Virus record (IMG/VR): IMGVR_UViG_3300045912_000939
Location: 1 to 61,369 of that record
Strand: one strand, 5' to 3'
Source of the DNA: a virus
Taxonomy: Duplodnaviria > Caudoviricetes
Length of the DNA stretch: 61,369 nucleotides
This document shows positions 1 through 61,369 of this stretch, in pieces; position 1 is the first letter of the stretch, and each line of letters begins with the position of its first letter. Under the pieces are notes generated by a model. The model saw only the letters and a program-made list of their open reading frames with translations, was not told the origin of the DNA and did not search any database. Position numbers and translations under genes: made by a program.

Positions 1-1773
1 ATGAAAGACCTGCCCATCGACGACGAGGTCATCAGCATTAGCCGCACGGCGCTCGACACGCGCGCTCCGGTCGACGAACGGTACGACGCTACCGCGCAAG
101 TCGCCAAGACGGTCGCGCCGGCGGTGCCGCGCTTCGACCGCTCGATGATCGTCAAGGCCGCCGTCGACGCGCACCGGCTCACCGAGCGCCTAAACCGCCA
201 GTCGCTGCCCGGCCGCCCCAAGAGCGGTAACCCGGACGTCTACGGCATCTTCAAGTACCACGATTACCTCAGGCGCCCGGCACCGATGGGCTTTACCGAA
301 CTGCGCGCCATCTTGCAACACAACCCCGTGACCAGCAGCATCATGTTCACCTTCAGCCGCTGGGTGTCGCGCATGGCCAAGCCGGTGCAGGAGGACTACG
401 AGTCCGGCTTCCGCATCAAGCTCCGCGGCCCCCGTAGGCGCCTCAGCGAGGGCGAGCGCCAGCGCGTCGAGTGGCTCGAGCGCTTCGTCATGAACTGTGG
501 CGCGGAGTTCGACCCCTTCAAGCGCGAACTGCTCGAGCGCGACGACCTCATCGGCTACCTAAAGAAATCCACGCTCGACACGCTGGCGCTGGACGCCATG
601 CCGACCGAGATCATCCGCACCCCAAGCGGCCGCATTCACGGCTGGGCGCACGTGGACGGCGCCACCGTGTACCTGGCGCCCAAGGAAGGGCTCGAGCCGG
701 ACGCTGTGCCGCCCCCGAATGCCGACCCCGAGCGCCTGCCCGATCCCGAGTGGGTCAAGGCCGTGGAGGCGACCGGCGACGGCACCACCGTGACGCAGTG
801 GTTTGGTTACGACGAGATCCTGTATCGGCCGCGCAACCCACGCCCAGACGTGTACGGCGAGGGCTACGGCATCAGCGAGTCCGAGCTGATCATGCGCGTC
901 ATCACCGGCTTCATCAACCTGCTCAACTACAACCAGAAAGCCTACGAGGACAACCACATCCCGCAGGGCTTTTTGCAGCTCTGGGGCGACTTCAAGCAAG
1001 ACGACGTCGAGGACTTCAAGGCCGAGTGGGCCGCGATGGTGGCGGGCGTGTCGAACGCCTGGCGCTTGCCGCTCCTCGTCTCCGAGAAGGGCAAGGAGGC
1101 CGGCGCCAACTTCATCAAGACCGGCGTCGAAGTAACCGAGATGCACTTCATCAAGGGGACGCTCATGTACGTAGGGCTCGAGTGCGCCATGCGCGGCATC
1201 GACCCCGAGGAGATCAATTTCGAGTCGTTCTCATCGAAAACCTCGAGCCTCTCCGACGGCTCTATCGAGGCGAAGCTGATCAACTCGAAAAACAAGGGCT
1301 TCTACCCGCTACTCCAACACCACGAGGCGTACCTCAACCAGATCCTGCAGGCCGTCGACCCGGACGCCTACCTCGAGTGGACGGGTTTCATCAGCGCCAA
1401 GGACGCTTGGGAGCGCGACGCGAAGGCGCTGACCTTCGGCGAGCTGCGCGAACGCCAAGGGCTGCCGCTTAGCGGCATCGAGCTGCTCGACAGCGCCCCC
1501 ATCGACCCCACCATGCAGAGCGTCTACCTGCAGGCCATGGGGCAACAGATGCAAGGCTTCGCCGGTGAGTCCTTAGAGGGCATGCCGCCGGAGCTGCAGC
1601 AACAGCTCGCCCAAGGCGGCTGGCCGCCCGCAAACGAAGAAGGCGAAGAAGGCGAGGTGGCCGAGCAAGACGCGGACGACCAGGAGAGCGACAACGAAGC
1701 CGAGGACGCGGACGGCCCGACGGGCTCCTTCCAGAAGCTGCGCGACGCGCTGCTCCTCGACGGCCACGAATAG
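1..1773 (+). CDS. Phage portal protein
   Basis: 590 aa; VDGATV, RPRNPRPDVYGEGYGISESE, GIDPEEINF motifs of Twort/SPO1-like portals; acidic C-tail; followed by MuF. Confidence 0.85.
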   Translation: MKDLPIDDEVISISRTALDTRAPVDERYDATAQVAKTVAPAVPRFDRSMIVKAAVDAHRLTERLNRQSLPGRPKSGNPDVYGIFKYHDYLRRPAPMGFTELRAILQHNPVTSSIMFTFSRWVSRMAKPVQEDYESGFRIKLRGPRRRLSEGERQRVEWLERFVMNCGAEFDPFKRELLERDDLIGYLKKSTLDTLALDAMPTEIIRTPSGRIHGWAHVDGATVYLAPKEGLEPDAVPPPNADPERLPDPEWVKAVEATGDGTTVTQWFGYDEILYRPRNPRPDVYGEGYGISESELIMRVITGFINLLNYNQKAYEDNHIPQGFLQLWGDFKQDDVEDFKAEWAAMVAGVSNAWRLPLLVSEKGKEAGANFIKTGVEVTEMHFIKGTLMYVGLECAMRGIDPEEINFESFSSKTSSLSDGSIEAKLINSKNKGFYPLLQHHEAYLNQILQAVDPDAYLEWTGFISAKDAWERDAKALTFGELRERQGLPLSGIELLDSAPIDPTMQSVYLQAMGQQMQGFAGESLEGMPPELQQQLAQGGWPPANEEGEEGEVAEQDADDQESDNEAEDADGPTGSFQKLRDALLLDGHE

Positions 1774-1780
1774 GGCCCAC

Positions 1781-2821
1781 GTGTCGTTCGAGCGCAACAT
1801 CTGGGCCGACGACCTCGACCCCGCCAAAGCCGCCCTTGAACGCGCCTGGACGGCGCTGGGCCGTGACTACCTCTACGCGCTGCATCTGGAGACGCATCGG
1901 CTGCTCGAGCTTCCCCCACTGCCGCGCGCTAGCGTCGAGGCGGTGTACCAGATGTCGGTGGGTGGCGTGATCGCCAAGGCCGACGACGCCCCCATCGAAC
2001 GAGCGCTACGCTATTCCAACGCGCTCAGGCGCTTTCGCGAACTGAGGCGCGCAGGGCGGGTACCTGCAGAGCACGCGCGACACCTCGCCGCGATCCTCGC
2101 CGACAAGTGGTACGGCGAATACCGCCTGCATACGCGCGCGCAGGCTAGGGCCGTCCGCACCTGGTTGGCGGGGTTCCTGCGCGCCAAGACGCGCGCCCCG
2201 CGCCCCGCCACGCCGCCCGTCACCTGGCAGGAAGCCAAGGCGGTGTACAGGCTCGACGACACGCTCGCCAACAGCATCCAGTGGGCGCAAGCGCACGCCG
2301 CCGAGCACGTGACCAGCCTCAAGGAGCGCGCCCGCCATGCGCTGGCGGAAACACTGCTTGCCGCCCAAGCCGAAGGCACCACCCAACCCCTGACCGTCGC
2401 CAGCAACCTGCTGACCAAAATGGGCACCCTGAATCGCGATTGGCGCACCATCGCCATCACGGAGCAGGCGATGAACCACGCGCACGGAGAACTGGCAGGA
2501 CTGATCGGGCAGAAGGTCGAGTGGATCGCCGCTGCCGACGCATGCCCGCACTGCAAGCAGTTTGCTGGGCAAATCTTCGAGGTGGTCAGCCCGGACGCGC
2601 CCCACAAGGACTTTTGGCGGCACGTGTGGGCCGGCAAGAGCAACGTGGGCCGCAGCTTCGCGCCGCGCACCAGGGACGGGCGCACCCGCACGCGCGAGGA
2701 GCTGGCCGGGCCGGCGATCCCCGCACATCCCTCGTGTCGCTGCCGTTGGCGTCGGGTGCTGCAAAAACCCGCAGCCGATCCGAGGTTGCTGGCGTATCTC
2801 CGCACCACCATGGCCCCCTGA
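1781..2821 (+). CDS. MuF / SPP1 gp7-like head morphogenesis protein
   Basis: RDWRTIAITE, DACPHC and PAHPSCRCRW motifs; directly after portal. Confidence 0.85.
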   Translation: MSFERNIWADDLDPAKAALERAWTALGRDYLYALHLETHRLLELPPLPRASVEAVYQMSVGGVIAKADDAPIERALRYSNALRRFRELRRAGRVPAEHARHLAAILADKWYGEYRLHTRAQARAVRTWLAGFLRAKTRAPRPATPPVTWQEAKAVYRLDDTLANSIQWAQAHAAEHVTSLKERARHALAETLLAAQAEGTTQPLTVASNLLTKMGTLNRDWRTIAITEQAMNHAHGELAGLIGQKVEWIAAADACPHCKQFAGQIFEVVSPDAPHKDFWRHVWAGKSNVGRSFAPRTRDGRTRTREELAGPAIPAHPSCRCRWRRVLQKPAADPRLLAYLRTTMAP

Positions 2822-2839
2822 CCCCACCTCGAAGACGCC

Positions 2840-3767
2840 ATGCGCGCGGACGTGCTGCGCGACCTCGCGAGCGAAGCGCTCAAGATCAAGCACCGCCCAC
2901 TTCTGGATCGACGAGCGCGATACCCCTACCGCCTCGGACGGGTCGCTCGAGCTGCGCACCGACCCTGGCGGCATAGCGCTACAGCCGGGCGAGCGCTTCT
3001 TGCTCAACACGCCAGGCGACCTCACCTTGTTCGCGAAGTTCCATCCAGACGGGGTAGACAGCAGTCACAGCTTGCCGTTTCCAGCAGTCTTGCGGCGCGT
3101 CAGCGACCCGAGCTTGCCATACGGCTACACATTCCGGTACGTGCCCGCAGAGCAGCACGAATATGCCGTCAAGGCGACCGCCCTACCCGGCCTGTGCCTC
3201 TTTACCCGCAAGCCGCTGCCGAGACTGCTCGTGGCCAAAGCCTACAAGCTCGAGGGCCGCTGCAAGTGGCACGGGCTCGACATCTCCATCGAGAACGGCA
3301 AAGGGAGCGTCAGGCGCGGCGTAGATCCCGACGGGCACGCCTGGTCGACGCGCATGCTGTACCCTTACGGTTACCTCAGAAACACCCAGGGGACCGACGG
3401 CGACCACCTCGACTGCTACGTCGGCCCCGACGAGGACGCCGCCAAGGTCTACATCGTGCATCAAGTCGATCCCACCACCGGCGGGTTCGACGAGGACAAG
3501 GTGATGCTCGGCTTCCCCAGCGCCGACGCCGCCAAGCGCGCCTATCTGGCGCACTACGACACGCCCAAGTTCTTCGGCGGCATGACCGAGATGCACGCTG
3601 CGGAGTTCGCCCAGCTCGTCAAAAGCGGTAAACTGACGGGCAAGGTCGTCATGGGCGAGCCGCGCGCTCGAGCTGGCAAGGCGGAGCTGAAGCGCCTGCT
3701 CGAGGTCGCCAAGCGCCAGCGCACCGTTACGGGTGGGCTGAGCTACTACGTCAAGAGGTCACAATGA
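2840..3767 (+). CDS. InPase (inorganic pyrophosphatase-like) domain head-associated protein; apparent frameshift near 2890
   Basis: ISIENGKGSVRRG...YGYLRNTQGTDGDHLDCYVGP...FDEDKVMLGF in the 2562..3767 frame; the only plausible start (ATG 2840) is in another frame. Confidence 0.7.
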
Positions 3768-4108
3768 TCGACGAACCGCGCTTCAGAGGAATCGTACAGC
3801 TCTTGCAGCGAGACCCCGGCAGCTACCGGGCGTTCGGCCCTTACTGGTGGCCACTCAAGCAGATGTTGCGGCGCCACTACGCTACCGAGACGCTCTACCT
3901 CCTCGGCAACCATGACGAGCCCGTCACCCGCGGCGCGCTCGAGCGCCACTACCCGGACGAAGAGGCGCTGTTCGTTGCGGCCGTCAACCACTACCGTGAG
4001 AAGGCCGTACTTGGCGAGCGATACGACGGCAGCTCGAGCCTGCCCGATGGCGCGGACTACGCGCTGTTCGATCCGGATGGCGGCGTGGCGAATGCCGTCG
4101 GCAGCTAG
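3764..4108 (+). CDS. Hypothetical phage protein (YRAFGPYWWPLK)
   Basis: ATGA overlap with upstream gene, GAGG RBS. Confidence 0.7.
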   Translation: MIDEPRFRGIVQLLQRDPGSYRAFGPYWWPLKQMLRRHYATETLYLLGNHDEPVTRGALERHYPDEEALFVAAVNHYREKAVLGERYDGSSSLPDGADYALFDPDGGVANAVGS

Positions 4109-4126
4109 CCGTTTGGAAAAACAAGA

Positions 4127-4864
4127 TCAAAACGGGTAGACCGCGATATTTTGATGTATCGTCTGCTCGAGCCGATCGATGTGTATCCAGCTCAAAAGCA
4201 ACACGCGCCCTTCGCTGGTCGCAAAGCGAATGAGCCAAGCGTCATCCAGATTGCTGACAAAGGGCGCTTCGCTTTCGTACAGCTCGATGATCCCCCAGTC
4301 ATGAATGTCATCGTCCGGGATACGCCACACAAAGCTCATCAGATCATCTATCGTCGGTCCTGTTGGCTCTTGACCGGACCTGACGGTAAAACTGTAGACC
4401 GCGCAGGGTGTCAGCGACCGCCCGTCGATAGTCAGCGTGTACCGCTGCGTATCTGCCAATCTCGCCGGATACAGGCGAGCCGACCCCTCACAAATCGCCG
4501 TCAAAAAGGGCCTACGGTCGATGCTGTAAGGGATAAGCCTGTTGCCGATGAGATCGTCAAGAAAAACCTCCCCGGTAAACTTATGAACCGCAAACCACTC
4601 GATGACCGGTGCGAGATTGGGGTCGCCGCCGCATGCTGGGTCTCGGTGGTTTCCCCGCAGCGCGAGATGATAAAAGCGATCCGTTTCCCGGTCGAATGTG
4701 ATCATCACGCACTCGACGCGAACGCGCGTTTCATAAAATCGATTTTCGCGCAGCGCGTCAAACACAAGACGGGTCGCTTCGCTTCTCGTCAACGCTTCGC
4801 CGGAGCTGGCGACGGCAAAAGACAGCAGCAAAACGGCTGCGAGCACGGTGTACACTTTCCGCAT
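4127..4864 (-). CDS. Secreted/periplasmic hypothetical protein (moron)
   Basis: Signal peptide MRKVYTVLAAVLLLSFAVA; lower GC; TACACT -10 8 nt upstream of ATG. Confidence 0.7.
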   Translation of the reverse strand: MRKVYTVLAAVLLLSFAVASSGEALTRSEATRLVFDALRENRFYETRVRVECVMITFDRETDRFYHLALRGNHRDPACGGDPNLAPVIEWFAVHKFTGEVFLDDLIGNRLIPYSIDRRPFLTAICEGSARLYPARLADTQRYTLTIDGRSLTPCAVYSFTVRSGQEPTGPTIDDLMSFVWRIPDDDIHDWGIIELYESEAPFVSNLDDAWLIRFATSEGRVLLLSWIHIDRLEQTIHQNIAVYPF

Positions 4865-4912
4865 TTGCGCAGAGTGTACTATGCTTTCTGTCGCTTTAGC
4901 AATCGAGTGGAT

Positions 4913-4941
4913 TGGTGGCGCTGGTGGCGCTGGTGGCGCTC
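4913..4941. repeat. Short tandem repeat (TGGTGGCGC x3)
   Basis: attggtggcgctggtggcgctggtggcgctc. Confidence 0.7.
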
Positions 4942-5224
4942 AGTCTGTTTCGTCGATGAACTCGAGCAGGTCATCAAATGTGACTTTTTTGCCTGTTATT
5001 GCCATCAGACCATCCATCACCGCAGCAAGTGTGCTAAACCGAACCCCTTCAGTCTCGTCATTGGCGAGTCGGTAAATTACTTTTTGCGACACCCCTTTTG
5101 CTTCTTTTGCAAGCGAATACGGGGTCACGTCATGCTCTCTTAGAAATTCTTTCAACTTCCATCGAATAACGCCCACGCCGGGCATTGTATCATCGCGAAC
5201 TCCGCTCGAAGACCCTGCTTCCAT
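4940..5224 (-). CDS. Cro/CI-type HTH repressor (HTH_26-like)
   Basis: IRWKLKEFLREHDVTPYSLAKEAKGVSQKVIYRL...TFDDLLEF; TATAGT-N6-ATG leaderless start. Confidence 0.85.
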   Translation of the reverse strand: MEAGSSSGVRDDTMPGVGVIRWKLKEFLREHDVTPYSLAKEAKGVSQKVIYRLANDETEGVRFSTLAAVMDGLMAITGKKVTFDDLLEFIDETD

Positions 5225-5258
5225 GGCAAGACTATAGCATATTCAGGGTTAACCCTAT

Positions 5259-5287
5259 TTGACTATTGCCCGCAAAGGGGGTATATT
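5259..5287 (+). promoter_or_regulatory. Sigma70-type promoter TTGACT-N17-TATATT, overlapping palindrome AGGGTTAACCCT just upstream
   Basis: Near-consensus boxes, divergent from repressor; downstream hairpin CAGAGCGG...CCGCTCTG and AGGAGG RBS. Confidence 0.7.
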
Positions 5288-5349
5288 GATCATCAGAGCG
5301 GCGCATCCACCAAGACAAACCGCTCTGAAATCCCATAAGGAGGATCACC

Positions 5350-5613
5350 ATGCATCCTACCACCCGCCACCGCGGCCGAGTCCTTGCCGGCGTGCTGAAC
5401 GTCGATAGCGTCGAGCCGTGGGCGCTGCCGGCGCTGCTCGAGCTCGTCCACCGCAAGGCCGACAAGGCCGGGATCGACGTCGGCGTGGTCGTCGCCACCG
5501 TGTGCATCGGCATCGAGTGGCGCGAGGGCGAGGGCAGCCTCGAAACCTTCACCGAGGCCCTGCGCGACCAGCACGTCAGCTTCACCTTCAAGGAGAAGGC
5601 GTTCGATGAGTGA
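5350..5613 (+). CDS. Hypothetical protein
   Basis: Strong RBS TAAGGAGG, first gene of operon. Confidence 0.7.
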   Translation: MHPTTRHRGRVLAGVLNVDSVEPWALPALLELVHRKADKAGIDVGVVVATVCIGIEWREGEGSLETFTEALRDQHVSFTFKEKAFDE

Positions 5614-6598
5614 ACTGCAAACGGCGACGTTCAGCTACGACCGGCTCGATCCTGAAACCCGCATCGTGGTGCAGCAGCGCACGAGCGAGATCCTGACCAT
5701 CATGCGCCGCACCGCCCAGGACGTCATCGACCTGGGCGGGAAACTCCTCGACGTCAAGAACCGCCTCGATCATGGCCAATTCGGGGAGTGGTTGCGAGCG
5801 GAGTTCGGGTGGAGCGAGGACACCGCACTCAGGTTTATGCAAACATACAAGGCTTTTTACCAAAAACCGCACATTGCGGAATTTGCCCCCTCCGCCCTCT
5901 ACGCCCTCTCGGCCCCCTCGACCCCCGAGGAGGCCCGCCAAGAAGCCCTGAAGCGCGCTGAATCCGGCGAGAAGATCACCCATCGGGCAGCCAAGGAGAT
6001 CGTCGCCAAGCACAAGCCCGAGCCCGAGAAGCTCGAGCGGCTCGTCGAGAACTACCTGTCCATCTGGTGCCGCAGCCCGCAGGAGAAAGTGGATCGGCTC
6101 GAGGCGATCCTGAGCGGCGGCGCGGAGAACAAGTGGAACGAGCTGTCCAACTACGTCCGCAACGTCATGCCGGTGTCGAGCGAGCGGCTGCTCGAGGCCG
6201 TTCGTATGGCGAAAGCGCGGTGGGAGGCGCCCGCACGGACGCCCGCCGTCGCGCCCGAATCCGCTCGCTCTGCCAAGCCCCAAGAGGCGGAGCCGGGCAC
6301 GCGCGCGACTCCTGCCGAACCCACGCACCCCGCACCCACGCCACAACCTCCCACGCTGCAGGGCACCCCTCCATCCGTCACCCTTAGGGGCAAGGAGACC
6401 GCCACTTCGCTTCGCTCGAGTGCAGGCGCCGAGGTGCACGACCTGCTGCAGGCGCTCTACGACCTGGGCGTGGACGAACTTGCCGAGGCGCTGCGCGGCA
6501 AGGCGAACGAGGACGGCAGCTTGGCCAAACTGTACGACATCGTGGCCGCCATGCTCAGGCGGGCAAGGGAGCGGGTGAATCGTGGAATCGGCGCTTGA
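5606..6598 (+). CDS. DUF3102 domain protein
   Basis: IDLGGKLLDVKNRLDHGQFGEWLRAEFGWSEDTALRFM. Confidence 0.8.
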   Translation: MSELQTATFSYDRLDPETRIVVQQRTSEILTIMRRTAQDVIDLGGKLLDVKNRLDHGQFGEWLRAEFGWSEDTALRFMQTYKAFYQKPHIAEFAPSALYALSAPSTPEEARQEALKRAESGEKITHRAAKEIVAKHKPEPEKLERLVENYLSIWCRSPQEKVDRLEAILSGGAENKWNELSNYVRNVMPVSSERLLEAVRMAKARWEAPARTPAVAPESARSAKPQEAEPGTRATPAEPTHPAPTPQPPTLQGTPPSVTLRGKETATSLRSSAGAEVHDLLQALYDLGVDELAEALRGKANEDGSLAKLYDIVAAMLRRARERVNRGIGA

Positions 6599-7562
6599 AC
6601 TCAGCAGCACCCCGCAGCTGTCGGCCTTCCGCTTCCGCAACGCCGAAATCCGCGCGGTCGGCGAAGGCGAACGGGTGTGGTTCGTCGCCAAGGATGTGTG
6701 CAAGGCGCTTGAGATATCCTGGAGCGGCAGGACTCTGGACTCCATCAAGGACGAATGGAAAGGGATGATGGATTTCATCACCCCTCGAGGAACGCAGTCC
6801 CTCACCGTCATCTCCGAGCCGGCGGTGTACAAGCTCGCCTTCCGCAGCCGCAAGCCGGAAGCGGAGGCCTTCACCGACTGGGTCGCCTCCGAGGTGCTGC
6901 CCGCTCTCCGCAGGACCGGCATTTACAGCATGCGGCAGCCAGTAGCGCTCGAGCCCTTGATCGAGTCCATGCTCGAGCAAGAGGAGCGGCTGAGAGCGAT
7001 GGAGGTATGGCGCGAGAACGCCCCCGTCTCGGTCGATGCTCCGAAGGTCGCTCGCCTGCGCCTCATGATCCAGGCGTACGGACGGGCGCTCGGTGGTGGC
7101 CGTTCGGGTTACGCTCGAGCCTACCGCCGTTTCTACGACCGCTTCGGCTTGGCGAAGTACGACCACCTGCCGCTCCACCGCTACCATGAAGCCGTGGAAG
7201 TGTTAGGGGCATGGCATCGTGAGGCGAGCCGGCAGTTGGTGGCTGCAACGGCGGATGACCACACGAGCACGGCCGAGACCGACGAAGGGCGCGCTCGTCG
7301 GCTCGGCCGGTACGTCAAGGCCCGGCGCCTGTACCTGGGGATCAAGCGGCCCGAGTTTTGCTCGGAGCTGCAACGACTTGGGAAGCGGCTGACCGAAGAC
7401 CACCTGGCGAAACTTGAAGGAGGCCACCGGAGCCTCGCTCGAGCCTCCTTCGAGTTGCGCGAGGCCATCCGCACCATCCTCAAGATCGACCCGCAGACTT
7501 GGTATTGCGACACAGGACTCTACGTAACGAACGAAAAAGGAAGTGGAGGACGCACACCATGA
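6582..7562 (+). CDS. BRO-N antirepressor with C-terminal copy of the CI DNA-binding domain
   Basis: WFVAKDVCKAL...ISEPAVYKLAFRSRKPEAEAFTDWVASEVLPALRRTGIY; C-terminal ~85 aa align with CI at 59205. Confidence 0.85.
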   Translation: MESALELSSTPQLSAFRFRNAEIRAVGEGERVWFVAKDVCKALEISWSGRTLDSIKDEWKGMMDFITPRGTQSLTVISEPAVYKLAFRSRKPEAEAFTDWVASEVLPALRRTGIYSMRQPVALEPLIESMLEQEERLRAMEVWRENAPVSVDAPKVARLRLMIQAYGRALGGGRSGYARAYRRFYDRFGLAKYDHLPLHRYHEAVEVLGAWHREASRQLVAATADDHTSTAETDEGRARRLGRYVKARRLYLGIKRPEFCSELQRLGKRLTEDHLAKLEGGHRSLARASFELREAIRTILKIDPQTWYCDTGLYVTNEKGSGGRTP

Positions 7563-7978
7563 CCCACGATGAGAAAGAGCGGAGGCATATGCGGATGGAG
7601 AAGTATGAGCTTGGCGAGCTGCTAACAGAACTGCGGAGGCTCGAGGTACTAGCGACGCCTGGGTTGTGGGAACATGACGGCAACGTCATTTACGGGCCGG
7701 ACGGCGACAGCGTGGCTGTGTGCCATGGCAACATCGGCCATTATCCCGAACCCATCGCCGCGGAGAACGACGCGTGCTTTATAGCATTCGTCCGCAACAA
7801 TTTACCTGCGCTCATCGATCACCTTAACCAACTCGTGGCCACACCCAGAAGCGACGACCAAGCTCGCGTGGACGTTCTCTCGGACGTCGACGACGCAGCA
7901 CGCGCACTCGGCCTTGAGCCCATAGGGGAGTGGGAAGAGACGCGCGGCGAAGGGAAGCTCGAGCGCAACGGCAATTAG
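7559..7978 (+). CDS. Ead/Ea22-like phage protein
   Basis: ATPGLWEH...NDACFIAFVRN; ATGA overlap. Confidence 0.6.
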   Translation: MTHDEKERRHMRMEKYELGELLTELRRLEVLATPGLWEHDGNVIYGPDGDSVAVCHGNIGHYPEPIAAENDACFIAFVRNNLPALIDHLNQLVATPRSDDQARVDVLSDVDDAARALGLEPIGEWEETRGEGKLERNGN

Positions 7979-8015
7979 TCTTTGCCCGCGACTTTGCTCT
8001 AAGATTGGACTAGAC

Positions 8016-8801
8016 ATGGCCAATGGTGAGACGCAAGCTCCACTCTTTACTCCAGTCACGCCCGTACCTATGACTGTCAAACTGGCCGAGGTCGAGCCGT
8101 GGAAGAGCACGGCTCGCAACCTCGTCAAGAAGTCGGTGGCGCTGCTCGGCTTTACGAGCACGCCACTGCTGCAGGAGACCGGAGCCACGCCGTATAAATA
8201 TCGCGTCGTCGCGGGTAGGCGCCGCCTCGACGCGGCAGCCGCCGCCGGGCTCGAGTGCGTGACGGCACTCGTGATCGGCGCCGACGTTACCGAGGCCGAT
8301 GTGCGCGCGCTCGGCGCCATGTCGAACCTGGCTCGCAGCTCGAGCCCCGTCGACGAGGCGTTCGACTTGCACAGGCTGGTCGAGCTTGGCCACACACCCG
8401 CCGACCTCGCCAAGCTCTTCGGCATCTCCAAAGCAGTGATCGAGAAGCGCCTCAAGCTGGCAAGCCTTCCCGATGCGCTGCTCGAGGCGGTCAGGCGCGG
8501 CGACATGGCGCCAGGCGTCGCGGCCGACGTCGCCAATCTGACGCTCGAACAGCAGGAGCAGCTGATTCAGCGCCTTGAGACGCAAGACCGGATCACCGGC
8601 GCCGACGTAAAGGCCGTTCGACTGGCGCAGAAGGAAGCAGCCGTCAAGGCGCTGCCCGAGTCGCTCTTTGGACCCATCCCCGAACTCACGCCCAGCGAGC
8701 GCTTCAAGCACGCGGCACGCCAGGCCCTCGCCGAGGGCGTGACAACCCAGGAACTCGCGAGATTGCTCGAGGAGGCTACGAAAAGCGAGGTGACGACGTG
8801 A
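8016..8801 (+). CDS. ParB/Srx-like protein with HTH
   Basis: YRVVAGRRRLDAA, SNLARSSSPVDEA, LAKLFGISKAVIEKRL. Confidence 0.8.
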   Translation: MANGETQAPLFTPVTPVPMTVKLAEVEPWKSTARNLVKKSVALLGFTSTPLLQETGATPYKYRVVAGRRRLDAAAAAGLECVTALVIGADVTEADVRALGAMSNLARSSSPVDEAFDLHRLVELGHTPADLAKLFGISKAVIEKRLKLASLPDALLEAVRRGDMAPGVAADVANLTLEQQEQLIQRLETQDRITGADVKAVRLAQKEAAVKALPESLFGPIPELTPSERFKHAARQALAEGVTTQELARLLEEATKSEVTT

Positions 8802-9586
8802 GCACGATTGCGCGAGCCACGCCAGGCATCGTTCGCGGCTGCGGCCGACGGGTTGAAGGTGGTGTCTATCTAGAGTGCGGGACGGCGCCAGGAGGGGCGC
8901 CGCTCGAGCACTTCTTCTGCGACCCACCCATTCCGTACGAACCCGACCACAAGATCGGGGTAGACATCCAGTTGGGTCCCGACGGGCTCTATCACGTCGT
9001 CGATTACGTCGGCAGCGAGCACTACCCCTGGACGGCGGACTTCATCGAAGAGGGACGCTGCTACGGCTTCAGCCGGCGCGTCCCCAGAAACCTCGACTTC
9101 AGCAAGCTCCAGCACGGCAGCCGCATGCTCTTCGTCCACGCGCGCGGCTACCTCGCCAACGCCAAGGAGCTGCATCCGCACTTCATCGACCCCGAACTCA
9201 AGTGGCGCTGCGGGCTCTGGGAAAAGTACGGCAGAGACGATCATCTGAACGACCCCGCGATAGCCTGCTCGCGCGACTGGTATGCACTCGCGCCGGCCAC
9301 GTCCGCCACCCAAGGCGGCATCGCCCAAGCGGTCGATCCGCAGCGCGTCGGCGCACGGTCGAGTAATGATGTTCAATTTCGCAGGGAGGTTACGGAAGCC
9401 ATTTCGTACCGCGTCTATCCCGTGGCCCCGGACGCGCCCGACCCCGTCTGCAAGAGCGCAATCGTCGCCAGCGTGCCCATAACGAACATTAGCGTCGTCA
9501 AGGCACGTGACGGCAGCCATAAGGAGACGCTCGAGCGCATAAGAGGCAAGGCGAACGGGATCAACGTGGAGGAGAGCGATGGCTAG
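8798..9586 (+). CDS. Conserved-looking hypothetical protein
   Basis: RGCGRRVEGGVYLEC, DYVGSEHYP, FIEEGRCYGFSRR; GAGGTG RBS. Confidence 0.7.
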   Translation: MSTIARATPGIVRGCGRRVEGGVYLECGTAPGGAPLEHFFCDPPIPYEPDHKIGVDIQLGPDGLYHVVDYVGSEHYPWTADFIEEGRCYGFSRRVPRNLDFSKLQHGSRMLFVHARGYLANAKELHPHFIDPELKWRCGLWEKYGRDDHLNDPAIACSRDWYALAPATSATQGGIAQAVDPQRVGARSSNDVQFRREVTEAISYRVYPVAPDAPDPVCKSAIVASVPITNISVVKARDGSHKETLERIRGKANGINVEESDG

Positions 9587-9779
9587 TTGTGGCGACACGT
9601 ACGACGAATGCGACGTTGACTATGACGACGAGCTCGACGACTACGAGACGATGCTCGCCGAGTGTGGCTACGTGCCCGGCCACGGCTGCATGCTCGCGGG
9701 CACCGAGTATTGCGACTGGGAGTGCCGGATAGGTGAGGAGCTCGAGGCCGACAACCTCGAGATCGAGGAGCCGGCGTGA
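9579..9779 (+). CDS. Small acidic Cys-rich hypothetical protein
   Basis: Overlaps neighbours; ECGYVPGHGCMLAGTEYCDWEC. Confidence 0.55.
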   Translation: MASCGDTYDECDVDYDDELDDYETMLAECGYVPGHGCMLAGTEYCDWECRIGEELEADNLEIEEPA

Positions 9780-10010
9780 TGTGCCGTCGCTATGGCGACA
9801 CCGTGCGCCTCTGTTATCGTCACGGTGAGCATAAAGGGGAGCGGCTCTCCGTGGAGGCCGCTCAAGCGCTCGGCTGGCCAGGCCGTGGTTGTGTTCCCGG
9901 AGCTAAGCGGCGGTATCTACGCCGCCAACCCAAGGGCATGTACAATTTCTTGAACCTATAGGCCGCGCAGTCCCCTACCTTGGGCGTAGCCCAGGTGGGG
10001 GTTAGCGGCC

Positions 10011-10430
10011 TCAGTCCGTAGGACTGTTCTGAGACTGCAAGTAGCGTTTTATGACCTCGATAGGCGCGCCACCTGTTGAGAGGATGCAGTAGGAACCCGA
10101 CCACAGCACAGGCTTGGAGTAGAACCGCGCTAGGTGCTCGCGGTGGTCCCGCCTTAGAAGGCGACTCGTCACGGTCTTGAGGTTGTTGACGAACTTGGCT
10201 AGCTCCATGCTTGGGTGACCCTCGAAGAGGATGTGTACGTGGTCGGCCTCTCCCGAAAACTCCACTAGCTCTCCGCCCCAACGCTCGCAGAGCCTTGCAG
10301 CGATGCCTTTGAGGTCGCCCAGCATCGCCGCTGTCAAGGCTTTGCGACGGTACTTGCAAACCAGAACCAAGTGATAGCTGAGCCTGTAAACGCTGTGCGA
10401 GTGGGCTTTTAGGTTTGCTTTTGTAGCCAT
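10011..10430 (-). CDS. tnpA: Y1 HUH transposase
   Basis: YHLVLVCKYRR, DHVHIL (HUH), LWSGSY, IKRYLQSQ. Confidence 0.95.
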   Translation of the reverse strand: MATKANLKAHSHSVYRLSYHLVLVCKYRRKALTAAMLGDLKGIAARLCERWGGELVEFSGEADHVHILFEGHPSMELAKFVNNLKTVTSRLLRRDHREHLARFYSKPVLWSGSYCILSTGGAPIEVIKRYLQSQNSPTD

Positions 10431-10449
10431 AACCAAGTATACTAGAGAG

Positions 10450-11670
10450 GTGCTTGTGACGCGCAGAGTCGAGTTCAAGGTGTACCCCAACGCCGCCCAA
10501 CGTGAGCAGCTTGAGGTGTGGACGGTGTTGCACGCTCGGCTCTACAACGCCTGTTTGGAGCAGCGCATCACGCACTATCGTCAGCACAAGGGCTCGGTAA
10601 GCTACTACGACCAGCAGAACGAGTTGCCCGCCCTTAAAGCCGAGTTTCCCGAGTACACCCCCTTGGGCTCGCACGCCCTCCAAGAGACGGTGAGGCGAGT
10701 GGACAGGGCGTTTCAGGCGTTCTTCCGGCGCGTCAAAGCTGGCCAAACGCCGGGATTCCCCCGCTTCAAATCGGCGCGGCGCTTTAAGGGCTTCACCTAC
10801 CCCGACCCCGCCGGGTGGAAGTTCGCCCTTGGACAGAACGGCAAGCACGGGGCGCTCTCTATCTCCAACCTCGGCACCCTCAAACTGAGAGGCAAGCCGC
10901 GTCAGTGGGGCAAGCCGACCACCTTGACGCTGACCCGTAAGAGCACGGGGGAGTGGTTTGCGTCCATCACGGTGCGGTGCATCCCCAAGCGCGAAGCAGG
11001 ACCGCACGCGGTCGGCGTGGACTTGGGGTGCGAGACGGCTATCAGCCTTTCGGACGGCGGCACTATCGAGAACCCGCGCCACCTCAAGGAGTCGCTGCAA
11101 AAGCTCAAGGTGCTGCAAAGGAGGATGGCGAAGCGCAAGCGGGGCGGCGCTAACCGAGAGAAGGCGCGTCTTGCCGTTGCCAAGCTGTACGCCAAGGTAG
11201 CGAATCAACGCAAACACTTTCAGCACTTTGAGACGGCGAAGCTCGTCCAGACCTACGGGCTCATCGCTACCGAAACGCTTCAAGTCAAGAACATGACCGC
11301 CAAGGGCGGTGCGTACAAAAAGGGCCTTAACCGCTCCATTCTGGATGTGGGCATGGCGACCATTAAGCAGATGCTCAGCTACAAAGTCGAAGAAACTGGT
11401 GGCTATGGGCGACTGGTAGAGGTCCCGACCCGCAAGGTTAAACCCTCACAGACGTGTCCCGCGTGTGGTCATCAACATAAGAAGCTCCTTTCGGAGCGCA
11501 CACACGTCTGTGAGCAGTGCGGATACACCGCGCCGCGTGACGTGGCGGCTGCCCAAGTCATGCTTGCTTGGGCGCTTAACGAGTTGGGAACCGACTCGCT
11601 GGCGAGTCCCTGTAGTTTGGGGATGACGACCCAGGAAACTACCCCCATAGCCGTCAGGCTTGGGGCGTAG
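10450..11670 (+). CDS. tnpB: RNA-guided endonuclease TnpB
   Basis: RuvC residues VGVDLG, IATETL, RDVAAA; zinc finger CPAC...CEQC. Confidence 0.95.
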   Translation: MLVTRRVEFKVYPNAAQREQLEVWTVLHARLYNACLEQRITHYRQHKGSVSYYDQQNELPALKAEFPEYTPLGSHALQETVRRVDRAFQAFFRRVKAGQTPGFPRFKSARRFKGFTYPDPAGWKFALGQNGKHGALSISNLGTLKLRGKPRQWGKPTTLTLTRKSTGEWFASITVRCIPKREAGPHAVGVDLGCETAISLSDGGTIENPRHLKESLQKLKVLQRRMAKRKRGGANREKARLAVAKLYAKVANQRKHFQHFETAKLVQTYGLIATETLQVKNMTAKGGAYKKGLNRSILDVGMATIKQMLSYKVEETGGYGRLVEVPTRKVKPSQTCPACGHQHKKLLSERTHVCEQCGYTAPRDVAAAQVMLAWALNELGTDSLASPCSLGMTTQETTPIAVRLGA

Positions 11671-11678
11671 TAGTTCAT

Positions 11679-12044
11679 AAGCGCCGGATGTTCCACCCGG
11701 ACCAGGGCGGGCCGGAGGTCGACATCCTGGTGATGTCCGACGCCGGCGCCGTCGGGATGAACCTGCAACGCGGCCGCTGGCTGGTCAACTATGACGTGCC
11801 CCTGACTTACAAGACCCTCGCGCAGCGCAACGCCCGTATCGACCGCATCGGCCAACGGCACGATGTCGAGGTGCACAACCTCGTCACCGACAGCAAGTTC
11901 GACAAGGATGCGGTGCGGCGCGTGCAGCGCAAGGGATTGCTGCAAGACATCTTCGAGAGCGACTGGGAGTCGATGGACGACAGCGGCCTGGCCAAGTCCA
12001 TCGCGCTGGCTCGATCCGCGCGCAACGAGCTGCTGGCGGCGTAG
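11679..12044 (+). pseudogene. C-terminal remnant of SNF2-family helicase
   Basis: SDAGAVGMNLQ, QRNARIDRIGQ (motifs V, VI); N-terminal ATPase absent, truncated at IS right end. Confidence 0.8.
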
Positions 12045-12067
12045 GCTACTGGCGAAAATCGCCAGTT

Positions 12068-12145
12068 CATCCGCTCGCTCCCATTCGCCACGCTCAGGGC
12101 AAGCCGCTCAGGCTTCGCCCTGAGGGCTCAGCCCGAAGGGACAAG
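12068..12145 (+). repeat. REP-like palindromic element (composite copy)
   Basis: CATCCGCT..GCTCCCATTCGC..GCTCAGGCTTC..TCAGCCCGAAGGGACAAG shared with 25354-25418. Confidence 0.75.
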
Positions 12146-12147
12146 AC

Positions 12148-12170
12148 TGTCCCCACCCTCGCGCCACGGT
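12148..12170 (+). promoter_or_regulatory. Late-promoter motif (TGTCCC variant), leaderless GTG 12177
   Basis: TGTCCC-N11-CACGGT-N6-GTG. Confidence 0.6.
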
Positions 12171-12176
12171 AGACCG

Positions 12177-12968
12177 GTGAGCACTGCCCAGCGACTCATG
12201 GCGGAACTTCTCGGCCTGCATGCCGCCACCCTTCGCACCGACCGCATGCTGGCCGGGGTTGCCGACAAAATTCACGATCACCACGCGAACCGCGCCGACG
12301 TCCTGGCCAAGAGGATCGGCGCGCCAGGCGCACGCGGCGACGACCTCGAAGAGGATTACCTCGAGTCGCTCTTCGAGCGCGATATCGCCGCCCGCTATGT
12401 GACGCCGAGCGAAGGCGCTGAGCTTGTCAGCAAGGCCCACTACGAACGCGTTTGGAAGCGGCGCCGCGATGGTGTGGAACAACGCTATCGAGTTAAGATG
12501 CTCGACGTGGAGGAGATAAATGACCGCATCTCCATAGGCACGCAAGTGCGGGTACGTACAAGGGACGGACGACCGCGGTTGCTTACCAAGGTGGCCGATT
12601 TGCATCCCACTATCGTCGAACTCGCCGGCGCCAGGACTCGTGGCGTTTGGTACGACCAAGAAGCCTTGGATATCGACCGCGACAAGCACGGGGCCATCCT
12701 CAAAAATCCCCTACTCATCGTGCGCCGTATGCTCGAGGAGTTGTCGCCCGAGACCTCGATTATTCAAACGAACGACGTTCCCGAGGTGCTGCGATTCTAC
12801 CGTACGCTAAATAGCCTTGGCGATCTGGTAGCGCAGCATCGTCGGCTCAACTACGTCTATCTTGTCGTGGCCTTTAACCTACCTGGTGGACGACACGCAT
12901 ACAATTTCGTGAAGAGCCTGTACTACAAGCGTGCTATAATGCAAGACAGGAGGAGGTTATGGCCCTAA
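12177..12968 (+). CDS. Putative head-packaged protein with C-terminal BECR/RelE-like nuclease domain
   Basis: Late motif upstream; VSKA motif; C-terminal RFYRTL...YVYLVVAF...FVKSLY beta pattern. Confidence 0.5.
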   Translation: MSTAQRLMAELLGLHAATLRTDRMLAGVADKIHDHHANRADVLAKRIGAPGARGDDLEEDYLESLFERDIAARYVTPSEGAELVSKAHYERVWKRRRDGVEQRYRVKMLDVEEINDRISIGTQVRVRTRDGRPRLLTKVADLHPTIVELAGARTRGVWYDQEALDIDRDKHGAILKNPLLIVRRMLEELSPETSIIQTNDVPEVLRFYRTLNSLGDLVAQHRRLNYVYLVVAFNLPGGRHAYNFVKSLYYKRAIMQDRRRLWP

Positions 12969-13288
12969 CTGGCACCATCAGACGCTCGGACGGCATCGAT
13001 GGCGGGCGGATCGTCGTCGTCACCCGGCGTCTTGAAAACACGTATGCCGCCGACGATACCGACTACATCTCGGGCCTTGTGCAAGTGTTGCGCGACCTCG
13101 ACTCCGACGAATTCGTAGCGATCGCGCACGATGCGCCTCATCTCATCCCCAAGCATTATGGGGCGCTGCGGGCACTGGACTTGCCGCATCTGGACGTGGC
13201 GGAAGCAGAATTGCGCGACGCCCACCCCGCCGACGTGCTCAAGTGGGCGTACGAGCGCTACCTCGCTGCCGAAACCGTCGAGGCCTAA
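12959..13288 (+). CDS. Small acidic protein, putative immunity/antitoxin
   Basis: AGGAGG RBS within upstream gene, overlapping, acidic. Confidence 0.55.
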   Translation: MALTGTIRRSDGIDGGRIVVVTRRLENTYAADDTDYISGLVQVLRDLDSDEFVAIAHDAPHLIPKHYGALRALDLPHLDVAEAELRDAHPADVLKWAYERYLAAETVEA

Positions 13289-13450
13289 CACTTCCTTTCA
13301 TAGGCGCTTACCCATGAATGAATGACTGAGGCGCAGGTAGCCAAGAAGCTACGCGACCACAAAAGATAGCCGCCGTTCGGGGCGGATCTCCCGAATCCCT
13401 AGCGCGCAGAAGGGCTCAGCCTTCAGATCCTCTAGGAGTCCTATTCCACC

Positions 13451-13787
13451 TTACGGTGGAAGTCCGGCGACCGCTCTTAGTCTAGCAAAAACCCGGCCAC
13501 GATTGGATGCCCAGTACGCCACCGCACCCCACGGGCCCTGGTAGCCGTCGCCCCCTGGCAGCGCGTCCTCCCAGGCCTCCTCAGCCGCGACTTGCGCTTC
13601 GCCTTCGGCGTCGTTGCGCAACACGAGCAAAGGATCGTCCTTGCCGCGGCTCATGGTCTCGAGGCGGATGAGGGCCTTGGCCAGCGGGTTGGAGATCGCT
13701 TCAGCCTTCAGGCTCCCCGTCAGCTTGACCGCTTGGTACCACAGCTTCAGCTTCGCCAGACTCTCGCTCTCGAACAGGCTCTCGAAA
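13451..13787 (-). CDS. Tail assembly chaperone extension (probable frameshift product)
   Basis: Open frame overlapping chaperone 3' end without good start; TTT CGA at 13782-13787. Confidence 0.5.
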
Positions 13788-14183
13788 CGTTTTCTTCCAC
13801 TGGACGAAGGCTTGATGCACGTCCAGGACCAACTCCTCATCGCCTTCCCCGAGAGCGCCGGGAGCCAGAATCGGCCTGCCGGATTCCGAGGTGATGTACC
13901 AGCCTTTGGGCGCCGTTTTGATCACGTGCTCGAGCGTCGCAATGGCCGCCACAAAAAGCCTCGCGCGCAGCGGCAGGTCGTCGACGTGCAGGTTGCTGAT
14001 GCGCCCTTGGCGCACCAGCTCGGTCATGCGCGCGCCGATGGCGACCTCGTCGAACGAGGTGGGGTACTTGAAGGTGACTTCGCCATTCAGCGCGGGGTTG
14101 CGGGCGGCCGTGACGGTGTAGCGGCCGACGCTCGGCGTCGCCGTCGGCGGCTGGTAGTCGCCGGGCTCTGCGGGTTCGTACAT
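13701..14183 (-). CDS. Tail assembly chaperone
   Basis: After tube, TAATG coupling; GEVTFKYPT, IATLEHVIKTAPKGW. Confidence 0.75.
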   Translation of the reverse strand: MYEPAEPGDYQPPTATPSVGRYTVTAARNPALNGEVTFKYPTSFDEVAIGARMTELVRQGRISNLHVDDLPLRARLFVAAIATLEHVIKTAPKGWYITSESGRPILAPGALGEGDEELVLDVHQAFVQWKKTFREPVRERESGEAEAVVPSGQADGEPEG

Positions 14184-14629
14184 TACGCCGCGGTCGCCTG
14201 GCTCGAGCGGCCAGCAGCTGCCGGGCGGATGTTCAGCGCCATCAGCTGCACATTCTTGTTGACGCGCTGGTTCAAGGGGATGGTGACGCTGTCGCCGACC
14301 GGCTCGCAGCCGCTCGCGATCATCAGCGTGCCGGTGTCGCGGTCGATGAATTCGATGTCGAACGGCTCGACGTCGCCCAGGGTCGCGCCCAGCTTGTTGA
14401 CCACCGCGTTGCCGGCGCGGCGGCGCAGAATCAAGCTGGTGGCCGTCGCGCGGTACGAGCCGCGGTTGTGGTTGATCTCGACGGGATTGAACTCGCCCAG
14501 CTCGTAGACGTAGTCGGCGCCGGTGTCGCGCGTGAACTGAAGGTTTTGCAGCCGCCCGATCTTTTGCCCGGCGAACTTGACGTCGCCGTGGTTGGCGTGG
14601 AGCGTCTCCGCGTTGCGAATCGTTGCCAT
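14183..14629 (-). CDS. Tail tube protein
   Basis: 148 aa after sheath; IGRLQNL, VYELGEFNPVEI. Confidence 0.85.
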   Translation of the reverse strand: MATIRNAETLHANHGDVKFAGQKIGRLQNLQFTRDTGADYVYELGEFNPVEINHNRGSYRATATSLILRRRAGNAVVNKLGATLGDVEPFDIEFIDRDTGTLMIASGCEPVGDSVTIPLNQRVNKNVQLMALNIRPAAAGRSSQATAA

Positions 14630-14640
14630 CTACGTCTCCT

Positions 14641-16368
14641 TTACGCCGCCAACTGGATGGTGGTCGGCACGAGTAGCGCGGTGTGCCGGATGAAACCGAT
14701 GCGCCCGACGGCGTTCGCCTCGAAGTCGATGGCAACCAACTCCACACCGTCGAATACCGCCAGGATCGCGCCGACGCCGCTCAGCACCCCTTCGGGGTTC
14801 TGGCCGCCACGCACTTCCTCGCGCAGCGCGCGCTCGGTGGCGTTCAGGATCGACTCGACGGTGGAGGCGTCGCCCACCCCGCCCACGAACGGCTTGGTGT
14901 AACGGCGGATCTTGCGCACCAGATAGTGGCGCAAGTCCACCCCGAAGCGCAAGCGGTGCATGATGTTGCTGTCGCGCTGCCAGCTCGTCACGTCGTCGGC
15001 GATGCGGAAGACGCCGTCCTCGTCGTCGTAGAAGACGGCCAGCGCGCCGGCTTTGATGAAGGCGCCGATCTCCTGGCGGTCGTACTCGAAGACGGTGCCT
15101 GCCACCCGCAGCGTCTTGTAGGTGAGGTCTATCTCCGGCCGCACGCCGCACGCCATCCCCAGGATCATGGCCGCCGTCTCGTTGGGGGAGAGGTCTTCGA
15201 TGCGGCCGGTGCGGAGGTTGCGGCGCCTCAGCGGCGTGCCGACCACGGTGGCGAGCTCGGACTGCAGCTCGCGCGCCAGCGCCTCTGCCGCCGTTTGCTG
15301 CGCCGCCTTGTTGGCCTCGAGCGCAGGGCCGCAGTAGACGCGGCGCTCGTTTTGCTCGACCGGATGCGACATGAGCGTGCAATGTTGCTCGGCCATGGCG
15401 TGTACCGCCGGGTCGGTGGACTCCACGTAGACCGCTTGCACGTCACGGCTCTGCAGCGCCTGGAAGGCCGCTTCGTAATCCGCGAGCACGACCGGGTCGC
15501 CCTCGCTCCCGCCCGAGAAATACAGCCAACCTTCGTCCGTGCCCGTCGCGGCCGACGCGACCGGCTCGCCGCGGGCGATCTCGCTCCCCTCGAGCCAGGC
15601 GACTTGCGCTGCCGCGCCGAGGTCGAGCACCGCCTTGTTGCTCGTCACGGTTACCGTGCCGTCGGGCAACAGCGAGGGATCGAAGGTGTGATGGCTATGC
15701 AGGACGGTGCCCGCCCAGGCGCTCGTGCCGTTCAGGAACGCCGCTAGGTCGGCGAAGGTGCGAATACCGCCCTCGCCGAGCGCAAGCGCGTAGTTCTCGC
15801 TCGCGTTCTCGCCAGTGAGGATCAGCGTCTTCTGCCCGTTGGTCGTGGTCACCTCGACGGATGGGCTGACGCCACCACCCAGATACTCGACCTCCAAGGC
15901 CGGGCCGAGCGGCGGGCTCTCCTCGAACAGGTCGGCGGCGGCGTCCTCGAGCTTGAGCACCGCCGCCCCACCCGACACGCTGTCGCGGCGAGCGCGAACG
16001 CCGTTCCCGGCGATGCCCGCGTGCGTCGGCAGCAGCGTGAGGAGCAGGTCGCCAAGGTCGAGCGTGGCGCGCGTGGCGTTGTTGATGCGGTAGTAATCGC
16101 ACTCCCCGAGGCCCGGCACGTCCGGACTCGGGTTCACCGCGAAATCCAACGCCTTGAGGCCCTTGCCACCCTTGAGGATGCGCGCGTAGTTCTCCGGCGT
16201 GAGCCGCACGAACTCGCGCGGCGGCCCACCGAGCGAGGTGGCGATGACCGCAGCGCGCTTGAGCAGGGGAGGGCGCGGTTGGTTGAAGCCGTCCGTGCGG
16301 GTGACGGCCACCACGCCGGGGATCACCATCTGCCGGCCAGAAACGACGATTCCGACATCTTCGGGCAT
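14641..16368 (-). CDS. Contractile tail sheath protein
   Basis: 575 aa; IPGV N-terminus, LTYKTL, FRIADDVTSW. Confidence 0.9.
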   Translation of the reverse strand: MPEDVGIVVSGRQMVIPGVVAVTRTDGFNQPRPPLLKRAAVIATSLGGPPREFVRLTPENYARILKGGKGLKALDFAVNPSPDVPGLGECDYYRINNATRATLDLGDLLLTLLPTHAGIAGNGVRARRDSVSGGAAVLKLEDAAADLFEESPPLGPALEVEYLGGGVSPSVEVTTTNGQKTLILTGENASENYALALGEGGIRTFADLAAFLNGTSAWAGTVLHSHHTFDPSLLPDGTVTVTSNKAVLDLGAAAQVAWLEGSEIARGEPVASAATGTDEGWLYFSGGSEGDPVVLADYEAAFQALQSRDVQAVYVESTDPAVHAMAEQHCTLMSHPVEQNERRVYCGPALEANKAAQQTAAEALARELQSELATVVGTPLRRRNLRTGRIEDLSPNETAAMILGMACGVRPEIDLTYKTLRVAGTVFEYDRQEIGAFIKAGALAVFYDDEDGVFRIADDVTSWQRDSNIMHRLRFGVDLRHYLVRKIRRYTKPFVGGVGDASTVESILNATERALREEVRGGQNPEGVLSGVGAILAVFDGVELVAIDFEANAVGRIGFIRHTALLVPTTIQLAA

Positions 16369-16369
16369 G

Positions 16370-16588
16370 CTACACCTTCACTTTCTTCAGGCCGTCGAGC
16401 TTAGTCTGCCACTCCTTCGCCGTGAACCGCGCGGCGGCGCCATGCCGCACCTGCAAAGCGCGCACCAGCGTAGCCGACACGCCCTCGCGCGCGGCCCACT
16501 CCGCCAGCGGCAAGCGACGCTCGGCCTTCGCCTTGGCCACACTCTCGCCTTCGGGATCGGGCGATGCCGGGGACTTGTTCTTGGCCAT
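16370..16588 (-). CDS. Small pre-sheath protein
   Basis: AGGAGG RBS, late motif upstream. Confidence 0.7.
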   Translation of the reverse strand: MAKNKSPASPDPEGESVAKAKAERRLPLAEWAAREGVSATLVRALQVRHGAAARFTAKEWQTKLDGLKKVKV

Positions 16589-16604
16589 CGTGCCTCCTGC
16601 CCCA

Positions 16605-16627
16605 AGCCTGCTGGCGGCGTGGGGTCA
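16605..16627 (-). promoter_or_regulatory. Late-promoter motif
   Basis: TGACCC-N11-CAGGCT; TGA is also the upstream stop. Confidence 0.75.
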
Positions 16628-17494
16628 GAGGGTGACGCGCCAGGCGAAGGTCACGTTACCCAAGTCGAACGGGTGCGTGCGCTCGATATACGCGTCCACG
16701 ATGCCGTCCAGCGTGATCTCGCGCGTGTAGTAAAGCGCGTCGCCCAGGTCGGCCATGTTATCGCGTGCGCTCATGCCGAGCTCGTCCCAGCCCAACTCGC
16801 CGAACAGCTCGAGGTCGCCTAAGAAGCGCATCATGAAGTAGTCGCCAAGCTCGTCGCGCTGCGCGGGCGTCCGTGCGAGGAGGCGCGCCTCGGCGATGCC
16901 GCGGAAGGTCGCGGTGCGCGCGCTGCCGTCGCCGTCGTCCTCGCTGCCGAGGTGGATGTCGGCGAGCACGTAGCGCTCGGCGATCTGCAACAGCGGCGGC
17001 CCCTGACGGTGAAGCGCTTCGTCCTTGAGAACGAACACCCCTCTCGGGGCAGCGTGGTAGCGCGCGCGCTGATAGACGAGATCCTTGACCTGCAGCGCCA
17101 TGTAGGCATGGAGCGACCGCTGCGGGGTGACCTTGACCATCACACTCTCGCCATAGCTCGAGCCGTGCTTCGGCCACAGGTAGTAGTCCCAAGCGTGCCC
17201 GTCGATCAGGTTGGCCGCGTCGTCGAAGCGATCCCCGAACGCCTGAAGATCCCAGATCTCGCCGCGCTCGAGCGTGCCTTCCAGGTTACGCGCGAAACGG
17301 TACGACGGCTCGCCAGCACGCGGTGGGCCATCCCAGACCAGATGCGCGCTCTCGTCCTCCGGCCCACCGACCGGCGTGCCCTCCGGCACCCTGAGCACCC
17401 GGACGTGCGGGTAGCCCTTCGGCATCCCGAACGAGATGCGAACGGCCCCGCCCTCGGCTCGAGCGGTGGTGGTGATGTGGGAGAGCGTGGGCAT
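16625..17494 (-). CDS. Probable neck/tail-terminator protein
   Basis: Position upstream of sheath; phage-like codon usage. Confidence 0.6.
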   Translation of the reverse strand: MPTLSHITTTARAEGGAVRISFGMPKGYPHVRVLRVPEGTPVGGPEDESAHLVWDGPPRAGEPSYRFARNLEGTLERGEIWDLQAFGDRFDDAANLIDGHAWDYYLWPKHGSSYGESVMVKVTPQRSLHAYMALQVKDLVYQRARYHAAPRGVFVLKDEALHRQGPPLLQIAERYVLADIHLGSEDDGDGSARTATFRGIAEARLLARTPAQRDELGDYFMMRFLGDLELFGELGWDELGMSARDNMADLGDALYYTREITLDGIVDAYIERTHPFDLGNVTFAWRVTL

Positions 17495-17495
17495 C

Positions 17496-18968
17496 TTACA
17501 ATTGCTTGATCGTGGCCTCCAGCAAGAACGCCACGGGTATCGAGATGCGTTTGGGATTGTTGCTCGTCCCGTGCAGTTGCGCGTAGACCCCCTCCGCCAT
17601 TTGCGCCAGCCTGTCGGCATGGGTGCCATCGTCATGCCACGGCATAACGCAGAAATAGTGCGAGTCGCCCAACCGCGAGCGTGTCGTGCGAGACCAGTAC
17701 TGCCCGCTATGCGTCTTGTGCTGCCCAATGCCCTCGATAACTCTCTCGGTGCCGTCCCAAAAGTCCACGAGACGGTCGGTCTCGTAACCGCTCATGCTCG
17801 AGCCGCCCTCCCAAGTGCTATGCACGGGCAAGCCCATATCCAGGGCGTTGTCGGCTATCGAGTGGTGCATCCGGCGCATGATTTCGTCATCGGCAAACCG
17901 ATACCAGTTGGTCAGCTTCATGATGGTCAAAAAGCAGACGTCCTCGCGGAAGTAGGCCATAGGACGAGCGTATTTTGAAGAGTGGCCTGGGTTGTCCGGC
18001 CAGCCGTGCATCCCACGGCCCATCACGTACCCTGGCCGTCCCAAATCCGTAGGTAGCTTGCGAAGCCAAGTGTCCATGTAAAAATCGGTGAGGTACTTGG
18101 CGGCGTCCTCGTACTTCTGTTCCCCCGAAAACAGCCACAGAAAGTAATTGGTCGAGAAGGCCGTGCCACCATCAGCCGTGTGCGAGTTTCTAGCAGGAGC
18201 CTCGAACGGTTTCAGCCCCCATGCTCCCCCAGGCGTCCCCTCCCGCTCATTCCACTTCCACAGCTGGTGGTTGAACACCAGGTTATGCCAGTATTCATAC
18301 CTGTCTGCCCCCGTGGTTTCGGTTTTGGCCGCAATCGGCGCACGGTTTATGTTCGGATCGGTTTCTTTGGCGGGCCGCACGTAGCTCGTGACGGGTTGAT
18401 CGGGATTCTGCCTGTAGACCTCGGCCAGCAAGCAGAACAGCCACATGTACCTGGCCTCGCTGTGCGCGTAATCGCGGTCGGTGCCAAGGTAGTGATTCGA
18501 GATGCCTCCGCCCTTATGGACGGCGATGAGCGTTTTGATGCCTGGCTCTCCGAGGTCGTGTTCGCCGTCGCTCCAGGTGTTGTTCCCCAGCGCGTCGGCG
18601 TCACGGAAGCCGCCAACGTCTAACGAGCCCTGCCGTATGGCCTGCCCTAATTTGTCTATCTCATCGAAGAAAAACTGGCTTCCCGTACAGTGGAGAATAA
18701 GCATGAAGTCCACCAAAGGTTCCCTTAGATGGGAGTGGTGGCGTTGGTTGTCGTTGTGGGCTGCCCCGATATAATCCCACGCGATGTTGCCCGTACTGAC
18801 CGAGTTGTAGGCGCGGTCGTAGTGGAACTGCTGAGTGGAACTCAGAGATACAGACCGCACCTGTAAGTTCAGTCCCCCGTCAGGCGGTGGAGGCGGCGGT
18901 GGAGGCGGTGGCTCAGGCTCCAGGACTAGCCCACGCCCTAGTAACAGTCCCCGCTTGACTTTGCTCAT
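17496..18968 (-). CDS. Virion appendage protein with poly-Pro linker, possible carbohydrate-active domain
   Basis: EPEPPPPPPPPPPD linker; W/Y/H-rich body; lower GC. Confidence 0.55.
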   Translation of the reverse strand: MSKVKRGLLLGRGLVLEPEPPPPPPPPPPDGGLNLQVRSVSLSSTQQFHYDRAYNSVSTGNIAWDYIGAAHNDNQRHHSHLREPLVDFMLILHCTGSQFFFDEIDKLGQAIRQGSLDVGGFRDADALGNNTWSDGEHDLGEPGIKTLIAVHKGGGISNHYLGTDRDYAHSEARYMWLFCLLAEVYRQNPDQPVTSYVRPAKETDPNINRAPIAAKTETTGADRYEYWHNLVFNHQLWKWNEREGTPGGAWGLKPFEAPARNSHTADGGTAFSTNYFLWLFSGEQKYEDAAKYLTDFYMDTWLRKLPTDLGRPGYVMGRGMHGWPDNPGHSSKYARPMAYFREDVCFLTIMKLTNWYRFADDEIMRRMHHSIADNALDMGLPVHSTWEGGSSMSGYETDRLVDFWDGTERVIEGIGQHKTHSGQYWSRTTRSRLGDSHYFCVMPWHDDGTHADRLAQMAEGVYAQLHGTSNNPKRISIPVAFLLEATIKQL

Positions 18969-20698
18969 CGCGTGCCCTTCACAAAGGACGCGACTTGGTT
19001 ATCACTGGCGAACGCGACATGGGCAATGGTGCCAAACGCTCCCCAGGTCGTCCAGGCGTTGATGTCGCGTATTTCGCCTTCGTTGTAGAGGGTTTGCAGA
19101 CTCCCCCATGTTTGCGAAGCTAGATCGTACTCCAGATAGTTGACGCTCGCGGAGTTGAGAATCGCCCAGGCTCGCAAGATTCCATCGTGTGCGGTCACGG
19201 AGCGGGTACCACTCAATCCGCTGGGCGTAATGTCCGTCCATGTACCGTTCGGGGCGCGCAAAAAGACGTTGCTGCTGATGATAAGCGCGGCGTAACCTCC
19301 TGGCAGGGGTGCAATCTTCGCATCTGCCGAGGTCGTTGAACTTGTGGGTACCTCGATAGCGCCAAACGTACCAGTCGTGCGGTTATAGGTTCTCGCTGAC
19401 GTGCGGGCGTTGTTGTTGTCGCGCCACACAAGCAGGAACGTTTCTCCATCGTCCAAGAGGGCTAGCGTCGTGCCGCGACCGTGCTGATTGGACGAACCGA
19501 ACGCATCGGCGTGCTTGGGATAGCCCGATAGCATCGTCAGGGTAGCAATGTCGATGGCGGCCAACGTTGGGCGGCGTTGATTGTTGGAGTCTACGACCTC
19601 GTGCTCGTGACTGTTGAAAAAGACGTACAGGACTCCGTTCTTGGCTTCTGCCGACACGTAATGGAACACGTTGGCGGACAGTGGGGAGATGGACACCTGG
19701 ACGGGCGCATCGAACGTAATCGTTCCCTCGCTGGCAACGCCCTTGTGGACCTCGATGAACTCATTGCCGCCCTGCACCCTGACGACCAGAGCCGTGCTTC
19801 CGTCATGAGTTACCGACCGCTGTCCGCTTGTGCTGACCCCCGTGAGGACGGACGCTCCCACATCGTTGGTTTCGAGGTTGACGGCAGCGTAGCGGTACTC
19901 GCTACTCGGGGCTCTCCAGAATTGATAGTTGTAGCCCTCGTGGACGAACCCCTGCCGAGAGAGGACATAGCCAAAGGGACGGTCGGTATCGGCACTGCCG
20001 AGCGAGTCCACGAGCGACTCGAACGCCACCGAGTCCAGATCGAAAGCGTAATTTTGACTTATCCCGTCCAGCTCGAGCCTACCCTCGTCCCTGCCTGGTC
20101 TTCCCCCGTCCCAAACGCATGCGAGCTTGGTCTTAGTGCCAAGTGAGGCTTCGATGGTTTGCGGGAAACTACCCGTGACAAAATTACTCATGTCGATGCT
20201 GCTGTCGGACGAGTGATGATAGACCTTGACGGTAAAGGGTATTTCCCCCGAAAGGTCTGTAGCATCGGCACCTAGCTTGAACGGGTGCTTGGCTTCAATG
20301 ATGTAAATGCTGTTAGTCAAACCAATTTCGGTGCAAATGATCGTTTCGTTGGCTTGCGTAGTCTCAATAGTAGTGTTCGGTAATGCTTCTCGATGAGGTG
20401 GGAGGGTTCCACCCGCCTCGATTCCCACGCTCAAGTCGGCAAGCGCCATTAGGTCAATCCAAGCTGGCTCCCCGAGGTAACGCCACTGCAAGTGGGTGTC
20501 GGTTGCCCGGAGCTCCACTTCTCGGCCATCTTGACCGTCTTGACCAGCGGGACCAGGTGCCCCCTCCAGTTCTGAAAGCGCAATAAGCGGAGTCCATGAG
20601 GCATCCCCCATATAGCGCCATTCGATGTGCGTTGCCGACACCTGCAGCTCGAGCTGCCGACCGTCTTTGCCGCGTTGGCCCGGAAAGCAAAGTCTCAT
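18965..20698 (-). CDS. Fibre/whisker protein with collagen-like repeats and beta-rich C-terminus
   Basis: Two GR(Q/E)xEL..THxxWRYxG..W repeats around G-X-Y triplets. Confidence 0.65.
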   Translation of the reverse strand: MRLCFPGQRGKDGRQLELQVSATHIEWRYMGDASWTPLIALSELEGAPGPAGQDGQDGREVELRATDTHLQWRYLGEPAWIDLMALADLSVGIEAGGTLPPHREALPNTTIETTQANETIICTEIGLTNSIYIIEAKHPFKLGADATDLSGEIPFTVKVYHHSSDSSIDMSNFVTGSFPQTIEASLGTKTKLACVWDGGRPGRDEGRLELDGISQNYAFDLDSVAFESLVDSLGSADTDRPFGYVLSRQGFVHEGYNYQFWRAPSSEYRYAAVNLETNDVGASVLTGVSTSGQRSVTHDGSTALVVRVQGGNEFIEVHKGVASEGTITFDAPVQVSISPLSANVFHYVSAEAKNGVLYVFFNSHEHEVVDSNNQRRPTLAAIDIATLTMLSGYPKHADAFGSSNQHGRGTTLALLDDGETFLLVWRDNNNARTSARTYNRTTGTFGAIEVPTSSTTSADAKIAPLPGGYAALIISSNVFLRAPNGTWTDITPSGLSGTRSVTAHDGILRAWAILNSASVNYLEYDLASQTWGSLQTLYNEGEIRDINAWTTWGAFGTIAHVAFASDNQVASFVKGTR

Positions 20699-20707
20699 GT
20701 GATCCCC

Positions 20708-21055
20708 CTAGAAGTAGCTGATCTGCAGCTGGCCGTCGGCGTCGTCGGCGCGGACGTAGCGGAAGCCGGTCAGTTGCAGCTCCGCTGTCAGGATGATTGC
20801 CGCGTCGTCGGGGCGACGGTGCCCCTCGCTGGCGCTGGGTGTACTGCCATCGAGCCAGAAACGCATGTGTTTCCCTTCGGGCAGTTCCACAGTGATGACC
20901 GCGTACTTCGCCCCGTTCGGGATGCCGACCAGCTGCCTTACCGTGTCGTCGATGGGTTGCGTCCCATGCCCGATTGCGGCCTTGTGAAGGGGATGCTCGA
21001 GGTTCAGCGGTTCGCCGTCTTGATCGCGCAGGTTGACGTTGACCTCGAATGCCAT
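20708..21055 (-). CDS. Small structural protein
   Basis: RFWLDGSTPSASEGH; leaderless late motif. Confidence 0.7.
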   Translation of the reverse strand: MAFEVNVNLRDQDGEPLNLEHPLHKAAIGHGTQPIDDTVRQLVGIPNGAKYAVITVELPEGKHMRFWLDGSTPSASEGHRRPDDAAIILTAELQLTGFRYVRADDADGQLQISYF

Positions 21056-21061
21056 GCGCCA

Positions 21062-21084
21062 ACGCTAGATGCGCGCTGGGGTCA
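21062..21084 (-). promoter_or_regulatory. Late-promoter motif
   Basis: TGACCC-N11-TAGCGT-N6-ATG. Confidence 0.8.
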
Positions 21085-21948
21085 GACGGACGCCAAGCGC
21101 GTGATGTGTTCGGCGTCGAGCTCGAGCGCCAACGCCATAATGCGCGGCGTCTCGCGCTGCAACCACTCGGCCACCGCTTTAGCCGGGTAGCGGCCGGGGC
21201 GTTCGGGAATCAGCCAGGTACCCGCGGGATTGTTCTCGCTCAGGGTGCGGAAGGTCAGGTAGAGGCTGCTGCCGCGGCGTTCGGTCGACGTGTCCATGCG
21301 GACCATGCCGGCCATGCGCTGCGTCTTGCGGTCCTGCGGGTCGTAGCCGAGCTCCTTGAGTTCCGCCAGGGTCAACCTACCGCCCCAGTCGTACACGTTG
21401 CGCGTGACGCTCGTCTCGGGATCGTGGACGGACGGCTCGCTAAACTGGCCCGTGATGAAGCTCTTGGCCTTCTCGCGCATGCGCTCGTAGACGTTTTCCG
21501 GCATCTCGTTGCCGCTGTACTCGCCTACGACCACGGTGTCGGGCGTGCCGTGGCGGAATGGGATGATCAAGTACAGGCTGCCCTTCTTGCTGCGCCGCAC
21601 CTTATGACTGGTGTAGAGGATGTCGTGCAGATCCCAGGCCGAGGCGCCCTCTTCGATGACGCGCGCCTTGGGATCGTTCGAGTAGATGCTGTAGTCGTGC
21701 TCGCCCGTTTGCTCGAGCTGAATCGAACGCAGGTAGCGGCCGCTCCAACTGCGGATGCGCGAGCCGTCGGGCAGCGCCTCCTTGCCCGAGGCGTAGTTCA
21801 GCCAGCGCCGATGCCCGGCTTCGGCGATCTCCTGGATCGCCCGCACCTGGTTGGGGAAGATGACGGCAGCGTCCTCGGCGGCCATTGCCACCGCCCGCTC
21901 GACGCCGGCGGGGAAGCCGATGGTTAAGCGAACCCTGTATCTGGCCAT
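21082..21948 (-). CDS. Neck/tail completion protein
   Basis: SGRYLRSI, YLIIPFRHGTP, YLTFRTLS motifs. Confidence 0.7.
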   Translation of the reverse strand: MARYRVRLTIGFPAGVERAVAMAAEDAAVIFPNQVRAIQEIAEAGHRRWLNYASGKEALPDGSRIRSWSGRYLRSIQLEQTGEHDYSIYSNDPKARVIEEGASAWDLHDILYTSHKVRRSKKGSLYLIIPFRHGTPDTVVVGEYSGNEMPENVYERMREKAKSFITGQFSEPSVHDPETSVTRNVYDWGGRLTLAELKELGYDPQDRKTQRMAGMVRMDTSTERRGSSLYLTFRTLSENNPAGTWLIPERPGRYPAKAVAEWLQRETPRIMALALELDAEHITRLASV

Positions 21949-21954
21949 GCAGTA

Positions 21955-21977
21955 AGCATGCGACCGGTCGAGGGTCA
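21955..21977 (-). promoter_or_regulatory. Late-promoter motif
   Basis: TGACCC-N11-CATGCT-N6-ATG. Confidence 0.75.
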
Positions 21978-22003
21978 CGACGGTAGAATGACGATAGTAG
22001 TCT

Positions 22004-22870
22004 TTGGATCTTGTGCAATGCTGGAGGTTGTCGTTGAACAACAGTGTGTATTTGAGTCGCATACAACAAGCGCAACGAGTCATCGAGCGATACCAAAGAG
22101 ATTTGAATAGCAAAAGTGGACAAGAAGCCGACAAGGTGAAGCGCATTAGCGACCTGCAAAGCCGCCTTACGAGAACGAAGAATCCATCAACGGTCCGTTC
22201 GATAACCAAGGAGTTGGAGCGACTGAATCGTGACATTGCACAGTTGCGTAAGGATCAGGCTGGATTGCAGAAGCGGATCTCTGACGAAACCAGAAAGCTT
22301 CACGACGCCCAAAACCAGTACAACGTGGAACAGTCCAAGGAGCAAGCGCGACTCCTCAGCTCGCTTAGGAGACTCGAAGAGGAAGAGGCGAGGAAGCGAG
22401 ATCGCGTTGTAGAGCAGATTGAAGCGTCGTTGCCAGCCGCGGAGGCAGCGGTCGATGCAAGCTTCCATGCCTTTATCTCTCACGCTTCCGAGGATAAAGA
22501 GGACATTGCTAGGCCGTTAGCAGAGGGCTTGCAGAAACGTGGCTACAGGATCTGGTACGACGACTTTCAGCTCAGGGTAGGCCATAGTCTCCGTCGCTCA
22601 ATCGATCAAGGGCTGGCTAGCTCGCGCTTCGGCATCGTCATCTTTTCGCCAAACTTCTTTGCAAAGGATTGGCCGCAATACGAGTTAGATGGACTTGTTA
22701 ACAACGAGGTGTCGGGGGCAGCTAGAATTCTTCCGCTCTGGCATAAGGTTTCTAAGAATGAAGTGCAAAGGTACAGCCCGAGCCTCGCCGATAAAGTGGC
22801 TTTGAATACGGCCAACTACACGCTTGAGGAGTTGGTCGACAAGCTTGCAGAGGTCATCGGTAAGCCCTAA
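22004..22870 (+). CDS. Coiled-coil + TIR domain protein (TcpB/BtpA-like)
   Basis: AFISHASEDKE, IWYDDFQLRVGHSLRRSIDQGL, WPQYELDGL (catalytic Glu); start uncertain. Confidence 0.9.
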   Translation: MDLVQCWRLSLNNSVYLSRIQQAQRVIERYQRDLNSKSGQEADKVKRISDLQSRLTRTKNPSTVRSITKELERLNRDIAQLRKDQAGLQKRISDETRKLHDAQNQYNVEQSKEQARLLSSLRRLEEEEARKRDRVVEQIEASLPAAEAAVDASFHAFISHASEDKEDIARPLAEGLQKRGYRIWYDDFQLRVGHSLRRSIDQGLASSRFGIVIFSPNFFAKDWPQYELDGLVNNEVSGAARILPLWHKVSKNEVQRYSPSLADKVALNTANYTLEELVDKLAEVIGKP

Positions 22871-23790
22871 GAGCGCCCGTAGCTCGCCCCCGGCCGCGGA
22901 TACTGCTCCCACAGCCTGAGCGCCACCCGGCGCGGCAGCTCGAGCCCTCCCTGGTGGCGTACTTGTGGCAGGTCGCGCCAGACGTAATACTCCGGCGCCG
23001 CCTCGTAAACGATGGCGTACGGCCGTCCGGCTGTCGGCCCCTTGCCCTCCGCCCAGACGACCGCGCCGTTTTCGAGGGTGAAGTCCTCGCCCTCGAGGTA
23101 CTCCGTGGGAGCGAAGGCGCTCGTGAGGCTGTAGCAGCGCTCGACGCTAAACACGTAACCGTAGGTGAGGTGCTCGCGCTCCCCGCGATGGAGGACTTGC
23201 TGCGTGCGGATGCGCGCGTGGGGCACCAAAAACCGGTCGTGCTCGCCGATGAGCTGCCACACCGGGTTGAGGTTGTCTGTCGTGTGGGGCGTCTTCAGGT
23301 AACGATCCACCGTCAGGTGCAGATCGCGGTGATGCACCTCGCCCATCTCGCGCCACTCGCGGTGGCTCATCAAGTTCGTCACCAGGCCGCGGACGGTTTG
23401 CGGCGCCAGGTAGCGCACGGTGAACTCGGTGCCGTGCGGCGGCTCGGTGGCGCCGAAGACGACGCGGCCGTCCACGAGGGTCGCGTCGCCATAGACGGCG
23501 CCGTGCTCGTCCCGTACCTCGATCAACGCCGCCGGGCCGACGAAGGCGTGCTCGAGCACCGGCGGCCTGGTTTCCGAGCCCATGTAGAAGGTGGCGAGCT
23601 GCTCGAGCTGCTCGGGTTGCGGCCAGCTGTAGCCGTAACCGAGGCAGTTAGCGCACTCGAGAACAGGAGAGCCGTCGCTGCGGTGGCGGCACGGGCAGAT
23701 GGTCGAGGGGAAGTAGACGAGCTGCCAGCTCTGCGCGCCGTTCAGGACGTCCGTGAACTTCTCCGGGCGGAACGAGACGGTGCCCGCCAT
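22867..23790 (-). CDS. Head closure/neck protein
   Basis: CPC...CANCLGYGY; between adaptor and neck genes. Confidence 0.7.
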   Translation of the reverse strand: MAGTVSFRPEKFTDVLNGAQSWQLVYFPSTICPCRHRSDGSPVLECANCLGYGYSWPQPEQLEQLATFYMGSETRPPVLEHAFVGPAALIEVRDEHGAVYGDATLVDGRVVFGATEPPHGTEFTVRYLAPQTVRGLVTNLMSHREWREMGEVHHRDLHLTVDRYLKTPHTTDNLNPVWQLIGEHDRFLVPHARIRTQQVLHRGEREHLTYGYVFSVERCYSLTSAFAPTEYLEGEDFTLENGAVVWAEGKGPTAGRPYAIVYEAAPEYYVWRDLPQVRHQGGLELPRRVALRLWEQYPRPGASYGRS

Positions 23791-23793
23791 TGC

Positions 23794-24585
23794 CTACACC
23801 GAGAAGATGCGCGGGCCGCGCTGTGCCGCGAAGTACATGCTGAGAAAGGCGTCGAGTTCCGCTTCCAGGCTGCTCTGCAGCGGGCTCAGCTTGTGCGACG
23901 TGGCGGATACCGGATAGGAGCGCGATTGGGAGAGCCCGTCGACGCTGACGCTCTCGCTGGTGTTGGATCCCGACTGCAGCATCGCCAGCGCCGGCAAGAG
24001 CGAGATGACCGCTTTGAGGCCGACGGCGTGCGCCAGGTCCGGCTCGTCTGCGAAGACGTCCTCAAAGCCGGCGCGATAGACGATGCGCCAGGCGTTGGGA
24101 ATGCGGCGTTTCGAGGCGACGATGGAGAGGTGAAACGAGCTCGCCGCGAAGGTCTGCAGGCTCAGGTAACCAGGGTAGAGGCGCAAAAAGTAACGCCGCT
24201 CCGAGAGCTGCCACCAGTCGTGGGGGAACTCGATGATGGTTGGCAGCGCCTGGCCGCCGAGCCCCAGGCCGACATAGTCGATGCCCTTAACGGGACCGTA
24301 GGGCAACTGGATCGACGCCCAACGGTCGGCATGCCACGTTTGCGGGTCGTAGTCGATGCCGTTGCTGCTGATGATGGCGCCGCTCTGTGGTTGTGCTTTT
24401 GGCGGCACGTTGCCGAGCACGACGTGCGTCGGCTCGAAGAGCACGCCGAACTTACGAGTGAAGAATGCCTTGGCCTCGCGCAGCGCGTCGTCGAAGTTCT
24501 CGCTCGCGAACGGCTTGCCGCTGGCGTCCTCGAGCGGGACGCCCTGTAAGAAGCGGCGCTTAAGGTAGGCAGCGTCGAGCGCCAT
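23794..24585 (-). CDS. Head-tail adaptor
   Basis: YLKRRFLQGVPL, IVYRAGF, SVSVDGLSQS. Confidence 0.75.
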   Translation of the reverse strand: MALDAAYLKRRFLQGVPLEDASGKPFASENFDDALREAKAFFTRKFGVLFEPTHVVLGNVPPKAQPQSGAIISSNGIDYDPQTWHADRWASIQLPYGPVKGIDYVGLGLGGQALPTIIEFPHDWWQLSERRYFLRLYPGYLSLQTFAASSFHLSIVASKRRIPNAWRIVYRAGFEDVFADEPDLAHAVGLKAVISLLPALAMLQSGSNTSESVSVDGLSQSRSYPVSATSHKLSPLQSSLEAELDAFLSMYFAAQRGPRIFSV

Positions 24586-24850
24586 ACCTGTAACGCCTCG
24601 TCAGTCCCAGCAAGACGGTCCCGTCCGACAGCGCCGCCACTTCCTGCTCGCGCACCGGCAGGCGGGCGCCATTCACATAGAGGATCGACCGGTACATGGT
24701 CAGCTTATCTCCCGTGGTGGCCTCGAACAAGCCGTCGTCGTCCAAGATCACGAAGGCGCGCTTGCCGCGGCGCTCGAGCCTGAGCACGTAGCCGTAGCGG
24801 CCTCGCAAGCGCGCCAGCAGTGCCGCGTCGTTACTGGCCGTCGCTCCCAC
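24560..24850 (-). CDS. Hypothetical protein
   Basis: Overlapping ORF in operon. Confidence 0.5.
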   Translation of the reverse strand: MGATASNDAALLARLRGRYGYVLRLERRGKRAFVILDDDGLFEATTGDKLTMYRSILYVNGARLPVREQEVAALSDGTVLLGLTRRYRYGARRCLP

Positions 24851-25304
24851 CCTCGTCGCTCGAGCCTGCGAGGGCTTCAGCTACCAGGGCGATGAGGTCG
24901 GCCTTCTTCGCCTCGGGGTCGAAGGCGACCTTGAGCTGCCGCAGCGCGCGTTTGTATTCGTCGTTGCCGATGCGCTCGCGCTGCGCCTCCGACGCTTCGG
25001 CGAAGCGCGTGGCGAAGCTCTCGAGCCACGCCGCGTCGGGGTCGGTCGGGCGCGACTCGGTCTTCTCGGTGGTGACCTTGACCGGCTCGGGCTCGGACAC
25101 GAGATCCCCGCTTACTGCATCGACGATGACGTAGCCGGGCACGCGCCTGAAGGGCTCGACGTGCGCGGCGTTGGCCGGTTCGGACACCACAGCGCCGAGC
25201 TTGTCGCTGAAGCCGAACAGTAGGCCGTTCACGACGCACTTGCCGCGCCGGCGCACGGCGTCGGCGACGCTCGGCGCGTTCACTACCTTCACGCGAAAAT
25301 CCAT
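24831..25304 (-). CDS. Hypothetical virion-associated protein
   Basis: GGAGG RBS, late motif; C-terminal AKKADLIALV resembles Rho-N/HeH. Confidence 0.65.
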   Translation of the reverse strand: MDFRVKVVNAPSVADAVRRRGKCVVNGLLFGFSDKLGAVVSEPANAAHVEPFRRVPGYVIVDAVSGDLVSEPEPVKVTTEKTESRPTDPDAAWLESFATRFAEASEAQRERIGNDEYKRALRQLKVAFDPEAKKADLIALVAEALAGSSDEGGSDGQ

Positions 25305-25320
25305 ATCGACCTCCGCGCTC

Positions 25321-25343
25321 AGCGTCGAGCGCTCGAGGGGTCA
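25321..25343 (-). promoter_or_regulatory. Late-promoter motif
   Basis: TGACCC-N11-GACGCT. Confidence 0.75.
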
Positions 25344-25353
25344 GACGCCAGCG

Positions 25354-25418
25354 CATCCGCTACGCTCCCATTCGCTTCGCTCAGGCTTCCCCTGTCAGGG
25401 TCAGCCCGAAGGGACAAG
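25354..25418 (+). repeat. REP-like palindromic element
   Basis: Near copy of 12068-12145. Confidence 0.75.
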
Positions 25419-25420
25419 AA

Positions 25421-25446
25421 TGAAAAACCCCTCCGGATGGAGGGGT
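25421..25446 (-). terminator. Intrinsic terminator after capsid gene
   Basis: ACCCCTCC-ATCC-GGAGGGG-TTTTT on minus strand. Confidence 0.8.
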
Positions 25447-25466
25447 CGAGGGAGTGCTAGCAACGG

Positions 25467-26972
25467 CTAGCCGTGCGGCTTCCACTTCACGTTCTTCGGC
25501 ACGACGTTGGTCACGACCCAGTGCCGTTGCGGGATCGCCAGCTTCAGCGCGCCGAAGAGCAGCACCGCCCACGGGTACGCGGCCTTGTCGGTCGGGTACA
25601 GCGGGAACTGCATCAGCGGCAAGAGCTGCGTCCAGTCGATGGAGCGCTCGGTCAGCTCGAGCAGGAAGATCTTCGAGGCGCCCGGCAGGTGGTGGTTCTT
25701 GTCGTCGTAGGTCAGGGTGGTGCTCGGGTTCTCCGGGTCGGGGTTGGGCACGCGCTGCACGAGGCGCAAGTCCGCCGCTTCGGGCGCGGCCGCCGGGTCT
25801 TGCATCGAGCGGTAGATGACGAACCCCGACTGCGTGGGCGACGCGGGCGGCTCGATCTCGAGCCGGGCGAAGCCATCTGCGGAGATGGTGACGGCCTGGA
25901 TGGCGGACAGCGGCCCCTCGCCCTTCTCGCTGATGGCCGCAACCGCATACCAGTACGTGCCCGCGCGATCCGCACCGAAGCGGCTCTCGGCGTCCGGACC
26001 GACTTGCGCGCTGGCCGTCAAGGTTGGCGCTGCCGGCGCGTCGTCGTTGGGGGCCTTCGCGCGCACCACCACCGGCGCGGTGATGTTCTCGTAGGTGCCC
26101 TCTTCGATCCAGACGCTTTGGTTCAAGGCGACCTTGCCGTGCGAGGTGTTGATCCCCAACACGGGCGCGCCGTACTCGATGTCGGTGTTCTTGTCGAGCC
26201 GCACGCGCCACTGCGGGTGCAGATACAGGTCGAGGTCGTTCTGGATCGACGGCGTGACGTAGGCGTCGGTGATCTTCCCGTAACCGCCCTCGGGGCCGCG
26301 GACGCGCGCGAAGGCGTCGTACACCGCGTTATAGATCTCCTCGGTGTCCGAGCTGCCGTCTAGGTCGATGATGTGCTTCGGGTAGTCGCGCGCCAGCTTG
26401 GTGTAGATGCCGTCAAACTGTTGCGGCAGCACCGACTCGTCCCCCGCGAACAGGCTCCACTCCACGTCGCGCAGCAAGCGGTTGGTGGCGGACTCGTTCT
26501 CCTCCGCCTTGATGTCCTCGATGGTCTGCTGCAGCTTCGCCGCGACCGTGATCTCCGCCGAGGTCATCAGGTACTTGATGCGCAGCACGTCGCGCTTGAA
26601 CTCGGTGCGCGCCTTGCGGATCGAGGCGTACTCGCTATGGAACGTGCCGCCGACGTCGCCGCCGATGCTCGTTTTGGTGCTCCACTCGTGCACGCTCGAG
26701 CGGGTGCGCTTGCGGGTGAGCCTACGCCAGAGCGTGTAGGTCTCCTCGCGCTCGGTGACCGCGCGCAGCACCCCGTCGAGGGCCTCCAAGCGGATGGCCG
26801 GCACGCCGGTGAGGTTGCCCTTGAAGTCGAGGACGTTCGGGTCGCCCGCGGTTTGCACCGCCTTGGCGAACGCCTCGAACTCGTCCAGCGAGTTGAGGTT
26901 GCCGAAGCTTCCGACTCCAGGTCCAGCCAGCGGGCCGCCGAACTGGGTGTTGTGACCGACTCCTCCGAACAC
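25467..26972 (-). CDS. Major capsid protein
   Basis: AIRLEALD, IKYLM, EWSLFAGD...QFDGI, IIDLDG; Twort/A511-like; AGGAGG RBS. Confidence 0.9.
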   Translation of the reverse strand: MFGGVGHNTQFGGPLAGPGVGSFGNLNSLDEFEAFAKAVQTAGDPNVLDFKGNLTGVPAIRLEALDGVLRAVTEREETYTLWRRLTRKRTRSSVHEWSTKTSIGGDVGGTFHSEYASIRKARTEFKRDVLRIKYLMTSAEITVAAKLQQTIEDIKAEENESATNRLLRDVEWSLFAGDESVLPQQFDGIYTKLARDYPKHIIDLDGSSDTEEIYNAVYDAFARVRGPEGGYGKITDAYVTPSIQNDLDLYLHPQWRVRLDKNTDIEYGAPVLGINTSHGKVALNQSVWIEEGTYENITAPVVVRAKAPNDDAPAAPTLTASAQVGPDAESRFGADRAGTYWYAVAAISEKGEGPLSAIQAVTISADGFARLEIEPPASPTQSGFVIYRSMQDPAAAPEAADLRLVQRVPNPDPENPSTTLTYDDKNHHLPGASKIFLLELTERSIDWTQLLPLMQFPLYPTDKAAYPWAVLLFGALKLAIPQRHWVVTNVVPKNVKWKPHG

Positions 26973-26980
26973 GATGCCTC

Positions 26981-27658
26981 CTAGTTCTTAAGCGGCAACC
27001 CGACAACCGACAGCTGCTCGGGGCTGAATTCCTGGTAGACCTGCTCGAGCTTGCCGGCGTTCAGCATCGACTCGAGCTTGGCGACGTCGCGAGCGCTGAA
27101 GTGCTCGAGGTCGGTGGCGGCCTTGGCGACGATCTCGCCGCGGTTGAACGGCTGGGGCTTCGCCGGAGCGGTGGGGAGCTTGCGCTTGCCCGCCTTGCGC
27201 GCGAGCGGGGTCTTCGCGACGTCCTCTTGCAACCCCTCGAACGCCTTGGCGAAGCTCGCCTGCTCGTCGACCAATCCCATGAGGCCCTTGGCGATCAGCG
27301 CGCTCTGCTGCAGTTGACGCTGCTGCACCTCTTGGATGCCCTGCAGCGTGGCGACGAGCTCCTCGATGAGCGGCGTGGCGTCTTGGGGCTGCAGCTCGTG
27401 TGCCTTGCCGACGACGTCCATGCCCTCCTCGGGCTCGTTCGCCTCGGCGGCGTCGTCCTCCTTGTCCTGAGCGAAGCGAGCGGAGTCCTCATTTTCTTCG
27501 GCGCTCGCTGCTACGGCAGCGTCGAGCTCCTCGAAGTCCTCGTCGAGGGAAGTTTCAAGCTCGTCGTTGTCGGCTTCGGCGTTAGGCTCCGAGGCCATGC
27601 CGGCAGCTTTGGCGAACAGGCCACGCAACACCGCCAAACCGCGCTTGTCCTTGCTCAT
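26981..27658 (-). CDS. Capsid scaffolding protein
   Basis: Acidic, helical, between protease and capsid; many xAKA motifs. Confidence 0.7.
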   Translation of the reverse strand: MSKDKRGLAVLRGLFAKAAGMASEPNAEADNDELETSLDEDFEELDAAVAASAEENEDSARFAQDKEDDAAEANEPEEGMDVVGKAHELQPQDATPLIEELVATLQGIQEVQQRQLQQSALIAKGLMGLVDEQASFAKAFEGLQEDVAKTPLARKAGKRKLPTAPAKPQPFNRGEIVAKAATDLEHFSARDVAKLESMLNAGKLEQVYQEFSPEQLSVVGLPLKN

Positions 27659-27678
27659 GGTGCCTCCTTCATGCTGCC

Positions 27679-27701
27679 AGCGTGCAAACGGCAAGGGGTC
27701 A
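27679..27701 (-). promoter_or_regulatory. Late-promoter motif
   Basis: TGACCC-N11-CACGCT. Confidence 0.75.
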
Positions 27702-27708
27702 GGCTGCT

Positions 27709-28716
27709 TTACGCGCGCTTCAACGTGCGATTCGCCACATCGTCGGCCCATGTGCCGAGCTGCCGAGCGAAGGCTCGAGCCAGGCGTTCGGGGGCGCCGA
27801 GGCGCTTGAATTCGCTCGCGACCGCCTCGAGCGTGCCTTCGACCGTGCCTTGCACGATGCCTCGCAGCACCTTCGGCTTGAGGCGCTTATAGAGCTGCTT
27901 CGGTGTGGTTCGGCGAGCGCTGCCTTCGAGGGCTTCCCGACGCAAGGCGGCAGTGCCCTTGAGCTCCCCCTTTGGCGCCAGTGCGCCGTCCTCGCCGGCC
28001 GTCACGACCTGGGCGGCGTGCACGGCCTTCGCGAACGTTTCCACATTGAAGTACGCCACGGAGCCGCTGACGAGCGCTCGCGGGCTTGCCATGGCCTTGG
28101 CGATGAGCTCGTCGCCCTCAAACGGCCCCATCGGGCTCGAGCCGACCGGGCCGAGGGCGGGATGCTGCGCGCGGTTGGCGAAGCCGACACTGAACCAGAT
28201 GAGTGGTCCCTTGATGAAGCGAACCGTCCGGCCGCCGCGCACCTGCAGTTCGACGGCGCCATGCGGCATGCGCCCGAGCACCGAGGGGAACCAGCGCTTG
28301 GCCGGCCTGAGTTGCGTGAGCGAATGCCAGAAGGTGTCGGCCCACCAGCCGTTCGAGCCTTCGGGAGGCGGCGTGGTGGGGGAGAAGACCTCGCCCGCGA
28401 CCCAGATGCTCTTGCCCTGGCGGCGCACGTCTCGAGGCAGGCCAATGGTGTACTCCGGGCGCGCGATGCCGCGCGGGTTGCCGAGATAGCTGAAGTGCCC
28501 GATATCCAGATCGCCCTGCTCGAGGAAGTGTTTTCGCGAGTTCCACAGCGCCTCGCAGGCGATGTCCTCGCCCTGGCGATCCACCACCCCTTCGCGCGAC
28601 GTCTCGAAGTAGACGATCCGCCGGCCCTCGCCGGCGTCGATAGCGTCGGCTTTGGCGGCGACGTGAGGTAGCGGCAGGACGACCGTGTCCACGCCGCTGG
28701 GGAGGATGAGACTCAT
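27709..28716 (-). CDS. Prohead protease
   Basis: SREGVVDRQGE, GDLDIGH, IGLP, WFPSVLG. Confidence 0.8.
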   Translation of the reverse strand: MSLILPSGVDTVVLPLPHVAAKADAIDAGEGRRIVYFETSREGVVDRQGEDIACEALWNSRKHFLEQGDLDIGHFSYLGNPRGIARPEYTIGLPRDVRRQGKSIWVAGEVFSPTTPPPEGSNGWWADTFWHSLTQLRPAKRWFPSVLGRMPHGAVELQVRGGRTVRFIKGPLIWFSVGFANRAQHPALGPVGSSPMGPFEGDELIAKAMASPRALVSGSVAYFNVETFAKAVHAAQVVTAGEDGALAPKGELKGTAALRREALEGSARRTTPKQLYKRLKPKVLRGIVQGTVEGTLEAVASEFKRLGAPERLARAFARQLGTWADDVANRTLKRA

Positions 28717-28722
28717 GCTCGA

Positions 28723-28745
28723 AGCATGAGCCTATGTTGGGGTCA
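28723..28745 (-). promoter_or_regulatory. Late-promoter motif
   Basis: TGACCC-N11-CATGCT-N6-ATG. Confidence 0.8.
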
Positions 28746-28753
28746 GTTTTTAT

Positions 28754-29082
28754 CTACAGAAGACGTGCTGCGAACTCATGGGGCAACTTGTTGTTCTTTC
28801 GATGATTGCAGGATGCACATGCCACCACTATGTTTTTGGGCAAATTAGTGCCACCCCGGCTTAGTGGAATGAGGTGGTCGGCGTGGTATCGGCTGCGCTC
28901 TCCCGGCAATTCTCGGTAACACCAGTGGCACCTGTTCTTCTGAGCCACCCGCTGTCTTTCGACATCTTGTTCGGTGTAGACACCCTCTGCGCCAATCTTA
29001 CGAGCACGCCTATTTCTATCCATTTCGCGAACCTTGTCGCGGTTATTCCGTTTCCACCTTCGCTCGGCTGCTCGAGCTATAC
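28754..29082 (-). CDS. HNH endonuclease (N-terminus probably truncated)
   Basis: CHWC...HADHLIPLSRGGTN...CASCNHRK. Confidence 0.8.
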
Positions 29083-29152
29083 TGAGGTCGCTGTCGTCAC
29101 CGCGTTCGACGCGCCCGAGTCGGACGTGCGCCGTTACCGGAAGGGCACATGA
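29083..29152 (+). pseudogene. 3' remnant of BrnT-like toxin
   Basis: VAVVTAFDAPESDVRRYRKGT* directly before antitoxin. Confidence 0.45.
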
Positions 29153-29153
29153 C

Positions 29154-29363
29154 ATGGCCGATGCAACTAAAGCCAAGCGCAAGGTCATTACTCATCCCGA
29201 TCAGCTCCCCGACTTCTCCAAGCTGACCTGGGAGGAGGAAGACGAGTTTTGGCGCACCCACGATTTTGCCGAGGGCGTCTTTGAAGAAGGCCCTGAGGTC
29301 GATGCCGAACTGGATGGGCTCTTGGGCATCGACCGGTCGAAAGACGGAACAAGGACGAAGTAG
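29154..29363 (+). CDS. BrnA/CopG-type antitoxin-like protein
   Basis: LPDFSKLTWEEEDEFWRTHD motif. Confidence 0.7.
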   Translation: MADATKAKRKVITHPDQLPDFSKLTWEEEDEFWRTHDFAEGVFEEGPEVDAELDGLLGIDRSKDGTRTK

Positions 29364-29395
29364 CTCCGCCACGAGGCCGGAGCGATGAGGCAGCC

Positions 29396-29418
29396 TGACC
29401 CCCGCTAGGCTCGAGCCT
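29396..29418 (+). promoter_or_regulatory. Late-promoter motif
   Basis: TGACCC-N11-GAGCCT-N5-ATG. Confidence 0.8.
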
Positions 29419-29423
29419 GGGGC

Positions 29424-32400
29424 ATGCCCGACAATGATGTGCGCATCAATATCCGAAGCAGCTTTTCCAGCGAGGGTGCCGACGACGTCAAATCCGACGC
29501 GCGCGAGCTACGTGAAGAGTTCGAGCATCTGGCCGATTCCATCGGAGACGCGGACGCCATGTTGCGCGAGCGCTACGCCAGTGCCGTCGAAGACGCCGCG
29601 CGGCAAACGAGTCGTGCGGCCGAGGTCATGGCGCAAGTCGGTCCCTTTAGCGGCATACTCTTTGCGGATGTCGCACGGCAGGCCATACAGGCGGGCGACC
29701 TCGACGCCGCCATCTCGGCGATCATGCAGGGGTACAAGACCGACGAGCCGCGAGCCATCCTGCAGCGCCTACAACAAGAAGTGTTGGAGGCGCGTCGCGC
29801 TACGGCAGACGTCGACCCTAAGGCGCCGGAGCCCGAGCTTGGCGATCCTCGTTCGCCCCGCATCGCCGAGCAGCTGCGCCGCCGCGTCGAAGACGCCATT
29901 CCGACGGTCGAGGCCAATCTCGTGCTCGGCCGAGCAGGAGGGGCCGAACGCAGTCTCGGGCTGGCCGAGCAGTATCTCGAGCAGCTCAGGCAGCTCGAGG
30001 GCAACACCGCCGAGCTAAAAGCACTGGGTGGCATCCTCGGTAAGCATCGCGAGAGCTTGGAGGACCTGAAGACCAAGCAGCCTCTCCCGCTGCCCGATCC
30101 CGCACAACCGCCGAGCCCGGTGGACATGGAAGGCTTTGCCGACACGCTGGTCAAGATGATGCGAGACCGGGGTTTGGGTGGAGCGGGCTCGATAGGGGGG
30201 ATGGTCGGGCGGCTTGGGCGTTTCCTTGGCCCATGGGGGATGGCGCTGACCGGCGTGACGGTAGCTGCGGGAGCGGCACATTCACTACTCGGTCGCATAG
30301 CGAGCGGCGCGCGCGAGGCACGCGAAGAAGCGCTGGCATTCCACGAGCTTGCACGTGAGTTCGGTGCCGACGAGAGCATCTTGCAACACTTCCTCAATAT
30401 CGAAAACGCCACCGGCTTCAACGTCTTCCGTACCAGTCCCGAGCTGCAGGCGCTGCGTTACACGACGACGGAAGCGGGACGCTTCGCTGCGCAGTACGGC
30501 GTCATGGCGCCCAACGTCGGAGCGGCCTTCTACCGCCCCACCCGACGAGAGGTCGATGCGTTGGCCCAAACGCTGCTCGAGCCGGGTGGAGATATCGAGG
30601 AGGCACGGCGCCTTGCCGAAGCGCAGTTGCGCAACAATCCGCCCGAAAGCGGCTCTGGCCGCTACGCCAGTCCTTACGCCCGCGAGTACGGGCTGTACCT
30701 CGATACCGTTGCCGGTTTGGGCCTCGCTCGAGCCACCGGCATCGACGAGTCGCAGATTGCCGCGCTCATGCGCAACGCGGCTCTAGTCGGCACGTTCGAG
30801 CCCGGCTTTGCCGAGCAGTTGGCCAGGGTGCTCTTTCAGGCCGTCCGGGACGGGACGGCCGAAGGCGTCAGCGCAAGCGAAACGCTCGTTTCCATGAAGT
30901 CGTACTTCGAGCGGCTGGCAGCAAGCGGCATCCGCGGTGATATCGAGGGCAGCGCGACCATTGCAATGTTGCAGCAAGTGCTGAACGAGTCGGCCAACCG
31001 AACCCTGCGGGGCGAAAGCGGGGCCCGGGCCCTCACAGGCATGATCACCGGCATGACGGAACTGGGCGACCCAGGGCTCGAGCTCTTCATGCAACGCGCG
31101 TTTGCCGGCCTCACTGCGGAAGACGTGGGCCTGAGCGGCGAAGAGGCGGTATGGTTCGAGCAACTTAGCCCGGTCGTGCGCGGCCGCATTATCGCCGAGC
31201 GTGCCCAGGCGGGCAACTATCGAGCGCTGGAGGCGCTGGGCGCGCAGTACAGCGGCGCGTTTGGGGAAAACCAGAATCTACAGGTCGAGTTCGCCCAGCA
31301 GTATCTTGGCCTGTCTCGCACACAAGCGTTGAGCCTTCTAGCGGAGCACGGCGGCGACCTCTTTCGCGTCTTCACCTCGGGCGAGGATGTCTACCGGCAA
31401 TCGTTGCAGCGCTACGAGGCGGCGCAGATTAGCGATGAGGGGATCGGGGGCGAGGGGGCGCTCAGGCGCATGGCTATCGACGCGGAGCAGCGAGCGTTTA
31501 TCGATGCCGAACGGGAGCGCGTTGGGTCGTATGTCTTCGCGCTACAAAACTTCGATGTCGCGATTACCGAAACCACGCTAAGACTCAACGAGTTTTGGAG
31601 GAACCTCGCGGGAATTGTTGCCGGGTTGCGCCAAGATCCACTGTTGGGTCGTTACATCGGACTGGGGCTCGAGCAGCTTCACCAAGACGAGCTTCAGCGG
31701 GGTGTGTCGAGCGGCCTAATCGATCAGGGCGCGTACGACAACGCCTATCAGGCCTATCGCGATCTCGGCATGAGCCACGAAGAAGCTCGCTCCGTGGCGC
31801 TGCGGACCGTCAGGCAGTCGTCTCCTCGGGGTGGGCAGGAGCCTGAACAGGAAAGGCCGGAGCTTCAGCTTGAGCTCGGCCGACTCAACAGAAGAGAGCC
31901 CCTGACGCGAGAAGAGCTTGTATTAGAGATGTACGAGGCGGCCGTGCGGTTGCGCGAGGCGGGTTACCCGATCAACCCCGCGGTTTTGACGGCACAGGTC
32001 GTTTTAGAAAGTGGCTATTTAGACTCGGAGCTGGCATGGCGCTACAACAACCCGGCTGGCGCCAAAGCTGGACGCGGCTGGACGGGTGAGACGGTCAACC
32101 TTGAGACTACCGAAAACACACCGACTGGCGAGGAGTACCGCGTGCGCGCGGACTTTCGGGTTTATGGCAGTTTCGAGGAAGCGCTGCTTGATTATGAGCG
32201 AGTCATGCAACTGCCGTGGTATGCGGAATCGGTAGCCAATCCCGATGATATCGAGCGCTACATCCAGGGACTCATGCCCATTTACGACGCTGCGGGGCGC
32301 CAAATTAAGCCTGGTTACGCAACCGACGTCAATTACGATAGAAAACTCGACAACATCATCCGCCGGCATGGACTCGACGAGCGGGAGCTCGAGCGTCTTC

Positions 32401-33017
32401 AGCGTGCACACGAACTTCCCGAACGGACGGCATCCGGCTACGAACCCCCAGCCTACACACCGCCCGAGTCCGCTTCCGAATCGGCCGGTGCCTGGATAGA
32501 GGTGGGCGGTAACCGCTTCTACCAATTCAGCGAGGCGGAACTAGACGAATTGATGCAGCGTTATCTCGCTCAGGGCATGGATGAAAGGCGTGCTCGCGAC
32601 ATGGCGACTCGCCTGTTGGAAACGCTTGGCCCGCAGGCGCTCGAAGGGTATCGGAGAGGCGGCTTTACCGGTTGGGGTGGGCGCGATGAGGTGGCTGGGC
32701 TGGTACATCGTGGCGAGTTCGTCGTCAATGCCGAATCGACCGAACGTTACCAAGGCTTGCTCGAGCGCCTCAACGCCGGCGACGACCATGGCGTGCTATT
32801 GAGCGCGCTACGTGATGCGCCAACTTCGCCCGAATCCTCGAGGGGCGGGGAATCCTCGATTCACGTCCACCTCACGCTCGGTGGGGAGGCTCGACTCGTA
32901 GGCGGCAACCTCGACGAGGCCGGGCGAGCGCTGGCGGATTACCTGACCCCGGCGCTCGAGCGGTGGGGGCGCGAACGCTTCAGCCCGTGGAACGCCGGTC
33001 ACCGTAGGGGCGAGTGA
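29424..33017 (+). CDS. Tape measure protein with GH73/FlgJ-type muramidase domain
   Basis: 1197 aa helical; AQVVLESG, NNPAGAKA, FRVYGS, GYATDVNY; GGFTG..AGLVHRGEFVV. Confidence 0.85.
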   Translation: MPDNDVRINIRSSFSSEGADDVKSDARELREEFEHLADSIGDADAMLRERYASAVEDAARQTSRAAEVMAQVGPFSGILFADVARQAIQAGDLDAAISAIMQGYKTDEPRAILQRLQQEVLEARRATADVDPKAPEPELGDPRSPRIAEQLRRRVEDAIPTVEANLVLGRAGGAERSLGLAEQYLEQLRQLEGNTAELKALGGILGKHRESLEDLKTKQPLPLPDPAQPPSPVDMEGFADTLVKMMRDRGLGGAGSIGGMVGRLGRFLGPWGMALTGVTVAAGAAHSLLGRIASGAREAREEALAFHELAREFGADESILQHFLNIENATGFNVFRTSPELQALRYTTTEAGRFAAQYGVMAPNVGAAFYRPTRREVDALAQTLLEPGGDIEEARRLAEAQLRNNPPESGSGRYASPYAREYGLYLDTVAGLGLARATGIDESQIAALMRNAALVGTFEPGFAEQLARVLFQAVRDGTAEGVSASETLVSMKSYFERLAASGIRGDIEGSATIAMLQQVLNESANRTLRGESGARALTGMITGMTELGDPGLELFMQRAFAGLTAEDVGLSGEEAVWFEQLSPVVRGRIIAERAQAGNYRALEALGAQYSGAFGENQNLQVEFAQQYLGLSRTQALSLLAEHGGDLFRVFTSGEDVYRQSLQRYEAAQISDEGIGGEGALRRMAIDAEQRAFIDAERERVGSYVFALQNFDVAITETTLRLNEFWRNLAGIVAGLRQDPLLGRYIGLGLEQLHQDELQRGVSSGLIDQGAYDNAYQAYRDLGMSHEEARSVALRTVRQSSPRGGQEPEQERPELQLELGRLNRREPLTREELVLEMYEAAVRLREAGYPINPAVLTAQVVLESGYLDSELAWRYNNPAGAKAGRGWTGETVNLETTENTPTGEEYRVRADFRVYGSFEEALLDYERVMQLPWYAESVANPDDIERYIQGLMPIYDAAGRQIKPGYATDVNYDRKLDNIIRRHGLDERELERLQRAHELPERTASGYEPPAYTPPESASESAGAWIEVGGNRFYQFSEAELDELMQRYLAQGMDERRARDMATRLLETLGPQALEGYRRGGFTGWGGRDEVAGLVHRGEFVVNAESTERYQGLLERLNAGDDHGVLLSALRDAPTSPESSRGGESSIHVHLTLGGEARLVGGNLDEAGRALADYLTPALERWGRERFSPWNAGHRRGE

Positions 33018-33484
33018 AGCGCAGTAAGCACGACGAAACAGGTGATCTGGGCCGTCTGCGGTCCTTCGAAGTAGAGGCGGTGGCTGGCGAACGGCTGAAC
33101 GAGCAGTAATCGCCGCCCCTCGCTTCCGCGCAGCAGCCACAGTTCGCCCGCCATCGACGACAGCCCTCTCAGCACGATGATGTCGCGTTCGCCCTCGAAG
33201 CGCGCTTCGGTGTATCCCTGATCTCGCAGTGCCTGGAGCGCGCTCAGTTGCCAATTCACGCCTTCCATGTCGAGCGGCGGGTGTTCCACGCAGACCGTTT
33301 CGGGCTGTATGCGATAGTACGGATCGGCGAACCCCACGCGGTACAGTTCGTTGACGATGGCAGCCTCGACCAGCCAAAGGCCCCCCTCGGAGAATTGCAC
33401 CCTCGTGCCCGAGGGATGATCCGGAATATCGATAGCTAGCGCTAGCGCGTATACGCTCCACACCAAGACAGCAACCCACTTCAT
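32999..33484 (-). CDS. Exported hypothetical protein (moron)
   Basis: Signal peptide MKWVAVLVWSVYALALA; TGnTATGCT promoter and AGGAG RBS. Confidence 0.65.
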   Translation of the reverse strand: MKWVAVLVWSVYALALAIDIPDHPSGTRVQFSEGGLWLVEAAIVNELYRVGFADPYYRIQPETVCVEHPPLDMEGVNWQLSALQALRDQGYTEARFEGERDIIVLRGLSSMAGELWLLRGSEGRRLLLVQPFASHRLYFEGPQTAQITCFVVLTALHSPLR

Positions 33485-33514
33485 GGCTTCTCCTGCGCTC
33501 AGCATACCAAGAAC

Positions 33515-33537
33515 TGACCCCCGATGGGATGGAAGGT
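33515..33537 (+). promoter_or_regulatory. Late-promoter motif
   Basis: TGACCC-N11-GAAGGT-N6-ATG. Confidence 0.75.
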
Positions 33538-33543
33538 TCAAGC

Positions 33544-35013
33544 ATGCGCGCCACCGAAAGCGATATCGCGGTCAAGCTGCATCTGCAGTCGGGACAGGTA
33601 CTCGACCTGAGCCACCTGGTGGTCGAGTACGCGGACCGCTCGAGCTTAAATGCCTTCCCCTCCTTTGGGCTGACCGTGCCAGCCGTTTACCCCGAGCCCG
33701 GCCCGTTTGAGGGGAAGCCCTTTGCTGAATTCGTGCGGCTCGGCGATATTCTCGAAGTCGGGCTGATCTCCACGGATGGTAGTCACGGCCCTTATGGGCT
33801 TGGCGGGTATCGGACCGCCATGGTCGGCATGGTGCAGCAGCTGAGCCTGAGACAGGCGCTGTCCGGCGACGATCTCATCAACGTCTGCGTCATCGGCGGC
33901 TCGAGCCTCTCCGGCGTGATGCTCAACGAGTCCGTAAGCTACTTTTTGGCGTACGGCGCGGCGCACGGCGTCTTCCGGGCGCGAGGATTGGTGCCGCTTG
34001 AAGACCTCAACAACGTGCGTCTGGACGCGGCGCTCTTGGCCTTTACCCGTGGTGTGGCCTACAGCATGCTGCGCATCGAACGCCCTCAAGGGAAGCTCGA
34101 GGATCTTCTGGGTGCAGCGTTCAAAACGCTTGACGGCGAAGGCGTCTTCGATACCGCCTGGGGACGGTACGAAGGCTCGTTCTGGGGGTTTTTGCAGAGC
34201 TACGCCGACCAACCACTGCACGAGGTGTATGCCACGCATTGGCCTCTGGCGCGAGTTCGCGAGTTTGCTGGGTTCACCCACCTGCCAAGAGTCTCCTGGG
34301 GGGAAGACCGCGTGGTGCCGGTGCTCGTCATTCGCCCTGCCCCATTCCCGTACTCCGAGGATGGCGGCCCCGCGAGGCTCGACGACTGGCGGGCGTTGCC
34401 CGTGCACGACCTTACAGCCGCGGACTGGGAGGGCTCGGAAGAGCGCTCCACGGAGCTGAGCGCGAGCGAGGTCGCCAATTTCTTCTATGTCTACCCCCGC
34501 ACGTTTAACTTCGACGAGGTGTTTAATCTCACGTACGCGCCGGTAATCATTAATGACGACTCGTGGAAGCGGCACGGCTATCGGCCGCTCAGCTTCGCCT
34601 CGTGGCTGTGGGGAAGAGGCGCCGCCAAGGAGGGCGCCGAGAACTATTTCCAGCGCCTTAACTGGCGCCTGGCCTCGCAGCACAATCGAAGAGACGAGTT
34701 TTTCGGCGGTCAACTAACCATGCGGCTGGCCCCCCATATTCGCGTAGGCGAGCGGATCAAGCTGCGGCACCGTGTCGGCGACGACACCACGGTCGCCTTG
34801 GCGTACGTTTCAGGCGTCTCCCACCGCTTTTCCGTCCGCGGCCCGAGATTGACCACGCTGAGCATCGAGCGCGGGCTTGCCGAGCGCTTTTACGAGGATG
34901 GCGCGTGGTTCGTGAAAGGGCTTATCCAGCACAACCCCATTCGAGACGAGGCGTTGCCGGTAGCCGTTGTGCGGCGCAACGACATACCGGGCGCACATCG
35001 CCTGGAGGAGTAA
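33544..35013 (+). CDS. Baseplate hub protein
   Basis: After TMP; GQLTMRLAPHIRVGERI, YVSGVSHRF..TTLSIERG. Confidence 0.75.
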   Translation: MRATESDIAVKLHLQSGQVLDLSHLVVEYADRSSLNAFPSFGLTVPAVYPEPGPFEGKPFAEFVRLGDILEVGLISTDGSHGPYGLGGYRTAMVGMVQQLSLRQALSGDDLINVCVIGGSSLSGVMLNESVSYFLAYGAAHGVFRARGLVPLEDLNNVRLDAALLAFTRGVAYSMLRIERPQGKLEDLLGAAFKTLDGEGVFDTAWGRYEGSFWGFLQSYADQPLHEVYATHWPLARVREFAGFTHLPRVSWGEDRVVPVLVIRPAPFPYSEDGGPARLDDWRALPVHDLTAADWEGSEERSTELSASEVANFFYVYPRTFNFDEVFNLTYAPVIINDDSWKRHGYRPLSFASWLWGRGAAKEGAENYFQRLNWRLASQHNRRDEFFGGQLTMRLAPHIRVGERIKLRHRVGDDTTVALAYVSGVSHRFSVRGPRLTTLSIERGLAERFYEDGAWFVKGLIQHNPIRDEALPVAVVRRNDIPGAHRLEE

Positions 35014-36164
35014 TGTTTACTGGCTTACATGAAGCACAGGTCGTGTCACCTCGAGTCGATGGCCGCCTCGAGGTGCTGCTCAACGACTACACATTAATGG
35101 GTGGCACGCTGACGGTAAGGGTGCTGCGCCCCTACGCGCACCCTAGCGCAGGCCATTATCAATTGCCTAGCGTCGGCATGTGGGGCTTGGTCGCGTTTAC
35201 CCGCAACGATGCCCGAAGCGGCGTCTGGCTCGGCAGCCTCGACGACGATCTGCGCAACCTCATCCCCGAGGAGCTGTGGGAAAGCGACCGCTACGCCGAA
35301 CTCAGCCACCACCCCTCCGACACCTACCTCATTCAGCACGGCGACGGCACCACCGAGAAGCTGTGGCCGGATGGCTCGCTCCTCAAACTCACCACCGGCA
35401 AGGACGGCAGCGTCTCCAACGAGACGAAGCGCAAGAGCAGGACGCCGCGCAAGATGCGCCGCAAGACCGGCCCCATGACGAGCGAGCGCCAGGCGTACGT
35501 ACCTCACAGCGAGCCGCCCGTCGACGTGGAGTTCGAGCATTCGAGCGGCGCAGTGGTGCGCATTACCGCCGACGGGTCGTTTCTGCTGCGCACGCCGCGG
35601 GGGCATCTCTGGCGGATGCACGACGCAACCGAGAAGGCGCGAGATCCTGAAAGCGGCGAGGCGACCGCCACGCCCGAGGAGGACGCCGGCCGGGTAGCCA
35701 GCCAGGTAGCGGTGGAGAGCGAAACAGGGCACCAGCTCATCTTCATGGATGACCCACAATCGGCGGCCAACGACCGCTATGTGAAGCTCGAAACTGCCGC
35801 CGGGCACGTGCTCGAGCTGCGCGACCTCGCCCCGGACGATCAGCACGTGAAGCTCGAGACGGCCGCGGGCGTCAAGGCGGAGCTGCGCGATACCCCCATC
35901 GTCAAGGCCACCATCGAAACGCCCGGCGGCCGCAGCTTCGTCATGGACGACGACGCGGCGCAGACCGTCGTCACCGATCCCACAGTGATCAATACCGTGT
36001 CGCCGGTGGCTAACGTCATGGCGGACGAAGTGAATCTCGCCGGTGGCGGACCTGGCGTAGCCCGCCTCGGCGACCAGGTCACCATCGTCATTCCCAGCGG
36101 CTCGAGCGCTGGAACCTACATCGGATACGTCACCAGCTCGAGCGACCGCACGTTTAGCGGGTGA
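35013..36164 (+). CDS. Baseplate spike (gpV/gp5-like)
   Basis: LPSVGMWGLVAF OB-fold, beta-repeats LETAAGH, VARLGDQV..GYVTSSS tip. Confidence 0.8.
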   Translation: MFTGLHEAQVVSPRVDGRLEVLLNDYTLMGGTLTVRVLRPYAHPSAGHYQLPSVGMWGLVAFTRNDARSGVWLGSLDDDLRNLIPEELWESDRYAELSHHPSDTYLIQHGDGTTEKLWPDGSLLKLTTGKDGSVSNETKRKSRTPRKMRRKTGPMTSERQAYVPHSEPPVDVEFEHSSGAVVRITADGSFLLRTPRGHLWRMHDATEKARDPESGEATATPEEDAGRVASQVAVESETGHQLIFMDDPQSAANDRYVKLETAAGHVLELRDLAPDDQHVKLETAAGVKAELRDTPIVKATIETPGGRSFVMDDDAAQTVVTDPTVINTVSPVANVMADEVNLAGGGPGVARLGDQVTIVIPSGSSAGTYIGYVTSSSDRTFSG

Positions 36165-36167
36165 GTC

Positions 36168-36605
36168 ATGGCCTGTCCCGAGTGCATGGAACCGATCGTG
36201 GCGAGCATGCCCCAAGCCGAGCGGGATGCGCTCGAGGCCAAGGCGAACGCGGCTATGGCGGCGCTGAATGACAAAGTGGCTGCCATCGACCAGGCGCTCG
36301 CTGGGCTCGAGCTGGCGCGAAGCACGCTCGTCGCCAAGCGGAACCTCGCTCAAACGCTCGTGGACGATGCGAATGGCCTTCTTGCCGATCCCTTTTTCGG
36401 CCATGGCAACTGCCCGCCTATCGACGCACTGGCTGACGCACTGGGCGACGTTCACCATGAGGCCAGCCAAGAGCTTACCCAGGCCCTGGGGAGCCTCGAC
36501 AAACTCGACGACGCCATTGCCGAGGCGACGGCGAAGAAGAATGCGCTCCTCGCGACGCATAGCCAGTTGGCGACGTTGTTGAGCTGCTTGCAAGGGGCGC
36601 CATGA
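36168..36605 (+). CDS. Coiled-coil hypothetical protein
   Basis: Ala/Leu heptads, CxxC N-terminus. Confidence 0.6.
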   Translation: MACPECMEPIVASMPQAERDALEAKANAAMAALNDKVAAIDQALAGLELARSTLVAKRNLAQTLVDDANGLLADPFFGHGNCPPIDALADALGDVHHEASQELTQALGSLDKLDDAIAEATAKKNALLATHSQLATLLSCLQGAP

Positions 36606-36765
36606 GCCCCAAACCTGAAGCAAGGGGCTTCAGGCTCCTGGCAGCCTGGCCGCTCCGTACCGGGCTGTCGGGAGTCCAGGCCCAACCCGGTAGATTCCTG
36701 TCATTCTAGCTCGAAGAGTAGCTCGAGCCGTACACATTGCCTTTGGCAGCTACGTGGTTGGCTTC

Positions 36766-37170
36766 TTACTGCTTGGGAAACAGTTCGTCCAGTCTCGTGC
36801 AGTCCTCGAAGTCGCGCCACACGCCGACAACCTTACCGATGACACGAGCCACCTGCTCGGGCAAGATCACCGCATCGTGGGCGCTGTCGCCCTGTAGGTT
36901 GCGAGCAACGTAATACCGACCGGTGCTCGTGTCTACAATCTCGCGCACGACGGCATAGCCGGTCTCCTTAAGCTCGAGCACGACCGCGTCGCCGGCTTGC
37001 CCTTGCTGCGAGCGATCCACGAATGTGTAGTCGCCTTCGCGTAAAGGTTGCGCTCCGCCGTCCATACCTTCGCCGAGCAACCTGACGAGGACGAGATCGC
37101 GATCCCGGACGATTCCTGCAGGGAGGGGAATCGCTACGCCTCTCTCGCTCCATCGCTGGGGCTTCTTCAT
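36766..37170 (-). CDS. Stand-alone S24/LexA C-terminal domain lacking catalytic Ser/Lys
   Basis: VRLLGEGM, LREGDYTFVD, AVVRE, VIGKVVGVWR; TATTCT-N6-ATG. Confidence 0.75.
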   Translation of the reverse strand: MKKPQRWSERGVAIPLPAGIVRDRDLVLVRLLGEGMDGGAQPLREGDYTFVDRSQQGQAGDAVVLELKETGYAVVREIVDTSTGRYYVARNLQGDSAHDAVILPEQVARVIGKVVGVWRDFEDCTRLDELFPKQ

Positions 37171-37232
37171 GGCCTTAGAATACCTAAAATAATAAGGCTT
37201 AGGAAGGGGCCTTGAGCGACAGTCGCGTTGCC

Positions 37233-37255
37233 TGACCCCAATCGTGCGTCACCTT
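37233..37255 (+). promoter_or_regulatory. Late-promoter motif
   Basis: TGACCC-N11-CACCTT-N6-ATG. Confidence 0.75.
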
Positions 37256-37261
37256 ACCCGC

Positions 37262-37855
37262 ATGGCCAAGGTGTATCTGCGCTTGCTCGAGCCCACCGGT
37301 GCGCTCGTCCCCTGTCCGGTGTCGTTCATCGGCTCGAGCGGCGTCTGGGCGTTCCCCCTCGGCCTGCAGTCTTATGGCGAGGAGCGGCTCGCGCGCGTGC
37401 AGGTGCTGCATATCCCCGACGGTGTGGCGGCCGACAGCCTGGGCATCTCGCCGCCGGTGTTTCAGCTCGAGGCGACCTTCGGCAGTAAGCCGAAAATGGT
37501 CCGCGGCCGCACCATGAGCGCGCAGGAGGTCACCAACGACCTGATCGCGTTCGTGCAGTTCTACTTCAGCGAGCGCCGCCAGCGCGTGCGCGAGCGTAAC
37601 GATCTGATCGAGATGGCGCTCGATGACTTCGTGCACGCCCGCCACTGGATCGTACAGCCCGATGGGGCGCCGAAGGTGCGGCACGCTGCGCGCGAGCCCG
37701 TGCGCACGTATTGGTCGATGACGCTGCAAGGTTTGCGGCGCTGGCAGTCGACCACCACCCCGCTCGATGCGCTGGCCAGCGCGCTCGTCCCCGGCACCAG
37801 CGCGCAGATCGGCAGAGAGTGGGACCGCTTCGACGCCTTCGCGGGTGAAACATGA
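37262..37855 (+). CDS. Probable tube-initiator/baseplate protein
   Basis: Leaderless late start; position in baseplate cluster. Confidence 0.55.
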   Translation: MAKVYLRLLEPTGALVPCPVSFIGSSGVWAFPLGLQSYGEERLARVQVLHIPDGVAADSLGISPPVFQLEATFGSKPKMVRGRTMSAQEVTNDLIAFVQFYFSERRQRVRERNDLIEMALDDFVHARHWIVQPDGAPKVRHAAREPVRTYWSMTLQGLRRWQSTTTPLDALASALVPGTSAQIGREWDRFDAFAGET

Positions 37856-38712
37856 CGCTGCCGGCGTTGCGCGCCCGCCTGGCCGCAGGCGAGGCGAGCG
37901 TCACCGATCTCCGGCGCGCGCTCGAAGCGGCGAACGCTCGCGATGGGCTCGAGCTCGTGACGCAAGGCGCCGCTTCGCTATCGCGCGTGCGCGAGCGGCT
38001 GGAGGCCTTCTTGGGCGAGTACGAGCTGGCGCTGTCCGCGTCGATTCGAGCGCAGTTGCAGGCGTTGCAGGTTCTCATGGGCGAGGTGGGCACGCGCCTG
38101 GCAGCGCTGCTCGAGCCGGACGGCAGTCTGCCACCATCCCTGAGCGCAGCGAATGGGACGGTCGACGTGATCGGCTTGCTCGACGAGGCGACGGCCTACA
38201 CCTTTACCGAGCTGGTGGACCCCGGCGATTTGGACGTGATTCGGCTCGACACCAAGCTCGAGCTGAACGTCGACGTCGATCACTTGCGTCAGCTGCTAAT
38301 TCGCGCGGGCACCGCGTCCTTTCGCGTGACGCTCGAGGCCGAGGGTACGGAGCCCGAAGAGCAAGAGGCCTTCGAGGCGTGGCTCGAGGAGGTGGACGGT
38401 AGCCTCACCATCACCGCTGCGCCGGCGAGCGGCGCCCCCATCGACCTGGAAGGATACGACGCCGTGGTCGCGCTGGCGGCGTCGCTGGCGGATTACGGCT
38501 TGCTGGTGGGCCCCATAAGGCGCACCGCCGTCCTCACGAATGCGCTCCTGGCCGAAACGGGCACGCTCGCGCAGTGGGGCACGCGCGTGGCGGCCCCGGT
38601 GGCGCTCTCGGTCGTTCAGGGCTACGCCCGCGCCGATGCGCCTCGCCATCATCGCAGTACCCAAGCGCGCCTGGCGCTCGGTTGGGCCGTGCAGGCGCTG
38701 CGGGAGGTGTAG
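37852..38712 (+). CDS. Hypothetical baseplate-region protein
   Basis: ATGA coupling. Confidence 0.6.
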   Translation: MTLPALRARLAAGEASVTDLRRALEAANARDGLELVTQGAASLSRVRERLEAFLGEYELALSASIRAQLQALQVLMGEVGTRLAALLEPDGSLPPSLSAANGTVDVIGLLDEATAYTFTELVDPGDLDVIRLDTKLELNVDVDHLRQLLIRAGTASFRVTLEAEGTEPEEQEAFEAWLEEVDGSLTITAAPASGAPIDLEGYDAVVALAASLADYGLLVGPIRRTAVLTNALLAETGTLAQWGTRVAAPVALSVVQGYARADAPRHHRSTQARLALGWAVQALREV

Positions 38713-39339
38713 ATGCCGCGCTACGCCGTCTATGAAGTCAAGCAGTTCGACGACATCCGCCGCCTGGCTCAGCACCTACTCGGTGACTTGCATCGCTGGC
38801 GCGAGCTTGTCACTCTGAACCGGCTCGAGTATCCGTACATCGTCAGCGACCCGGCGCAGCACCTCGGCAAGCGGGTGCTGCGCCCTGGCGACCGCATGCT
38901 CTACCCGGGCCGGCCGGTTCGGCAGCTCACGCCCGCTTCGGCGCAGAACGCCGAGGCCGATGCGTACGGGCGCGACTTGCGCTTGACTCGCGACGGCCAC
39001 CTGGTGCCCATCGGCGGCAGCCTAGCGCTCGTCACCGGCCTCGAGAACCTCGAGCATGCCCTCCATCGCCGCATCAACACGCACCTGGGCGGCTTGCCGG
39101 CGCACCCGCGCACCTACGGGCACCTCGCCAAACAGTACGTGGGCAGCGTCGGCGAGCCCGAGTCGCTCGCGCTGATCGCGCTCGAGTTCGAGCGTTGCCT
39201 CCGCCGCGACTCGCGCGTGGCCAGCGTCGAAGTGTCAGGCGAACACGACGGCGCCAAGATCGCCACCACCCGCAGCCGCGTGACGCCGCACCCGCCGGGT
39301 CAAGAGCTCGTGCTTGAGGAGAGCCTGGTCGTTAACTGA
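38713..39339 (+). CDS. LysM-like + gp25/gpW baseplate wedge protein
   Basis: DDIRRLAQHLLGD..WRELVTLNRL; GLENLEHAL..HPRTYG..DSRVASV. Confidence 0.8.
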   Translation: MPRYAVYEVKQFDDIRRLAQHLLGDLHRWRELVTLNRLEYPYIVSDPAQHLGKRVLRPGDRMLYPGRPVRQLTPASAQNAEADAYGRDLRLTRDGHLVPIGGSLALVTGLENLEHALHRRINTHLGGLPAHPRTYGHLAKQYVGSVGEPESLALIALEFERCLRRDSRVASVEVSGEHDGAKIATTRSRVTPHPPGQELVLEESLVVN

Positions 39340-39359
39340 CCCTGCCGGCGCGTCACGCT
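39337..39359 (+). promoter_or_regulatory. Late-promoter motif
   Basis: TGACCC-N11-CACGCT-N6-ATG. Confidence 0.8.
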
Positions 39360-39365
39360 CCAACT

Positions 39366-40439
39366 ATGATCCAGCGCCCCTACACCTACAAACCGCTCGA
39401 GGAGACCGTCTGGGAGATGCTGGCTTTGTGGTGGTCGCGGACGGGCATCAAGCCCGACGCCGAGCCCGGCAGCGTGCTGCGGACGCTCTGCGAGGCGGTC
39501 GGCTTCGAGGTCGAGGATCTGACCTTCCGTTTCGACAGTGGCCTGGAGACCGCCATCCCACTCGCGATCTTCGAGGCGTTCGGCTTCGAGCCGCTCGAAG
39601 CCACCAAAGCGACCGTCCCCGTGACCTTTACCCGTTCGGCAGCCTTTTCGAGCCCGCTCGAGATTCCTGCCGGCTTCAAGGTAGGGCGGGCCGACGGGGT
39701 GGATTACGAGGTGGTGCTCGGGGGCGAGATCCCCGCCGGCGAGAGCAGCGTGACCCTCGCGGCCTTGTGCACGGTGCCGGGCGCGATAGGCAACGCGCCG
39801 GCCAACACCGTGATCTTCCCTCGCGCGTCGCTACCGACGCTGGTCAGCGTCGCCAATCCGCAGCCTGCCGAGGGCGGCCAGGACGAAGAACCGCTGGACG
39901 ATCAGAAGGCCCGCTTCGCACGTTACATCGCCAGCGTGCACCGGGCGACCCGCGCGGCGCTCGAGGCAGCCGCGCTGGCAGTAACGACCGACGCCGGCGA
40001 GCGCGCGACCGAGGTGCTGGTCTTGGACGCGGTCTATAAGACGGGCCTTTCGCCGGGCTACGTCGAAGTGTGGGTGGACGACGGCTTCGCCACCGCCTCG
40101 CTGGCGCTGGTAGACGCCATCCAACAGGAGCTCGAGCGCTACCGGGCGGCAGGCGCGGTGCATGCCACCTACCCCGTCGAGCCCGTGCCGGTGGATGTCA
40201 GCTACCAGCTCGACGGCGACCCCGACGACCTCGACGCCTGCGACCAGGCGGCCAGGGATTACGTGCGCTCGCTGAGGATCGGACAGAAGGTCTCGCGCGA
40301 GAGCCTGATCACGGCGCTGACGAACGCCGCCGTCAACAGCTTTGAAGTGACGCTGCTCGAGCCCGCCGCCGACGTGATGGTCGGCCAGACGGAGCGCGCG
40401 GTGCTCGGAGCGCTCGGCGGGAGCATGATCGATGAGTGA
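39366..40439 (+). CDS. Baseplate J-like protein
   Basis: GSVLRTLCEA, PGAIGNAPAN, GGQDEE, YRAAG. Confidence 0.9.
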   Translation: MIQRPYTYKPLEETVWEMLALWWSRTGIKPDAEPGSVLRTLCEAVGFEVEDLTFRFDSGLETAIPLAIFEAFGFEPLEATKATVPVTFTRSAAFSSPLEIPAGFKVGRADGVDYEVVLGGEIPAGESSVTLAALCTVPGAIGNAPANTVIFPRASLPTLVSVANPQPAEGGQDEEPLDDQKARFARYIASVHRATRAALEAAALAVTTDAGERATEVLVLDAVYKTGLSPGYVEVWVDDGFATASLALVDAIQQELERYRAAGAVHATYPVEPVPVDVSYQLDGDPDDLDACDQAARDYVRSLRIGQKVSRESLITALTNAAVNSFEVTLLEPAADVMVGQTERAVLGALGGSMIDE

Positions 40440-41109
40440 GGAGCGCTTCCGGCTTCCCAAGTGGCTGAGGCGCGACGGCGTCAACGCGCCGTTTCTGGAG
40501 ATGCTTTGGCGCGCGCTCGCCTCGAGCGATCCCGACCTGGCGCTCGCCATGCTCTACCTCGCGAAAGCCGCCGGCAAGCACCTCGACGCGCACGGGCGAC
40601 TCTACGGGCTGCCGCGCCTGCTGGGGGAGAGCGACGACCTGTACCGGCAGCGGATCGTCGCGGAGCTGCTCAACCCCCGCTCGAAGGCCGAGGCTATCGT
40701 CGGCGCCATCGAAACCGCGCTGCCGGGCGTCACTGCCAGTGTCACCACGCCCTACGAGGAAGCGCTGGCCGAGGGCGCGCACTTCTTCGACGGCACCTGG
40801 CGCTTCGACGGCGGCGTCTTCTTCAAGGAGCCCTCGAACCCGGATGCGACGGCTCGAGCCGTCTTTTACGTGGACGTCTTCGGCCCGGACCCCGATCTCA
40901 CGCGAGCCAGGGCCGTCATCGAGCGGCTGCGCGCCGCCGGCTACATCCCGACCATCCGCTTCTCGTTCCAGTTCGACACGCTGCTCGAGCTTCCCCTCGA
41001 GGCGAGCGTGCAGCGGCGCGAGGTGTTCTATTTCGATGGGACGCGCACCTTCGACGGCAGCTGGTTCTTCGGGTTGAACGACGTCGGCCCGGAGGAAGCG
41101 CTCGACTGA
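40432..41109 (+). CDS. Baseplate I-like tail protein
   Basis: AAGKHLDAHGRLYGLPRLLGESDDLYRQRI; FDGTW repeats. Confidence 0.75.
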   Translation: MSEERFRLPKWLRRDGVNAPFLEMLWRALASSDPDLALAMLYLAKAAGKHLDAHGRLYGLPRLLGESDDLYRQRIVAELLNPRSKAEAIVGAIETALPGVTASVTTPYEEALAEGAHFFDGTWRFDGGVFFKEPSNPDATARAVFYVDVFGPDPDLTRARAVIERLRAAGYIPTIRFSFQFDTLLELPLEASVQRREVFYFDGTRTFDGSWFFGLNDVGPEEALD

Positions 41110-41129
41110 CCCCAGGCCGGGGGCAGCGT
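41107..41129 (+). promoter_or_regulatory. Late-promoter motif
   Basis: TGACCC-N11-CAGCGT-N5-ATG. Confidence 0.75.
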
Positions 41130-41134
41130 GAGGC

Positions 41135-41506
41135 ATGCCGCGCACCACCACCGACACCTTGAAGGCAGCGCTCGCGCAGCACCTGGCGGGGGAGAGCACC
41201 CCGGCGCTGGAAGTGGTCGAGGCGGCGTTCGGGACGGGCGGCGTGGACGCCTTCGGTAACTTGCGCAGTGCCGAGCCCACCCGCACCGCCCTGCGGAGCG
41301 AGGTGCACCGCAACGACAACGTGACCGTCACGCGCGACGGCACCATCGCGACGGCGCTGGTACGGATTAATGGCGACGAGGCTGGAACGGTGACAATCTC
41401 CGAGGCGGGAATCTTCGCGGCCGGAAACAAGCTGCTGGCGTATGCCACCTTCCCGCCGCGCGAGATCGGGCCGGGCACCCAGCTCGACTTCCGCTTCAGG
41501 ATATAG
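41135..41506 (+). CDS. Tail-collar/fibre attachment protein (DUF3751-like)
   Basis: AFGTGG, TALRSEV, ISEAGIF..LLAYATFP. Confidence 0.75.
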   Translation: MPRTTTDTLKAALAQHLAGESTPALEVVEAAFGTGGVDAFGNLRSAEPTRTALRSEVHRNDNVTVTRDGTIATALVRINGDEAGTVTISEAGIFAAGNKLLAYATFPPREIGPGTQLDFRFRI

Positions 41507-41515
41507 GAGACGGTT

Positions 41516-42088
41516 ATGGCGAACCTCGTAGGCAATCCGAGCGCAAGCTTTTTGGCGGAGCTTGCCGAGATCAACCCCGACGGCACCACCCCAGCCAGCC
41601 CTGCACAGATGAATAGCCGCCTGCAGCGGCTGTTGGACAACGACGCGCGCGTGAATTCGCGTTTCGAAGCAGGTGATTGGTTACCAGAGTTGTGGACGTA
41701 TAGCGGTGGCATTTCGAGCGACCCTGGGCAAGCCTACGTATTGCCGTCGCACACAGAACTCAAGTATGCCCGCGCTGGCCACCTTGTCACCGTTTCGGGA
41801 CAACTTGCCATTAGTGATGGCAATACTGGTAGCGGCTTGTTTGCATTCACATTGCCGTACCCTACTCTACAGAGGTATGCGATGGGTGTTGCTTTTAAGC
41901 ACGGGGGTTCTGCATCGCAGATCGTGGTCGCTATTGAGCTTGGGCTAGGCTTTGTTGGTTATCCAAATCATGTCGCTGCCTTGCGTCGGGAGGTCGAGAA
42001 TAGTTTCCATCTCAACTATGAACACTTCGGTGGTAGTCTAAGTATCTTCCGTATTGGCCTGACGTATCCCGCTAACGTCAACCTGTGA
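41516..42088 (+). CDS. Short tail fibre / receptor-binding protein
   Basis: NSRLQRLLDND then low-GC domain KYARAGHLVTVSG..FTLPY. Confidence 0.65.
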   Translation: MANLVGNPSASFLAELAEINPDGTTPASPAQMNSRLQRLLDNDARVNSRFEAGDWLPELWTYSGGISSDPGQAYVLPSHTELKYARAGHLVTVSGQLAISDGNTGSGLFAFTLPYPTLQRYAMGVAFKHGGSASQIVVAIELGLGFVGYPNHVAALRREVENSFHLNYEHFGGSLSIFRIGLTYPANVNL

Positions 42089-42100
42089 CGGGATAGCCCC

Positions 42101-42526
42101 ATGATTGCGGCTACCTTAATCCTGTTCGGGCTGGCGGCCTTGCTCGAGCGCCTCACGGGATCGCCGTTCGTCGCTAGCTTCGTCGGGCGCCTTCTCGCGC
42201 GCGCTTATCAAGGCAGGCTTGTGCCGTCGCTGATCGGCGGCCACTACGCGGTCTACGAAGTGCGCGCCGTGCCGAGCCTCGTTCCCGGCATGGCCGCGCA
42301 GACCTGGGGTGAGGTCGTCCTGGTCAGGCGGGGCGAGCACACCCTCCGCCTCGAAGCGCACGAGCGCGAGCACGTGCTGCAGTACCGGCGGTGGACAAGC
42401 TTGCTGTTTTGGTTGGCATACGTCGCGTGCTGGCTCTGGGGTCTCGTTCGCTACCGCGACGCGACGCGGGCGTACTGGCAGATCCCGTTCGAGGTGGCCG
42501 CGCGCCGCGCCGAAAAGCTCGCCTGA
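42101..42526 (+). CDS. Membrane HExxH protein, DUF4157-like metallopeptidase
   Basis: AQTWGEVVL..AHEREHVLQY..PFEVAAR. Confidence 0.7.
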   Translation: MIAATLILFGLAALLERLTGSPFVASFVGRLLARAYQGRLVPSLIGGHYAVYEVRAVPSLVPGMAAQTWGEVVLVRRGEHTLRLEAHEREHVLQYRRWTSLLFWLAYVACWLWGLVRYRDATRAYWQIPFEVAARRAEKLA

Positions 42527-42546
42527 CCCCCGCCAGGCTCGAGCGT
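42524..42546 (+). promoter_or_regulatory. Late-promoter motif (near copy of TMP promoter)
   Basis: TGACCCCCGCCAGGCTCGAGCGT-N5-ATG. Confidence 0.8.
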
Positions 42547-42551
42547 AGGGC

Positions 42552-43994
42552 ATGCCCGATAACGACGTCCGCATCAACGTCACGAGCACCTTCTCGAGCG
42601 AAGGCTCGGACAAGGTTCAGTCGGACGCGCTCGAGCTGCGCGCCAGCTACGGTTCCATCTGGGAGTTCTTTCAGCGCGCTACGCCCGAAGAGATACAGCG
42701 CATGTCGCATACGGCGCTGCGCGATGTCACGCCGGCGGGCGTGACGGGCGACCTCGCCACGGCGGGCTACCGGCAACAGTTGGAAGCGGAAGAGCTCGAG
42801 CGCATCAGGAGCCTCAACGCATCTTTCCAGGAACTCGATGTATCGGCGCAACAGTTCCGAAAGACGCTTCACAGCTTCGTCACCGATTGGCTATGGGAGC
42901 GCCGTTTCCGGGACGATCCTTATTGGGGGCCACGATTTCGGGAATGGCAAGAGGAGCAAGAACGGCAGGAGCAAGAGACGCTGCGAGATCGCCACTCGCA
43001 ACGGGAGCTTACGGCATCTGCAGCCGAGCTTGCGCGTTCCCCCGACGATGACGTTGCTCTCGTCCTACATGCAGCCAATGTCTTGAAGGCAAGGGAGTCG
43101 CGCGGGAACTACGCTGCCATCAACGAAGATGCTTATGGCCCAGACAATCCGGCGCTGGGCGCCTATCAGATTCTGGCATCGAATCTAGGAGGGCCTAGAG
43201 GTTGGGATACGAAGCATCTCGGGCATGAAATTACCCGAGAAGAGTTCTTGGCGAATCCGATGTTGCAGGATCAGATCGCTCGTGGCCAGCTCATGGAGTA
43301 CCTCGGAAGGATGCCGGAAGGGTTGAGCCTCGAAGAACGCGCACGTCGTCTCGCCGTGGCCTGGTATGCAGGACCGGGCAGGGGAGACGCAAACCTGTTG
43401 CGCGACACCAGTCAACTTAGCGATCGACCAGTCGTCTACACGTACGAAGATGGGACGTGGCACATCGAGGCTCAGGGGAGGCGCTACGATCCCAGCGAGC
43501 GGGAAATCGAACGCCTAGCGCGATACTTTGCCGCACTTGGAGTGGACGAGTCTCTTGCCTATGGTATGGCCCAAAATCGCCTCATCGACGGTGGCCCAGC
43601 GGTGTTGGACGAGTTGCCGACGGGCTACCGAAGCGGCGGCTTCACCGGCGACGGTGCGGAGGACGACGTCGCCGGCATCGTGCACCGCGGCGAGTTCGTG
43701 GTGCGCGCCGACGAGACCCGGCGGCACCGGGAGCTGCTCGAGCGCCTCAACGCCGGCGCGGATGAAGCAGCGCTATTGGCGGCGCTGGCCGCGTCTTCGC
43801 CAGCGCCAGCCGACAGCCCGCAGGCATCCGGCGCCACGAGCGTCGTGCGCTTCGAGGGCGAAGGCCTGCTGCGCATCGAGGTCGACGAGCGCGTGCCGGA
43901 AGGCGCGCGGCTCGAGCGCTACCTCGCCGAGGGCCTGCAGCGCTGGCAGGGTGAAGTCCGCTCGCGCTTCAACCAGGGCGCGCGCCGCGGCTGA
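42552..43994 (+). CDS. Short tape-measure paralogue with lysozyme/transglycosylase-like domain
   Basis: N- and C-termini align with 29424..33017; ARESRGNY, ALGAYQIL, FLANPMLQD, AWYAGPG. Confidence 0.8.
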   Translation: MPDNDVRINVTSTFSSEGSDKVQSDALELRASYGSIWEFFQRATPEEIQRMSHTALRDVTPAGVTGDLATAGYRQQLEAEELERIRSLNASFQELDVSAQQFRKTLHSFVTDWLWERRFRDDPYWGPRFREWQEEQERQEQETLRDRHSQRELTASAAELARSPDDDVALVLHAANVLKARESRGNYAAINEDAYGPDNPALGAYQILASNLGGPRGWDTKHLGHEITREEFLANPMLQDQIARGQLMEYLGRMPEGLSLEERARRLAVAWYAGPGRGDANLLRDTSQLSDRPVVYTYEDGTWHIEAQGRRYDPSEREIERLARYFAALGVDESLAYGMAQNRLIDGGPAVLDELPTGYRSGGFTGDGAEDDVAGIVHRGEFVVRADETRRHRELLERLNAGADEAALLAALAASSPAPADSPQASGATSVVRFEGEGLLRIEVDERVPEGARLERYLAEGLQRWQGEVRSRFNQGARRG

Positions 43995-44021
43995 CTGAAG
44001 ATGGGCCCGCCCTCGAGGGTC

Positions 44022-44044
44022 TGACCCTATCGGGTGGCCAGGAT
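44022..44044 (+). promoter_or_regulatory. Late-promoter motif
   Basis: TGACCC-N11-CAGGAT-N6-ATG. Confidence 0.75.
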
Positions 44045-44050
44045 GGCCGC

Positions 44051-44734
44051 ATGGACATCGTCTTCGTCCCGGCGCACCCCAACAACTACAGCCTGCAGCG
44101 CGTAACCCCGACGTTTCTCGTGTTGCACGGCACCGGCGGGACGTTCCGGGGCGATCAGACGTGGGCGCAGAACCCGCACGCCAGGGCCAGCTATCACTAC
44201 CTCGTCAGCAAGGGCGGCGAGGTCGTGCAGATGGTCGAGGACCGCTACATCGCCTTCCACGCGGGGGCGTCCGAGTGGTCGAAGGAAGCGGCGGAGCGGC
44301 GGGGCTTTCCGTTCAGCGAGCACTCGAGCTGGACTGACCTTAACCGGCACTCGATAGGGGTTGGCCTCGAGTCGCTCAACCGCCGGGACGAAGTGTATCC
44401 GGAAGCGCAACTCCAGGCGCTCGCCGAGCTGGTTCGCTCGCGCTACGGCCGCATCCCGCCTCACCGGATCTTGACACACGAGATGATCAGCGCGCCGCGC
44501 AAAGTCGATCCGGTCAATTTCCCGCTCGAGCAGTGGCTGCAGCTGTTGGCAGGCGAGCAGCTCGAGCCTGCCCCCGCTCCGTTCGCAGGGACAGGGGAGC
44601 CGCGCCGCTTGGGCCGGTACCGGACGCTGGTCGTTCACGGGCTGGCCGAGGGGCCGATTGTTGTCAGGCGGCCGTTTCTAGCCAGTGAGACGGGCGACAA
44701 GATCGACGTCGACTTTCGTGTGGAGGGCACGTAA
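44051..44734 (+). CDS. Endolysin, N-acetylmuramoyl-L-alanine amidase (Amidase_2)
   Basis: LVLHGT, ASYHYLV, AFHAG, HEMISAPRKVDP. Confidence 0.9.
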   Translation: MDIVFVPAHPNNYSLQRVTPTFLVLHGTGGTFRGDQTWAQNPHARASYHYLVSKGGEVVQMVEDRYIAFHAGASEWSKEAAERRGFPFSEHSSWTDLNRHSIGVGLESLNRRDEVYPEAQLQALAELVRSRYGRIPPHRILTHEMISAPRKVDPVNFPLEQWLQLLAGEQLEPAPAPFAGTGEPRRLGRYRTLVVHGLAEGPIVVRRPFLASETGDKIDVDFRVEGT

Positions 44735-44791
44735 CGGAGGTGATCCAGTCGAGTATCTAGGCCAACGCTTGCCCAGATGAAAGGGGTTGCC

Positions 44792-45217
44792 ATGAATAAA
44801 GTTGTCAAGTTCACTACCATGTTGGTGCTGGTCTTCTCGCTCGCGAGCCTCGCATTCGCCGAGACGGGCGATCTTGCCTTGCCCGCCTTCGATCTGGCCG
44901 CGTGGGGCGCGTCGGTGCTGATCTTCGGCAAGGGGCTGCAGCTGCTTACCGAGTTCATCAAGGTGCGTATCAAGAAGCGCTTCAACCTGCCCAACGTGGC
45001 GATTCATCTACTCAACTTCGGCTTGGGCATTGCGGTAGCGCTCTACCTTGCCTCTGTCGGCATGCTGACCGATCCCACCTTCGGCGCGCTGCCGTACCCG
45101 TTCGGCGGCATTGCCTTCGGCGTCGTGGCCGCCATTATTGCTGCAGGCTGGTACGATACCGAGACCAAACCCGACAAGCGGCCACCCGACCCGCGCGTGC
45201 GGAACGGGCAATTATGA
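44792..45217 (+). CDS. Holin-like membrane protein
   Basis: Several hydrophobic segments, after endolysin. Confidence 0.7.
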   Translation: MNKVVKFTTMLVLVFSLASLAFAETGDLALPAFDLAAWGASVLIFGKGLQLLTEFIKVRIKKRFNLPNVAIHLLNFGLGIAVALYLASVGMLTDPTFGALPYPFGGIAFGVVAAIIAAGWYDTETKPDKRPPDPRVRNGQL

Positions 45218-45327
45218 GCTTCCTGCTGGGCTTGGTTGTCGGTGCGCTCGTCGGCTTCTTCGTGGCCGCCTTGTGCGTGGCGGCGCGCCGCGGCGACGAG
45301 CTGATGGGGGTTGACCATGAGCATTGA
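45214..45327 (+). CDS. Small membrane peptide
   Basis: MSFLLGLVVGALVGFFVAALCVAARRGD; ATGA overlap. Confidence 0.5.
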   Translation: MSFLLGLVVGALVGFFVAALCVAARRGDELMGVDHEH

Positions 45328-45484
45328 CCTAGTCGTCAAGATGCTGCAGGCGCTCTTGCCCGATTACAGCCTGTCGCAGCTCGTGGCCATGGCCGAGCAG
45401 CGTTTGCGGGGCAAGCTCACGCAGCAGGAGCTGAGCGAGTTTTTAGCGCTCAAGGCGGAAGCGAAACGGCGGTCGCAGTCATGA
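45317..45484 (+). CDS. Small hypothetical protein (below ORF-track cutoff)
   Basis: MSIDLVVKMLQALLPDYSLSQ..., fills gap with overlaps. Confidence 0.45.
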   Translation: MSIDLVVKMLQALLPDYSLSQLVAMAEQRLRGKLTQQELSEFLALKAEAKRRSQS

Positions 45485-45906
45485 AGAGTCCGACGAACGT
45501 CCGAAACGGCTGGTTGCTCGCCGCACTCATGCTCGCGCTGCTAGCGGGCTGCCTGCCCGCGCTGGCGCCACGCCAGGCCAGCCCGGCCGAGGCGTCCTTG
45601 CTGCTGGAAATGCTCGAGCCCAACCTCTACCAAACGACCTTCCTGCCTGCGAGCCCGGCCGTATGCATCACCGGCCAGGACGGCGCGCCGGTTTGCACCA
45701 CCTTCGTCATCACCGGGAGCGAACTGGCGACCAACGAGACATGTCGGCCTCACCCGAGCCTGGAGGACGCGCTCGAGTGCATCGTCCCAGAGGAGATCCC
45801 CCGCGGTTACCGCATCACCTTCGCCTCGTCGTCCCCGCCTTACGTCGTCGTGGGCTTCTTTTTAAGAGCCAACCTTGCCCAACCCCTCTACCTGGAAGCG
45901 CCGTAA
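45481..45906 (+). CDS. Lipoprotein in lysis cassette (possible spanin)
   Basis: Lipobox LLAGC; Pro/Cys-rich. Confidence 0.6.
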   Translation: MKSPTNVRNGWLLAALMLALLAGCLPALAPRQASPAEASLLLEMLEPNLYQTTFLPASPAVCITGQDGAPVCTTFVITGSELATNETCRPHPSLEDALECIVPEEIPRGYRITFASSSPPYVVVGFFLRANLAQPLYLEAP

Positions 45907-45944
45907 CGGGGCGGGGCTAAATCGCTGCTGGGAGAAAGAGCACG

Positions 45945-46256
45945 GTGACCGACGACGAGCGCAACCGCCTCATCCAGATTCATAAAGCGCTCTACGGCAA
46001 TGGGCAACCAGGGCTGATCGTGACGGTGAGAGAAATGGAAGCGCACCTGTACGGGACTCGCGGCCGTTCGGGCCTGGTGGCGGAGCTGGCCGAAACGAAT
46101 AGGCGCCTCAAAGACCTCGAGGCTGCCGTGGCGGAGTTTTTGACGGTCATCAAGACCATTCGCGGCGTGCTGGCCTTCTTCGGCCTGACGACCCTCAGCG
46201 GCGTGGTTGCGCTGTTCTGGCTGATCAGCCGGGTAGCGGGCGGCAGTTCGCCATGA
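45945..46256 (+). CDS. Coiled-coil + C-terminal TM protein (holin-like)
   Basis: LYGNGQPGL, C-terminal hydrophobic segment. Confidence 0.6.
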   Translation: MTDDERNRLIQIHKALYGNGQPGLIVTVREMEAHLYGTRGRSGLVAELAETNRRLKDLEAAVAEFLTVIKTIRGVLAFFGLTTLSGVVALFWLISRVAGGSSP

Positions 46257-46693
46257 GCATGCGAGGCGAGCGCGTCTGGCAGTGGTTTTTCGTGCTGCTG
46301 ATCGTCGCCACCGGCGTAGCGGTGGTCGTCGGAACCGTCGTCCTCTACCGCATCCCGCCGCCGGTCTCCTACAACCTGACCCAATACCAACCGAAAGTAG
46401 CGGAGCTCTGCGCCGGCGACTGGCTCGAGTACGAGGTGGTACGCTCCGTCAACGCCGCGCCCGCGGTGGTGATGACGGTGACCAGCTGGTGGTCGCTCGA
46501 GCGGGAGGTCACGGCCGTCCCCACCCGCGTGCCGCTCTGGAGCGTCTATACCCAAACGGGGGAGGCCGCGCGGCCGGTGCGGGTGCTCGTCCCCGAGCTC
46601 GAGCCTGGCGCTTACGAGTACCGCGTCGCCAGCCAGGCGGTGGGGAGCGGGCTGAGCGTCTATGTCGTGAGAGTCACCGTTCTGCCTTGTTGA
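46253..46693 (+). CDS. Membrane-anchored lysis-cassette protein
   Basis: N-terminal TM, beta-sandwich-like remainder. Confidence 0.55.
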   Translation: MSMRGERVWQWFFVLLIVATGVAVVVGTVVLYRIPPPVSYNLTQYQPKVAELCAGDWLEYEVVRSVNAAPAVVMTVTSWWSLEREVTAVPTRVPLWSVYTQTGEAARPVRVLVPELEPGAYEYRVASQAVGSGLSVYVVRVTVLPC

Positions 46694-46851
46694 CGTCCAA
46701 CCGTTCCAGCTTCCGTGGCACGACGATGACATCGACGACGGTACCCGCGGCATCCGCAATCTCGATGGCTACCAGGCCGCCGCTGTTGGTCTGCTCCGGT
46801 TGACGGGTCCGTACTTTACACAGCCGGACCGGAACGCTCAGGAGCGGTTCG

Positions 46852-48960
46852 TCACTCATGGCCATGGCTTTCGTCGGCCTTACGGTAGTGCCGGCAGTTC
46901 GTCATCCCCGGCGAGGTGCGTACGGGCGGTTTGGGGGCGCCCAGCTCGAACGCGACGCGCGGGTTGTGGCACCAGCCCAGGCCGCCGCCCAGGTTGGGCT
47001 GGAAGTGCTTGCAGCTGGCGCAGGCTCGCTTGAAAGGCGCCGATAAATTGCGGGGGCGCAGATGCTTGGGGAGTTGCGCCGCATAGTCGCCGGTGATGGG
47101 CTGCTTGGGGCTTGCGTCCTTGCGCGCGCCGGTGATGGTGGTCGTGCCCATGCGCCGCATCAGGCCGGCGATGGCGTAGGCGTAGGCGTGGGCGAAGTGC
47201 GGTTCGACCGCCAGGTGCTTGAACAAATATCGGTAGCGGCCGGTGCGGATCGGCTCGCGCGTCTGCCGATCGGTCTCGACGATCTCGATGCTGGTCTTGG
47301 CGATGTTCTCGAGATGCTCGCGCAGCTCCGCGGCGAGCGGCGTGGGGGTGCGCTGGCCGCGCTTGAAGATCTCTTGTACGCGCCGCTCGAAGGCATCGGC
47401 CGGAATGACGGCGCGGTGGTACTTGAAGAGGTTGAAGGCCTGCAGCAGGTGCTTGTAGCGGTCGATCTTGACGATGTACTCGTACTTCGCCTCGGCCGCA
47501 CTCTTGCGAATCTTCTCGTCGTCGGCCTGGTCGCTCCACTTGAGCGGTTGATCCATCTCCTCGTCGTACTCCGCCAGCCAGATGACGCCGTGCGGGAACG
47601 CCCGTCCGAAGCCGCTCGAGAAGCTGTAGTCCGGCATGCGGTCCACCACGCCGATGTCGACCTGCCACTGTCGGGCGATGTCGATGCAGCGCTCCAACAC
47701 CGCCCGCTCCGGGTCGCGGGCGCTGCGGTAGTCCGCGCCCATGACCACCTCGAGGTGGCACAGGTACACGCGCCCGCCGGGGCCAAGCCGCCAGACGGTG
47801 ACGTGCTTCTCCTCGGGCCGCTGGTCGATGCCGATGGCCGTGTACCAGCCTTCAGGGTGCGGGCCGGGCTCGGGCCAGCGGTAGGACGGCTCGAGCTTCA
47901 TGGCGGCGTTGAACACCTCGGCGGTGACGATGACGGCGTTCGGGTCGCGGTGGGGGCGAGCGAGGAAGCTGTTGTAGAACTCGCTGGGGTTCTGCCCTTC
48001 GACGACCATCCGCTGGTAGGCTTGCCACATTTCAGGGAGGTAGCTGGGACCCTTGAGGATCTTGCTGAAGGTGTAGCCGTCCCAGTAGGCGTCGGCGGGG
48101 CCGAGCCGCACATAAGCGCCGCGCTGGGTGTCCGGGATCTCGGTGCCGCACTTGGGGCAGATGTAACGCAGGTTGGCCGGGTCGCGGGTGTCGACGCAGT
48201 CCGGCCAGGCCTCTTCCATGATGAAGCCCTTGTGGTGCTTGCAGCGGACGTTCGGGCAGAAGACATGCCAGTAGTGCTGGCTGGACTGCTGGAAGTAGTA
48301 GTCGATGTCCATGCCGGGGAAGCCGGCGGTCGAGTTGAGGTCGATGATGCCGGGCGGGCCGTCGTCGTCCCAGTAGCGCGATTCGGAGACGCGCAAAAAG
48401 GCACGCTCGATCATGGCAACGGACATCAAGCGGCATTCGTCGAACAGCAGCGCGTCGAGCGGCACTGAATCGACCGCCGTGCCCGCGCGCATGCCGCGAA
48501 AGCGCATGTTCGAGTGGCCGATCCTCACGACCTCGACGGCGTCCACCCCGCCCACGCCGACTAGCCGCATCATGCGGGCGCTCGAGCGCATCATCGGCCT
48601 AAAGCGGGTCTTGTGCAGATCCAGCACGTCCTTCTCGGTAGGGAAGAAGAAGCCGACGTTGCAACGCTTGAAGATGTCGGCCGTGAGATAGGCGCCCTTG
48701 TAAAGCATTTCGACGGTGAGGCCGAGCTGAGCGGCTTTACGCTTGACCGAGCGGCGCTTGAGTGTGTCGCGGGTCTGGTCGTAAAGGGGGAGTGCGTAAG
48801 CGCGACCTTCGAGACTGAAAGGCTGGCCGCCGTCACCTTCGGGCTTCATGCCCGACGCGACGCACCAGGTGGCGAAGTGGCGCAGCTCTTCGGAGGTGAA
48901 CTCGGGCTTGGTAGGCTCGAGCGTCTCGGCGAAGGCGTGAGCCAACTCCTGGACGAACAT
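46852..48960 (-). CDS. Terminase large subunit (GpA-like)
   Basis: KAAQLGLT Walker A variant, LLFDE Walker B, CPKCG, IGID nuclease. Confidence 0.9.
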   Translation of the reverse strand: MFVQELAHAFAETLEPTKPEFTSEELRHFATWCVASGMKPEGDGGQPFSLEGRAYALPLYDQTRDTLKRRSVKRKAAQLGLTVEMLYKGAYLTADIFKRCNVGFFFPTEKDVLDLHKTRFRPMMRSSARMMRLVGVGGVDAVEVVRIGHSNMRFRGMRAGTAVDSVPLDALLFDECRLMSVAMIERAFLRVSESRYWDDDGPPGIIDLNSTAGFPGMDIDYYFQQSSQHYWHVFCPNVRCKHHKGFIMEEAWPDCVDTRDPANLRYICPKCGTEIPDTQRGAYVRLGPADAYWDGYTFSKILKGPSYLPEMWQAYQRMVVEGQNPSEFYNSFLARPHRDPNAVIVTAEVFNAAMKLEPSYRWPEPGPHPEGWYTAIGIDQRPEEKHVTVWRLGPGGRVYLCHLEVVMGADYRSARDPERAVLERCIDIARQWQVDIGVVDRMPDYSFSSGFGRAFPHGVIWLAEYDEEMDQPLKWSDQADDEKIRKSAAEAKYEYIVKIDRYKHLLQAFNLFKYHRAVIPADAFERRVQEIFKRGQRTPTPLAAELREHLENIAKTSIEIVETDRQTREPIRTGRYRYLFKHLAVEPHFAHAYAYAIAGLMRRMGTTTITGARKDASPKQPITGDYAAQLPKHLRPRNLSAPFKRACASCKHFQPNLGGGLGWCHNPRVAFELGAPKPPVRTSPGMTNCRHYRKADESHGHE

Positions 48961-49655
48961 TAGGCATCGAGGGCTTTGGGGGCGCCCAGTGGCCCTAGCA
49001 CCTCGCGCTTGATCCGCTCGAGCACGGCCTCGTACTGCTCGCGGGGGAGGCTCTCCAGGAGCACGACCTTCAGCGCTTTCGTCCACTCGATAAACTGCTC
49101 GAGCGCTTTCGCCTGGGCGGTCTTGGCGACGATGTCGGCGCGCATCTTGGCGATGCGCACCACGTCCTTGTTGAGTTCGGCAAGGGCCTGCAGGTAGCTT
49201 GAGAGATTGCTGTAGAGCCGGGCGGCCTGCATGAGCTCCACTGGGTCGGGGTACTGGCCGTCGTCGATGGCGCGCCTAAGCGCGTCGCGCAGCTCGTTGG
49301 CGTCGGGTTGGAGAGAGAGGGCGTTCTGCAACAGGACGCGCGCCAAGGTGATCTCGCGGTCGGTGTTGTCGAGGTCTCGTTCGAGCTCGAGCGCCTGCTC
49401 GAGCATCTCTTGCACCATGCCCGCGCGGCGCACGCTGTAGATCCCGGTAATGGGTGGTCGGCCCGCGGGCTTGGCGCGCCCCTCGCGTTCGCGCTTCGCC
49501 GAGCCTGGGCCGTGCATCCAGCACTTGGTAAACCCCGTGCGCGCGATGCCGTTGCACTGTTCGCCGTTGCGCTTGACCGCCTGACAGCGCGGTCGTCCGT
49601 CGGAGCGCTTGGGCTCGAGCGAACGCTTGGGTACCTTGGGCTTCTTTTGACGCAT
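48960..49655 (-). CDS. Terminase small subunit
   Basis: CQAVKRNGEQC..CWMHG (HGGxSTG-like); coupled to large subunit. Confidence 0.75.
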   Translation of the reverse strand: MRQKKPKVPKRSLEPKRSDGRPRCQAVKRNGEQCNGIARTGFTKCWMHGPGSAKREREGRAKPAGRPPITGIYSVRRAGMVQEMLEQALELERDLDNTDREITLARVLLQNALSLQPDANELRDALRRAIDDGQYPDPVELMQAARLYSNLSSYLQALAELNKDVVRIAKMRADIVAKTAQAKALEQFIEWTKALKVVLLESLPREQYEAVLERIKREVLGPLGAPKALDA

Positions 49656-49663
49656 GGGTTTCC

Positions 49664-49855
49664 TCAGTCCTCTCCCATGGCCAAGGTGTTAGCGCAAGGC
49701 GTCGCCTCTTGCGGCGAGTCGACGATGGCATAGTGCTGATCGCAGCGAGGGCAGGCGACGAGGGTCGCGCCAGCCTCGCCGCGCAGGGGTTGCCGGCAGA
49801 CGGCGCAGCGCACGCCGCTCTCTAGCTGTTCGGCGCTGAGTTCCAGCACAATCAT
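49664..49855 (-). CDS. Small zinc-ribbon protein
   Basis: CAVC..CPRC. Confidence 0.5.
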   Translation of the reverse strand: MIVLELSAEQLESGVRCAVCRQPLRGEAGATLVACPRCDQHYAIVDSPQEATPCANTLAMGED

Positions 49856-50064
49856 GACTCTTCCCTCCGCGCCAGGTTCCACATGTCGATGGCGGGTTCT
49901 AGGCGCGCATCGCCCCGCGCGTAAGCGTTGCGGAACTCGACCCACCAATCGCCACATTTGCACCCGACGCGCCCCCACTTTGCCTGGTCGTAGCAGTCGA
50001 GTTGCAGGTCGTTTGCGGTATGGGGTGCGCCACAGGGACAGGGTTTGACGATCTGGGTCGGCAT
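49852..50064 (-). CDS. Lar-like zinc protein
   Basis: KPCPCG..CKCG..AIDMWN. Confidence 0.55.
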   Translation of the reverse strand: MPTQIVKPCPCGAPHTANDLQLDCYDQAKWGRVGCKCGDWWVEFRNAYARGDARLEPAIDMWNLARREES

Positions 50065-50068
50065 GGCG

Positions 50069-50974
50069 TCAGTCCTCCAAAGGCAGGTGATCGTCGCACG
50101 GTTTGGGTTCCGGCACGCTCGCGAGGCCGCAGGTCAGGTTGCGGTCGTTCCAGAACTGGCATTGGCAGCGATTGAGGTGGCGGAGTGCGTGCTCGAGCGC
50201 CGCTTCGCCGAAGAGTTCGCGGACGGCGCGCTCGGGCACGAGATGGCGATCCGGCAGGTGCGGGTGTGGCACGATCCCGTGACCGGTGAGGGTGCGGCTC
50301 TCCCGGTCGAGGTTGGCCGTGAACGTGCCAAGTTCGCCGCGGCTCCAAGCCGGAGCGCGGGTCGAAGCGGCAGCGGCGCGTAGCGCGTGCTCGAGCGTCA
50401 CATCGGGGCCAGGGTCGCCGATGATGCGCCACTCGCGCCACCGCGTGTAGCGAACCGGCAGGCGCCGACCGTCCGCCTGGAGTTCATAGCCCTCGCCCAC
50501 GGCGTGCAGCGTGCCGGTGAGGGTACGGTAGTCCCCTACCGCGCTCACTTTGGGCGGCGGGGTGAAGCAGCGGAAGTCGATGTGCCACTCGCGCAGAAAC
50601 ACGTAGAGCTTGGACTCGTGCGTGAGGCCGATCTCGCGAGCGAACTGCGATACGGTGCCGCGCCGGGTAAGGAGCGCGTAGAGGAGTAGCACACGGTGCT
50701 TCCAATCTCCCCAATATTCGCAGGCCTCGAAGCTGCGCGCTTGTCCTCGCGGGCGCGCATTGCGCAGGATGCGCACGGCCGTCTCGTGCTCGATGCCGCT
50801 CACCACCAGGGTTTCGACCGCGCGCTTGAGGTGCGGCGCGTGCTCGCGCCCGATGAACTCGTGCCAGCGAACGCCGCTGCCGACCAGGGCGTTTTCGCGC
50901 CAGCGCTCGAGCGCGCTGCGAGGGGCCTGCCCTGAGCGCAGCGAAGGGGTGGATGCTTGGGTCGCTTCGAGCAT
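50069..50974 (-). CDS. Hypothetical protein with HTH-like segment (candidate late regulator)
   Basis: TVSQFAREIGLTHESKLYVFL; C-terminal Cys cluster; upstream of terminase. Confidence 0.55.
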   Translation of the reverse strand: MLEATQASTPSLRSGQAPRSALERWRENALVGSGVRWHEFIGREHAPHLKRAVETLVVSGIEHETAVRILRNARPRGQARSFEACEYWGDWKHRVLLLYALLTRRGTVSQFAREIGLTHESKLYVFLREWHIDFRCFTPPPKVSAVGDYRTLTGTLHAVGEGYELQADGRRLPVRYTRWREWRIIGDPGPDVTLEHALRAAAASTRAPAWSRGELGTFTANLDRESRTLTGHGIVPHPHLPDRHLVPERAVRELFGEAALEHALRHLNRCQCQFWNDRNLTCGLASVPEPKPCDDHLPLED

Positions 50975-50979
50975 GCGCC

Positions 50980-51831
50980 TTAGTTGAGGTCCTTCTCGCG
51001 CCCCGAGGCGCCGGCGGAGAGGCTTGGCGGGCTGAGGATGGTCGTGAGGCGGGCGTTGGCGTCGCGCAGCAGCTCACGCAGGGGTGTGGGCCAGTCGGCA
51101 GGCTCGTCGACGAGGGCTTCGCGGGCGCTGCTCACCTGAACGGAAAGGATGCTGCGGGCGGCGCGCTCGAGCGTCCCATAGGTCTCGGTCGGTTCCCAGA
51201 TGCCGCGTTGCGGTGTGAACGGCTTGGGCAGTTTGGTGTCTATCGTTCCCCTGGCGTCCCCGCCCTGAGCGGAGCCGAAGGGGTCGCGGGGCGTCTCTTC
51301 GACGGCGACGGCTTGAGCGGGGAGAGTATGGGGGGAGCGGTTGCGCCACTTGCCGTCGCTACCCTGGAGCTTGTCGAACTGGCTAATTTCGCCAGTTGTT
51401 TCGAGCGCGATGCGCGTGGAGCGGACGGTGGCGTGATTGGCGCCCACCTCGTCGGCGATGCGCCTGTCCGCCCAGTGCGTGTAGTGGAGCAGGTAGTAGG
51501 CGATGACGTTTTGCAGCTCTTCGCGGCTGAGCTGGCGACGGCGGACGTTGTTCATCACCAGGTAGCGAACCTCTTCGTTTTCGTCCGCGAACGAGCGCTC
51601 GATGCAGGGGAGTGCGTCGAGCTCGAGCGCCCTCCCGGCACGCCAGCGTTGATGGCCGTCGACGACCGTCGGTGTGCCGGTGCGCGTGGAGATGATGAGC
51701 GGTTGTAAGATCCCGCGTTCCTCGACGTCGGCAAGGAACTGCAGCCACTCGTCGCCGTCGATGGGGCGGAACAGCGCACGCTGCTGAGGGTGCTCTTGCA
51801 GTTCGGCGGGGGGAAGCCAGACGATGCGCAC
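50980..51831 (-). CDS. ParB N-terminal domain + HTH protein
   Basis: GILQPLII, VVDGHQRWRA, NNVRRRQL, DRRIADEVG; GGAGGT RBS before GTG. Confidence 0.85.
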   Translation of the reverse strand: MRIVWLPPAELQEHPQQRALFRPIDGDEWLQFLADVEERGILQPLIISTRTGTPTVVDGHQRWRAGRALELDALPCIERSFADENEEVRYLVMNNVRRRQLSREELQNVIAYYLLHYTHWADRRIADEVGANHATVRSTRIALETTGEISQFDKLQGSDGKWRNRSPHTLPAQAVAVEETPRDPFGSAQGGDARGTIDTKLPKPFTPQRGIWEPTETYGTLERAARSILSVQVSSAREALVDEPADWPTPLRELLRDANARLTTILSPPSLSAGASGREKDLN

Positions 51832-51942
51832 CGTTACCTCCAAGCGGGGAGCTTGCTCCAAGATGGTGCCAACATTGCTCTAGATTGTATCAGACTGTCC
51901 CTCCGGATGGTGTAAAGCCCTGCACACCTTGCGTGCTGAACG

Positions 51943-52170
51943 CTATTCGGTCCTGAAGTCGTCGGGCACGGCCTCGGTCACATGCAGGCCGCTGTCCAGC
52001 GTGTGTAACGCTCGCGTCCAGAATTCGGCCTCATGCGAAGTCTGAGCGTTGCCGTGCGCCTGCTCGAGCATCTCTCTGAGTTCGCTGACCGTCTCGTCGG
52101 CGATGAGCCACCATCGTGCGTTCGTCATGTCTTGTCCTTCCTTTCGTCCGAGTTTGGAATCAGGATTCAT
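51943..52170 (-). CDS. Hypothetical protein
   Basis: ATGA overlap; alternative start 52128. Confidence 0.5.
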   Translation of the reverse strand: MNPDSKLGRKEGQDMTNARWWLIADETVSELREMLEQAHGNAQTSHEAEFWTRALHTLDSGLHVTEAVPDDFRTE

Positions 52171-52751
52171 CGTGTTCCTCCGTTTCTCCATAGTCCCTTC
52201 GTTGGACGTGTAGACGTACGCGGCTGCGTCGCCAGTCGGAAGCGGGCCGTGCAGAGCCACCAGCACCCGAGCCCGAGTGCGTCGATCACATGGCGAACGG
52301 CACTCGGCGGGATCTGCTGCAGGGCTTCTGTAGGCCAGTAGCCAAGCTCGAGCATCACCCGCGCGGCAATCCGAGCGTATTTGGCAGGCAGCTCGATGGG
52401 TGCCGACGGAAGCAGCTCAGCCCCATCCGCAAAGGACGGCTTCCACTTGCTGGCCGCGACCGAGCTCATGTGATGTCCGCGCGCCACAGCGGCCAGCTCG
52501 ATTGCGCCGATCACGCGATTGGGCCACGAGCTGTGAATGTTGACGTCGACCCCCTGATTTTCCCAGTCCTCGTAAATTACCAGGCTCGGCTCGTGCTCCT
52601 CGAAGACGGTGAGGAGCTCGAGCGCTGCCCCCGGCCGGTAGACGAGCACCCCGGCAGCTGCCACGGCGATCCCCTTGGGGGTGTCGTTGAAGGCTGCCCA
52701 GCCGGTGGTGAGGCCGGGATCGAACACGAGCAGGGGGGATGCGGTATTCAT
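52167..52751 (-). CDS. RuvC-like Holliday junction resolvase
   Basis: VFDPGLTTGWA, VIYED, HVIDALG. Confidence 0.8.
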   Translation of the reverse strand: MNTASPLLVFDPGLTTGWAAFNDTPKGIAVAAAGVLVYRPGAALELLTVFEEHEPSLVIYEDWENQGVDVNIHSSWPNRVIGAIELAAVARGHHMSSVAASKWKPSFADGAELLPSAPIELPAKYARIAARVMLELGYWPTEALQQIPPSAVRHVIDALGLGCWWLCTARFRLATQPRTSTRPTKGLWRNGGTR

Positions 52752-52909
52752 GACTGGCTCCTTTTTTCGTCTACGAAACGGGTGTCGATCATGAAAACCG
52801 TCTCGTTTCCGTCGATGAGGAAGAGGTTGCGGTGCCCGCGGGCGATGACGTCACGGAAACCTTCGACAGCCTTGCGGAAGCTGGCTTTGGCTTTACGGGT
52901 TATGCGCAT
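52748..52909 (-). CDS. Small hypothetical protein
   Basis: Coupled in operon. Confidence 0.45.
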   Translation of the reverse strand: MRITRKAKASFRKAVEGFRDVIARGHRNLFLIDGNETVFMIDTRFVDEKRSQS

Positions 52910-52911
52910 GG

Positions 52912-53343
52912 TTACCGCCCTTCTACAAAGAGGGCAATCTGCTCCGCACCTCTGCCGAGCGCTTGAGTGTCCGGGTAGTAGTACGCTCGTGGGTTTTCGC
53001 GGTAAAGGCGCCACCGTTCCATCAGCTTCTTCGGTTGCATATGCTCTGGCAATACCAGATACTGCCAACCCTTCCCATAAGGGGGCTCGAGCTGTTCTCG
53101 CGGCAGCGCGTCGAGTCGCCGCTTGAGCAGCGATTGTGCTGCTTGCAACAACTCGTCTCGGTCGTACCTGCGCCCAACAGCCGCCTCGAAATACTGCGCT
53201 AGCTCCTCACGCAGCGTCCACCTGGCGGGCTCCCAATCGTAGGGCTGCTCTTTTGCCATGATGTACAGCAGGTGCAGCACTCTGGACTCGTGCCCACCCG
53301 ACCGCTCTCCCAAAAACACTTCTAGGTGTCGCTCAAGGGTCAT
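52912..53343 (-). CDS. Hypothetical protein
   Basis: GGGAG RBS, operon position. Confidence 0.6.
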   Translation of the reverse strand: MTLERHLEVFLGERSGGHESRVLHLLYIMAKEQPYDWEPARWTLREELAQYFEAAVGRRYDRDELLQAAQSLLKRRLDALPREQLEPPYGKGWQYLVLPEHMQPKKLMERWRLYRENPRAYYYPDTQALGRGAEQIALFVEGR

Positions 53344-53557
53344 GGCGTTGGCACTCCCACGCAAGCTCGAGCCTCCGCTTGCCCTCGTCGACGTCTCCGA
53401 ACGCCCAGGCGGCAAGCCCGCCGAGCACGAAGCGGTTGAAGTTTTCGGTGAACTTGCCGTTGCCGAGAAACGCGCGCCTTGGCAGCTTATCCTCGAGGGC
53501 CAGCCGAACCAGGGCCTGGTAGCGCAGCGGGACACGGGGTATAGCGCTGTTTTGCAT
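53333..53557 (-). CDS. Hypothetical protein
   Basis: GGAGG RBS after dnaB. Confidence 0.5.
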   Translation of the reverse strand: MQNSAIPRVPLRYQALVRLALEDKLPRRAFLGNGKFTENFNRFVLGGLAAWAFGDVDEGKRRLELAWECQRHDP

Positions 53558-53567
53558 CGCACCTCCC

Positions 53568-54905
53568 TTAAACCCCGACAGCAGAGGCCATCGACCGGAA
53601 GCGCGTGTGCGCATCCAGGTATACGAGCTCCACCGTCCCGGTAGGACCATTGCGCTGCTTGCCGACGATGATCTCCGCGACGTTCGGGTGCTTGCTCTCC
53701 CTATGCTCTTTCGCCGCGTAGTAGTCGTCACGATAGATGAACATCACCACGTCGCTGTCCTGCTCGAGGCTGCCGCTTTCCCTCAGGTCTGACAGCACCG
53801 GGCGCTTATTCGTGCGCTTCTCCACATCTCGCGAAAGCTGCGCGAGCGCCAGAACGGGTACTTCGAGCTCGCGAGCGATGCCCTTGAGTCCGCGCGAAAT
53901 CGCGCCGATCTCCTGCTCCCGATTGGATATGCGCGTGCCCGAGGCGTTCATGAGTTGCAGGTAATCCACGACGATCAACGACAGCGGCGTGCGGCTGGCA
54001 ATCCGCCGGCAGCGGCTGCGGCACTCCATGATGCTGAGCTCGCTGCTGTCGTCGATGATGATGCTCGAGCCGGCAAGCTCCTCGAGCACGCGGGTCGCCT
54101 TGTTGAGGTCGTTGGCGCCCAGCTGGCCGTTCCGTATGCGCTGCATATCGATCTTGCCACGCATCGACAGCAAACGTAAAGCGAGCTGCACGCGTGACAT
54201 TTCGAGACTGTAGAGCAGCACGCCCTTTTTGAGCTCCAGTGCAACGTACTCCGCCACGGAAAGTGCCCATGCGGTTTTGCCCATGCTCGGCCGGGCTGCG
54301 AGTAGATTGAGGCTGCCAGGCTGCAGGCCACTAAGCAGGCGGTCTAAATCCGGGAAGCCGGTCGGGAGCCCGGAGAGGCCGCCGCTTTTCATCGCGTCGA
54401 GGTAGGCAAGTACCTCAGCGGTGATCGTGTGCATGTCGTGATAGGTTTGCCCGGTGTGGGTGTTGGCAACCCGGTAGATCTCCTGCTGGCAGCTGTCGAG
54501 CAGCTCCTCGAGCTCCTCGGCCTGGTCGAAGGCTTTCTGCATGATGCCACCGGCCGCATGGATGAGGTTCCGGAGGATGCTTTTCTCCTTCACGACGCGG
54601 GCGTACGACTCGGTGTACGCGGCCGTGGGTGCCTCGTCGGCGATACCGACCAGCACTAGGGCATCCTGTTCGTCACGGAGGTCGCCGCGGCGGCGCATGA
54701 TCTCGGTCACATGCACCAAATCGATGGGGTCGTTTCGGTCGGCGACCGCGAGGATCGCGCGGTAAATCTTGCGGTGGAACTCCTTGTAGAAGTCTTCAGG
54801 CTGGAGGACATCCCGGATTGCCTCGAGCTGCTCGTTGTCGATCATGATTCCGCCCAGGACGCCGATCTCGGCCTCAAGGTTGGCGGGGGGTTCCCGGCTC
54901 GACAT
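53568..54905 (-). CDS. dnaB: Replicative DNA helicase
   Basis: AARPSMGKT, SLEMS, VDYLQLM, DLRESGSLEQDSD, KQRNGPTG. Confidence 0.97.
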   Translation of the reverse strand: MSSREPPANLEAEIGVLGGIMIDNEQLEAIRDVLQPEDFYKEFHRKIYRAILAVADRNDPIDLVHVTEIMRRRGDLRDEQDALVLVGIADEAPTAAYTESYARVVKEKSILRNLIHAAGGIMQKAFDQAEELEELLDSCQQEIYRVANTHTGQTYHDMHTITAEVLAYLDAMKSGGLSGLPTGFPDLDRLLSGLQPGSLNLLAARPSMGKTAWALSVAEYVALELKKGVLLYSLEMSRVQLALRLLSMRGKIDMQRIRNGQLGANDLNKATRVLEELAGSSIIIDDSSELSIMECRSRCRRIASRTPLSLIVVDYLQLMNASGTRISNREQEIGAISRGLKGIARELEVPVLALAQLSRDVEKRTNKRPVLSDLRESGSLEQDSDVVMFIYRDDYYAAKEHRESKHPNVAEIIVGKQRNGPTGTVELVYLDAHTRFRSMASAVGV

Positions 54906-55987
54906 CAGTTCACCGCCCTTGCCCGCTGGACGCCCCCGTGGGAAGGGCTCAAGCCCGAAGGGACAGGCCTGCAGGCTTCAGGTGGGACGGGTGGGTGGTC
55001 GTCCTCAAACACCACCAGCGTGCCGACAGGTTTGCGGAGCACGTCGGCAATCACATGCTCGCTCATGTCGGGCAGTTGCACGCACATGCCGGGCTCGAGC
55101 CCGTCGCTGGGAGGTGCCGCAGCGTGGGGTTGTTTATGGGGGAGCAAACTTTTGTCGAGCGCGATTTCGCCCTGGAGGATGAGCAAGAAGGTCTTGTTGG
55201 TGCTGTGGACGGCGTCGCGCTTGGCTTGCTGGTGCGCCGCCAAAATTTCCGTCTCGCTCCATAGTGAAGCGAGCCGCTCGAGCTCCTCAAGCTCCACACG
55301 GTGGCCTCCAAGGTGCTTGAGGATGGCGGCGCCGCTTCGGCTTTGCCCGAGCGCGAGCCGCCGCGCAGTACGTTCTTCGCTGGATAGGTGCGGCTTCCTA
55401 TTGATGGCGGGCCGTGAGGTTGCCCTCGATGATGGCGCGCTTGTCCCGCAAGAATCAAGCCCCTCCTCCTTCGTCGCTTCGATAGCGCTACTGGAGTGAG
55501 GGGGGGTAGGGGGGGAGGAGTCTTTAGCTTTATCTTTAACTTCCTCTTTACCCAACCTAGCTCCGTCGTTACTCCGTCCTTGGTCCGGCGTTAGTCCGGC
55601 GTTAGTCCGGAGTACAGATAATGCTGTGCCTGACGTGTCTTGCTTCGTTGGAGGCGGAATCTTGGATTCCGCTTCCTTGTCCTTGCGCAGCCCCACCTGG
55701 TGAGTCTCAAATTTCGGGAAGTGGAGGTACGCCCGACCTTCGACGGAGTAAAGACGGACCAACTCCGCCTCATGGAGGGCCTCGAGTGCGGCGATGATCT
55801 GCTCGGGAGTGAAGCCTAGATAGGTGAACACCTGCCCGGCGAGGTAGCGGGGATCCGCCTTGACCCGGCCTTCCCGATCGGCGTGCGGGATCATCATCAG
55901 GAACATCAGGCGCGTCTCGTGATCGGGAAGCTCAGCGAACTGTTCGGATTCGCTGATGCTTTTGCTGATGAACCGGCCTCTAGCCAT
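54905..55987 (-). CDS. Phage replication initiator
   Basis: MARGRFISKS..ADREGR..YLHFPKFETHQ; internal iterons; upstream of dnaB. Confidence 0.8.
   Translation of the reverse strand: MARGRFISKSISESEQFAELPDHETRLMFLMMIPHADREGRVKADPRYLAGQVFTYLGFTPEQIIAALEALHEAELVRLYSVEGRAYLHFPKFETHQVGLRKDKEAESKIPPPTKQDTSGTALSVLRTNAGLTPDQGRSNDGARLGKEEVKDKAKDSSPPTPPHSSSAIEATKEEGLDSCGTSAPSSRATSRPAINRKPHLSSEERTARRLALGQSRSGAAILKHLGGHRVELEELERLASLWSETEILAAHQQAKRDAVHSTNKTFLLILQGEIALDKSLLPHKQPHAAAPPSDGLEPGMCVQLPDMSEHVIADVLRKPVGTLVVFEDDHPPVPPEACRPVPSGLSPSHGGVQRARAVN
55521..55612. repeat. Putative origin: ~5 degenerate 11-bp iterons (TTAGTCCGGCG) plus pyrimidine/AT-rich tract
   Basis: ttactccgtcc ttggtccggcg ttagtccggcg ttagtccggag next to tctttagctttatctttaac. 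Confidence 0.7.
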
Positions 55988-56156
55988 AACGACACACCTC
56001 CGCGATTTCGCGCCGTTCCTTGTAGCGCGCGACAAGGAAGTTGTGGATCTCGCGCAGCTCGGCGTAGCACGCTTGCAACTCACTTGCTGTGAGGTCGGAT
56101 CTAGCAAGCGCCTTACCCAAGCTCTGCGCTCGTTGCTCCAGGCTTTGCCGGGTCAT
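55980..56156 (-). CDS. Small hypothetical protein
   Basis: GGAGG RBS, overlaps. Confidence 0.5.
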   Translation of the reverse strand: MTRQSLEQRAQSLGKALARSDLTASELQACYAELREIHNFLVARYKERREIAEVCRYG

Positions 56157-57244
56157 TGTCTTCCTCCATTGCCATCGGCAAAAGGCGAAAAGAGTTGCCC
56201 GCTGAGTGCAGCGACGGTGCGTGGGCTGAGCCATAGGCACTCGATGCGCGAACCGGAACGCCCGGTTGAGAGCTCTCGTTGTGTCTCGACCCGCGTCCAG
56301 CCGTACCGCTCGAGGAAGCGCTCGTAAAGCGTCGAGCGATACCCGCTGAGGACGACATAACCCTCAAGCCCTCGCGCGCAATGGCACAGCAGCCGGTGCT
56401 GCGCCTCGCTCAGCACGTGGGCGTAGGCTGCCCGCCCATGGCCGGTGCTCAGTGTCGCCGCCAGGTACGGAGGATCGAGGTAGAAGAGCGTGTTCGGGGA
56501 GTCGTAGCGCTTGAGGATGGCGTAGGCATCGTCGTGCTCGAGCTGTACCCCGCGCAGTCTCCCCGCGACCTCGAACAGGTGCTCGAGCCTGCCGGGTTCG
56601 CTCCACAAGACACAGGAGGGTTTCCAGGTCACGCGCTTCTCGTAGCGCCAGAGGTTCTTGGCGTCCGTGCGCCCCATGCCGACACCGATGGCTTGCCACG
56701 AGCGCACGAAGAAGCGCCTTGCCGCCTCGAGCGGCGGAAGTTCGGCAAGATCGGCGAAGCGAGCTGCCACGTACTCCTCTCGGGACCAGGGTGTCAGCTC
56801 GAGCTGGCGAACGAGCTCGTCAGGCTGTTCCCGGAGGACGCGAAAGAAGTTCACCACCTCGCCACTGATGTCGTTGTAGGTCTCCAGGGCGCTGCGAGGC
56901 TTCTGCAACAAGACGGCCGCCCCGCCGCCGAAGGGTTCCACATAGTGCTCGTGCGGCGGGAAGTGGCGAATGATCCAGTCCGCCACGAGCCATTTTCCGC
57001 CGTGATACCTGAGGGCCGGGCGCCGCGGCTTTGCCTGGTGCGCGGTAGGAAGCTGAATCACCGCTGCGCGCGCGTGGGCGTCGCGCTCGGTGCGTAATTC
57101 ATATGGCGCGCGAGGCGCCCAGGTGCCTCGGATCCCGATGCGGCGCAGGAGCCGAACCACGTGCATGGCCTCTTGAGGCGTGTCGGTACGGCAGACGATG
57201 GGAAAGGCGCCAGGGCGACCGCGTTTACTGGGGCGGTGGATCAT
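56153..57244 (-). CDS. Dam-like (D12) adenine methyltransferase
   Basis: RYHGGK, YVEPFGGG, YLDPPY. Confidence 0.9.
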   Translation of the reverse strand: MIHRPSKRGRPGAFPIVCRTDTPQEAMHVVRLLRRIGIRGTWAPRAPYELRTERDAHARAAVIQLPTAHQAKPRRPALRYHGGKWLVADWIIRHFPPHEHYVEPFGGGAAVLLQKPRSALETYNDISGEVVNFFRVLREQPDELVRQLELTPWSREEYVAARFADLAELPPLEAARRFFVRSWQAIGVGMGRTDAKNLWRYEKRVTWKPSCVLWSEPGRLEHLFEVAGRLRGVQLEHDDAYAILKRYDSPNTLFYLDPPYLAATLSTGHGRAAYAHVLSEAQHRLLCHCARGLEGYVVLSGYRSTLYERFLERYGWTRVETQRELSTGRSGSRIECLWLSPRTVAALSGQLFSPFADGNGGRQ

Positions 57245-58005
57245 CGACCGAACGCCTCCTCGGCAGTCGGCGCGTCTCGCTCGTCGATGCGTCCGCCCTG
57301 CAGTCCACGCGCCGGCGATGCACGACCAGGTTGCCGGCTTGCCAGCGCCGCCTGTCGCAATCGCGCAAGCTCCCGTTTGGTGAGTTTCGTCAGTTCGCGG
57401 ACGTCCCGACCGCAAACCTGCCGGACGAAGGGGTGGAGGTCTTGCGGTCGGATGCCGTTCGCTACCATCTCCTTGAAGAACGCGCTGGCGTCGTCGGGTG
57501 TCACCATCTCGCCGTCGTCTGCATCCCGGGGCGGGCAGGGTTCGTTTGCCGCTGCCACGGGGGCCGTGGGCTCGAGTGCCAGCTCCTCGCGCCGCTTGCC
57601 GCCCATGAAGCGCACCAGTGTGACGTACTCGATCTCGCCGTCGCTCGGCTCGCGCACGTGAGGCGGATCGGAAGGCTTAGCGCCCCGCGAGTACTTGATG
57701 GTTTCAGGGTAGGTGTAGTGCTTGGTGGTGGTGGCTGGCACCTCGCGTCGTTTCCACACGCGTCCCCGGCAATAAACGCAAGTCTCGCCGCTCTCGTTGG
57801 TAAACAGGCGCGCGCCCAGGATGCTCCAGTCGAAGTCGTATTCGTTGTCGAAGGGGAACTTAAACCCGCGCTCCGGTATGGGAACGTCGCAGTACCAGCC
57901 GCGCCTGCCGTAGCGCTTGACGGTCTCCAAAAGGCTGTCGGCGGTGCAGGGCACCGAGACGCTCAAGCCCAGGTCGGTGACCATGTTGACGTATAAGGTT
58001 TCCAT
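57241..58005 (-). CDS. ddrB: DdrB-family ssDNA-binding/annealing protein with C-terminal extension
   Basis: TDLG..YGRRGW..FPFDNEYDFDWSILGAR..IKYSRGAKPSDPPHVRE..DGEIEYVTL..GGKR matches Deinococcus DdrB as I recall it. Confidence 0.88.
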   Translation of the reverse strand: METLYVNMVTDLGLSVSVPCTADSLLETVKRYGRRGWYCDVPIPERGFKFPFDNEYDFDWSILGARLFTNESGETCVYCRGRVWKRREVPATTTKHYTYPETIKYSRGAKPSDPPHVREPSDGEIEYVTLVRFMGGKRREELALEPTAPVAAANEPCPPRDADDGEMVTPDDASAFFKEMVANGIRPQDLHPFVRQVCGRDVRELTKLTKRELARLRQAALASRQPGRASPARGLQGGRIDERDAPTAEEAFGR

Positions 58006-58361
58006 TAGGCGTCCTCGTCAGGCTCCAGGCCACGCCAACGCAGGTTGCCGGACGCGACGCTGTGCCCGAGCGCGTAACCAATAACGCCAGCGAGCAGAAT
58101 GAGGACGACGATGCTAGTAACCATGCGGGCCTCCGAATAGCCAGTCGCACACCGCGGCGATGGCGATGATCGCCAGGGATGGTGCCCAGAGAACGATGGC
58201 GGTCCAGAGCATGAGCTCGAGCATGCTCATGGCAAGCACCTTGCCGATCTTGGGAGCGCGTGCAACGGCCCTGTCCTGAGCGAAGCGAACGGAACACCAT
58301 CCACCTCGCGAGGGGTGGCTGGCCTGTCGCCAAGCGATGGGGTTTGCGGTATAGTCATGCT

Positions 58362-58449
58362 GGTCGTCCTTTCTCCCGGCACGCCCGCCTGTTGGAAGCG
58401 GATCGGGGCTGAGAATCCTGGTCGCTGCCGGCGGCCAGGGTTTTTCTTT
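58362..58449 (+). ncRNA. Putative antisense sRNA to early-left operon
   Basis: TCGCCA-N17-TATAGT (58327-58355), hairpin CCTGGTCGC..GCGGCCAGG + T-run (58417-58449); covers RBS of a minus-strand ORF. Confidence 0.5.
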
Positions 58450-58469
58450 CCGGGCATGAACCCGGCCCG

Positions 58470-58853
58470 CTAGTTCCCCGAAGGGAACGGTTGGGTAAAC
58501 GCGGCGCCGATAGCGTCGTGACGCTCGGCGTCGTGGCGGTGCATCACGCGGCGCTTCCACGCGACCACGGAGTCCGGATCGATCAACCACGGGGACTTGG
58601 GTCTATCGGGGTTCTGGCGCACGGCATGAATCTCGCCGCTGGCGATGAGCGCACGCACCTGGTCGGCGGTGAAGCGGGGAGAGATGAACGCAGCGGCTTG
58701 TTCGGTGTCCCAGAAGAGGGTGCCGTGAGGCATCCCGCCGCGCAGCTCCTCGCGCACTTGCTCGCGAACGATGGACGCCACTTCGGCTTTTAGGTGCTCT
58801 AGGAGCGCCCCCAGGAGCTGCTCGAGCGGTGCCTTGCCGGCGTACTCAGCCAT
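58470..58853 (-). CDS. Excisionase-like HTH protein
   Basis: DTEQAAAFI..VRALIASGEIHAVR..WLID. Confidence 0.75.
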   Translation of the reverse strand: MAEYAGKAPLEQLLGALLEHLKAEVASIVREQVREELRGGMPHGTLFWDTEQAAAFISPRFTADQVRALIASGEIHAVRQNPDRPKSPWLIDPDSVVAWKRRVMHRHDAERHDAIGAAFTQPFPSGN

Positions 58854-59073
58854 GGTCGTCCCCCTCCCGCGAGGTAGAATTGAGACTTAAAGAGTCATAA
58901 TCTAGGTCAAGGTAATGGCATAGAACTTTGATGGTCGCCACGCGAGTCGAGCGTGCGTCGTTGAGAAAGTCGCCAATCGTTCGCTTCGACAAGCCCGTCA
59001 CGCCCGCCAGTTTTCGTGCGGAGAGGTTGCGCTTGCGCATCGCGTCCCTCACTGCGTCTCGAATATCGACCAT
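58846..59073 (-). CDS. Cro-like HTH regulator
   Basis: LSARKLAGVTGLSKRTIGDFL; divergent from CI. Confidence 0.85.
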   Translation of the reverse strand: MVDIRDAVRDAMRKRNLSARKLAGVTGLSKRTIGDFLNDARSTRVATIKVLCHYLDLDYDSLSLNSTSREGDDHG

Positions 59074-59078
59074 GCCTT

Positions 59079-59107
59079 AGTGTAAAGGTGGGACGATATT
59101 GTGTCAA
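59079..59107 (-). promoter_or_regulatory. Early promoter TTGACA-N17-TACACT, leaderless Cro
   Basis: Consensus boxes, ATG 5 nt after -10. Confidence 0.8.
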
Positions 59108-59204
59108 GGATTAGAGCAAAATATTAAGATGTCCACACCCAAGGCTTGTTCGCATTTCGGGTCAACATTGCTCCGCTTTGGGTCTATATGCTACCATCCG
59201 AGCA

Positions 59205-59993
59205 ATGACCGTTGGCGAGGCATCAATGCGAGGGTCGGTAGGAGCTGCACCTATGACCAAATCCAAAGCCGAGGAGCAGCGCGCCAAGAAGCTAGGCAAA
59301 TACGTGCAAGAGCGGCGCATGCAACTGGGCCTCAAACGCCCCGAGTTCATCGCTGAGATGGAGCGCCTCGGCGAAAGCATCACGGCCGATCACCTCGCGA
59401 AGCTCGAAGGAGGCCATCGCTACCTGCAAAACGCCGCCGTCAGCACGCGCGAGGCCATCCGCACCATTCTCAAGATCGATCCGGAAACCTGGTACAAGGA
59501 CACAGGGCTCTACGTCCCGACCGAAAGCAACGGAAGTAAGCCGGGCTTCCTCGAGCGGGTCGGCTACGAAGCGGACTTTAGCCTGGAGCTGCCAGCTTAC
59601 GGGTCTCTGGCCGCAGGCATCCACGGCTTCGAACATCAAGAGCACCCTGAGAGATTCATGCGCTTCGACCGCCGCGAGTTGCCTCAGGGCGTCAATCTGC
59701 GCAAGCTCTACGTCGTCAGGGTCAACGGCGACAGCATGTACCAGGAAAACATGCGTCGCCCCATCCCCGACGGCGCCTGGTTGGTGGTCGAAGCAGGCGC
59801 GGTACCGGCCGAGGGCAGCATCGTCGTGGCCTACATCCCTGAAAAGGAGATCGGTGTCGTCAAGGAGTACGCTAGAGTCGGCAACGACGTCGTGCTACGG
59901 AGCTTCAAGCGTGGCGGCCCCATGTTCTGGAGCAGCGAGTTCCCGGACATGCGCGTTCAGGGTGTCGTTCGCGCCGTGACCTACAAGGTGTAG
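59205..59993 (+). CDS. CI/LexA-like repressor (HTH + S24 peptidase)
   Basis: GSLAAG cleavage site, VNGDSM, VVKE; TACCAT-N7-ATG. Confidence 0.9.
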   Translation: MTVGEASMRGSVGAAPMTKSKAEEQRAKKLGKYVQERRMQLGLKRPEFIAEMERLGESITADHLAKLEGGHRYLQNAAVSTREAIRTILKIDPETWYKDTGLYVPTESNGSKPGFLERVGYEADFSLELPAYGSLAAGIHGFEHQEHPERFMRFDRRELPQGVNLRKLYVVRVNGDSMYQENMRRPIPDGAWLVVEAGAVPAEGSIVVAYIPEKEIGVVKEYARVGNDVVLRSFKRGGPMFWSSEFPDMRVQGVVRAVTYKV

Positions 59994-59995
59994 CA

Positions 59996-61369
59996 ATGCC
60001 TCGAGGACGGCGCACGCGCGGCCGGGCAGCAGGCGAGGGATCTATTCGCCGCCGCACCATCACGCGAAAAGACGGCAGCACCTACAAGCGTTACAGTGCC
60101 GTCATCACCATGGGCTGGATCGATGGCAAACAGAAGCAACGCGAGGGCCCTTTGCGCGCCACCGAAAAGGAGGCTCGCGACGACCTCAAGCAGATGCTCG
60201 AGGAGCGCGACGAGAGTGGCCTCAGCAATTATGCCACCATGACCCTCAGCCAGTATCTCGATTACTGGCTCGAGCAGCGCCAGCCGTACCTGGCCGAACG
60301 AAGCCACAGGAACTACCGGCTCGACAGCGAAAAGTACATCAAGCCTCGCATCGGCCACGTGCAAATGCGAGACCTGTCCCCAGTCGTGATTCAAGCGTGG
60401 CAGACCAAGCTCCTTAAGGACAAGACCCCGCACGTCGCCAAGCGCACGCGCGCTGCGCTCAGCGCGGCCCTCAGGCAAGCGGTGCATTGGCAGATCCTCA
60501 AGTACAACCTCATGGATGCAGTTCCGCCCGTCAAGCTCCCCGAGAAGAACCGCCGCCGCTGGACGTTGGCTGAGGTACGGCGCTTCTTGAAGGTCGCCGA
60601 GCCACACCCCCTGTACCCCCTCTTTTTGCTGACCCTGAACACCGGGTTGCGGATAGGGGAGGTTCGCGGACTCCGTTGGGGGGACATCGACGGCAACGTG
60701 ATGCGAGTCCGTCACCAGATTCAGGGTTACAGCGCAACCCCACGTTTCCTGGCACTGAAAACCAAAGGGAGCCGCCGCAACCTCACGTTACCTGCCGACG
60801 TTCTCTTCGCCCTTGCCCAACACCGCAAGCGGCAAGACGAGCGGCGGGCCTTAGCCGGCACGTTGTGGAGGGACTACGATTTGGTGTTCTGCACCGGCAT
60901 CGGCACGCCCCTTGGCCCGGACAAAATCTACGATGCTCTGGTCGAACTCATTCACCAGACCGTACGCGACGATCTCAACCAGATCATCAAGGACATAGCC
61001 GGCAAATCAAGCTTGACCTTACGGGATCTCGAGCGAACCTTCAAAGGCGTGTCCTCGCCAAAAGAGGAGACGGCTCGCAGTGCCGTGCATGCCCTCATCG
61101 ACATGGCGGCGGAGAAGCACGAGATCGACGCCGTGCGCCTTCATCAGCGTGTGGAGAACGCCGGCATTCGACGTATCCGCTTTCACGATTTGCGGCACAC
61201 AAACGCCAGCTTGCTGATCCGCATGACGGACGCCAAGACGGTATCCAAGCGCTTGGGCCACGCTGACTCCAGCATCACGCATCGAATCTACGTGCATGAG
61301 TTCGAAGATCAACTGGAAAAGTTCGCGCCTTCCATGGATGATCTCTTGGGCGGCAATGATGATCCCTAA
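59996..61369 (+). CDS. int: Tyrosine integrase
   Basis: GEGSI arm, TGLRIGE, HDLRHT, LGH, IYVH. Confidence 0.95.
   Translation: MPRGRRTRGRAAGEGSIRRRTITRKDGSTYKRYSAVITMGWIDGKQKQREGPLRATEKEARDDLKQMLEERDESGLSNYATMTLSQYLDYWLEQRQPYLAERSHRNYRLDSEKYIKPRIGHVQMRDLSPVVIQAWQTKLLKDKTPHVAKRTRAALSAALRQAVHWQILKYNLMDAVPPVKLPEKNRRRWTLAEVRRFLKVAEPHPLYPLFLLTLNTGLRIGEVRGLRWGDIDGNVMRVRHQIQGYSATPRFLALKTKGSRRNLTLPADVLFALAQHRKRQDERRALAGTLWRDYDLVFCTGIGTPLGPDKIYDALVELIHQTVRDDLNQIIKDIAGKSSLTLRDLERTFKGVSSPKEETARSAVHALIDMAAEKHEIDAVRLHQRVENAGIRRIRFHDLRHTNASLLIRMTDAKTVSKRLGHADSSITHRIYVHEFEDQLEKFAPSMDDLLGGNDDP

Follow-up and report, generated by a model that had tools for sequence, protein, structure and literature searches.

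Putative phage-specific late promoters combining a TGACCC box with a weak -10 element in a provirus related to Thermus phages, and a candidate factor for their recognition

A provirus record of 61,369 nucleotides from a temperate Deinococcus-Thermus phage (the whole stretch of DNA analysed, hereafter the window; estimated to be 76% complete) carries a repeated motif in front of its virion and lysis genes, which raises the question of how these genes are transcribed and by which factor the motif is read. The initial annotation had reported 14 copies, and all of them were found at the positions given. The bare hexamer TGACCC is not enriched in the window (34 copies vs 26.7 expected; 7 of 100 shuffles reach 34); the composite CTGACCC-N12-A-N3-T occurs 13 times vs 0.26 expected (shuffle maximum 2; 0 of 100 shuffles reach 13). 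Twelve of these matches are reported sites and the thirteenth, at 19834 on the plus strand, is antisense within a gene, and no start codon follows it; chance alone should yield about 0.66 such matches in the remaining 20 TGACCC copies. Two reported sites fall outside the strict pattern: 12148, which is the TGTCCC variant as annotated, and 21977, with G for C before TGACCC. Over the 14 sites T1, G2, C4 to C6, A19 and T23 are invariant, as had been noticed for A19 and T23, and A3 and C0 are each present in 13. In a weight-matrix scan, 15 sites scored 17.9 to 24.5 and the next background score was 12.4 or less, the gap between them being empty; no site was detected in positions 1-12000 or 45000-61369 or before the terminase and portal genes of the window. 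All 14 sites are co-directional with the gene behind them, which is in each case a virion or lysis gene, in agreement with the initial annotation. The density of a shorter form of the pattern is 212 per Mb in the window vs 3.6-22 per Mb in four genomes. The sites are given below with their scores and with the orthologues (in the Thermus phage Cumys, the prophages G170 and G173 and the phage Lalka8) that the motif also precedes.

12147..12179, plus strand: putative late-type promoter, TGTCCC variant; GTG at 12177 (position 30) of gene 12177-12968, whose first 72 amino acids resemble Cumys_42; score 21.1
16586..16628, minus strand: putative late-type promoter with 10-nt SD leader; ATG at 16588; heads a small gene, then the tail sheath gene (14641-16368); positional counterpart at Cumys 26595; score 22.8
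21053..21085, minus strand: putative late-type promoter; ATG at 21055; TGA is the upstream gene's stop; score 21.2
21946..21978, minus strand: putative late-type promoter, G before TGACCC; ATG at 21948 of gene 21082-21948; motif also before the G173 orthologue; score 17.9
25302..25344, minus strand: putative late-type promoter with 10-nt SD leader, downstream of a terminator-like hairpin that comes after the capsid gene; ATG at 25304; motif and leader also at the Cumys, G170 and G173 orthologues; score 22.1
27656..27702, minus strand: putative late-type promoter; mini-ORF ATG at position 30, real start at 27658 of gene 26981-27658; identical layout at Cumys 35222; score 22.8
28714..28746, minus strand: putative late-type promoter; ATG at 28716 of gene 27709-28716, orthologue of the Cumys head maturation protease; motif before the Cumys and G170 orthologues; score 20.3
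29395..29426, plus strand: putative late-type promoter; ATG at 29424 (position 29) of the gene for a 1197-aa tape-measure-like protein with a glucosaminidase domain; score 24.0
33514..33546, plus strand: putative late-type promoter; ATG at 33544 of gene 33544-35013; motif before the Cumys and G173 orthologues; score 21.1
37232..37264, plus strand: putative late-type promoter; ATG at 37262, gene end 37855; motif before the Cumys, G173 and Lalka8 orthologues (Lalka8: TGACGC variant); score 20.1
39336..39368, plus strand: putative late-type promoter of the baseplate J gene (ATG at 39366), its TGA ending the preceding gene; motif before the G170 and G173 orthologues, not in Cumys; score 20.0
41106..41137, plus strand: putative late-type promoter of a tail-collar-fibre-like gene (ATG at 41135), its TGA ending the preceding gene; the Cumys orthologue likewise has the motif in front; score 24.4
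42523..42554, plus strand: putative late-type promoter, its TGA ending the preceding gene; ATG at 42552; promoter and gene start are near-copies of those at 29396; score 24.5
44021..44053, plus strand: putative late-type promoter; ATG at 44051 (N-acetylmuramoyl-L-alanine amidase), heading the lysis cluster; score 20.6

The position of the start codons was confirmed to be leaderless-type in 11 cases, with ATG at motif position 29 (3 sites) or 30 (7 sites) or GTG at 30 (12148), which places A19 at -11 and T23 at -7, counting from the A of the start codon. The three short SD leaders that had been described were also recovered: sites 16627 and 25343 carry GGAGG, then ATG at position 40, and at site 27701 position 30 opens a mini-ORF of 5 codons, the in-frame gene start being at 44 behind AAGGAGG. 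At these three sites the box-to-(-10) geometry is kept and the start codon has moved, which fits a fixed transcription start and not a translation signal. According to the ORF ends, the TGA of the motif serves as upstream stop codon at five of the 14 sites (39337, 41107, 42524, 16627 and 21084), as initially claimed. T-12 is present in one of the 14 -10 elements and absent in 13; no conserved bases are seen at the -35 place (motif positions -5 to -1), nor does a -35 exist at 17 bp. The late regions show no excess of sigma-70-type -35/-10 pairs (2 vs 2.6 and 3 vs 2.9 expected). The cro-like gene of the same phage is preceded by a canonical TTGACA-N17-TACACT-N5-ATG. In the sources as consulted, the -10 of leaderless Deinococcus-Thermus genes lies 5-6 nt before the start codon, so that the mRNA begins at AUG (PMC4007540, PMC12340547); their -10 is TANNNT, unlike most window sites, and in the host genome comparison below promoters of this kind have no TGACCC box.

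Two Thermus phages, Cumys and phiMa, and three Deinococcota prophages have the same architecture, in many cases in front of orthologous genes. Cumys has 11 matches in 50,000 of its 50,223 nt, 10 of them before genes, and phiMa has 10; the prophage contig G173:C9 has 20 over 83 kb, of which 15 have a start at positions 28-31, and the motif is also present in the G170 prophage and, with a spacing 3 bp longer, at five sites of the contig G002:C21. Among the orthologues found of the 14 promoter-led genes, the motif precedes 5 of 11 in Cumys, 3 of 10 in G170 and 5 of 7 in G173. A comparison with the host genome had been suggested in the initial annotation, and the full motif is not equally common there: all 11 matches to TGACCC-N12-A-N3-T-N6-ATG in a 4.7-Mb lysogen genome lie on the prophage contig (reversed-pattern control 0), and five of seven in a 3.5-Mb lysogen genome lie inside the prophage (control 2). 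The more distant prophage G120 has TTACGGC at the position of the box, with 8 of 30 genome matches on one 91-kb contig (P about 1e-8). Between lineages the box-to-(-10) spacing is 10, 11 or 14 bp, a variation awkward for one rigid polymerase contact.

The system had been presented as undescribed, which holds in part. A sister class is already known from phage Lalka27a, to judge from the available part of the preprint, which describes leaderless late promoters with a TAGGGT -10 and an invariant C at -25; of 16 such promoters, half showed starts 6 bp after the -10 in sRNA-seq (bioRxiv 10.64898/2026.04.20.719267). In that part the authors postulate a phage factor, name no candidate for it and do not mention phiMa (bioRxiv 10.64898/2026.04.20.719267). 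The phages are related (the window TerL is 43% identical to that of Lalka8), and both systems, as far as the preprint was available, have many leaderless late promoters without terminators between them, no -35 and no recognisable sigma. In Lalka8 the sequence (T/G)GACC occupies -28 to -24, and 14 of 15 sites have C-25; in the window C5 corresponds to -25 in 14/14, so that the box covers the conserved C of Lalka27a. They differ in the -10, which is a strong, nearly invariant TAGGGT in Lalka and a weak NANNNT in the window (0/14 TAGGGT), and in the upstream element, loose in Lalka, where the consulted text gives C-25 only, and in the window an invariant TGACCC (A3 apart) one base further upstream. 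No exact match to the window-type motif was found in the 72-kb Lalka8 genome.

We consider it fairly probable that the sites are phage-specific promoters used by the host sigma-A polymerase together with a phage-encoded box-binding factor, most likely the product of gene 50069-50974. The host polymerase with its primary sigma would recognise the weak -10 remnant (A-11, T-7, mostly no T-12) and begin transcription on or beside the A of the start codon; 11 genes would then have leaderless mRNAs and three an SD leader of 10-14 nt. In place of the -35 contact, the phage protein would read TGACCC at about -29 to -24 (11 bp ahead of the -10 hexamer), in a geometry like that of T4 MotA-box middle promoters. 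A phage activator or an altered sigma had been proposed from the start; the -11/-7 register, the lack of a -35, the conservation at orthologues and the near absence from host genes indirectly favour this interpretation, and a sigma region-2 match was found neither in the window nor in its complete relatives.

50069..50974, minus strand: candidate box-binding late factor P0001, 301 aa, proposed from conservation and predicted fold

This protein, one of two activators put forward initially, is the best candidate found, and the following features bear on its proposed function. Its gene is the penultimate one of the early leftward operon, at the distal end before the terminase genes. The AlphaFold2 model is confident (pLDDT 90.2, pTM 0.80). 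The predicted domains are a helical N-domain with an HTH-like stretch, a small beta-barrel and a winged-helix-like domain, followed by a tail in which four cysteines are conserved; as proposed, one half of the putative factor would bind polymerase and the other DNA. There are homologues in Cumys, phiMa, G170, G173, G002, G120 and the metagenome loci L026/L027, and Lalka8_9 is homologous in the N-domain only; the gene is kept in 6/6 complete or better-sampled relatives, the exception among the genomes examined being the fragmentary Thermus MAG G001. The family also exists where the box differs, so plain presence or absence does not discriminate. The four-cysteine C-terminal half is found in seven genomes with a TGACCC-type box, and in Lalka8 and G120, whose boxes differ, the C-terminal half differs as well, a candidate-box link that rests on about three independent lineage contrasts. 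Searches against Pfam, PHROGs, NCBIfam and PDB sequences gave no match, to a DNA-binding or polymerase-binding family or any other, and fold searches gave weak rows only (best Z 4.3). The other proposed activator, 52912..53343 (ORF 52912-53562), is not supported, having no family match and no homologue in Cumys, phiMa, G170, G173 or Lalka8.

That a phage factor is needed and is another one seems unlikely to us, although several options exist: the 48960-49655 protein, another small early protein, a step dependent on the conserved adenine methyltransferase, or a gene missing from the incomplete provirus record. The 48960-49655 protein, with a zinc-ribbon-like N-terminus and a long helical part, is kept in all relatives including Lalka8 and G120, is syntenic with 50069-50974 and weakly matches an HGGxSTG-type cysteine motif (E 0.0011), without reaching the family cut-off. 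However, it adjoins the large terminase in 4/6 genomes and so looks like a late packaging gene, in Lalka8 a separate TAGGGT late-type promoter (site 10807) serves the homologue, and in locus L027 the homologue comes after a TGACCC site. A D12 methyltransferase is common to the window, Cumys, phiMa, G170 and Lalka8, but the box has no GATC; and the complete genomes of Cumys and phiMa have few other non-structural genes in common with the window. We find it improbable that a phage-encoded sigma-like subunit replaces the host sigma with no activator alongside sigma-A. The two-block motif with fixed spacing is as in sigma promoters, the TGAC core resembles the TTGACA -35 element, and a language model links the N-domain of 50069-50974 weakly to HTH families, Sigma70_r4_2 among them (scores 0.80-0.84, all under the 0.9 bar). 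Yet the window, Cumys, phiMa and Lalka8 gave no Sigma70_r2 match, even with E allowed up to 1, which bears out the initial annotation for the window and its complete relatives; the sole r4_2 match (11.5 bits) lies within a ParB-HTH gene, the 50069-50974 family profile matches host sigma-A regions 3-4 with a probability of 0.3%, the -10 part retains the A-11/T-7 signature of a primary sigma, and the Lalka27a authors found no sigma either, according to the available part of their preprint (bioRxiv 10.64898/2026.04.20.719267).

It is about equally doubtful that no phage factor is involved, the host holoenzyme, alone or with a host protein, reading -10-only leaderless promoters and TGACCC being modulating or incidental, for example a stop-codon context. 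A -10 beside the ORF is, in the literature as consulted, the common promoter mode in Deinococcus-Thermus (PMC4007540, PMC12340547), and the TGA is the upstream stop in 7/10 Cumys sites as well as in the five of the window. Against this, the box is invariant in the nine sites whose TGA is no stop and its sequence differs between phage lineages; a -10 devoid of T-12 in 13/14 sites should be weak on its own, and a host reader would have no host regulon, as the full motif is nearly absent outside prophages in host genomes. Still, going by sequence alone, the GACC shared by the Lalka and window boxes would also be compatible with a common host-encoded reader. A motif acting at the RNA or single-strand level (a leaderless-mRNA processing site, a hairpin terminator or stabiliser, or an N4-type hairpin promoter) appears very improbable. 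C-runs can pair with G-runs in several spacers (e.g. 41107, 44022 and 16627) and the distance to the start codon is fixed, but the three SD-led sites retain the motif and not that distance, the conserved A and T are in register with a -10, the predicted structures of the 14 sites are heterogeneous, and their predicted folding energy does not set them apart from random genome 30-mers (mean -7.45 vs -6.49 kcal/mol, bootstrap P 0.13).

The preferred reading, host polymerase with a phage box-binding protein, has parallels elsewhere. T4 middle promoters, as far as the consulted text describes them, combine a host-type -10 with a phage-specific box in place of the -35, the MotA box lying 12 +/- 1 bp from the -10 (11 bp in the window), in dozens of copies scattered over the genome, and the activator has separate polymerase-binding and DNA-binding halves (PMC2988021). 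The box sequence differs, T4 middle promoters need an excellent -10 according to the same text (PMC2988021) whereas that of the window is weak, and the window class is leaderless and, as proposed, late. No MotA or AsiA family match was obtained among the 67 window ORFs scanned against Pfam. The late promoters of P1 reportedly combine, in the work of Lehnherr and Arber, a -10 with a phage-specific element for the -35, said to be an inverted repeat of 9 bp with its centre near -22; TGACCC lacks such symmetry and is further upstream. P1 is likewise a temperate myovirus with, in the part of the source consulted, about a dozen late promoters on both strands for morphogenesis and lysis genes, dependent on Lpa, one small polymerase-binding phage protein (PMC8198154). 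Family searches of the window ORFs (Pfam/PHROGs type) gave no Lpa-like match.

Late timing is suggested by the gene content and by the likeness to Lalka27a: if the box is read only when the phage protein is present, the genes behind it would be expressed late. The motif being common to related phages and not to host genes, a phage protein probably redirects the host RNA polymerase to the virion and lysis genes.

The 14 copies of the TGACCC box reported in the initial annotation, each followed by an A at motif position 19 and a T at position 23 (position 1 being the T of the box), were all found in the window as described. The hexamer by itself was not enriched (34 copies observed, 26.7 expected); the pattern CTGACCC-N12-A-N3-T occurred 13 times for 0.26 expected, with a maximum of 2 in 100 shuffles. 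Across the 14 sites T1, G2, C4-6, A19 and T23 were invariant, and T at -12 was present in 1/14. A weight matrix trained on these sites retrieved 15 sites scoring 17.9-24.5, the next best match scoring at most 12.4, and it detected none before the portal and terminase genes or in the portion of the window devoted to early functions, replication and lysogeny. The junction of the record's ends did not carry any motif site. The fifteenth site, 19833-19856 (+), is antisense within the gene 18965-20698 and has no start codon behind it; this 19834 (+) site is either a chance match, about 0.66 of which are expected, or an antisense promoter.

The proposed leaderless layout was also recovered, an ATG or GTG being located at motif position 29-30 in 11 of the 14 sites. 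The other three (16627, 25343 and 27701) have the short SD leaders that had been described, of GGAGG type, with the start codon at positions 40, 40 and 44, and in 5/14 sites the preceding ORF does terminate at the TGA of the box. Several starts in the window are better set at the ATG located 29 nt past the box, e.g. 33544, 37262, 21948 and 27658. At 2818-2842, the element CTGACCCC follows the minor head gene, with its TGA as stop codon; it lacks A19, and an ATG follows only at position 22. This element, positional counterpart of a full site at 2923 in the Thermus phage Cumys, has probably decayed or is a site of another kind. Among the hairpins of the late region, the one most like an intrinsic terminator (25426-25447, minus strand; 9 pairs followed by a T-run) comes immediately after the major capsid gene, ahead of the following box promoter.

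The window is a provirus-class virus record in full, with a completeness estimate of 76% and a G+C content of 64%. The following genes were assigned with Pfam:

1-1773, portal
14641-16368 (-), tail sheath
29424-33017, tape-measure-like protein with glucosaminidase
39366-40439, baseplate J
44051-44734, amidase
46852-49086 (-), large terminase
53568-54905 (-), DnaB
57241-58005 (-), DdrB-like gene within the early operon (PF12747, E 3.6e-38)
elsewhere in the window, a D12 adenine methyltransferase, a LexA-like repressor and an integrase

DdrB is a single-strand-binding protein of Deinococcus DNA repair, and the presence of a DdrB-like gene points to a Deinococcus-type host. The closest named phages are the Thermus myoviruses Cumys and phiMa (∼55% identity in TerL and baseplate J), the Lalka phages being more distant (about 40-43% identity). 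Megablast of the window against phages gave no match, and baseplate J used as single-protein query against IMG/VR and the genome contigs yielded one unrelated low-GC contig and otherwise nothing. In the region 10450-12044, a TnpB/IS605 OrfB gene (10450-11670) directly precedes a 118-aa ORF that corresponds to no more than the C-terminus of the 1617-aa Cumys virion helicase (73% identity). The remainder of this giant gene is missing from the window, and the provirus is therefore rearranged or decayed at this place. In contrast to the Lalka phages, no CRISPR-like array was found beside the window TnpB gene. A small S24-peptidase (LexA/UmuD-like) ORF, 36766-37170 (-), lies on the opposite strand amid plus-strand late genes. 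Two late genes, of 1197 aa and 480 aa, start with identical residues (MPDNDVRIN) behind a nearly identical promoter (segments 29396-29470 and 42524-42600); the tape-measure-like gene is partially duplicated here.

When the A of the start codon is taken as +1, T23 is at -7 and A19 at -11; both bases are conserved in 14/14 sites. The -11 A and the -7 T are the bases of the -10 element most strictly read by primary sigma factors. The sites thus have these two -10 bases expected for sigma-70/sigma-A, and no canonical -35 at 16-18 bp: motif positions -5 to -1 are unconserved in the 14 sites and the distance from TGACCC to the -10 hexamer is 11 bp. In a consensus scan of the window late regions, sigma-70-type -35/-10 pairs were at chance level, without any excess. 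Because the three SD-led sites keep the motif while the start codon shifts, they show the -10, and not the start codon, as the apparent fixed partner of the box. The layout of Deinococcus-Thermus leaderless genes, with a -10 ending 5-8 nt before the start and no SD, is found in 11/14 sites, SD leaders being present in 3/14. A -10 abutting the ORF is described as the common mode for leaderless genes of Deinococcus-Thermus (PMC4007540, PMC12340547). In the related Thermus phage Lalka27a, leaderless transcripts are reported to predominate, with RNA 5′ ends observed six bases past the -10 at half of the 16 late promoters (bioRxiv 10.64898/2026.04.20.719267).

Other readings of the sites were considered. 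The sigma-54 signature (GG at -24, GC at -12, start 12 bp after the GC) was not found; the box does not contain GG and is located 29 nt from the presumed start rather than 24. If the sites were hairpins, terminators or N4-type promoters, their folding should be distinctive; this reading was rejected because their folding energies could not be distinguished from those of random 30-mers (P 0.13). At 59073-59110 (-), ahead of the cro-like gene 58846-59073 (-), lies an early promoter of the canonical leaderless type, TTGACA-N17-TACACT-N5-ATG, so that one genome combines this type with the box class. This cro-like-gene promoter faces the LexA-like repressor gene at 59178, an arrangement that looks like an immunity switch. 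As judged from sequence, the box and its -10 very probably constitute a real, phage-specific class of leaderless late promoters.

The motif could have been equally common before host genes, an outcome foreseen in the initial annotation; this is not so, the matches being concentrated in the prophages of the genomes G173 and G170. In G173 (4.7 Mb), the full motif with its ATG (TGACCC-N12-A-N3-T-N6-ATG) gave 11 matches, 11/11 on the prophage contig, for 0 with the reversed-pattern control. In G170 (3.5 Mb), 5 of the 7 matches are inside the prophage, and the same control gave 2. The probability of such clustering by chance is ∼5e-20 for G173 and ∼1e-8 for G170. The shorter pattern reached 212 matches per Mb in the window versus 9.1, 11.5, 22.0 and 3.6 in four genomes bearing related prophages; a 2.2-Mb Thermus MAG contained 25 matches versus 12 for the control. 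By these counts, the full motif does not appear to be a host signal.

Relatives were searched with the strict pattern TGACCC-N12-A-N3-T, TGTCCC being also allowed for the G173 prophage contig C9 and for G170. Cumys contains 11 matches within 50,000 of its 50,223 nt: 10 are before annotated genes (8 with ATG at position 30-31 and 2 SD-led) and one is inside the giant helicase gene. Ten matches were found in phiMa (50,000 of 51,843 nt), 20 in G173:C9 (83 kb; start codon at positions 28-31 in 15) and 11 in the 100 kb examined for the G170 prophage (ATG at position 30 in 5). The motif precedes orthologues of the 14 promoter-led genes of the window in 5/11 cases in Cumys, 3/10 in G170, 5/7 in G173 and 1/9 in Lalka8, the single Lalka8 match being a TGACGC variant. 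Two extra positional counterparts were identified by eye in Cumys, at 35222 (scaffold-like gene) and 26595 (small gene ahead of the sheath). SD leaders are also retained at orthologous sites, before genes matching 24831-25304 and 26981-27658. In 7/10 Cumys sites the upstream gene ends at the TGA of the box, which gives a fixed 26-nt intergenic spacer, and the starts of Cumys_3 and Cumys_8 are better set at the ATG 29 nt past the box.

The strict pattern gave no match in the entire 72-kb genome of Lalka8, nor in the first 60 kb of the prophage contig C23 of G120, and none at the window spacing in contig C21 of G002. This last contig (loci L033-L035) contains five T(G/A)AC(C/A)CCCCGC sites in which the A, the T and the ATG are displaced three bases downstream; the variant late box TGACCCCCCGCG has a spacing to the -10 longer by 3 bp. 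In the still more distant prophage of G120:C23 (56% G+C; loci L021-L023 and L037), TTACGGC-N10-A-N3-T occupies the same place before leaderless late genes, 8 of its 30 genome-wide matches being on the 91-kb contig with a genome-wide total equal to the control. The Lalka27a-type -10, TAGGGT, is found in 0/14 window sites. Lalka8 has 24 TAGGGT copies, 15 of them with a start codon 11-13 nt beyond the T, and in these 15 sites -28 is T in 7 and G in 6, -27 is G in 10, -26 is A in 9, -25 is C in 14 and -24 is C in 10. The element of Lalka thus amounts to a loose (T/G)GACC located one base nearer to the -10 than the invariant TGACCC of the window. The Lalka27a-type C at -25 without a -35 is also a feature of the window, in which position 5 corresponds to -25 (start at position 30) and is C in 14/14 sites; it is the same -25 cytosine as in Lalka. 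The strong -10 and loose box of Lalka and the weak -10 and strict box of the window look like two settings of one design.

Regarding the protein that reads the box, the statement that no sigma gene is recognised was upheld: PF04542 (sigma region 2) was unmatched at E up to 1 in the six frames of the window, which is 76% complete, and likewise in Cumys, phiMa and Lalka8, in a search whose controls matched in 11/14 genomes. No single-subunit polymerase was matched, in a search of little weight because it matched in 0 control genomes, and no Lpa-like protein was detected with Pfam or PHROGs among the proteins scanned. These promoters are likely to depend on a phage factor. Few non-structural genes are common to the motif-bearing genomes, namely the repressor, the integrase, the methyltransferase, 48960-49655 and 50069-50974. 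The gene 48960-49655 is taken for a putative late packaging gene, because it adjoins the large terminase in 4/6 genomes and its homologue has its own late-type promoter in Lalka8 and in the metagenome locus L027. The second activator that had been proposed (52912-53562 as ORF) was discarded as a general factor, and so was the ParB-like gene 50980-51861; neither is conserved in Cumys, phiMa, G170 and G173.

The product of 50069-50974 is a plausible, if tentative, candidate for the box-reading factor. Its gene is the penultimate one of the leftward early operon, ahead of the terminase genes, where the late regulator of many temperate phages is encoded. The protein belongs to a small family, for which a search of 1.84 billion proteins retrieved 43 representatives (E up to 0.001). 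No match was obtained with the candidate in Pfam, PHROGs and NCBIfam, the PDB sequence search gave a best E of 0.73, and the IMG/VR search with the family alignment found nothing. The whole protein had no usable match in ESM Atlas, and its N-domain gave language-model HTH leads, all scoring below 0.9. Tblastn located homologues in Cumys, phiMa and two short metagenome contigs, the only yield of the metagenome scan. With the family profile, homologues were present in G170, G173, G002 and G120, and no match was found in the fragmentary Thermus MAG G001. Lalka8_9 matches residues 30-159, in the N-terminal half (hhalign, probability 99.5%, E 5e-23). Profile searches thus yielded homologues in Lalka8 and G120 alike, and the idea of a candidate that accompanies the motif and is lacking in these two was abandoned. 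No TAGGGT occurs within 100 nt upstream of Lalka8_9, which is therefore not itself of late type. Cumys_45 is annotated with 180 aa, and the homology to the family reaches a 244-aa ORF starting at GTG 42814 (42080-42814, minus strand, of Cumys, locus L002).

The AlphaFold2 model of the candidate is confident (pLDDT 90.2, pTM 0.80), and the protein was divided as follows:

residues ∼20-130, N-domain of seven helices (AlphaFold2 model)
residues 134-190, small beta-barrel (AlphaFold2 model)
residues 191-267, alpha/beta domain (AlphaFold2 model)
C270, C272, C282 and C293, four-cysteine tail, at least 90% conserved in 32 sequences

Fold searches were carried out with the model of the whole candidate, and no new fold is claimed: Foldseek against PDB and BFVD gave 0 matches at E up to 0.001, and VIA-align against 48,161 chains gave 0 with Z of at least 5. 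The best VIA-align rows were weak and domain-sized (Tudor/SH3-like barrels, ParB-type HTH and winged helices, Z 3.4-4.3). No profile similarity was detected between the family and regions 3-4 of host sigma-A (hhalign probability 0.3%). The four-cysteine C-terminal half is present in 7/7 genomes with a TGACCC-type box (window, L027, Cumys, phiMa, G170, G173 and G002), whereas Lalka8 and G120, which have other boxes, carry unrelated C-terminal halves, a pairing that represents only about three independent contrasts. It fits a conserved polymerase-docking half combined with an exchangeable DNA-reading half. In such a modular protein, the conserved N-terminal half would dock on the host polymerase or sigma and replace the -35 contact, and the exchangeable C-terminal half (four-cysteine or HTH-like) would read the box of the lineage, TGACCC, (T/G)GACC or TTACGGC. 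That this family represents a new modular late-transcription factor of Deinococcota myoviruses, an independently invented sigma appropriation with genome-wide leaderless expression, is a possibility we consider rather unlikely.

Among known systems, the T4 middle promoters are geometrically the closest, with a host -10 and a box in place of the -35. The T4 MotA box lies 12 ± 1 bp upstream of the -10 and replaces the -35 (PMC2988021). The 11 bp from box to -10 in the window correspond to this geometry; the window differs by the lack of any MotA or AsiA match (Pfam, E up to 0.01) among the 67 ORFs scanned. The Lpa-dependent late promoter of P1 has a palindromic element near -22, whereas the window TGACCC is not palindromic and its spacers have no common dyad. 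By biology, the Lpa-activated P1 late promoters are the closest (PMC8198154). By descent, the window class belongs with the Lalka27a late promoters. In the literature searched, no description was found of the TGACCC box, its lineage variants, its spread to Deinococcus-type proviruses or the candidate factor, and among the articles listed on TGACCC promoters in phages none dealt with phages of Thermus or Deinococcus, as judged from titles and abstracts. Promoters are not discussed in the available portion of the Cumys/phiMa paper (PMC11437467), and the Lalka27a preprint leaves open which phage factor re-targets the polymerase (bioRxiv 10.64898/2026.04.20.719267).

To this re-targeting question the analysis brings a defined box, a named candidate protein, and box and domain variants that occur in nature. 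Structural work on bacterial transcription relies on Thermus RNA polymerase as its main model, and laboratory strains of T. thermophilus support the growth of Cumys, phiMa and Lalka, which makes the question directly testable. The box aids annotation, several start codons being corrected in the window and in Cumys, and it would serve Thermus and Deinococcus genetics as a tight, phage-inducible, leaderless expression signal. If the proposal is true, a 6-bp box and one small phage protein would activate every virion and lysis gene throughout a group of temperate phages that infect radiation-resistant and thermophilic bacteria.

Follow-up and report, generated by a model that had tools for sequence, protein, structure and literature searches.

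A ruler-less tape measure protein derivative with a predicted lytic transglycosylase-like domain beside the lysis cassette of a phiMa-like hot-spring prophage

The stretch of DNA analysed here (the window, 61,369 nt) is a hot-spring prophage of a myovirus resembling the Thermus phage phiMa, with phiMa matches for 29 of its 61 ORFs. Two of its genes carry the conserved ends of a tape measure protein (TMP), and both ORFs, together with the N-termini quoted for them in a preliminary description of this DNA, were recovered where that description had placed them (Table 1). The longer one, TMP1, was recognized as a TMP by homology to that of a characterised relative (37 % identity to phiMa gene 43 over aa 3-742; phrog_24 TMP, E 5.3e-9) and by its position upstream of the hub genes; it is followed by hub, spike and baseplate genes. 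The hub and spike are the expected docking partners of the TMP C-terminus. Chaperone genes were not found directly upstream of TMP1. Their homologue lies on the other strand, 15.6 kb from TMP1, where an inversion of the head-to-chaperone block, as read from the sequence, has put it. Since the absence of an adjacent chaperone is a consequence of this inversion, the identity of TMP1 as a TMP is not put in doubt.

Table 1. Features of the two tape measure genes and their surroundings (positions in the window)
Feature	Position (nt)	Strand	Remarks
Tail assembly chaperone homologue	13451..13840	-	phiMa genes 45/44
Leader copy 1, 31 nt	29393..29423	+	Abuts TMP1 ATG; near-palindrome AGGCTCGAGCCT; GGGG just before start codon
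TMP1, full-length TMP, 1197 aa	29424..33017	+	ORF calling, BLASTP, Pfam, PHROG; N-terminal block aa 1-33; helical/hydrophobic ruler
TMP1 GH73 glucosaminidase	31959-32372	+	aa 846-983
TMP1 C-terminal TMP module	32487-33011	+	aa 1022-1196
Candidate baseplate hub, 494 aa	33529-35013	+	phiMa gene 41 homologue, 44 % identity
Spike with Phage_base_V OB domain	34905-36164	+	phiMa gene 40 homologue, 53 % identity
141-aa membrane protein	42101..42526	+	HExxH; eCIS_core/DUF4157-like; directly upstream of short ORF
Leader copy 2, 31 nt	42521..42551	+	Abuts short ORF ATG
Short ORF (P0002), ruler-less TMP derivative, 480 aa	42552..43994	+	BLASTP, alignments, model; N-terminal block aa 1-30; distal-ruler block aa 28-130; long helix 64-162
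Short ORF, deletion junction		+	In aa 26-30 (LELR)
Short ORF, lytic-transglycosylase-like domain (predicted)	42978-43472	+	aa ~143-307; ES..GNY / GAYQI / AWYAGP motifs
Short ORF, C-terminal part		+	aa 301-480; GYRxGGFTG..VHRGEFVV module and C-terminal ..NQGARRG
Lysis cassette	44051..46693	+	Directly downstream of short ORF
Amidase_2 endolysin	44051-44734	+	Lysis cassette
4-TM holin-like protein	44777-45217	+	Lysis cassette
Lipoprotein-like protein	45481-45906	+	Lysis cassette
Two single-TM proteins	within 44051..46693	+	Lysis cassette

The short ORF has the N- and C-terminal family blocks of a TMP. In BLASTP its first 33 residues are 70 % identical to those of TMP1 (23/33, E 5e-11), and the C-terminal likeness reported earlier was confirmed pairwise between residues 1022-1196 of TMP1 and 301-480 of the short ORF (83/187 identical, 44 %, E 5e-24). 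Its residues 336-427 match the TMP families phrog_24, 3336, 1506 and 25241. It lacks the long ruler, as had been described: no counterpart was found of residues 33-690 of its nearest full-length relative, a TMP of 1179 aa, and no hydrophobic segment was scored. Nor is it located between chaperone and hub genes; it is flanked by fibre-like genes and the gene of a 141-aa HExxH protein on one side and the lysis cassette on the other, within a segment (41516-46693) that has no counterpart in phiMa. The 141-aa protein has a HEREH motif and one scored hydrophobic segment and matches phrog_15610 'protease' (E 1.1e-9). No Pfam family, eCIS_core/DUF4157 (PF13699) included, was matched at E<=1; in the ESM Atlas the protein matched a cluster with PF13699 in 14 % by features (0.93) and one with PF13699 in 100 % by structure (TM 0.67).

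The closest relative found for the short ORF is not TMP1, as would fit the two simple paralogues of the preliminary description, but the 1179-aa TMP, encoded on metagenomic contig L005. Residues 27-480 of the short ORF align with 691-1179 of this protein (262/501 identical, 52 %, E 7e-152) and residues 1-33 with its residues 1-32; a three-way alignment of the short ORF, TMP1 and the phiMa TMP gave the same block order. According to these alignments, the short ORF is a collinear in-frame deletion of a full-length TMP, in which ~660 ruler residues, including a Gly-rich hydrophobic stretch, are gone. Every family-conserved block outside the ruler is retained, namely the N-terminal ~30 aa, the GG[FY]TG..VHxGE[FY]V module and the extreme C-terminus, as are the last ~100 aa of the ruler. 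Being closest to the L005 TMP, the short ORF would derive from a second TMP lineage rather than from a recent local duplication. Its C-terminal blocks, too, are closer to the L005 TMP (41/59 and 43/58 identical) than to TMP1 (22/59 and 37/55) and thus do not suggest that they co-adapted with the resident TMP; the idea that its termini had adapted to TMP1 was therefore dropped.

Each of the two proteins carries a putative wall-lytic domain upstream of the C-terminal module. The GH73/FlgJ domain noted earlier on the long copy is a Pfam Glucosaminidase domain (PF01832, aa 846-983, E 3.8e-21) scoring 76.5 bits against a gathering cut-off of 30.2; all matches of TMP1 to FlgJ-type NCBIfam models were below their cut-offs. 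In the short ORF no Pfam family, SLT included, was matched at E<=0.1, and a PDB sequence search gave 0 matches at E<=1. Its AlphaFold2 model has a mean pLDDT of 74.5, with values >90 at residues ~150-280. Residues 143-307 of the model resemble phiKZ gp144 (3bkh; Z 9.6, rmsd 4.1, 137 aligned), Cj0843 (6cf8; Z 9.6) and MltE (3t36_A; Z 9.3), so that the lysozyme-like domain of the earlier reading would more precisely be similar in predicted fold to lytic transglycosylases (Z 9.3-9.6). In Foldseek the model as a whole reached E 0.09, with nothing at E<=0.001. The likeness to Family-1 lytic transglycosylases (MltE, Slt70, Cj0843 and phiKZ gp144) lies in the fold (~120-147 residues, Z 8.4-9.6), whereas in sequence the identity is 12-20 %. 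The short ORF keeps E182-S183, an ES motif conserved in its relatives, as well as GAYQI and AWYAGP motifs; we take the ES and G-x-Y-Q motifs to be those of lytic transglycosylases, with the catalytic Glu in ES. As modelled, the short ORF has an intact, predicted lytic-transglycosylase-type domain where TMP1 has the GH73 glucosaminidase.

The two genes also have a 31-nt leader in common. Of the near-identical upstream DNA previously reported, 28/31 nt directly before the two ATGs bore this out, but the likeness fell to 37/48 and 47/100 farther out. Within the window, a 23-mer leader core is confined to these two sites; none of 100 shuffles produced >=2 matches. Over the first 30 codons of the two genes, 13/30 third positions are identical (pS 0.83). 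The shared promoter that had been proposed could not be found: a sigma-70-type site is absent from 28700-29500, 41400-44900 has a single one, in minus-strand orientation (41790-41763), and what is common is the leader. The RNA folds of both leaders were no better than those of shuffles (z 0.71 and -0.14), a repeat search reported no inverted repeat at them, and the 10-mer CTGACCCCCG, with <=1 mismatch, was not enriched in the sequence searched (7 found, 6.6 expected). A leader 22-mer had no exact match in viral contigs. Copy 2 holds the TGA stop of the 141-aa gene; copy 1 keeps the TGA, at which no ORF ends, and has a weak similarity to the last codons of that gene. The leader identity could thus reflect a short, recent copy event.

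Our tentative explanation for the short ORF is that it is an expressed, TMP-type accessory lysin docking in the baseplate hub, which we regard as quite possible. Translation of the short protein would rely on the leader that also drives the essential TMP1; as TMP1 must be translated for tails to form, the presence of this leader counts in favour of expression. Its C-terminal module would dock in the hub like that of a TMP, either alone or mixed with TMP1 chains, and upon infection the protein would be expelled, which could provide a second glycan-cleaving specificity for wall penetration. The position of the ORF inside an otherwise phiMa-syntenic, intact-looking tail/lysis block was counted as support. 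A predicted assembly of two C-terminal parts of TMP1 (1017-1197) and one of the short ORF (296-480) scored 0.38, against 0.05 for the best of 3 controls; of 80 solved complexes 58 attained the mark used, as did 2 of 110 mismatched pairs, but at scores of 0.60 or under it was attained by only 7 of the 80 solved complexes and by both passing mismatches. At least 48 % of contacts agreed between runs, and the partner pLDDT was at least 55. Because the chains are homologous, the score may show mere likeness, and the model lends weak support to a mixed assembly. An apparent cost is that such a protein, which has both TMP ends and no ruler, should compete with TMP1 for the hub.

TMPs that carry a wall hydrolase include those of phiMa and Cumys (M23 peptidase) and the 'tape-measure protein with lysozyme' of Thermus phage MN1; in the available part of one source, phiCbK gp95, with a CHAP domain, and the TMP of mycobacteriophage TM4 are further examples (PMC3556154). 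Like them, the short ORF is bounded by family blocks and has a muralytic domain, here a predicted one, before the C-terminal module. It differs in that it has no ruler or hydrophobic stretch, lies away from the chaperone and hub genes, and coexists with a full-length TMP. Another likeness, which serves as a precedent for the accessory lysin proposed above, is to Tme, which the accessible text describes as a TMP-related, DUF4157-bearing effector loaded in the contractile injection system of Streptomyces davawensis (PMC11126660). Both are TMP-related, have an enzymatic domain, predicted in the short ORF, and are tied to baseplate proteins and to DUF4157, here to a putative DUF4157-like domain. 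In its cluster, as far as that text goes, no other ORF is as large as that of Tme, and the protein combines TM helices, a nuclease and a fused DUF4157 (PMC11126660). In the present phage, which has its own TMP, the DUF4157-like protein is instead a small membrane protein encoded separately, and the enzyme is predicted to be a wall lysin. [quoted passage not shown] As described there, these are two proteins with a common disordered N-terminal segment, different enzymatic parts and, optionally, DUF4157 nearby, much like TMP1 and the short ORF. Here, however, the shared N-terminus is that of the TMP itself, and no AAA+ ATPase was found among the window ORFs scanned.

These parallels invite a wider reading, which we consider unlikely: that a phage, like eCIS and T6SS machines, loads a dedicated enzyme cargo, here by way of TMP end modules, the cargo docking at the hub or mixing into the TMP trimer through its C-terminus and an N-terminal tag. 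It would be made from the same leader as the ruler, with a DUF4157-type partner, would give each tail two wall-cutting activities and would represent a living intermediate toward Tme-like effectors. Should the short protein prove to be produced and packaged, TMP end modules would be sufficient for putting a protein into a phage tail. Nature would then offer a rule for the design of enzyme-loaded phage tails and tailocins, along with an evolutionary bridge to the TMP-related effectors of contractile injection systems.

The preliminary description had proposed that the locus builds two tail lengths or that the short copy is a tube-loaded effector with TMP termini as its loading signal. Its TMP blocks, lysozyme-like domain and common leader stood, but the collinear deletion from another lineage had been missed and a relic had not been considered. 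Such a recombination relic is the chief competing explanation, a real if somewhat doubtful one: a second TMP gene would have arrived from a related phage through exchange, been shortened when a microhomology-mediated deletion arose spontaneously, and then been tolerated in the prophage with no role. The deletion junction sits in a short repeated word of the CTCGAGCTGC type that also occurs at an internal site of the L005 TMP gene, the N-terminal site of TMP1 reads CGCGAGCTACG, and CTCGAG-containing words are frequent repeats in the region. The TMP genes of the group are mosaic, the L005 TMP and TMP1 being 65-70 % identical over the first ~300 aa and 30-45 % beyond. On another metagenomic contig (L006, 1158 nt) a 99-aa TMP N-terminal stub has a stop overlapping the start of a Phage_holin_4_1 holin gene, so TMP pieces near lysis genes can arise by deletion; neither the L005 flanks nor the genes downstream on L006 have homologues in the window or phiMa. 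A relic would also agree with the lack of a phiMa counterpart for the segment and with a prophage already rearranged by the inversion.

The short ORF was, moreover, a singleton in all searches. Its best matches were full-length TMPs of 943-1197 aa (the best 150 of 1520 at E<=0.001, among 1.84e9 representative proteins), and a word-based search of 5.8e9 proteins of 264-840 aa returned the short ORF itself and two matches covering 19-20 %. Short proteins with the GG[FY]TG motif (6 of the best 150 HMMER matches) were rejected as fellow short forms, being small TMPs or fragments without a lytic domain. A search for the pair in relatives, which had been suggested as a check, gave no second example in viral, genome or metagenome contigs. 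A single TMP was found in phiMa (49,999 of 51,843 nt searched), none of 50,697 phage records matched 29000-44100 in megablast, and a related-locus search of viral contigs with the short ORF or TMP1 gave no relatives. With a 4-sequence TMP alignment, 2 loci were obtained in metagenome contigs and nothing in genome and viral contigs. An alignment of the short ORF and the L005 TMP gave nothing in genome contigs and 15 loci in viral contigs; these match the lytic domain alone (33-42 %, in proteins of 188 to 3552 aa) and are uninformative about TMP pairs.

Against a relic stands the 480-codon frame, which is intact with all family motifs present. There is no excess of unique substitutions: the unique changes in the short ORF and the L005 TMP were 19/24, 22/25, 11/7, 5/6, 6/10, 11/11, 13/8, 11/10 and 5/10 (all p>0.3), in a test of low power that does not separate continued selection from a recent deletion. 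The retained parts of the ORF thus appear, in sequence, to have evolved without rate acceleration relative to the full-length relative. The Nei-Gojobori estimates (dN 0.36, dS about 1.9, over 442 codons) also integrate the period when both compared proteins were full-length TMPs. As to the leader, whether conserved or copied, its start-proximal part is identical to that of the essential gene, and 1.4 kb without a use seldom persists in a phage genome; none of these counter-arguments, however, holds for a recent event. If the ORF is a relic, it documents the exchange of lytic domains and half genes by recombination among the TMP genes of thermophile phages.

Model phages make shorter tails when their TMPs carry in-frame deletions, and such deletions, engineered in gpH of lambda, reportedly served in tail-length ruler experiments. 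As in these, ruler residues have been lost in frame from the short ORF and both ends kept; unlike these, the loss is a natural one, amounts to over half of the protein and concerns a gene that has an intact TMP gene in the same genome. Homotrimers of the short protein could then initiate tails at some baseplates and halt tube growth prematurely, resulting in a second class of short-tailed or tailocin-like particles. Both end blocks needed by a ruler are retained, and in the model ~140 helical residues (19-162) precede the lytic domain. A second set of sheath, tube or terminator genes is absent, however, competition with TMP1 would waste baseplates, the ORF is a singleton, and no precedent for a natural two-ruler phage was found in print; were the short protein to set a second tail length, this would be the first one found. 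A second ruler is possible but less likely than an accessory lysin or a relic, and on the whole we think it improbable. Equally hard to credit is a role outside the tail, either as a second muralytic enzyme of the lysis cassette released through the holin or as a prophage decoy poisoning the tail assembly of superinfecting relatives: the genes of the amidase, the holin-like protein and the lipoprotein-like protein follow the ORF directly, and its predicted fold is shared with the phiKZ endolysin gp144, but a signal sequence and TM segments are absent from it, lysis would not call for TMP end blocks, and PADLOC matched 0 families for the short ORF and its neighbours (9/9 proteins).

Many contig 'joints' in the region were taken as noise, with sides of <30 nt at 80 % likeness. 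In Logan contigs of the probable source run, which is not independent evidence, 36637-46213 was present in one piece with 0 differences. A 228-nt contig from another study covers 43793-44020 with 3 differences, at a depth of 2.

Both open reading frames singled out in the preliminary description are present, that of TMP1, the full-length tape measure protein (TMP), and that of P0002, a short, ruler-less TMP derivative. Their common termini were recovered by BLASTP, with 23 identities over 33 residues at the N-terminus and 83 over 187 (44 %, E 5e-24) at the C-terminus, and the pairwise likeness is real and beyond chance. A GG[FY]TG-type motif recurs in the unrelated short TMPs that were retrieved. 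The wall-lytic domain of TMP1 was confirmed as a glucosaminidase (PF01832, 76.5 bits). No Pfam match was obtained with P0002; the lysozyme-like domain proposed for it is compatible with the AlphaFold2 model (pLDDT 74.5 overall and >90 at about residues 150-280), in which residues 143-307 align with lytic transglycosylases at Z 9.3-9.6, suggesting such a fold. With the whole model, the best Foldseek match had an E-value of 0.09. The ES..GNY, GAYQI and AWYAGP motifs of P0002 are kept across its relatives.

The label of paralogues needs correction. The short gene is no recent copy of the TMP1 gene: segment by segment, the first 33 residues excepted, P0002 is closer to the 1179-aa TMP encoded by L005, a contig from a metagenome scan. 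Residues 1-33 of P0002 align to residues 1-32 of this TMP and residues 27-480 to 691-1179 (52 % identity, E 7e-152); the jump from residue 32 to 691 corroborates that the ruler is missing. The lytic domain, without a true counterpart in TMP1, is identical to that of the L005 TMP at 89 of 126 positions, and the last two blocks share 43/58 and 41/59 residues with the L005 TMP vs 37/55 and 22/59 with TMP1, while the N-terminus shares 20/32 vs 23/33. A three-way alignment including the TMP of the Thermus phage phiMa showed P0002 to be collinear with full-length TMPs, in the order N-terminal block, ruler gap, last ~100 ruler residues (35 of 99 identical to phiMa), lytic domain and C-terminus. HMMER searching of 1.84e9 representatives with P0002 gave 1520 matches at E<=0.001; among the best 150, which were inspected, the top matches, 943-953 aa in length, were full-length TMPs that carry this lytic domain too. 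Because P0002 is collinear with the L005 TMP and closer to it than to TMP1, the short gene is, on these alignments, the TMP gene of another lineage after in-frame loss of ~660 residues.

The deletion junction lies in LELR, where the DNA word, CTCGAGCTGC, equals that at an internal site of L005; the corresponding N-terminal site of TMP1 reads CGCGAGCTACG. From these words we infer that the short gene arose via deletion between short same-frame repeats. Mosaicism is a feature of this group's TMP genes: TMP1 and the L005 TMP share 65-70 % identity over the first ~300 residues and 30-45 % beyond, and M23, GH73 and lytic-transglycosylase domains have been swapped within the family.

The window spans one entire IMG/VR provirus record (61,369 nt), whose completeness CheckV puts at 76 %. 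phiMa, described in its report as a temperate myovirus (bioRxiv 10.1101/2024.08.14.607894), has matches for 29 of the 61 window ORFs that were chosen by GC3 (tblastn, 28-73 % identity). Relative to phiMa, an in-place inversion (region 13451-29423) has turned round the whole block from the homologue of phiMa gene 59 to the chaperone gene, with its head, connector, sheath and tube genes; the right breakpoint lies just upstream of the TMP1 start, within ~30-250 nt of it.

Features of the provirus
Feature	Position	Strand	Remark
Major head protein, sheath, tube, chaperone	13451-28716	minus	phiMa matches
HNH endonuclease gene	28754-29188	minus	at right inversion junction
69-aa acidic ORF	29154-29363	plus	at right inversion junction
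TMP, hub, spike, baseplate W/J, fibre-like genes	29424-42088	plus	phiMa matches
141-aa protein, N-terminal hydrophobic segment, HEREH motif	42101-42526	plus	directly upstream of short gene
Lysis cassette: Amidase_2, 4-TM holin-like protein, lipoprotein			downstream of short gene
Large terminase	46852-49086	minus	among genes matching phiMa

Near-identity of the DNA upstream of the two genes had been claimed, and it holds for the 31-nt leader before the ATG (28/31 identical) but drops to 37/48 and then 47/100 farther out. Nor is the word promoter apt, as this shared DNA is without a sigma-70 consensus promoter. In the coding DNA next to the leader, 13 of 30 third codon positions are identical between the TMP1 gene and the short gene (pS 0.83). 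The 23-mer core of the leader has these two sites only in the window, two matches were found in 0 of 100 shuffles, and an exact-match search of IMG/VR contigs did not find it. The leaders of L005 and L006, a second metagenomic contig with a related TMP sequence, are unrelated to it (6-7 of 31 identical), and no significant fold was detected in the leader RNA. The short-gene copy includes the stop codon of the 141-aa gene, and no ORF ends at the corresponding position of the TMP1 copy. The comparison suggests a junction of this type as the source of the TMP1 leader, which may have been copied when TMP1 lost its coupling to the chaperone genes through the inversion. Since the essential TMP1 uses the same leader, copied or conserved, the short gene probably has a working translation start, provided that it is transcribed; it lies in one plus-strand gene string with fibre and lysis genes. 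As a separate observation, CTGACCCCCG occurs in four exact copies (19833, 29395, 33514 and 42523, all plus strand), three of them shortly before the start of a plus-strand gene; when one mismatch was tolerated, there was no enrichment (7 found vs 6.6 expected).

The 141-aa protein encoded upstream of the short gene matches phrog_15610 'protease' and resembles eCIS_core/DUF4157 in language-model features (0.93) and structure (TM 0.67, ESM Atlas); no eCIS_core/DUF4157 match was obtained by Pfam HMM and no homologue was found in phiMa. DUF4157 is a mark of contractile injection system cargo. In Streptomyces Tme it is described as fused to a TMP-related effector (PMC11126660), and in the AlgoCIS report it is given as dispensable for loading, a disordered N-terminal sequence being needed (bioRxiv 10.64898/2026.05.27.728243).

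The reading tentatively favoured here is that P0002 is an expressed accessory protein that acts as a TMP's distal end does. It would be made and behave like that end, dock with its C-terminal module in the baseplate hub, be expelled at infection and bring a lytic transglycosylase on top of the TMP1 glucosaminidase. A predicted mixed C-terminal trimer of TMP1 and P0002 lends this weak support: it scored 0.38 (best control 0.05), past a mark that 58 of 80 solved complexes also passed, as did 2 of 110 mismatched pairs, although at 0.60 or under the mark was reached by just 7 of the 80 solved complexes and by both passing mismatches. The runs agreed in at least 48 % of contacts, with a partner pLDDT of at least 55; the pass may reflect the homology of the chains alone.

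Nearly as credible is that the short gene is a relic without a role, because it is a singleton, has a slippage-type junction and lies in a variable, rearranged region. The pair did not emerge elsewhere: protein, phage-record, viral-contig and genome-contig searches yielded neither another short form nor another genome carrying both genes, phiMa has a single TMP (tblastn over 49,999 of its 51,843 nt), and full-text literature searches found no phage described with a full-length TMP plus a ruler-less one. Relative-rate counts with five kinds of outgroup gave no excess of unique changes in P0002 over the L005 TMP (e.g. 19 vs 24, 22 vs 25 and 11 vs 7; all p>0.3), and dN/dS on the path between them is ~0.2, with dS near saturation; these values would fit continued selection as well as a recent deletion. 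L006 (1158 nt) encodes, in the region 20-816, a 99-aa N-terminal TMP stub that shares 76 % identity with residues 1-90 of TMP1 and, at its residues 27-64, is identical to the L005 TMP; the TGA of the stub overlaps the start codon (ATG) of a holin gene of the Phage_holin_4_1 family. This contig may show, in parallel, a piece of a TMP beside lysis genes, or just a decaying prophage with a large deletion. A P0002 homotrimer at the hub would be expected to end tube growth early, as in the idea of two tail lengths put forward in the preliminary description; that reading is improbable, and it would cost baseplates.

Directly after the TMP there seems to be a hotspot for morons, accessory genes that have been inserted. 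Between TMP1 and the hub gene, an antisense ORF of 155 aa (33020-33484, minus strand) has an N-terminus resembling a signal peptide and is preceded by a good ribosome-binding site, AGGAGA; and phiMa (gene 42) and L005 carry opposite-strand genes at the same spot, mutually unrelated. Amid the structural genes of the inverted block, ~1.6 kb (18968-20627) is of lower GC (0.59) and without a high-GC3 ORF. A separate small ORF of 118 aa (11688-12044, plus strand) corresponds to the C-terminus of phiMa gene 61 (1571 aa) with 73 % identity, the highest among the genes common to both phages. Within the spike gene there are tandem repeats of 66 nt that share 71 % identity (35770-35890, plus strand), as expected for a beta-helical needle.

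Follow-up and report, generated by a model that had tools for sequence, protein, structure and literature searches.

What does a gene of the DdrB family do in the early operon of a provirus? The question is raised by the IMG/VR record IMGVR_UViG_3300045912_000939, whose whole 61,369-nucleotide stretch (hereafter, the window) was analyzed in this study. In the available text of two sources DdrB is presented as a repair protein that is specific to Deinococcus and has a unique fold (PMC2879517, PMC6300522), and our literature search found no paper describing a phage-borne DdrB. The answer that we favor, derived from the context, fold and architecture of the protein (P0001), is that it is probably the ssDNA-annealing/SSB protein of the phage.

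Identification of a full-length DdrB

The gene occupies positions 57241..58005 on the minus strand (stop codon included) and encodes a protein of 254 aa; its assignment is based on the ORF itself, the Pfam family PF12747, sequence matches to PDB entries (4exw/4hqb) and a GC3 of 0.79. Another ORF overlaps it in antisense, and the GC content by codon position (0.65/0.50/0.79 for the ddrB ORF vs. 0.78/0.54/0.65 for the antisense one) identifies the minus-strand ddrB frame as the coding frame. The initial annotation had pointed to a match with DdrB over ~140 aa, which was borne out by the HMM search proposed there: residues 6-135 of P0001 aligned with profile positions 2-131 (out of 132) of PF12747 with a score of 130.8 bits (E=3.6e-38; the gathering score used as a cut-off is 25 bits). 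When the same profile was searched against all six frames of the whole record, the ddrB ORF was the single match (132.5 bits). At the sequence level, P0001 also matched DdrB chains of known structure, namely 4exw (E=7.6e-42) and 4hqb/4noe (E=9.3e-39).

The AF2 model of P0001 has block-mean pLDDT values of 89-97 over residues 1-140. The DdrB core domain (residues 1-145; 57571..58005, minus strand) was delimited by pLDDT and by the Foldseek match of the model to 4hqb_A (E=1.8e-18, target-normalised TM 0.93, rmsd 1.4 Å over 143 columns, 48% identity). A structural match, the lack of which the initial annotation had named as counter-evidence, is therefore present. Foldseek yielded 15 matches at E<=0.001, and all 11 of those listed (11/11) were DdrB chains. 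The core contains 24 invariant columns in an alignment of 23 sequences. Overall, this analysis confirmed that ORF 57241-58005 encodes a full-length DdrB.

Conservation of ssDNA-binding residues

Alanine substitution of any of nine residues of D. radiodurans DdrB (R64, W66, R83, R85, K94, K102, K108, R132 and K135) lowers ssDNA binding, according to the available text of PMC3834827. These residues were mapped by hand onto P0001 from the sequence alignment, and the letters were rechecked in the sequence. Five out of nine are identical (R64->R66, R85->R87, K102->K104, K108->K110 and K135->K137) and two are conservatively replaced (W66->F68 and R83->K85). The remaining two are changed, K94->H96 having a lysine (K95) adjacent to it and R132->M134 an arginine (R132) two positions upstream. 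The β6'-β7' hairpin, which in the available text of PMC3834827 provides both a DNA contact and ring-ring contacts, is divergent in P0001 (VDSRKLKL replaced by TTTKHYTY). Compared with the chromosomal DdrBs of D. radiodurans and D. geothermalis (4HQB, 4NOE, 4EXW), P0001 shares the family and the fold (46-48% identity to the best 4hqb/4noe chains), keeps five of the nine tested DNA-binding residues and replaces two more conservatively, and differs in this hairpin and in the K94->H and R132->M changes.

Genomic context of the phage ddrB gene

The provirus is myovirus-like, and the gene is part of its leftward early operon, in which a cro-like gene, a xis-like gene, two small membrane ORFs, ddrB and the genes for a Dam methylase, Rep and DnaB follow each other on one strand. 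The first gene of this operon encodes a Cro-like HTH_3 protein (58846..59073, minus strand; Pfam HTH_3 E=6.9e-7). It is preceded, in the cI/cro divergent region, by a sigma-70-like promoter TTGACA-17-TACACT (59079..59107, minus strand; a consensus match only, 10/12). By consensus matching, this is the sole minus-strand promoter-like site in the interval 53000-59400, and no minus-strand terminator-like sites were found in the same interval. The assignment of the xis-like HTH protein (58470..58853, minus strand) is weak (phrog_2907 excisionase E=1.2e-4; HTH_17 E=0.0076, below the cut-off). Two small hydrophobic ORFs, both read from the sequence alone, come next on the minus strand: one of at least 38 aa (58114..58230, GC3 0.82), overlapping the start of the next ORF, and one of 39 aa (58005..58124, GC3 0.72), the stop codon of which overlaps the ddrB ATG (TAATG).

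Downstream, the ATG of dam overlaps the ddrB stop codon (ATGA; junction sequence CGATGATCC). The dam product is a D12-class DNA methyltransferase (56153..57244, minus strand; PF02086 E=6.3e-21, phrog_56 E=1.5e-61). It is followed by the replication initiator Rep (54905..56107, minus strand; phrog_2149, phrog_1408 and phrog_16167, E ~1e-14), whose family match begins only at residue 41, so that the true start is likely near 55987, and by a DnaB-like replicative helicase (53568..54905, minus strand; phrog_19 E=2.9e-111), whose start overlaps the Rep stop codon (TGATG). The initial annotation had placed ddrB between xis and the Rep/DnaB genes. The slot itself is as described, but the adjacency is not, as the two small ORFs intervene on the xis side and dam on the Rep/DnaB side.

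On the plus strand are a cI/LexA-like repressor with an S24 peptidase domain (59178..59993; Pfam Peptidase_S24 E=8.9e-11) and a tyrosine integrase (59996..61369; Pfam Phage_integrase, Phage_int_SAM_3, Phage_int_M), which is open at its 3' end and runs off the record. Portal, major head, tail sheath, baseplate, TerL, endolysin and Ant genes complete, together with the integrase and the S24 repressor, the set of prophage hallmarks in the record. PHROG matches to Ulx-like and DarB-like (anti-restriction-like) genes are found in the same prophage at 2562-4108. The host is considered to be a hot-spring Deinococcus-like bacterium. The dam and ddrB genes are partly covered, at low depth, by contigs of one further hot-spring run.

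The available text of PMC6300522 states that chromosomal ddrB contributes to radiation resistance, and 29 out of 125 Deinococcaceae species genomes contain two or more DdrB matches. Both observations are consistent with a lysogenic-conversion gene (moron), that is, an additional repair-gene copy raising the tolerance of the host to radiation or desiccation. Such a role appears improbable in view of the locus itself: ddrB is embedded in an early lytic operon with start/stop overlaps on both sides, no promoter-like or terminator-like site is dedicated to it, its product does not have the acidic ...PF tail that chromosomal DdrB carries, and no RDRM-like site lies within 20 kb. The whole-window scan for such sites (pattern TTAYGTNNNNNACRTAA with up to 2 mismatches, adapted from sites printed in the available text of PMC1978522) yielded three (at 6151, 7520 and 32315), with 1.4 expected by chance. 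Early-operon position without an RDRM-like site nearby distinguishes P0001 from its chromosomal counterparts, as does its neighborhood: the window lacks the neighbor clusters that recur at most genome loci, and the neighbors of ddrB in it are phage genes.

Search for other annealing, SSB and nuclease genes

A six-frame search of the window with the Pfam models SSB, RecT, ERF, Rad52_Rad22, SSAP_Sak and Enc34_ssDNA-bd (Gp2.5-like) gave no match at E<=1, and PHROG scans of 49 out of 58 candidate window ORFs revealed no other SSAP or SSB. The earlier statement that the window contains no other gene of this kind is thus upheld for the window; the record is ~76% complete by CheckV, so an SSAP or SSB gene could lie outside of it. 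Five other DdrB-bearing IMG/VR records were searched in the same respect. RecT and Rad52 were absent from all five, SSB from four and ERF from four; one record has a two-OB SSB ~10 kb away from its ddrB and another has an ERF ~77 kb away. No nuclease family was detected by Pfam or PHROGs on the ORFs neighboring ddrB in the window. An adjacent partner exonuclease is characteristic of Redβ/RecT systems, but SSAPs in general need not have one.

Could P0001 be a purely replicative SSB, coating the lagging-strand and the displaced ssDNA of the Rep/DnaB replisome, with its annealing activity being irrelevant to the phage life cycle? We consider this rather unlikely, albeit it has several points in its favor: DdrB was first characterized as an alternative SSB (available text of PMC2879517 and PMC3739723), the genes that directly follow it are dam, rep and dnaB, and an SSB is absent from the window as well as from four of the five other viral records. 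On the other hand, a solved DdrB homologue promotes annealing (as stated in the available text of a review, PMC6300522), and SSAP genes usually reside in this slot, beside a xis-like gene. In addition, the co-occurrence of a DdrB homologue and a two-OB SSB in one viral record shows that the two are not simple substitutes there. In fact, the SSB and annealing roles are compatible, T7 gp2.5 having both.

Quite unlikely is an end-protection or anti-nuclease factor (a Gam-like role) that would shield phage ssDNA tails from host nucleases or ssDNA-sensing defenses. It would agree with the ssDNA-binding fold, the predicted early expression and the above-mentioned anti-restriction-like genes in the same prophage, but nothing points to it specifically, protection being a by-product of any ssDNA-binding protein, and the conserved placement with replication genes in seven viral records fits replication or recombination better.

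Linker, C-terminal domain and tail of P0001

The core of P0001 is followed by an acidic Pro/Ala-rich linker (residues 146-166; 57508..57570, minus strand; pI 4.05) with low pLDDT (below 50 at residues 150-154, and a block mean of 47 for residues 151-160 of the AF2 model). Next is a basic (pI 10.25) C-terminal domain, or CTD (residues 167-224; 57334..57507, minus strand), which we refer to as type A and which was delineated from predicted helices and from the CTDs of relatives. The model contains four helices (170-182, 187-198, 202-207 and 210-222), in agreement with the extra helical C-terminal domain proposed initially. The block-mean pLDDT is 78-96 over residues 161-220, and the helices reach 90-96 in the full model and 83-89 in a CTD-only model (mean pLDDT 73, built on a 3-sequence alignment). 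The protein ends with a disordered tail (residues 225-254; 57244..57333, minus strand; pLDDT 44-64) terminating in AEEAFGR. It lacks the ...EETPF tip, whereas DdrBs of the chromosomal type end in EETPF, EEVPF and similar sequences. The canonical chromosomal DdrBs, in turn, lack the four-helix CTD, having a disordered ...EETPF tail where the model of P0001 has a folded domain.

The type A CTD aligns with the CTDs of the homologues P0002, P0003 and P0024, and at the BLAST level (E<=1e-4) it is common to P0002, P0024, P0123 and P0126, with 52-55% identity in P0002. The N-terminal domain of P0123, which has the same CTD type, belongs to no Pfam or PHROG family; its ESM Atlas neighbors are viral hypothetical proteins (0.91-0.92), which is a lead only.

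A comparison of the CTD model with 48,161 chains placed the CTD of λ Redβ at ranks 1 and 2. The two matches, 8tfu_A (Z 6.2, rmsd 4.7 Å, 67 of 70 residues aligned) and 6m9k_D (Z 6.0, rmsd 3.6 Å, 63 residues aligned), fall into the range (Z below 8, or below ~13 for helical bundles) that can be due to chance. By their titles, these PDB entries show the Redβ CTD in complex with λ exonuclease or with the C-terminal peptide of SSB. In Foldseek the Redβ CTD entries had target-normalised TM values of 0.55-0.58, the best among the ten top matches, with E of 1.7-3.1, and the CTD model had no match at E<=0.001 in either PDB or BFVD. The modeled likeness to the Redβ CTD (19-21% identity) is therefore below significance and suggestive only. 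A co-fold of the CTD with residues 252-301 of SSB_DEIRA (Swiss-Prot), run without controls, scored 0.00 and weighs neither way.

With λ Redβ, P0001 shares a modular plan (an N-terminal ssDNA-annealing core, annealing being predicted in the case of P0001, followed by a linker and a small helical CTD) and an early gene located beside excision and replication functions. The two differ in that their core folds are unrelated (P0001 has no RecT Pfam match) and in that P0001 has no adjacent exonuclease.

Phylogenetic distribution and evolution of phage DdrB

The family is poorly represented in phage reference collections: a tblastn search with P0001 found no match among 50,697 GenBank phage records, PHROGs v4 contains no family matching it, and an IMG/VR scan with P0001 as a single query was likewise negative. 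An alignment-based scan of IMG/VR revealed DdrB homologues on six contigs (a lower bound, i.e. at least six), with phage genes nearby in all six. The genes near these loci include integrases, RepO-like, primase, helicase, DnaC-like, DnaB, portal and TerL. The gene order is also recurrent. For example, a metagenome contig with a P0002-like gene contains ddrB, small ORFs, Dam and a rep-like start in the same order.

An exhaustive homologue search yielded 122 clusters at 50% identity, many of them extended at the C-terminus by long stretches whose sequence types are unrelated. These extensions form 12 BLAST groups and 14 singletons. Among eight CTD groups compared by hhalign, the probability was <=1.8% in all pairs (28/28), which provides no evidence of homology between the CTD types.

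In a sparse first tree P0001 was grouped with L008, L009 and L010 inside the chromosomal clade. A denser tree paired it with the long-form P0003 (support 100/100), outside of the canonical chromosomal clade. In this comparison of phage and chromosomal copies, which had been suggested initially, P0001 branches outside of the canonical clade, but the tree is unrooted and an AU test does not reject its joining the chromosomal clade (p=0.136). A recent capture from the host was considered and set aside as unsupported, the first-tree grouping being lost once P0003 and other representatives had been added, although it is compatible with the AU value.

The same two observations, the grouping with chromosomal L008 and L009 in the sparse tree and the AU result, are what speaks for P0001 being a passenger copy of a host gene without a selected function. 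This we regard as highly improbable, since the ORF is intact and its core strongly conserved (the 24 invariant columns among 23 sequences mentioned above), the CTD is retained at 52-55% identity in P0002 and is also present in P0024, P0123 and P0126, the ddrB-dam-rep order recurs in L061 at ~50% protein identity, and dense sampling moves P0001 to P0003.

Proposed function of P0001

The reading of P0001 as an annealing protein remains the best supported one because of its DdrB membership, its CTD, its recombination/replication slot and the absence of other annealing or SSB genes. Against it stand the K94->H96 and R132->M134 changes, the divergent hairpin, the lack of an adjacent exonuclease, the ~76% completeness of the record and the presence of SSB or ERF in the records of two relatives.

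According to this reading, induction would lead to early expression of P0001 from the promoter on the cro side, along with Dam, the replication initiator and DnaB. The DdrB core of P0001 would form a ring, expected to be pentameric, in which the divergent β6'-β7' hairpin may modify the stacking of rings. The core would bind ssDNA and pair complementary strands, as D. radiodurans DdrB does, and annealing may serve recombination-dependent replication, end joining or circularization, and recombination with related genomes. As the element lacks an SSB, P0001 probably covers the SSB role as well. The flexible linker and the basic four-helix CTD would stand in for the SSB-like acidic tail of chromosomal DdrB, and the CTD may anchor P0001 to a partner that is either specific to the phage or supplied by the host, much as the Redβ CTD binds λ Exo and SSB.

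Comparable solutions are known in other phages. ERF and Sak (Rad52-like SSAPs), for which an exonuclease partner is not obligatory, act as stand-alone annealing proteins, and P0001 is encoded in the same genomic slot as they are. It has no sequence match to the ERF, Sak or Rad52 models, and the structural echoes of these proteins in its CTD are weak and not significant (80α Sak 8qe9 with Z 4.8; ERF proteins at ranks 22-23 in BFVD). T7 gp2.5 and Enc34 ORF6 combine SSB and annealing functions in one phage protein with a C-terminal partner-binding element. The analogy with P0001 is functional only: these proteins carry an acidic tail where P0001 has a folded CTD, and P0001 has no Enc34_ssDNA-bd match.

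Implications for the DdrB family

What is new here is an intact, conserved ddrB gene in the early operon of a prophage, with relatives in at least six other viral contigs, by which the DdrB family becomes, at least in part, a family of mobile elements. It is also a candidate for a new class of phage annealing proteins beside the Rad52-like, Rad51-like and Gp2.5-like groups.

A wider and tentative hypothesis, which at present we would not expect to hold in full, is that the DdrB fold represents an unrecognised phage annealing/SSB family, in which a conserved core that forms rings is combined with swappable, partner-binding CTDs, distributed in temperate phages of Deinococcota and other phyla. 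Chromosomal ddrB might then be a domesticated phage annealase that exchanged its CTD for an SSB-like acidic tail and came under a phage-like IrrE/DdrO switch. This would provide a concrete hypothesis for the origin of a hallmark radioresistance gene.

Host-matched phage annealing proteins are a working part of recombineering systems. If the wider hypothesis is true, phage DdrBs would be natural recombineering candidates in Deinococcus; a Deinococcus-phage DdrB with its own putative partner-binding domain is a candidate for this genus, where recombineering tools are limited.

A DdrB-family protein encoded within a phage replication operon

The ddrB-like ORF (57241-58005, minus strand, 254 residues) has a GC content by codon position of 0.65/0.50/0.79, which identifies it as the coding frame; this pattern is absent from the overlapping antisense ORF. 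Assignment of the product to the DdrB family, proposed in the initial annotation from motif matches, was borne out by a match of residues 6-135 to nearly the entire Pfam profile (PF12747; 130.8 bits with a cut-off of 25, E=3.6e-38), the record's sole DdrB hit, and by sequence matches to solved DdrB chains (4exw, E=7.6e-42; 4hqb/4noe, E=9.3e-39). In an AlphaFold2 model built from a 23-sequence alignment (mean pLDDT 86), residues 1-140 (pLDDT 89-97) superimpose on 4hqb_A with a target-normalised TM of 0.93 (rmsd 1.4 Å, 48% identity). Nine residues of D. radiodurans DdrB whose alanine substitution lowers ssDNA binding (listed in PMC3834827) were placed on the window protein by alignment: five are identical (R66, R87, K104, K110, K137), two conservatively replaced (W66 to F68, R83 to K85) and two altered (K94 to H96, R132 to M134). 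The β6'-β7' hairpin is divergent.

The gene belongs to a leftward operon that runs, from its first gene, cro-like, xis-like (a weak assignment), two small hydrophobic ORFs, ddrB, Dam methylase, Rep initiator and DnaB. The reported location between xis and Rep/DnaB thus holds as to order, with the two small ORFs (on the xis side) and Dam also intervening. Start and stop codons overlap at the small-ORF/ddrB (TAATG), ddrB/dam (ATGA) and rep/dnaB (TGATG) junctions. By consensus matching only, the interval 53000-59400 contains a single promoter-like site on the minus strand, immediately before cro, and no terminator-like site on that strand. Passive carriage of ddrB as a passenger copy is, in our estimate, very improbable. 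No site resembling the radiation/desiccation-response palindrome was found near ddrB, and its being a lysogenic-conversion gene appears improbable. The two small ORFs (58005-58230, minus strand; 39 and at least 38 aa) overlap each other immediately upstream of ddrB, to which they are translationally coupled; in the related metagenome contig L061, small membrane-like ORFs lie on the opposite side of ddrB, between it and dam. The stretch 55000-59400 is present whole in two hot-spring or microbial-mat metagenome runs, from which it may derive; a third run, belonging to a different study, has short contigs at low depth that overlap it in part, with portions of dam and ddrB among the overlap.

Absence of other annealing or SSB genes

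The window comprises an entire IMG/VR record classed as a provirus, with a CheckV completeness of ~76%, and within it six-frame HMM searches (E<=1) found no SSB, RecT, ERF, Rad52_Rad22, SSAP_Sak or Enc34_ssDNA-bd. Each of these six families was matched in control searches of known genomes, and the suggestion that no other annealing or SSB gene is present stands for the record as it is. Likewise, no recombinase or exonuclease was among the PHROG and Pfam matches of the ORFs scanned (49 of 58 candidates). On balance, the window DdrB is probably a phage annealing/SSB protein made early along with the replication genes, a purely replicative SSB being an appreciably less likely reading of the same gene. 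A role for DdrB as an end-protection factor is considered improbable. Our literature search, which covered main texts, found no description of a phage-borne Deinococcus-type DdrB. The "DdrB" of phage P1 is an unrelated ParB-like protein according to the relevant part of PMC5512222, and an Antarctic metagenome survey, in the section concerned, counted DdrB-HMM matches without context (PMC10140301).

The same PHROG and Pfam scans assigned structural genes (portal, major head protein, tail sheath, baseplate proteins and a tape-measure-like protein) as well as an endolysin, a large terminase, two separate ParB-like proteins (8016-8801, plus strand; 50980-51861, minus strand), an Ant anti-repressor, anti-restriction-like proteins, a transposase, an S24-peptidase repressor and a tyrosine integrase. 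An IS insertion is the probable origin of the transposase gene (10450-11670, plus strand; phrog_506, E=3e-93), which has the ParB-like/Ant genes on one side and the tail genes on the other. The record ends truncate the portal gene at the left (1-1773) and the integrase gene at the right (59996-61369), and the terminase lies ~45 kb from the portal on the opposite strand; trimming or rearrangement may account for these odd boundaries and gene order. Adjoining the portal gene, proteins encoded at 2562-4108 (plus strand) resemble regions of large virion-associated proteins (DarB-like antirestriction, minor head protein) and a Ulx-like anti-restriction protein, and are likely anti-defence cargo.

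DdrB homologues in other viral contigs

An alignment scan of IMG/VR revealed six DdrB-homologue loci, all six with phage genes nearby: a tyrosine integrase, a RepO-like protein and TerL (L002); DnaB and portal (L003); a serine integrase, primase and helicase (L004); a weakly matching integrase (L005); a serine integrase and a DnaC-like loader (L006); and a primosomal and a DnaB-like protein (L007). Whole-record searches of five of these (all but that of L007) detected neither RecT nor Rad52. One of the five has an SSB (L003; G002:C1:17345-18010, minus strand; two OB-fold matches in one frame), ~10 kb from its short-form DdrB, and one, a 114-kb record, has an ERF ~77 kb from its DdrB homologue. 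In L061, which has a gene resembling that of the relative P0002, the order is ddrB, small ORFs, Dam methylase and the start of a rep-like gene. A tblastn search of GenBank phage records with the window protein gave no match. The DnaB-like protein of L007 (14253-16910, plus strand; 885 aa) matches the helicase profile in two separated stretches (residues 5-209 and ~650-875), a pattern suggestive of an insertion (an intein, for example). In two high-GC viral contigs, a giant ORF either closely follows the DdrB homologue or overlaps it: L003 (12241-18393, 2050 aa) and L005 (10243-17400, 2385 aa).

Chromosomal copies and phylogeny

A scan of species-representative genomes yielded 52 DdrB loci, most of them sharing recurrent neighbour clusters. 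Of 125 Deinococcaceae genomes, 121 contain a DdrB match, and at least two matches are present in 29; two to three copies had already been tabulated for three species in a review (PMC6300522) that does not discuss phages in the part concerned. Some second copies adjoin phage-type genes: L011 is near phrog_13226 (E=9e-129) and a helicase, L056 has a RecD/Dda-like helicase close by, and at L010 almost all neighbours are without a family match, apart from a regulator-like gene.

In a sparse quick tree the window protein fell within the chromosomal clade, grouping with L008, L009 and L010, a placement lost on denser sampling (FastTree, 142 rows, then IQ-TREE, 53 rows). In the IQ-TREE phylogeny the window protein pairs with the long-form P0003 (support 100/100) in the unresolved base of a 43-row Deinococcus-associated group (96/86), and a 24-row canonical clade (93/98) excludes it. 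Viral-contig sequences are dispersed across deep branches of the 142-row tree. Comparison of phage and chromosomal copies places the window protein outside the canonical clade, but holding it and P0003 with that clade was not rejected by the AU test (ΔlnL 19.3, p=0.136); the tree is unrooted, and transfer may have run in either direction.

The C-terminal domain and its variation

In the model, the core is followed by an acidic Pro/Ala-rich linker (residues 146-166, pLDDT ~47), a basic four-helix C-terminal domain (CTD; residues 167-224, pLDDT 90-96, pI 10.25) and a disordered tail running to the protein end, so that the extra helical domain noted earlier is supported as a prediction. Canonical chromosomal DdrBs, in contrast, have a disordered tail ending ...EETPF, which a structure paper (PMC2879517) likens to the SSB C-terminus; the window tail closes with AEEAFGR. 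For a CTD-only model (three-sequence alignment, pLDDT 73), Foldseek searches of PDB and BFVD found nothing significant. In a full structural scan of 48,161 chains, the Redβ C-terminal domain took ranks 1 and 2 (8tfu_A, Z 6.2, 67 of 70 residues aligned, 21% identity; 6m9k_D, Z 6.0), values of a level that can arise by chance among helical bundles; 80α Sak came eighth and NinB ninth. The modelled likeness to Redβ would fit the architecture, and we treat it as a lead rather than a result.

A word-based search found 23 relatives, only P0002 and P0003 being comparable in length and C-terminus, and exhaustive phmmer over 1.84 billion representatives returned 122 clusters at E<=1e-3 (82 at E<=1e-10). 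The 144 proteins pooled from 90%- and 50%-identity clusters, hence an uneven sample, include 141 with a DdrB domain, near-complete in 117. After the domain, 51 of these 117 have at least 70 residues and 48 fewer than 20; nine have an acidic ...PF end and nine are intermediate. Clustering of the 62 extensions of at least 55 aa produced 12 BLAST groups and 14 singletons, and the eight groups with at least three members showed no profile-profile similarity in any of 28 pairs (probability <=1.8%). About 20 of the 141 proteins, mostly long or divergent forms (within P0031-P0129), end in ...AA (e.g. AGAA, KAAA, REAA), which, judging from sequence, could serve as a degron-like or partner-binding tip.

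The CTD type of the window protein (type A) recurs in three further proteins: the long-form DdrB P0024, the 81-aa P0126 and the 223-aa P0123. In the last, the N-terminal domain that precedes it is not DdrB; that domain contains a CxxC motif and falls in no Pfam or PHROG family, and the nearest ESM Atlas clusters of P0123 are viral hypothetical proteins (0.91-0.92). Because it is fused there to a different N-terminal domain, the CTD acts as a portable module. Through a variable CTD, the conserved core of DdrB would be connected with partners specific to each element.
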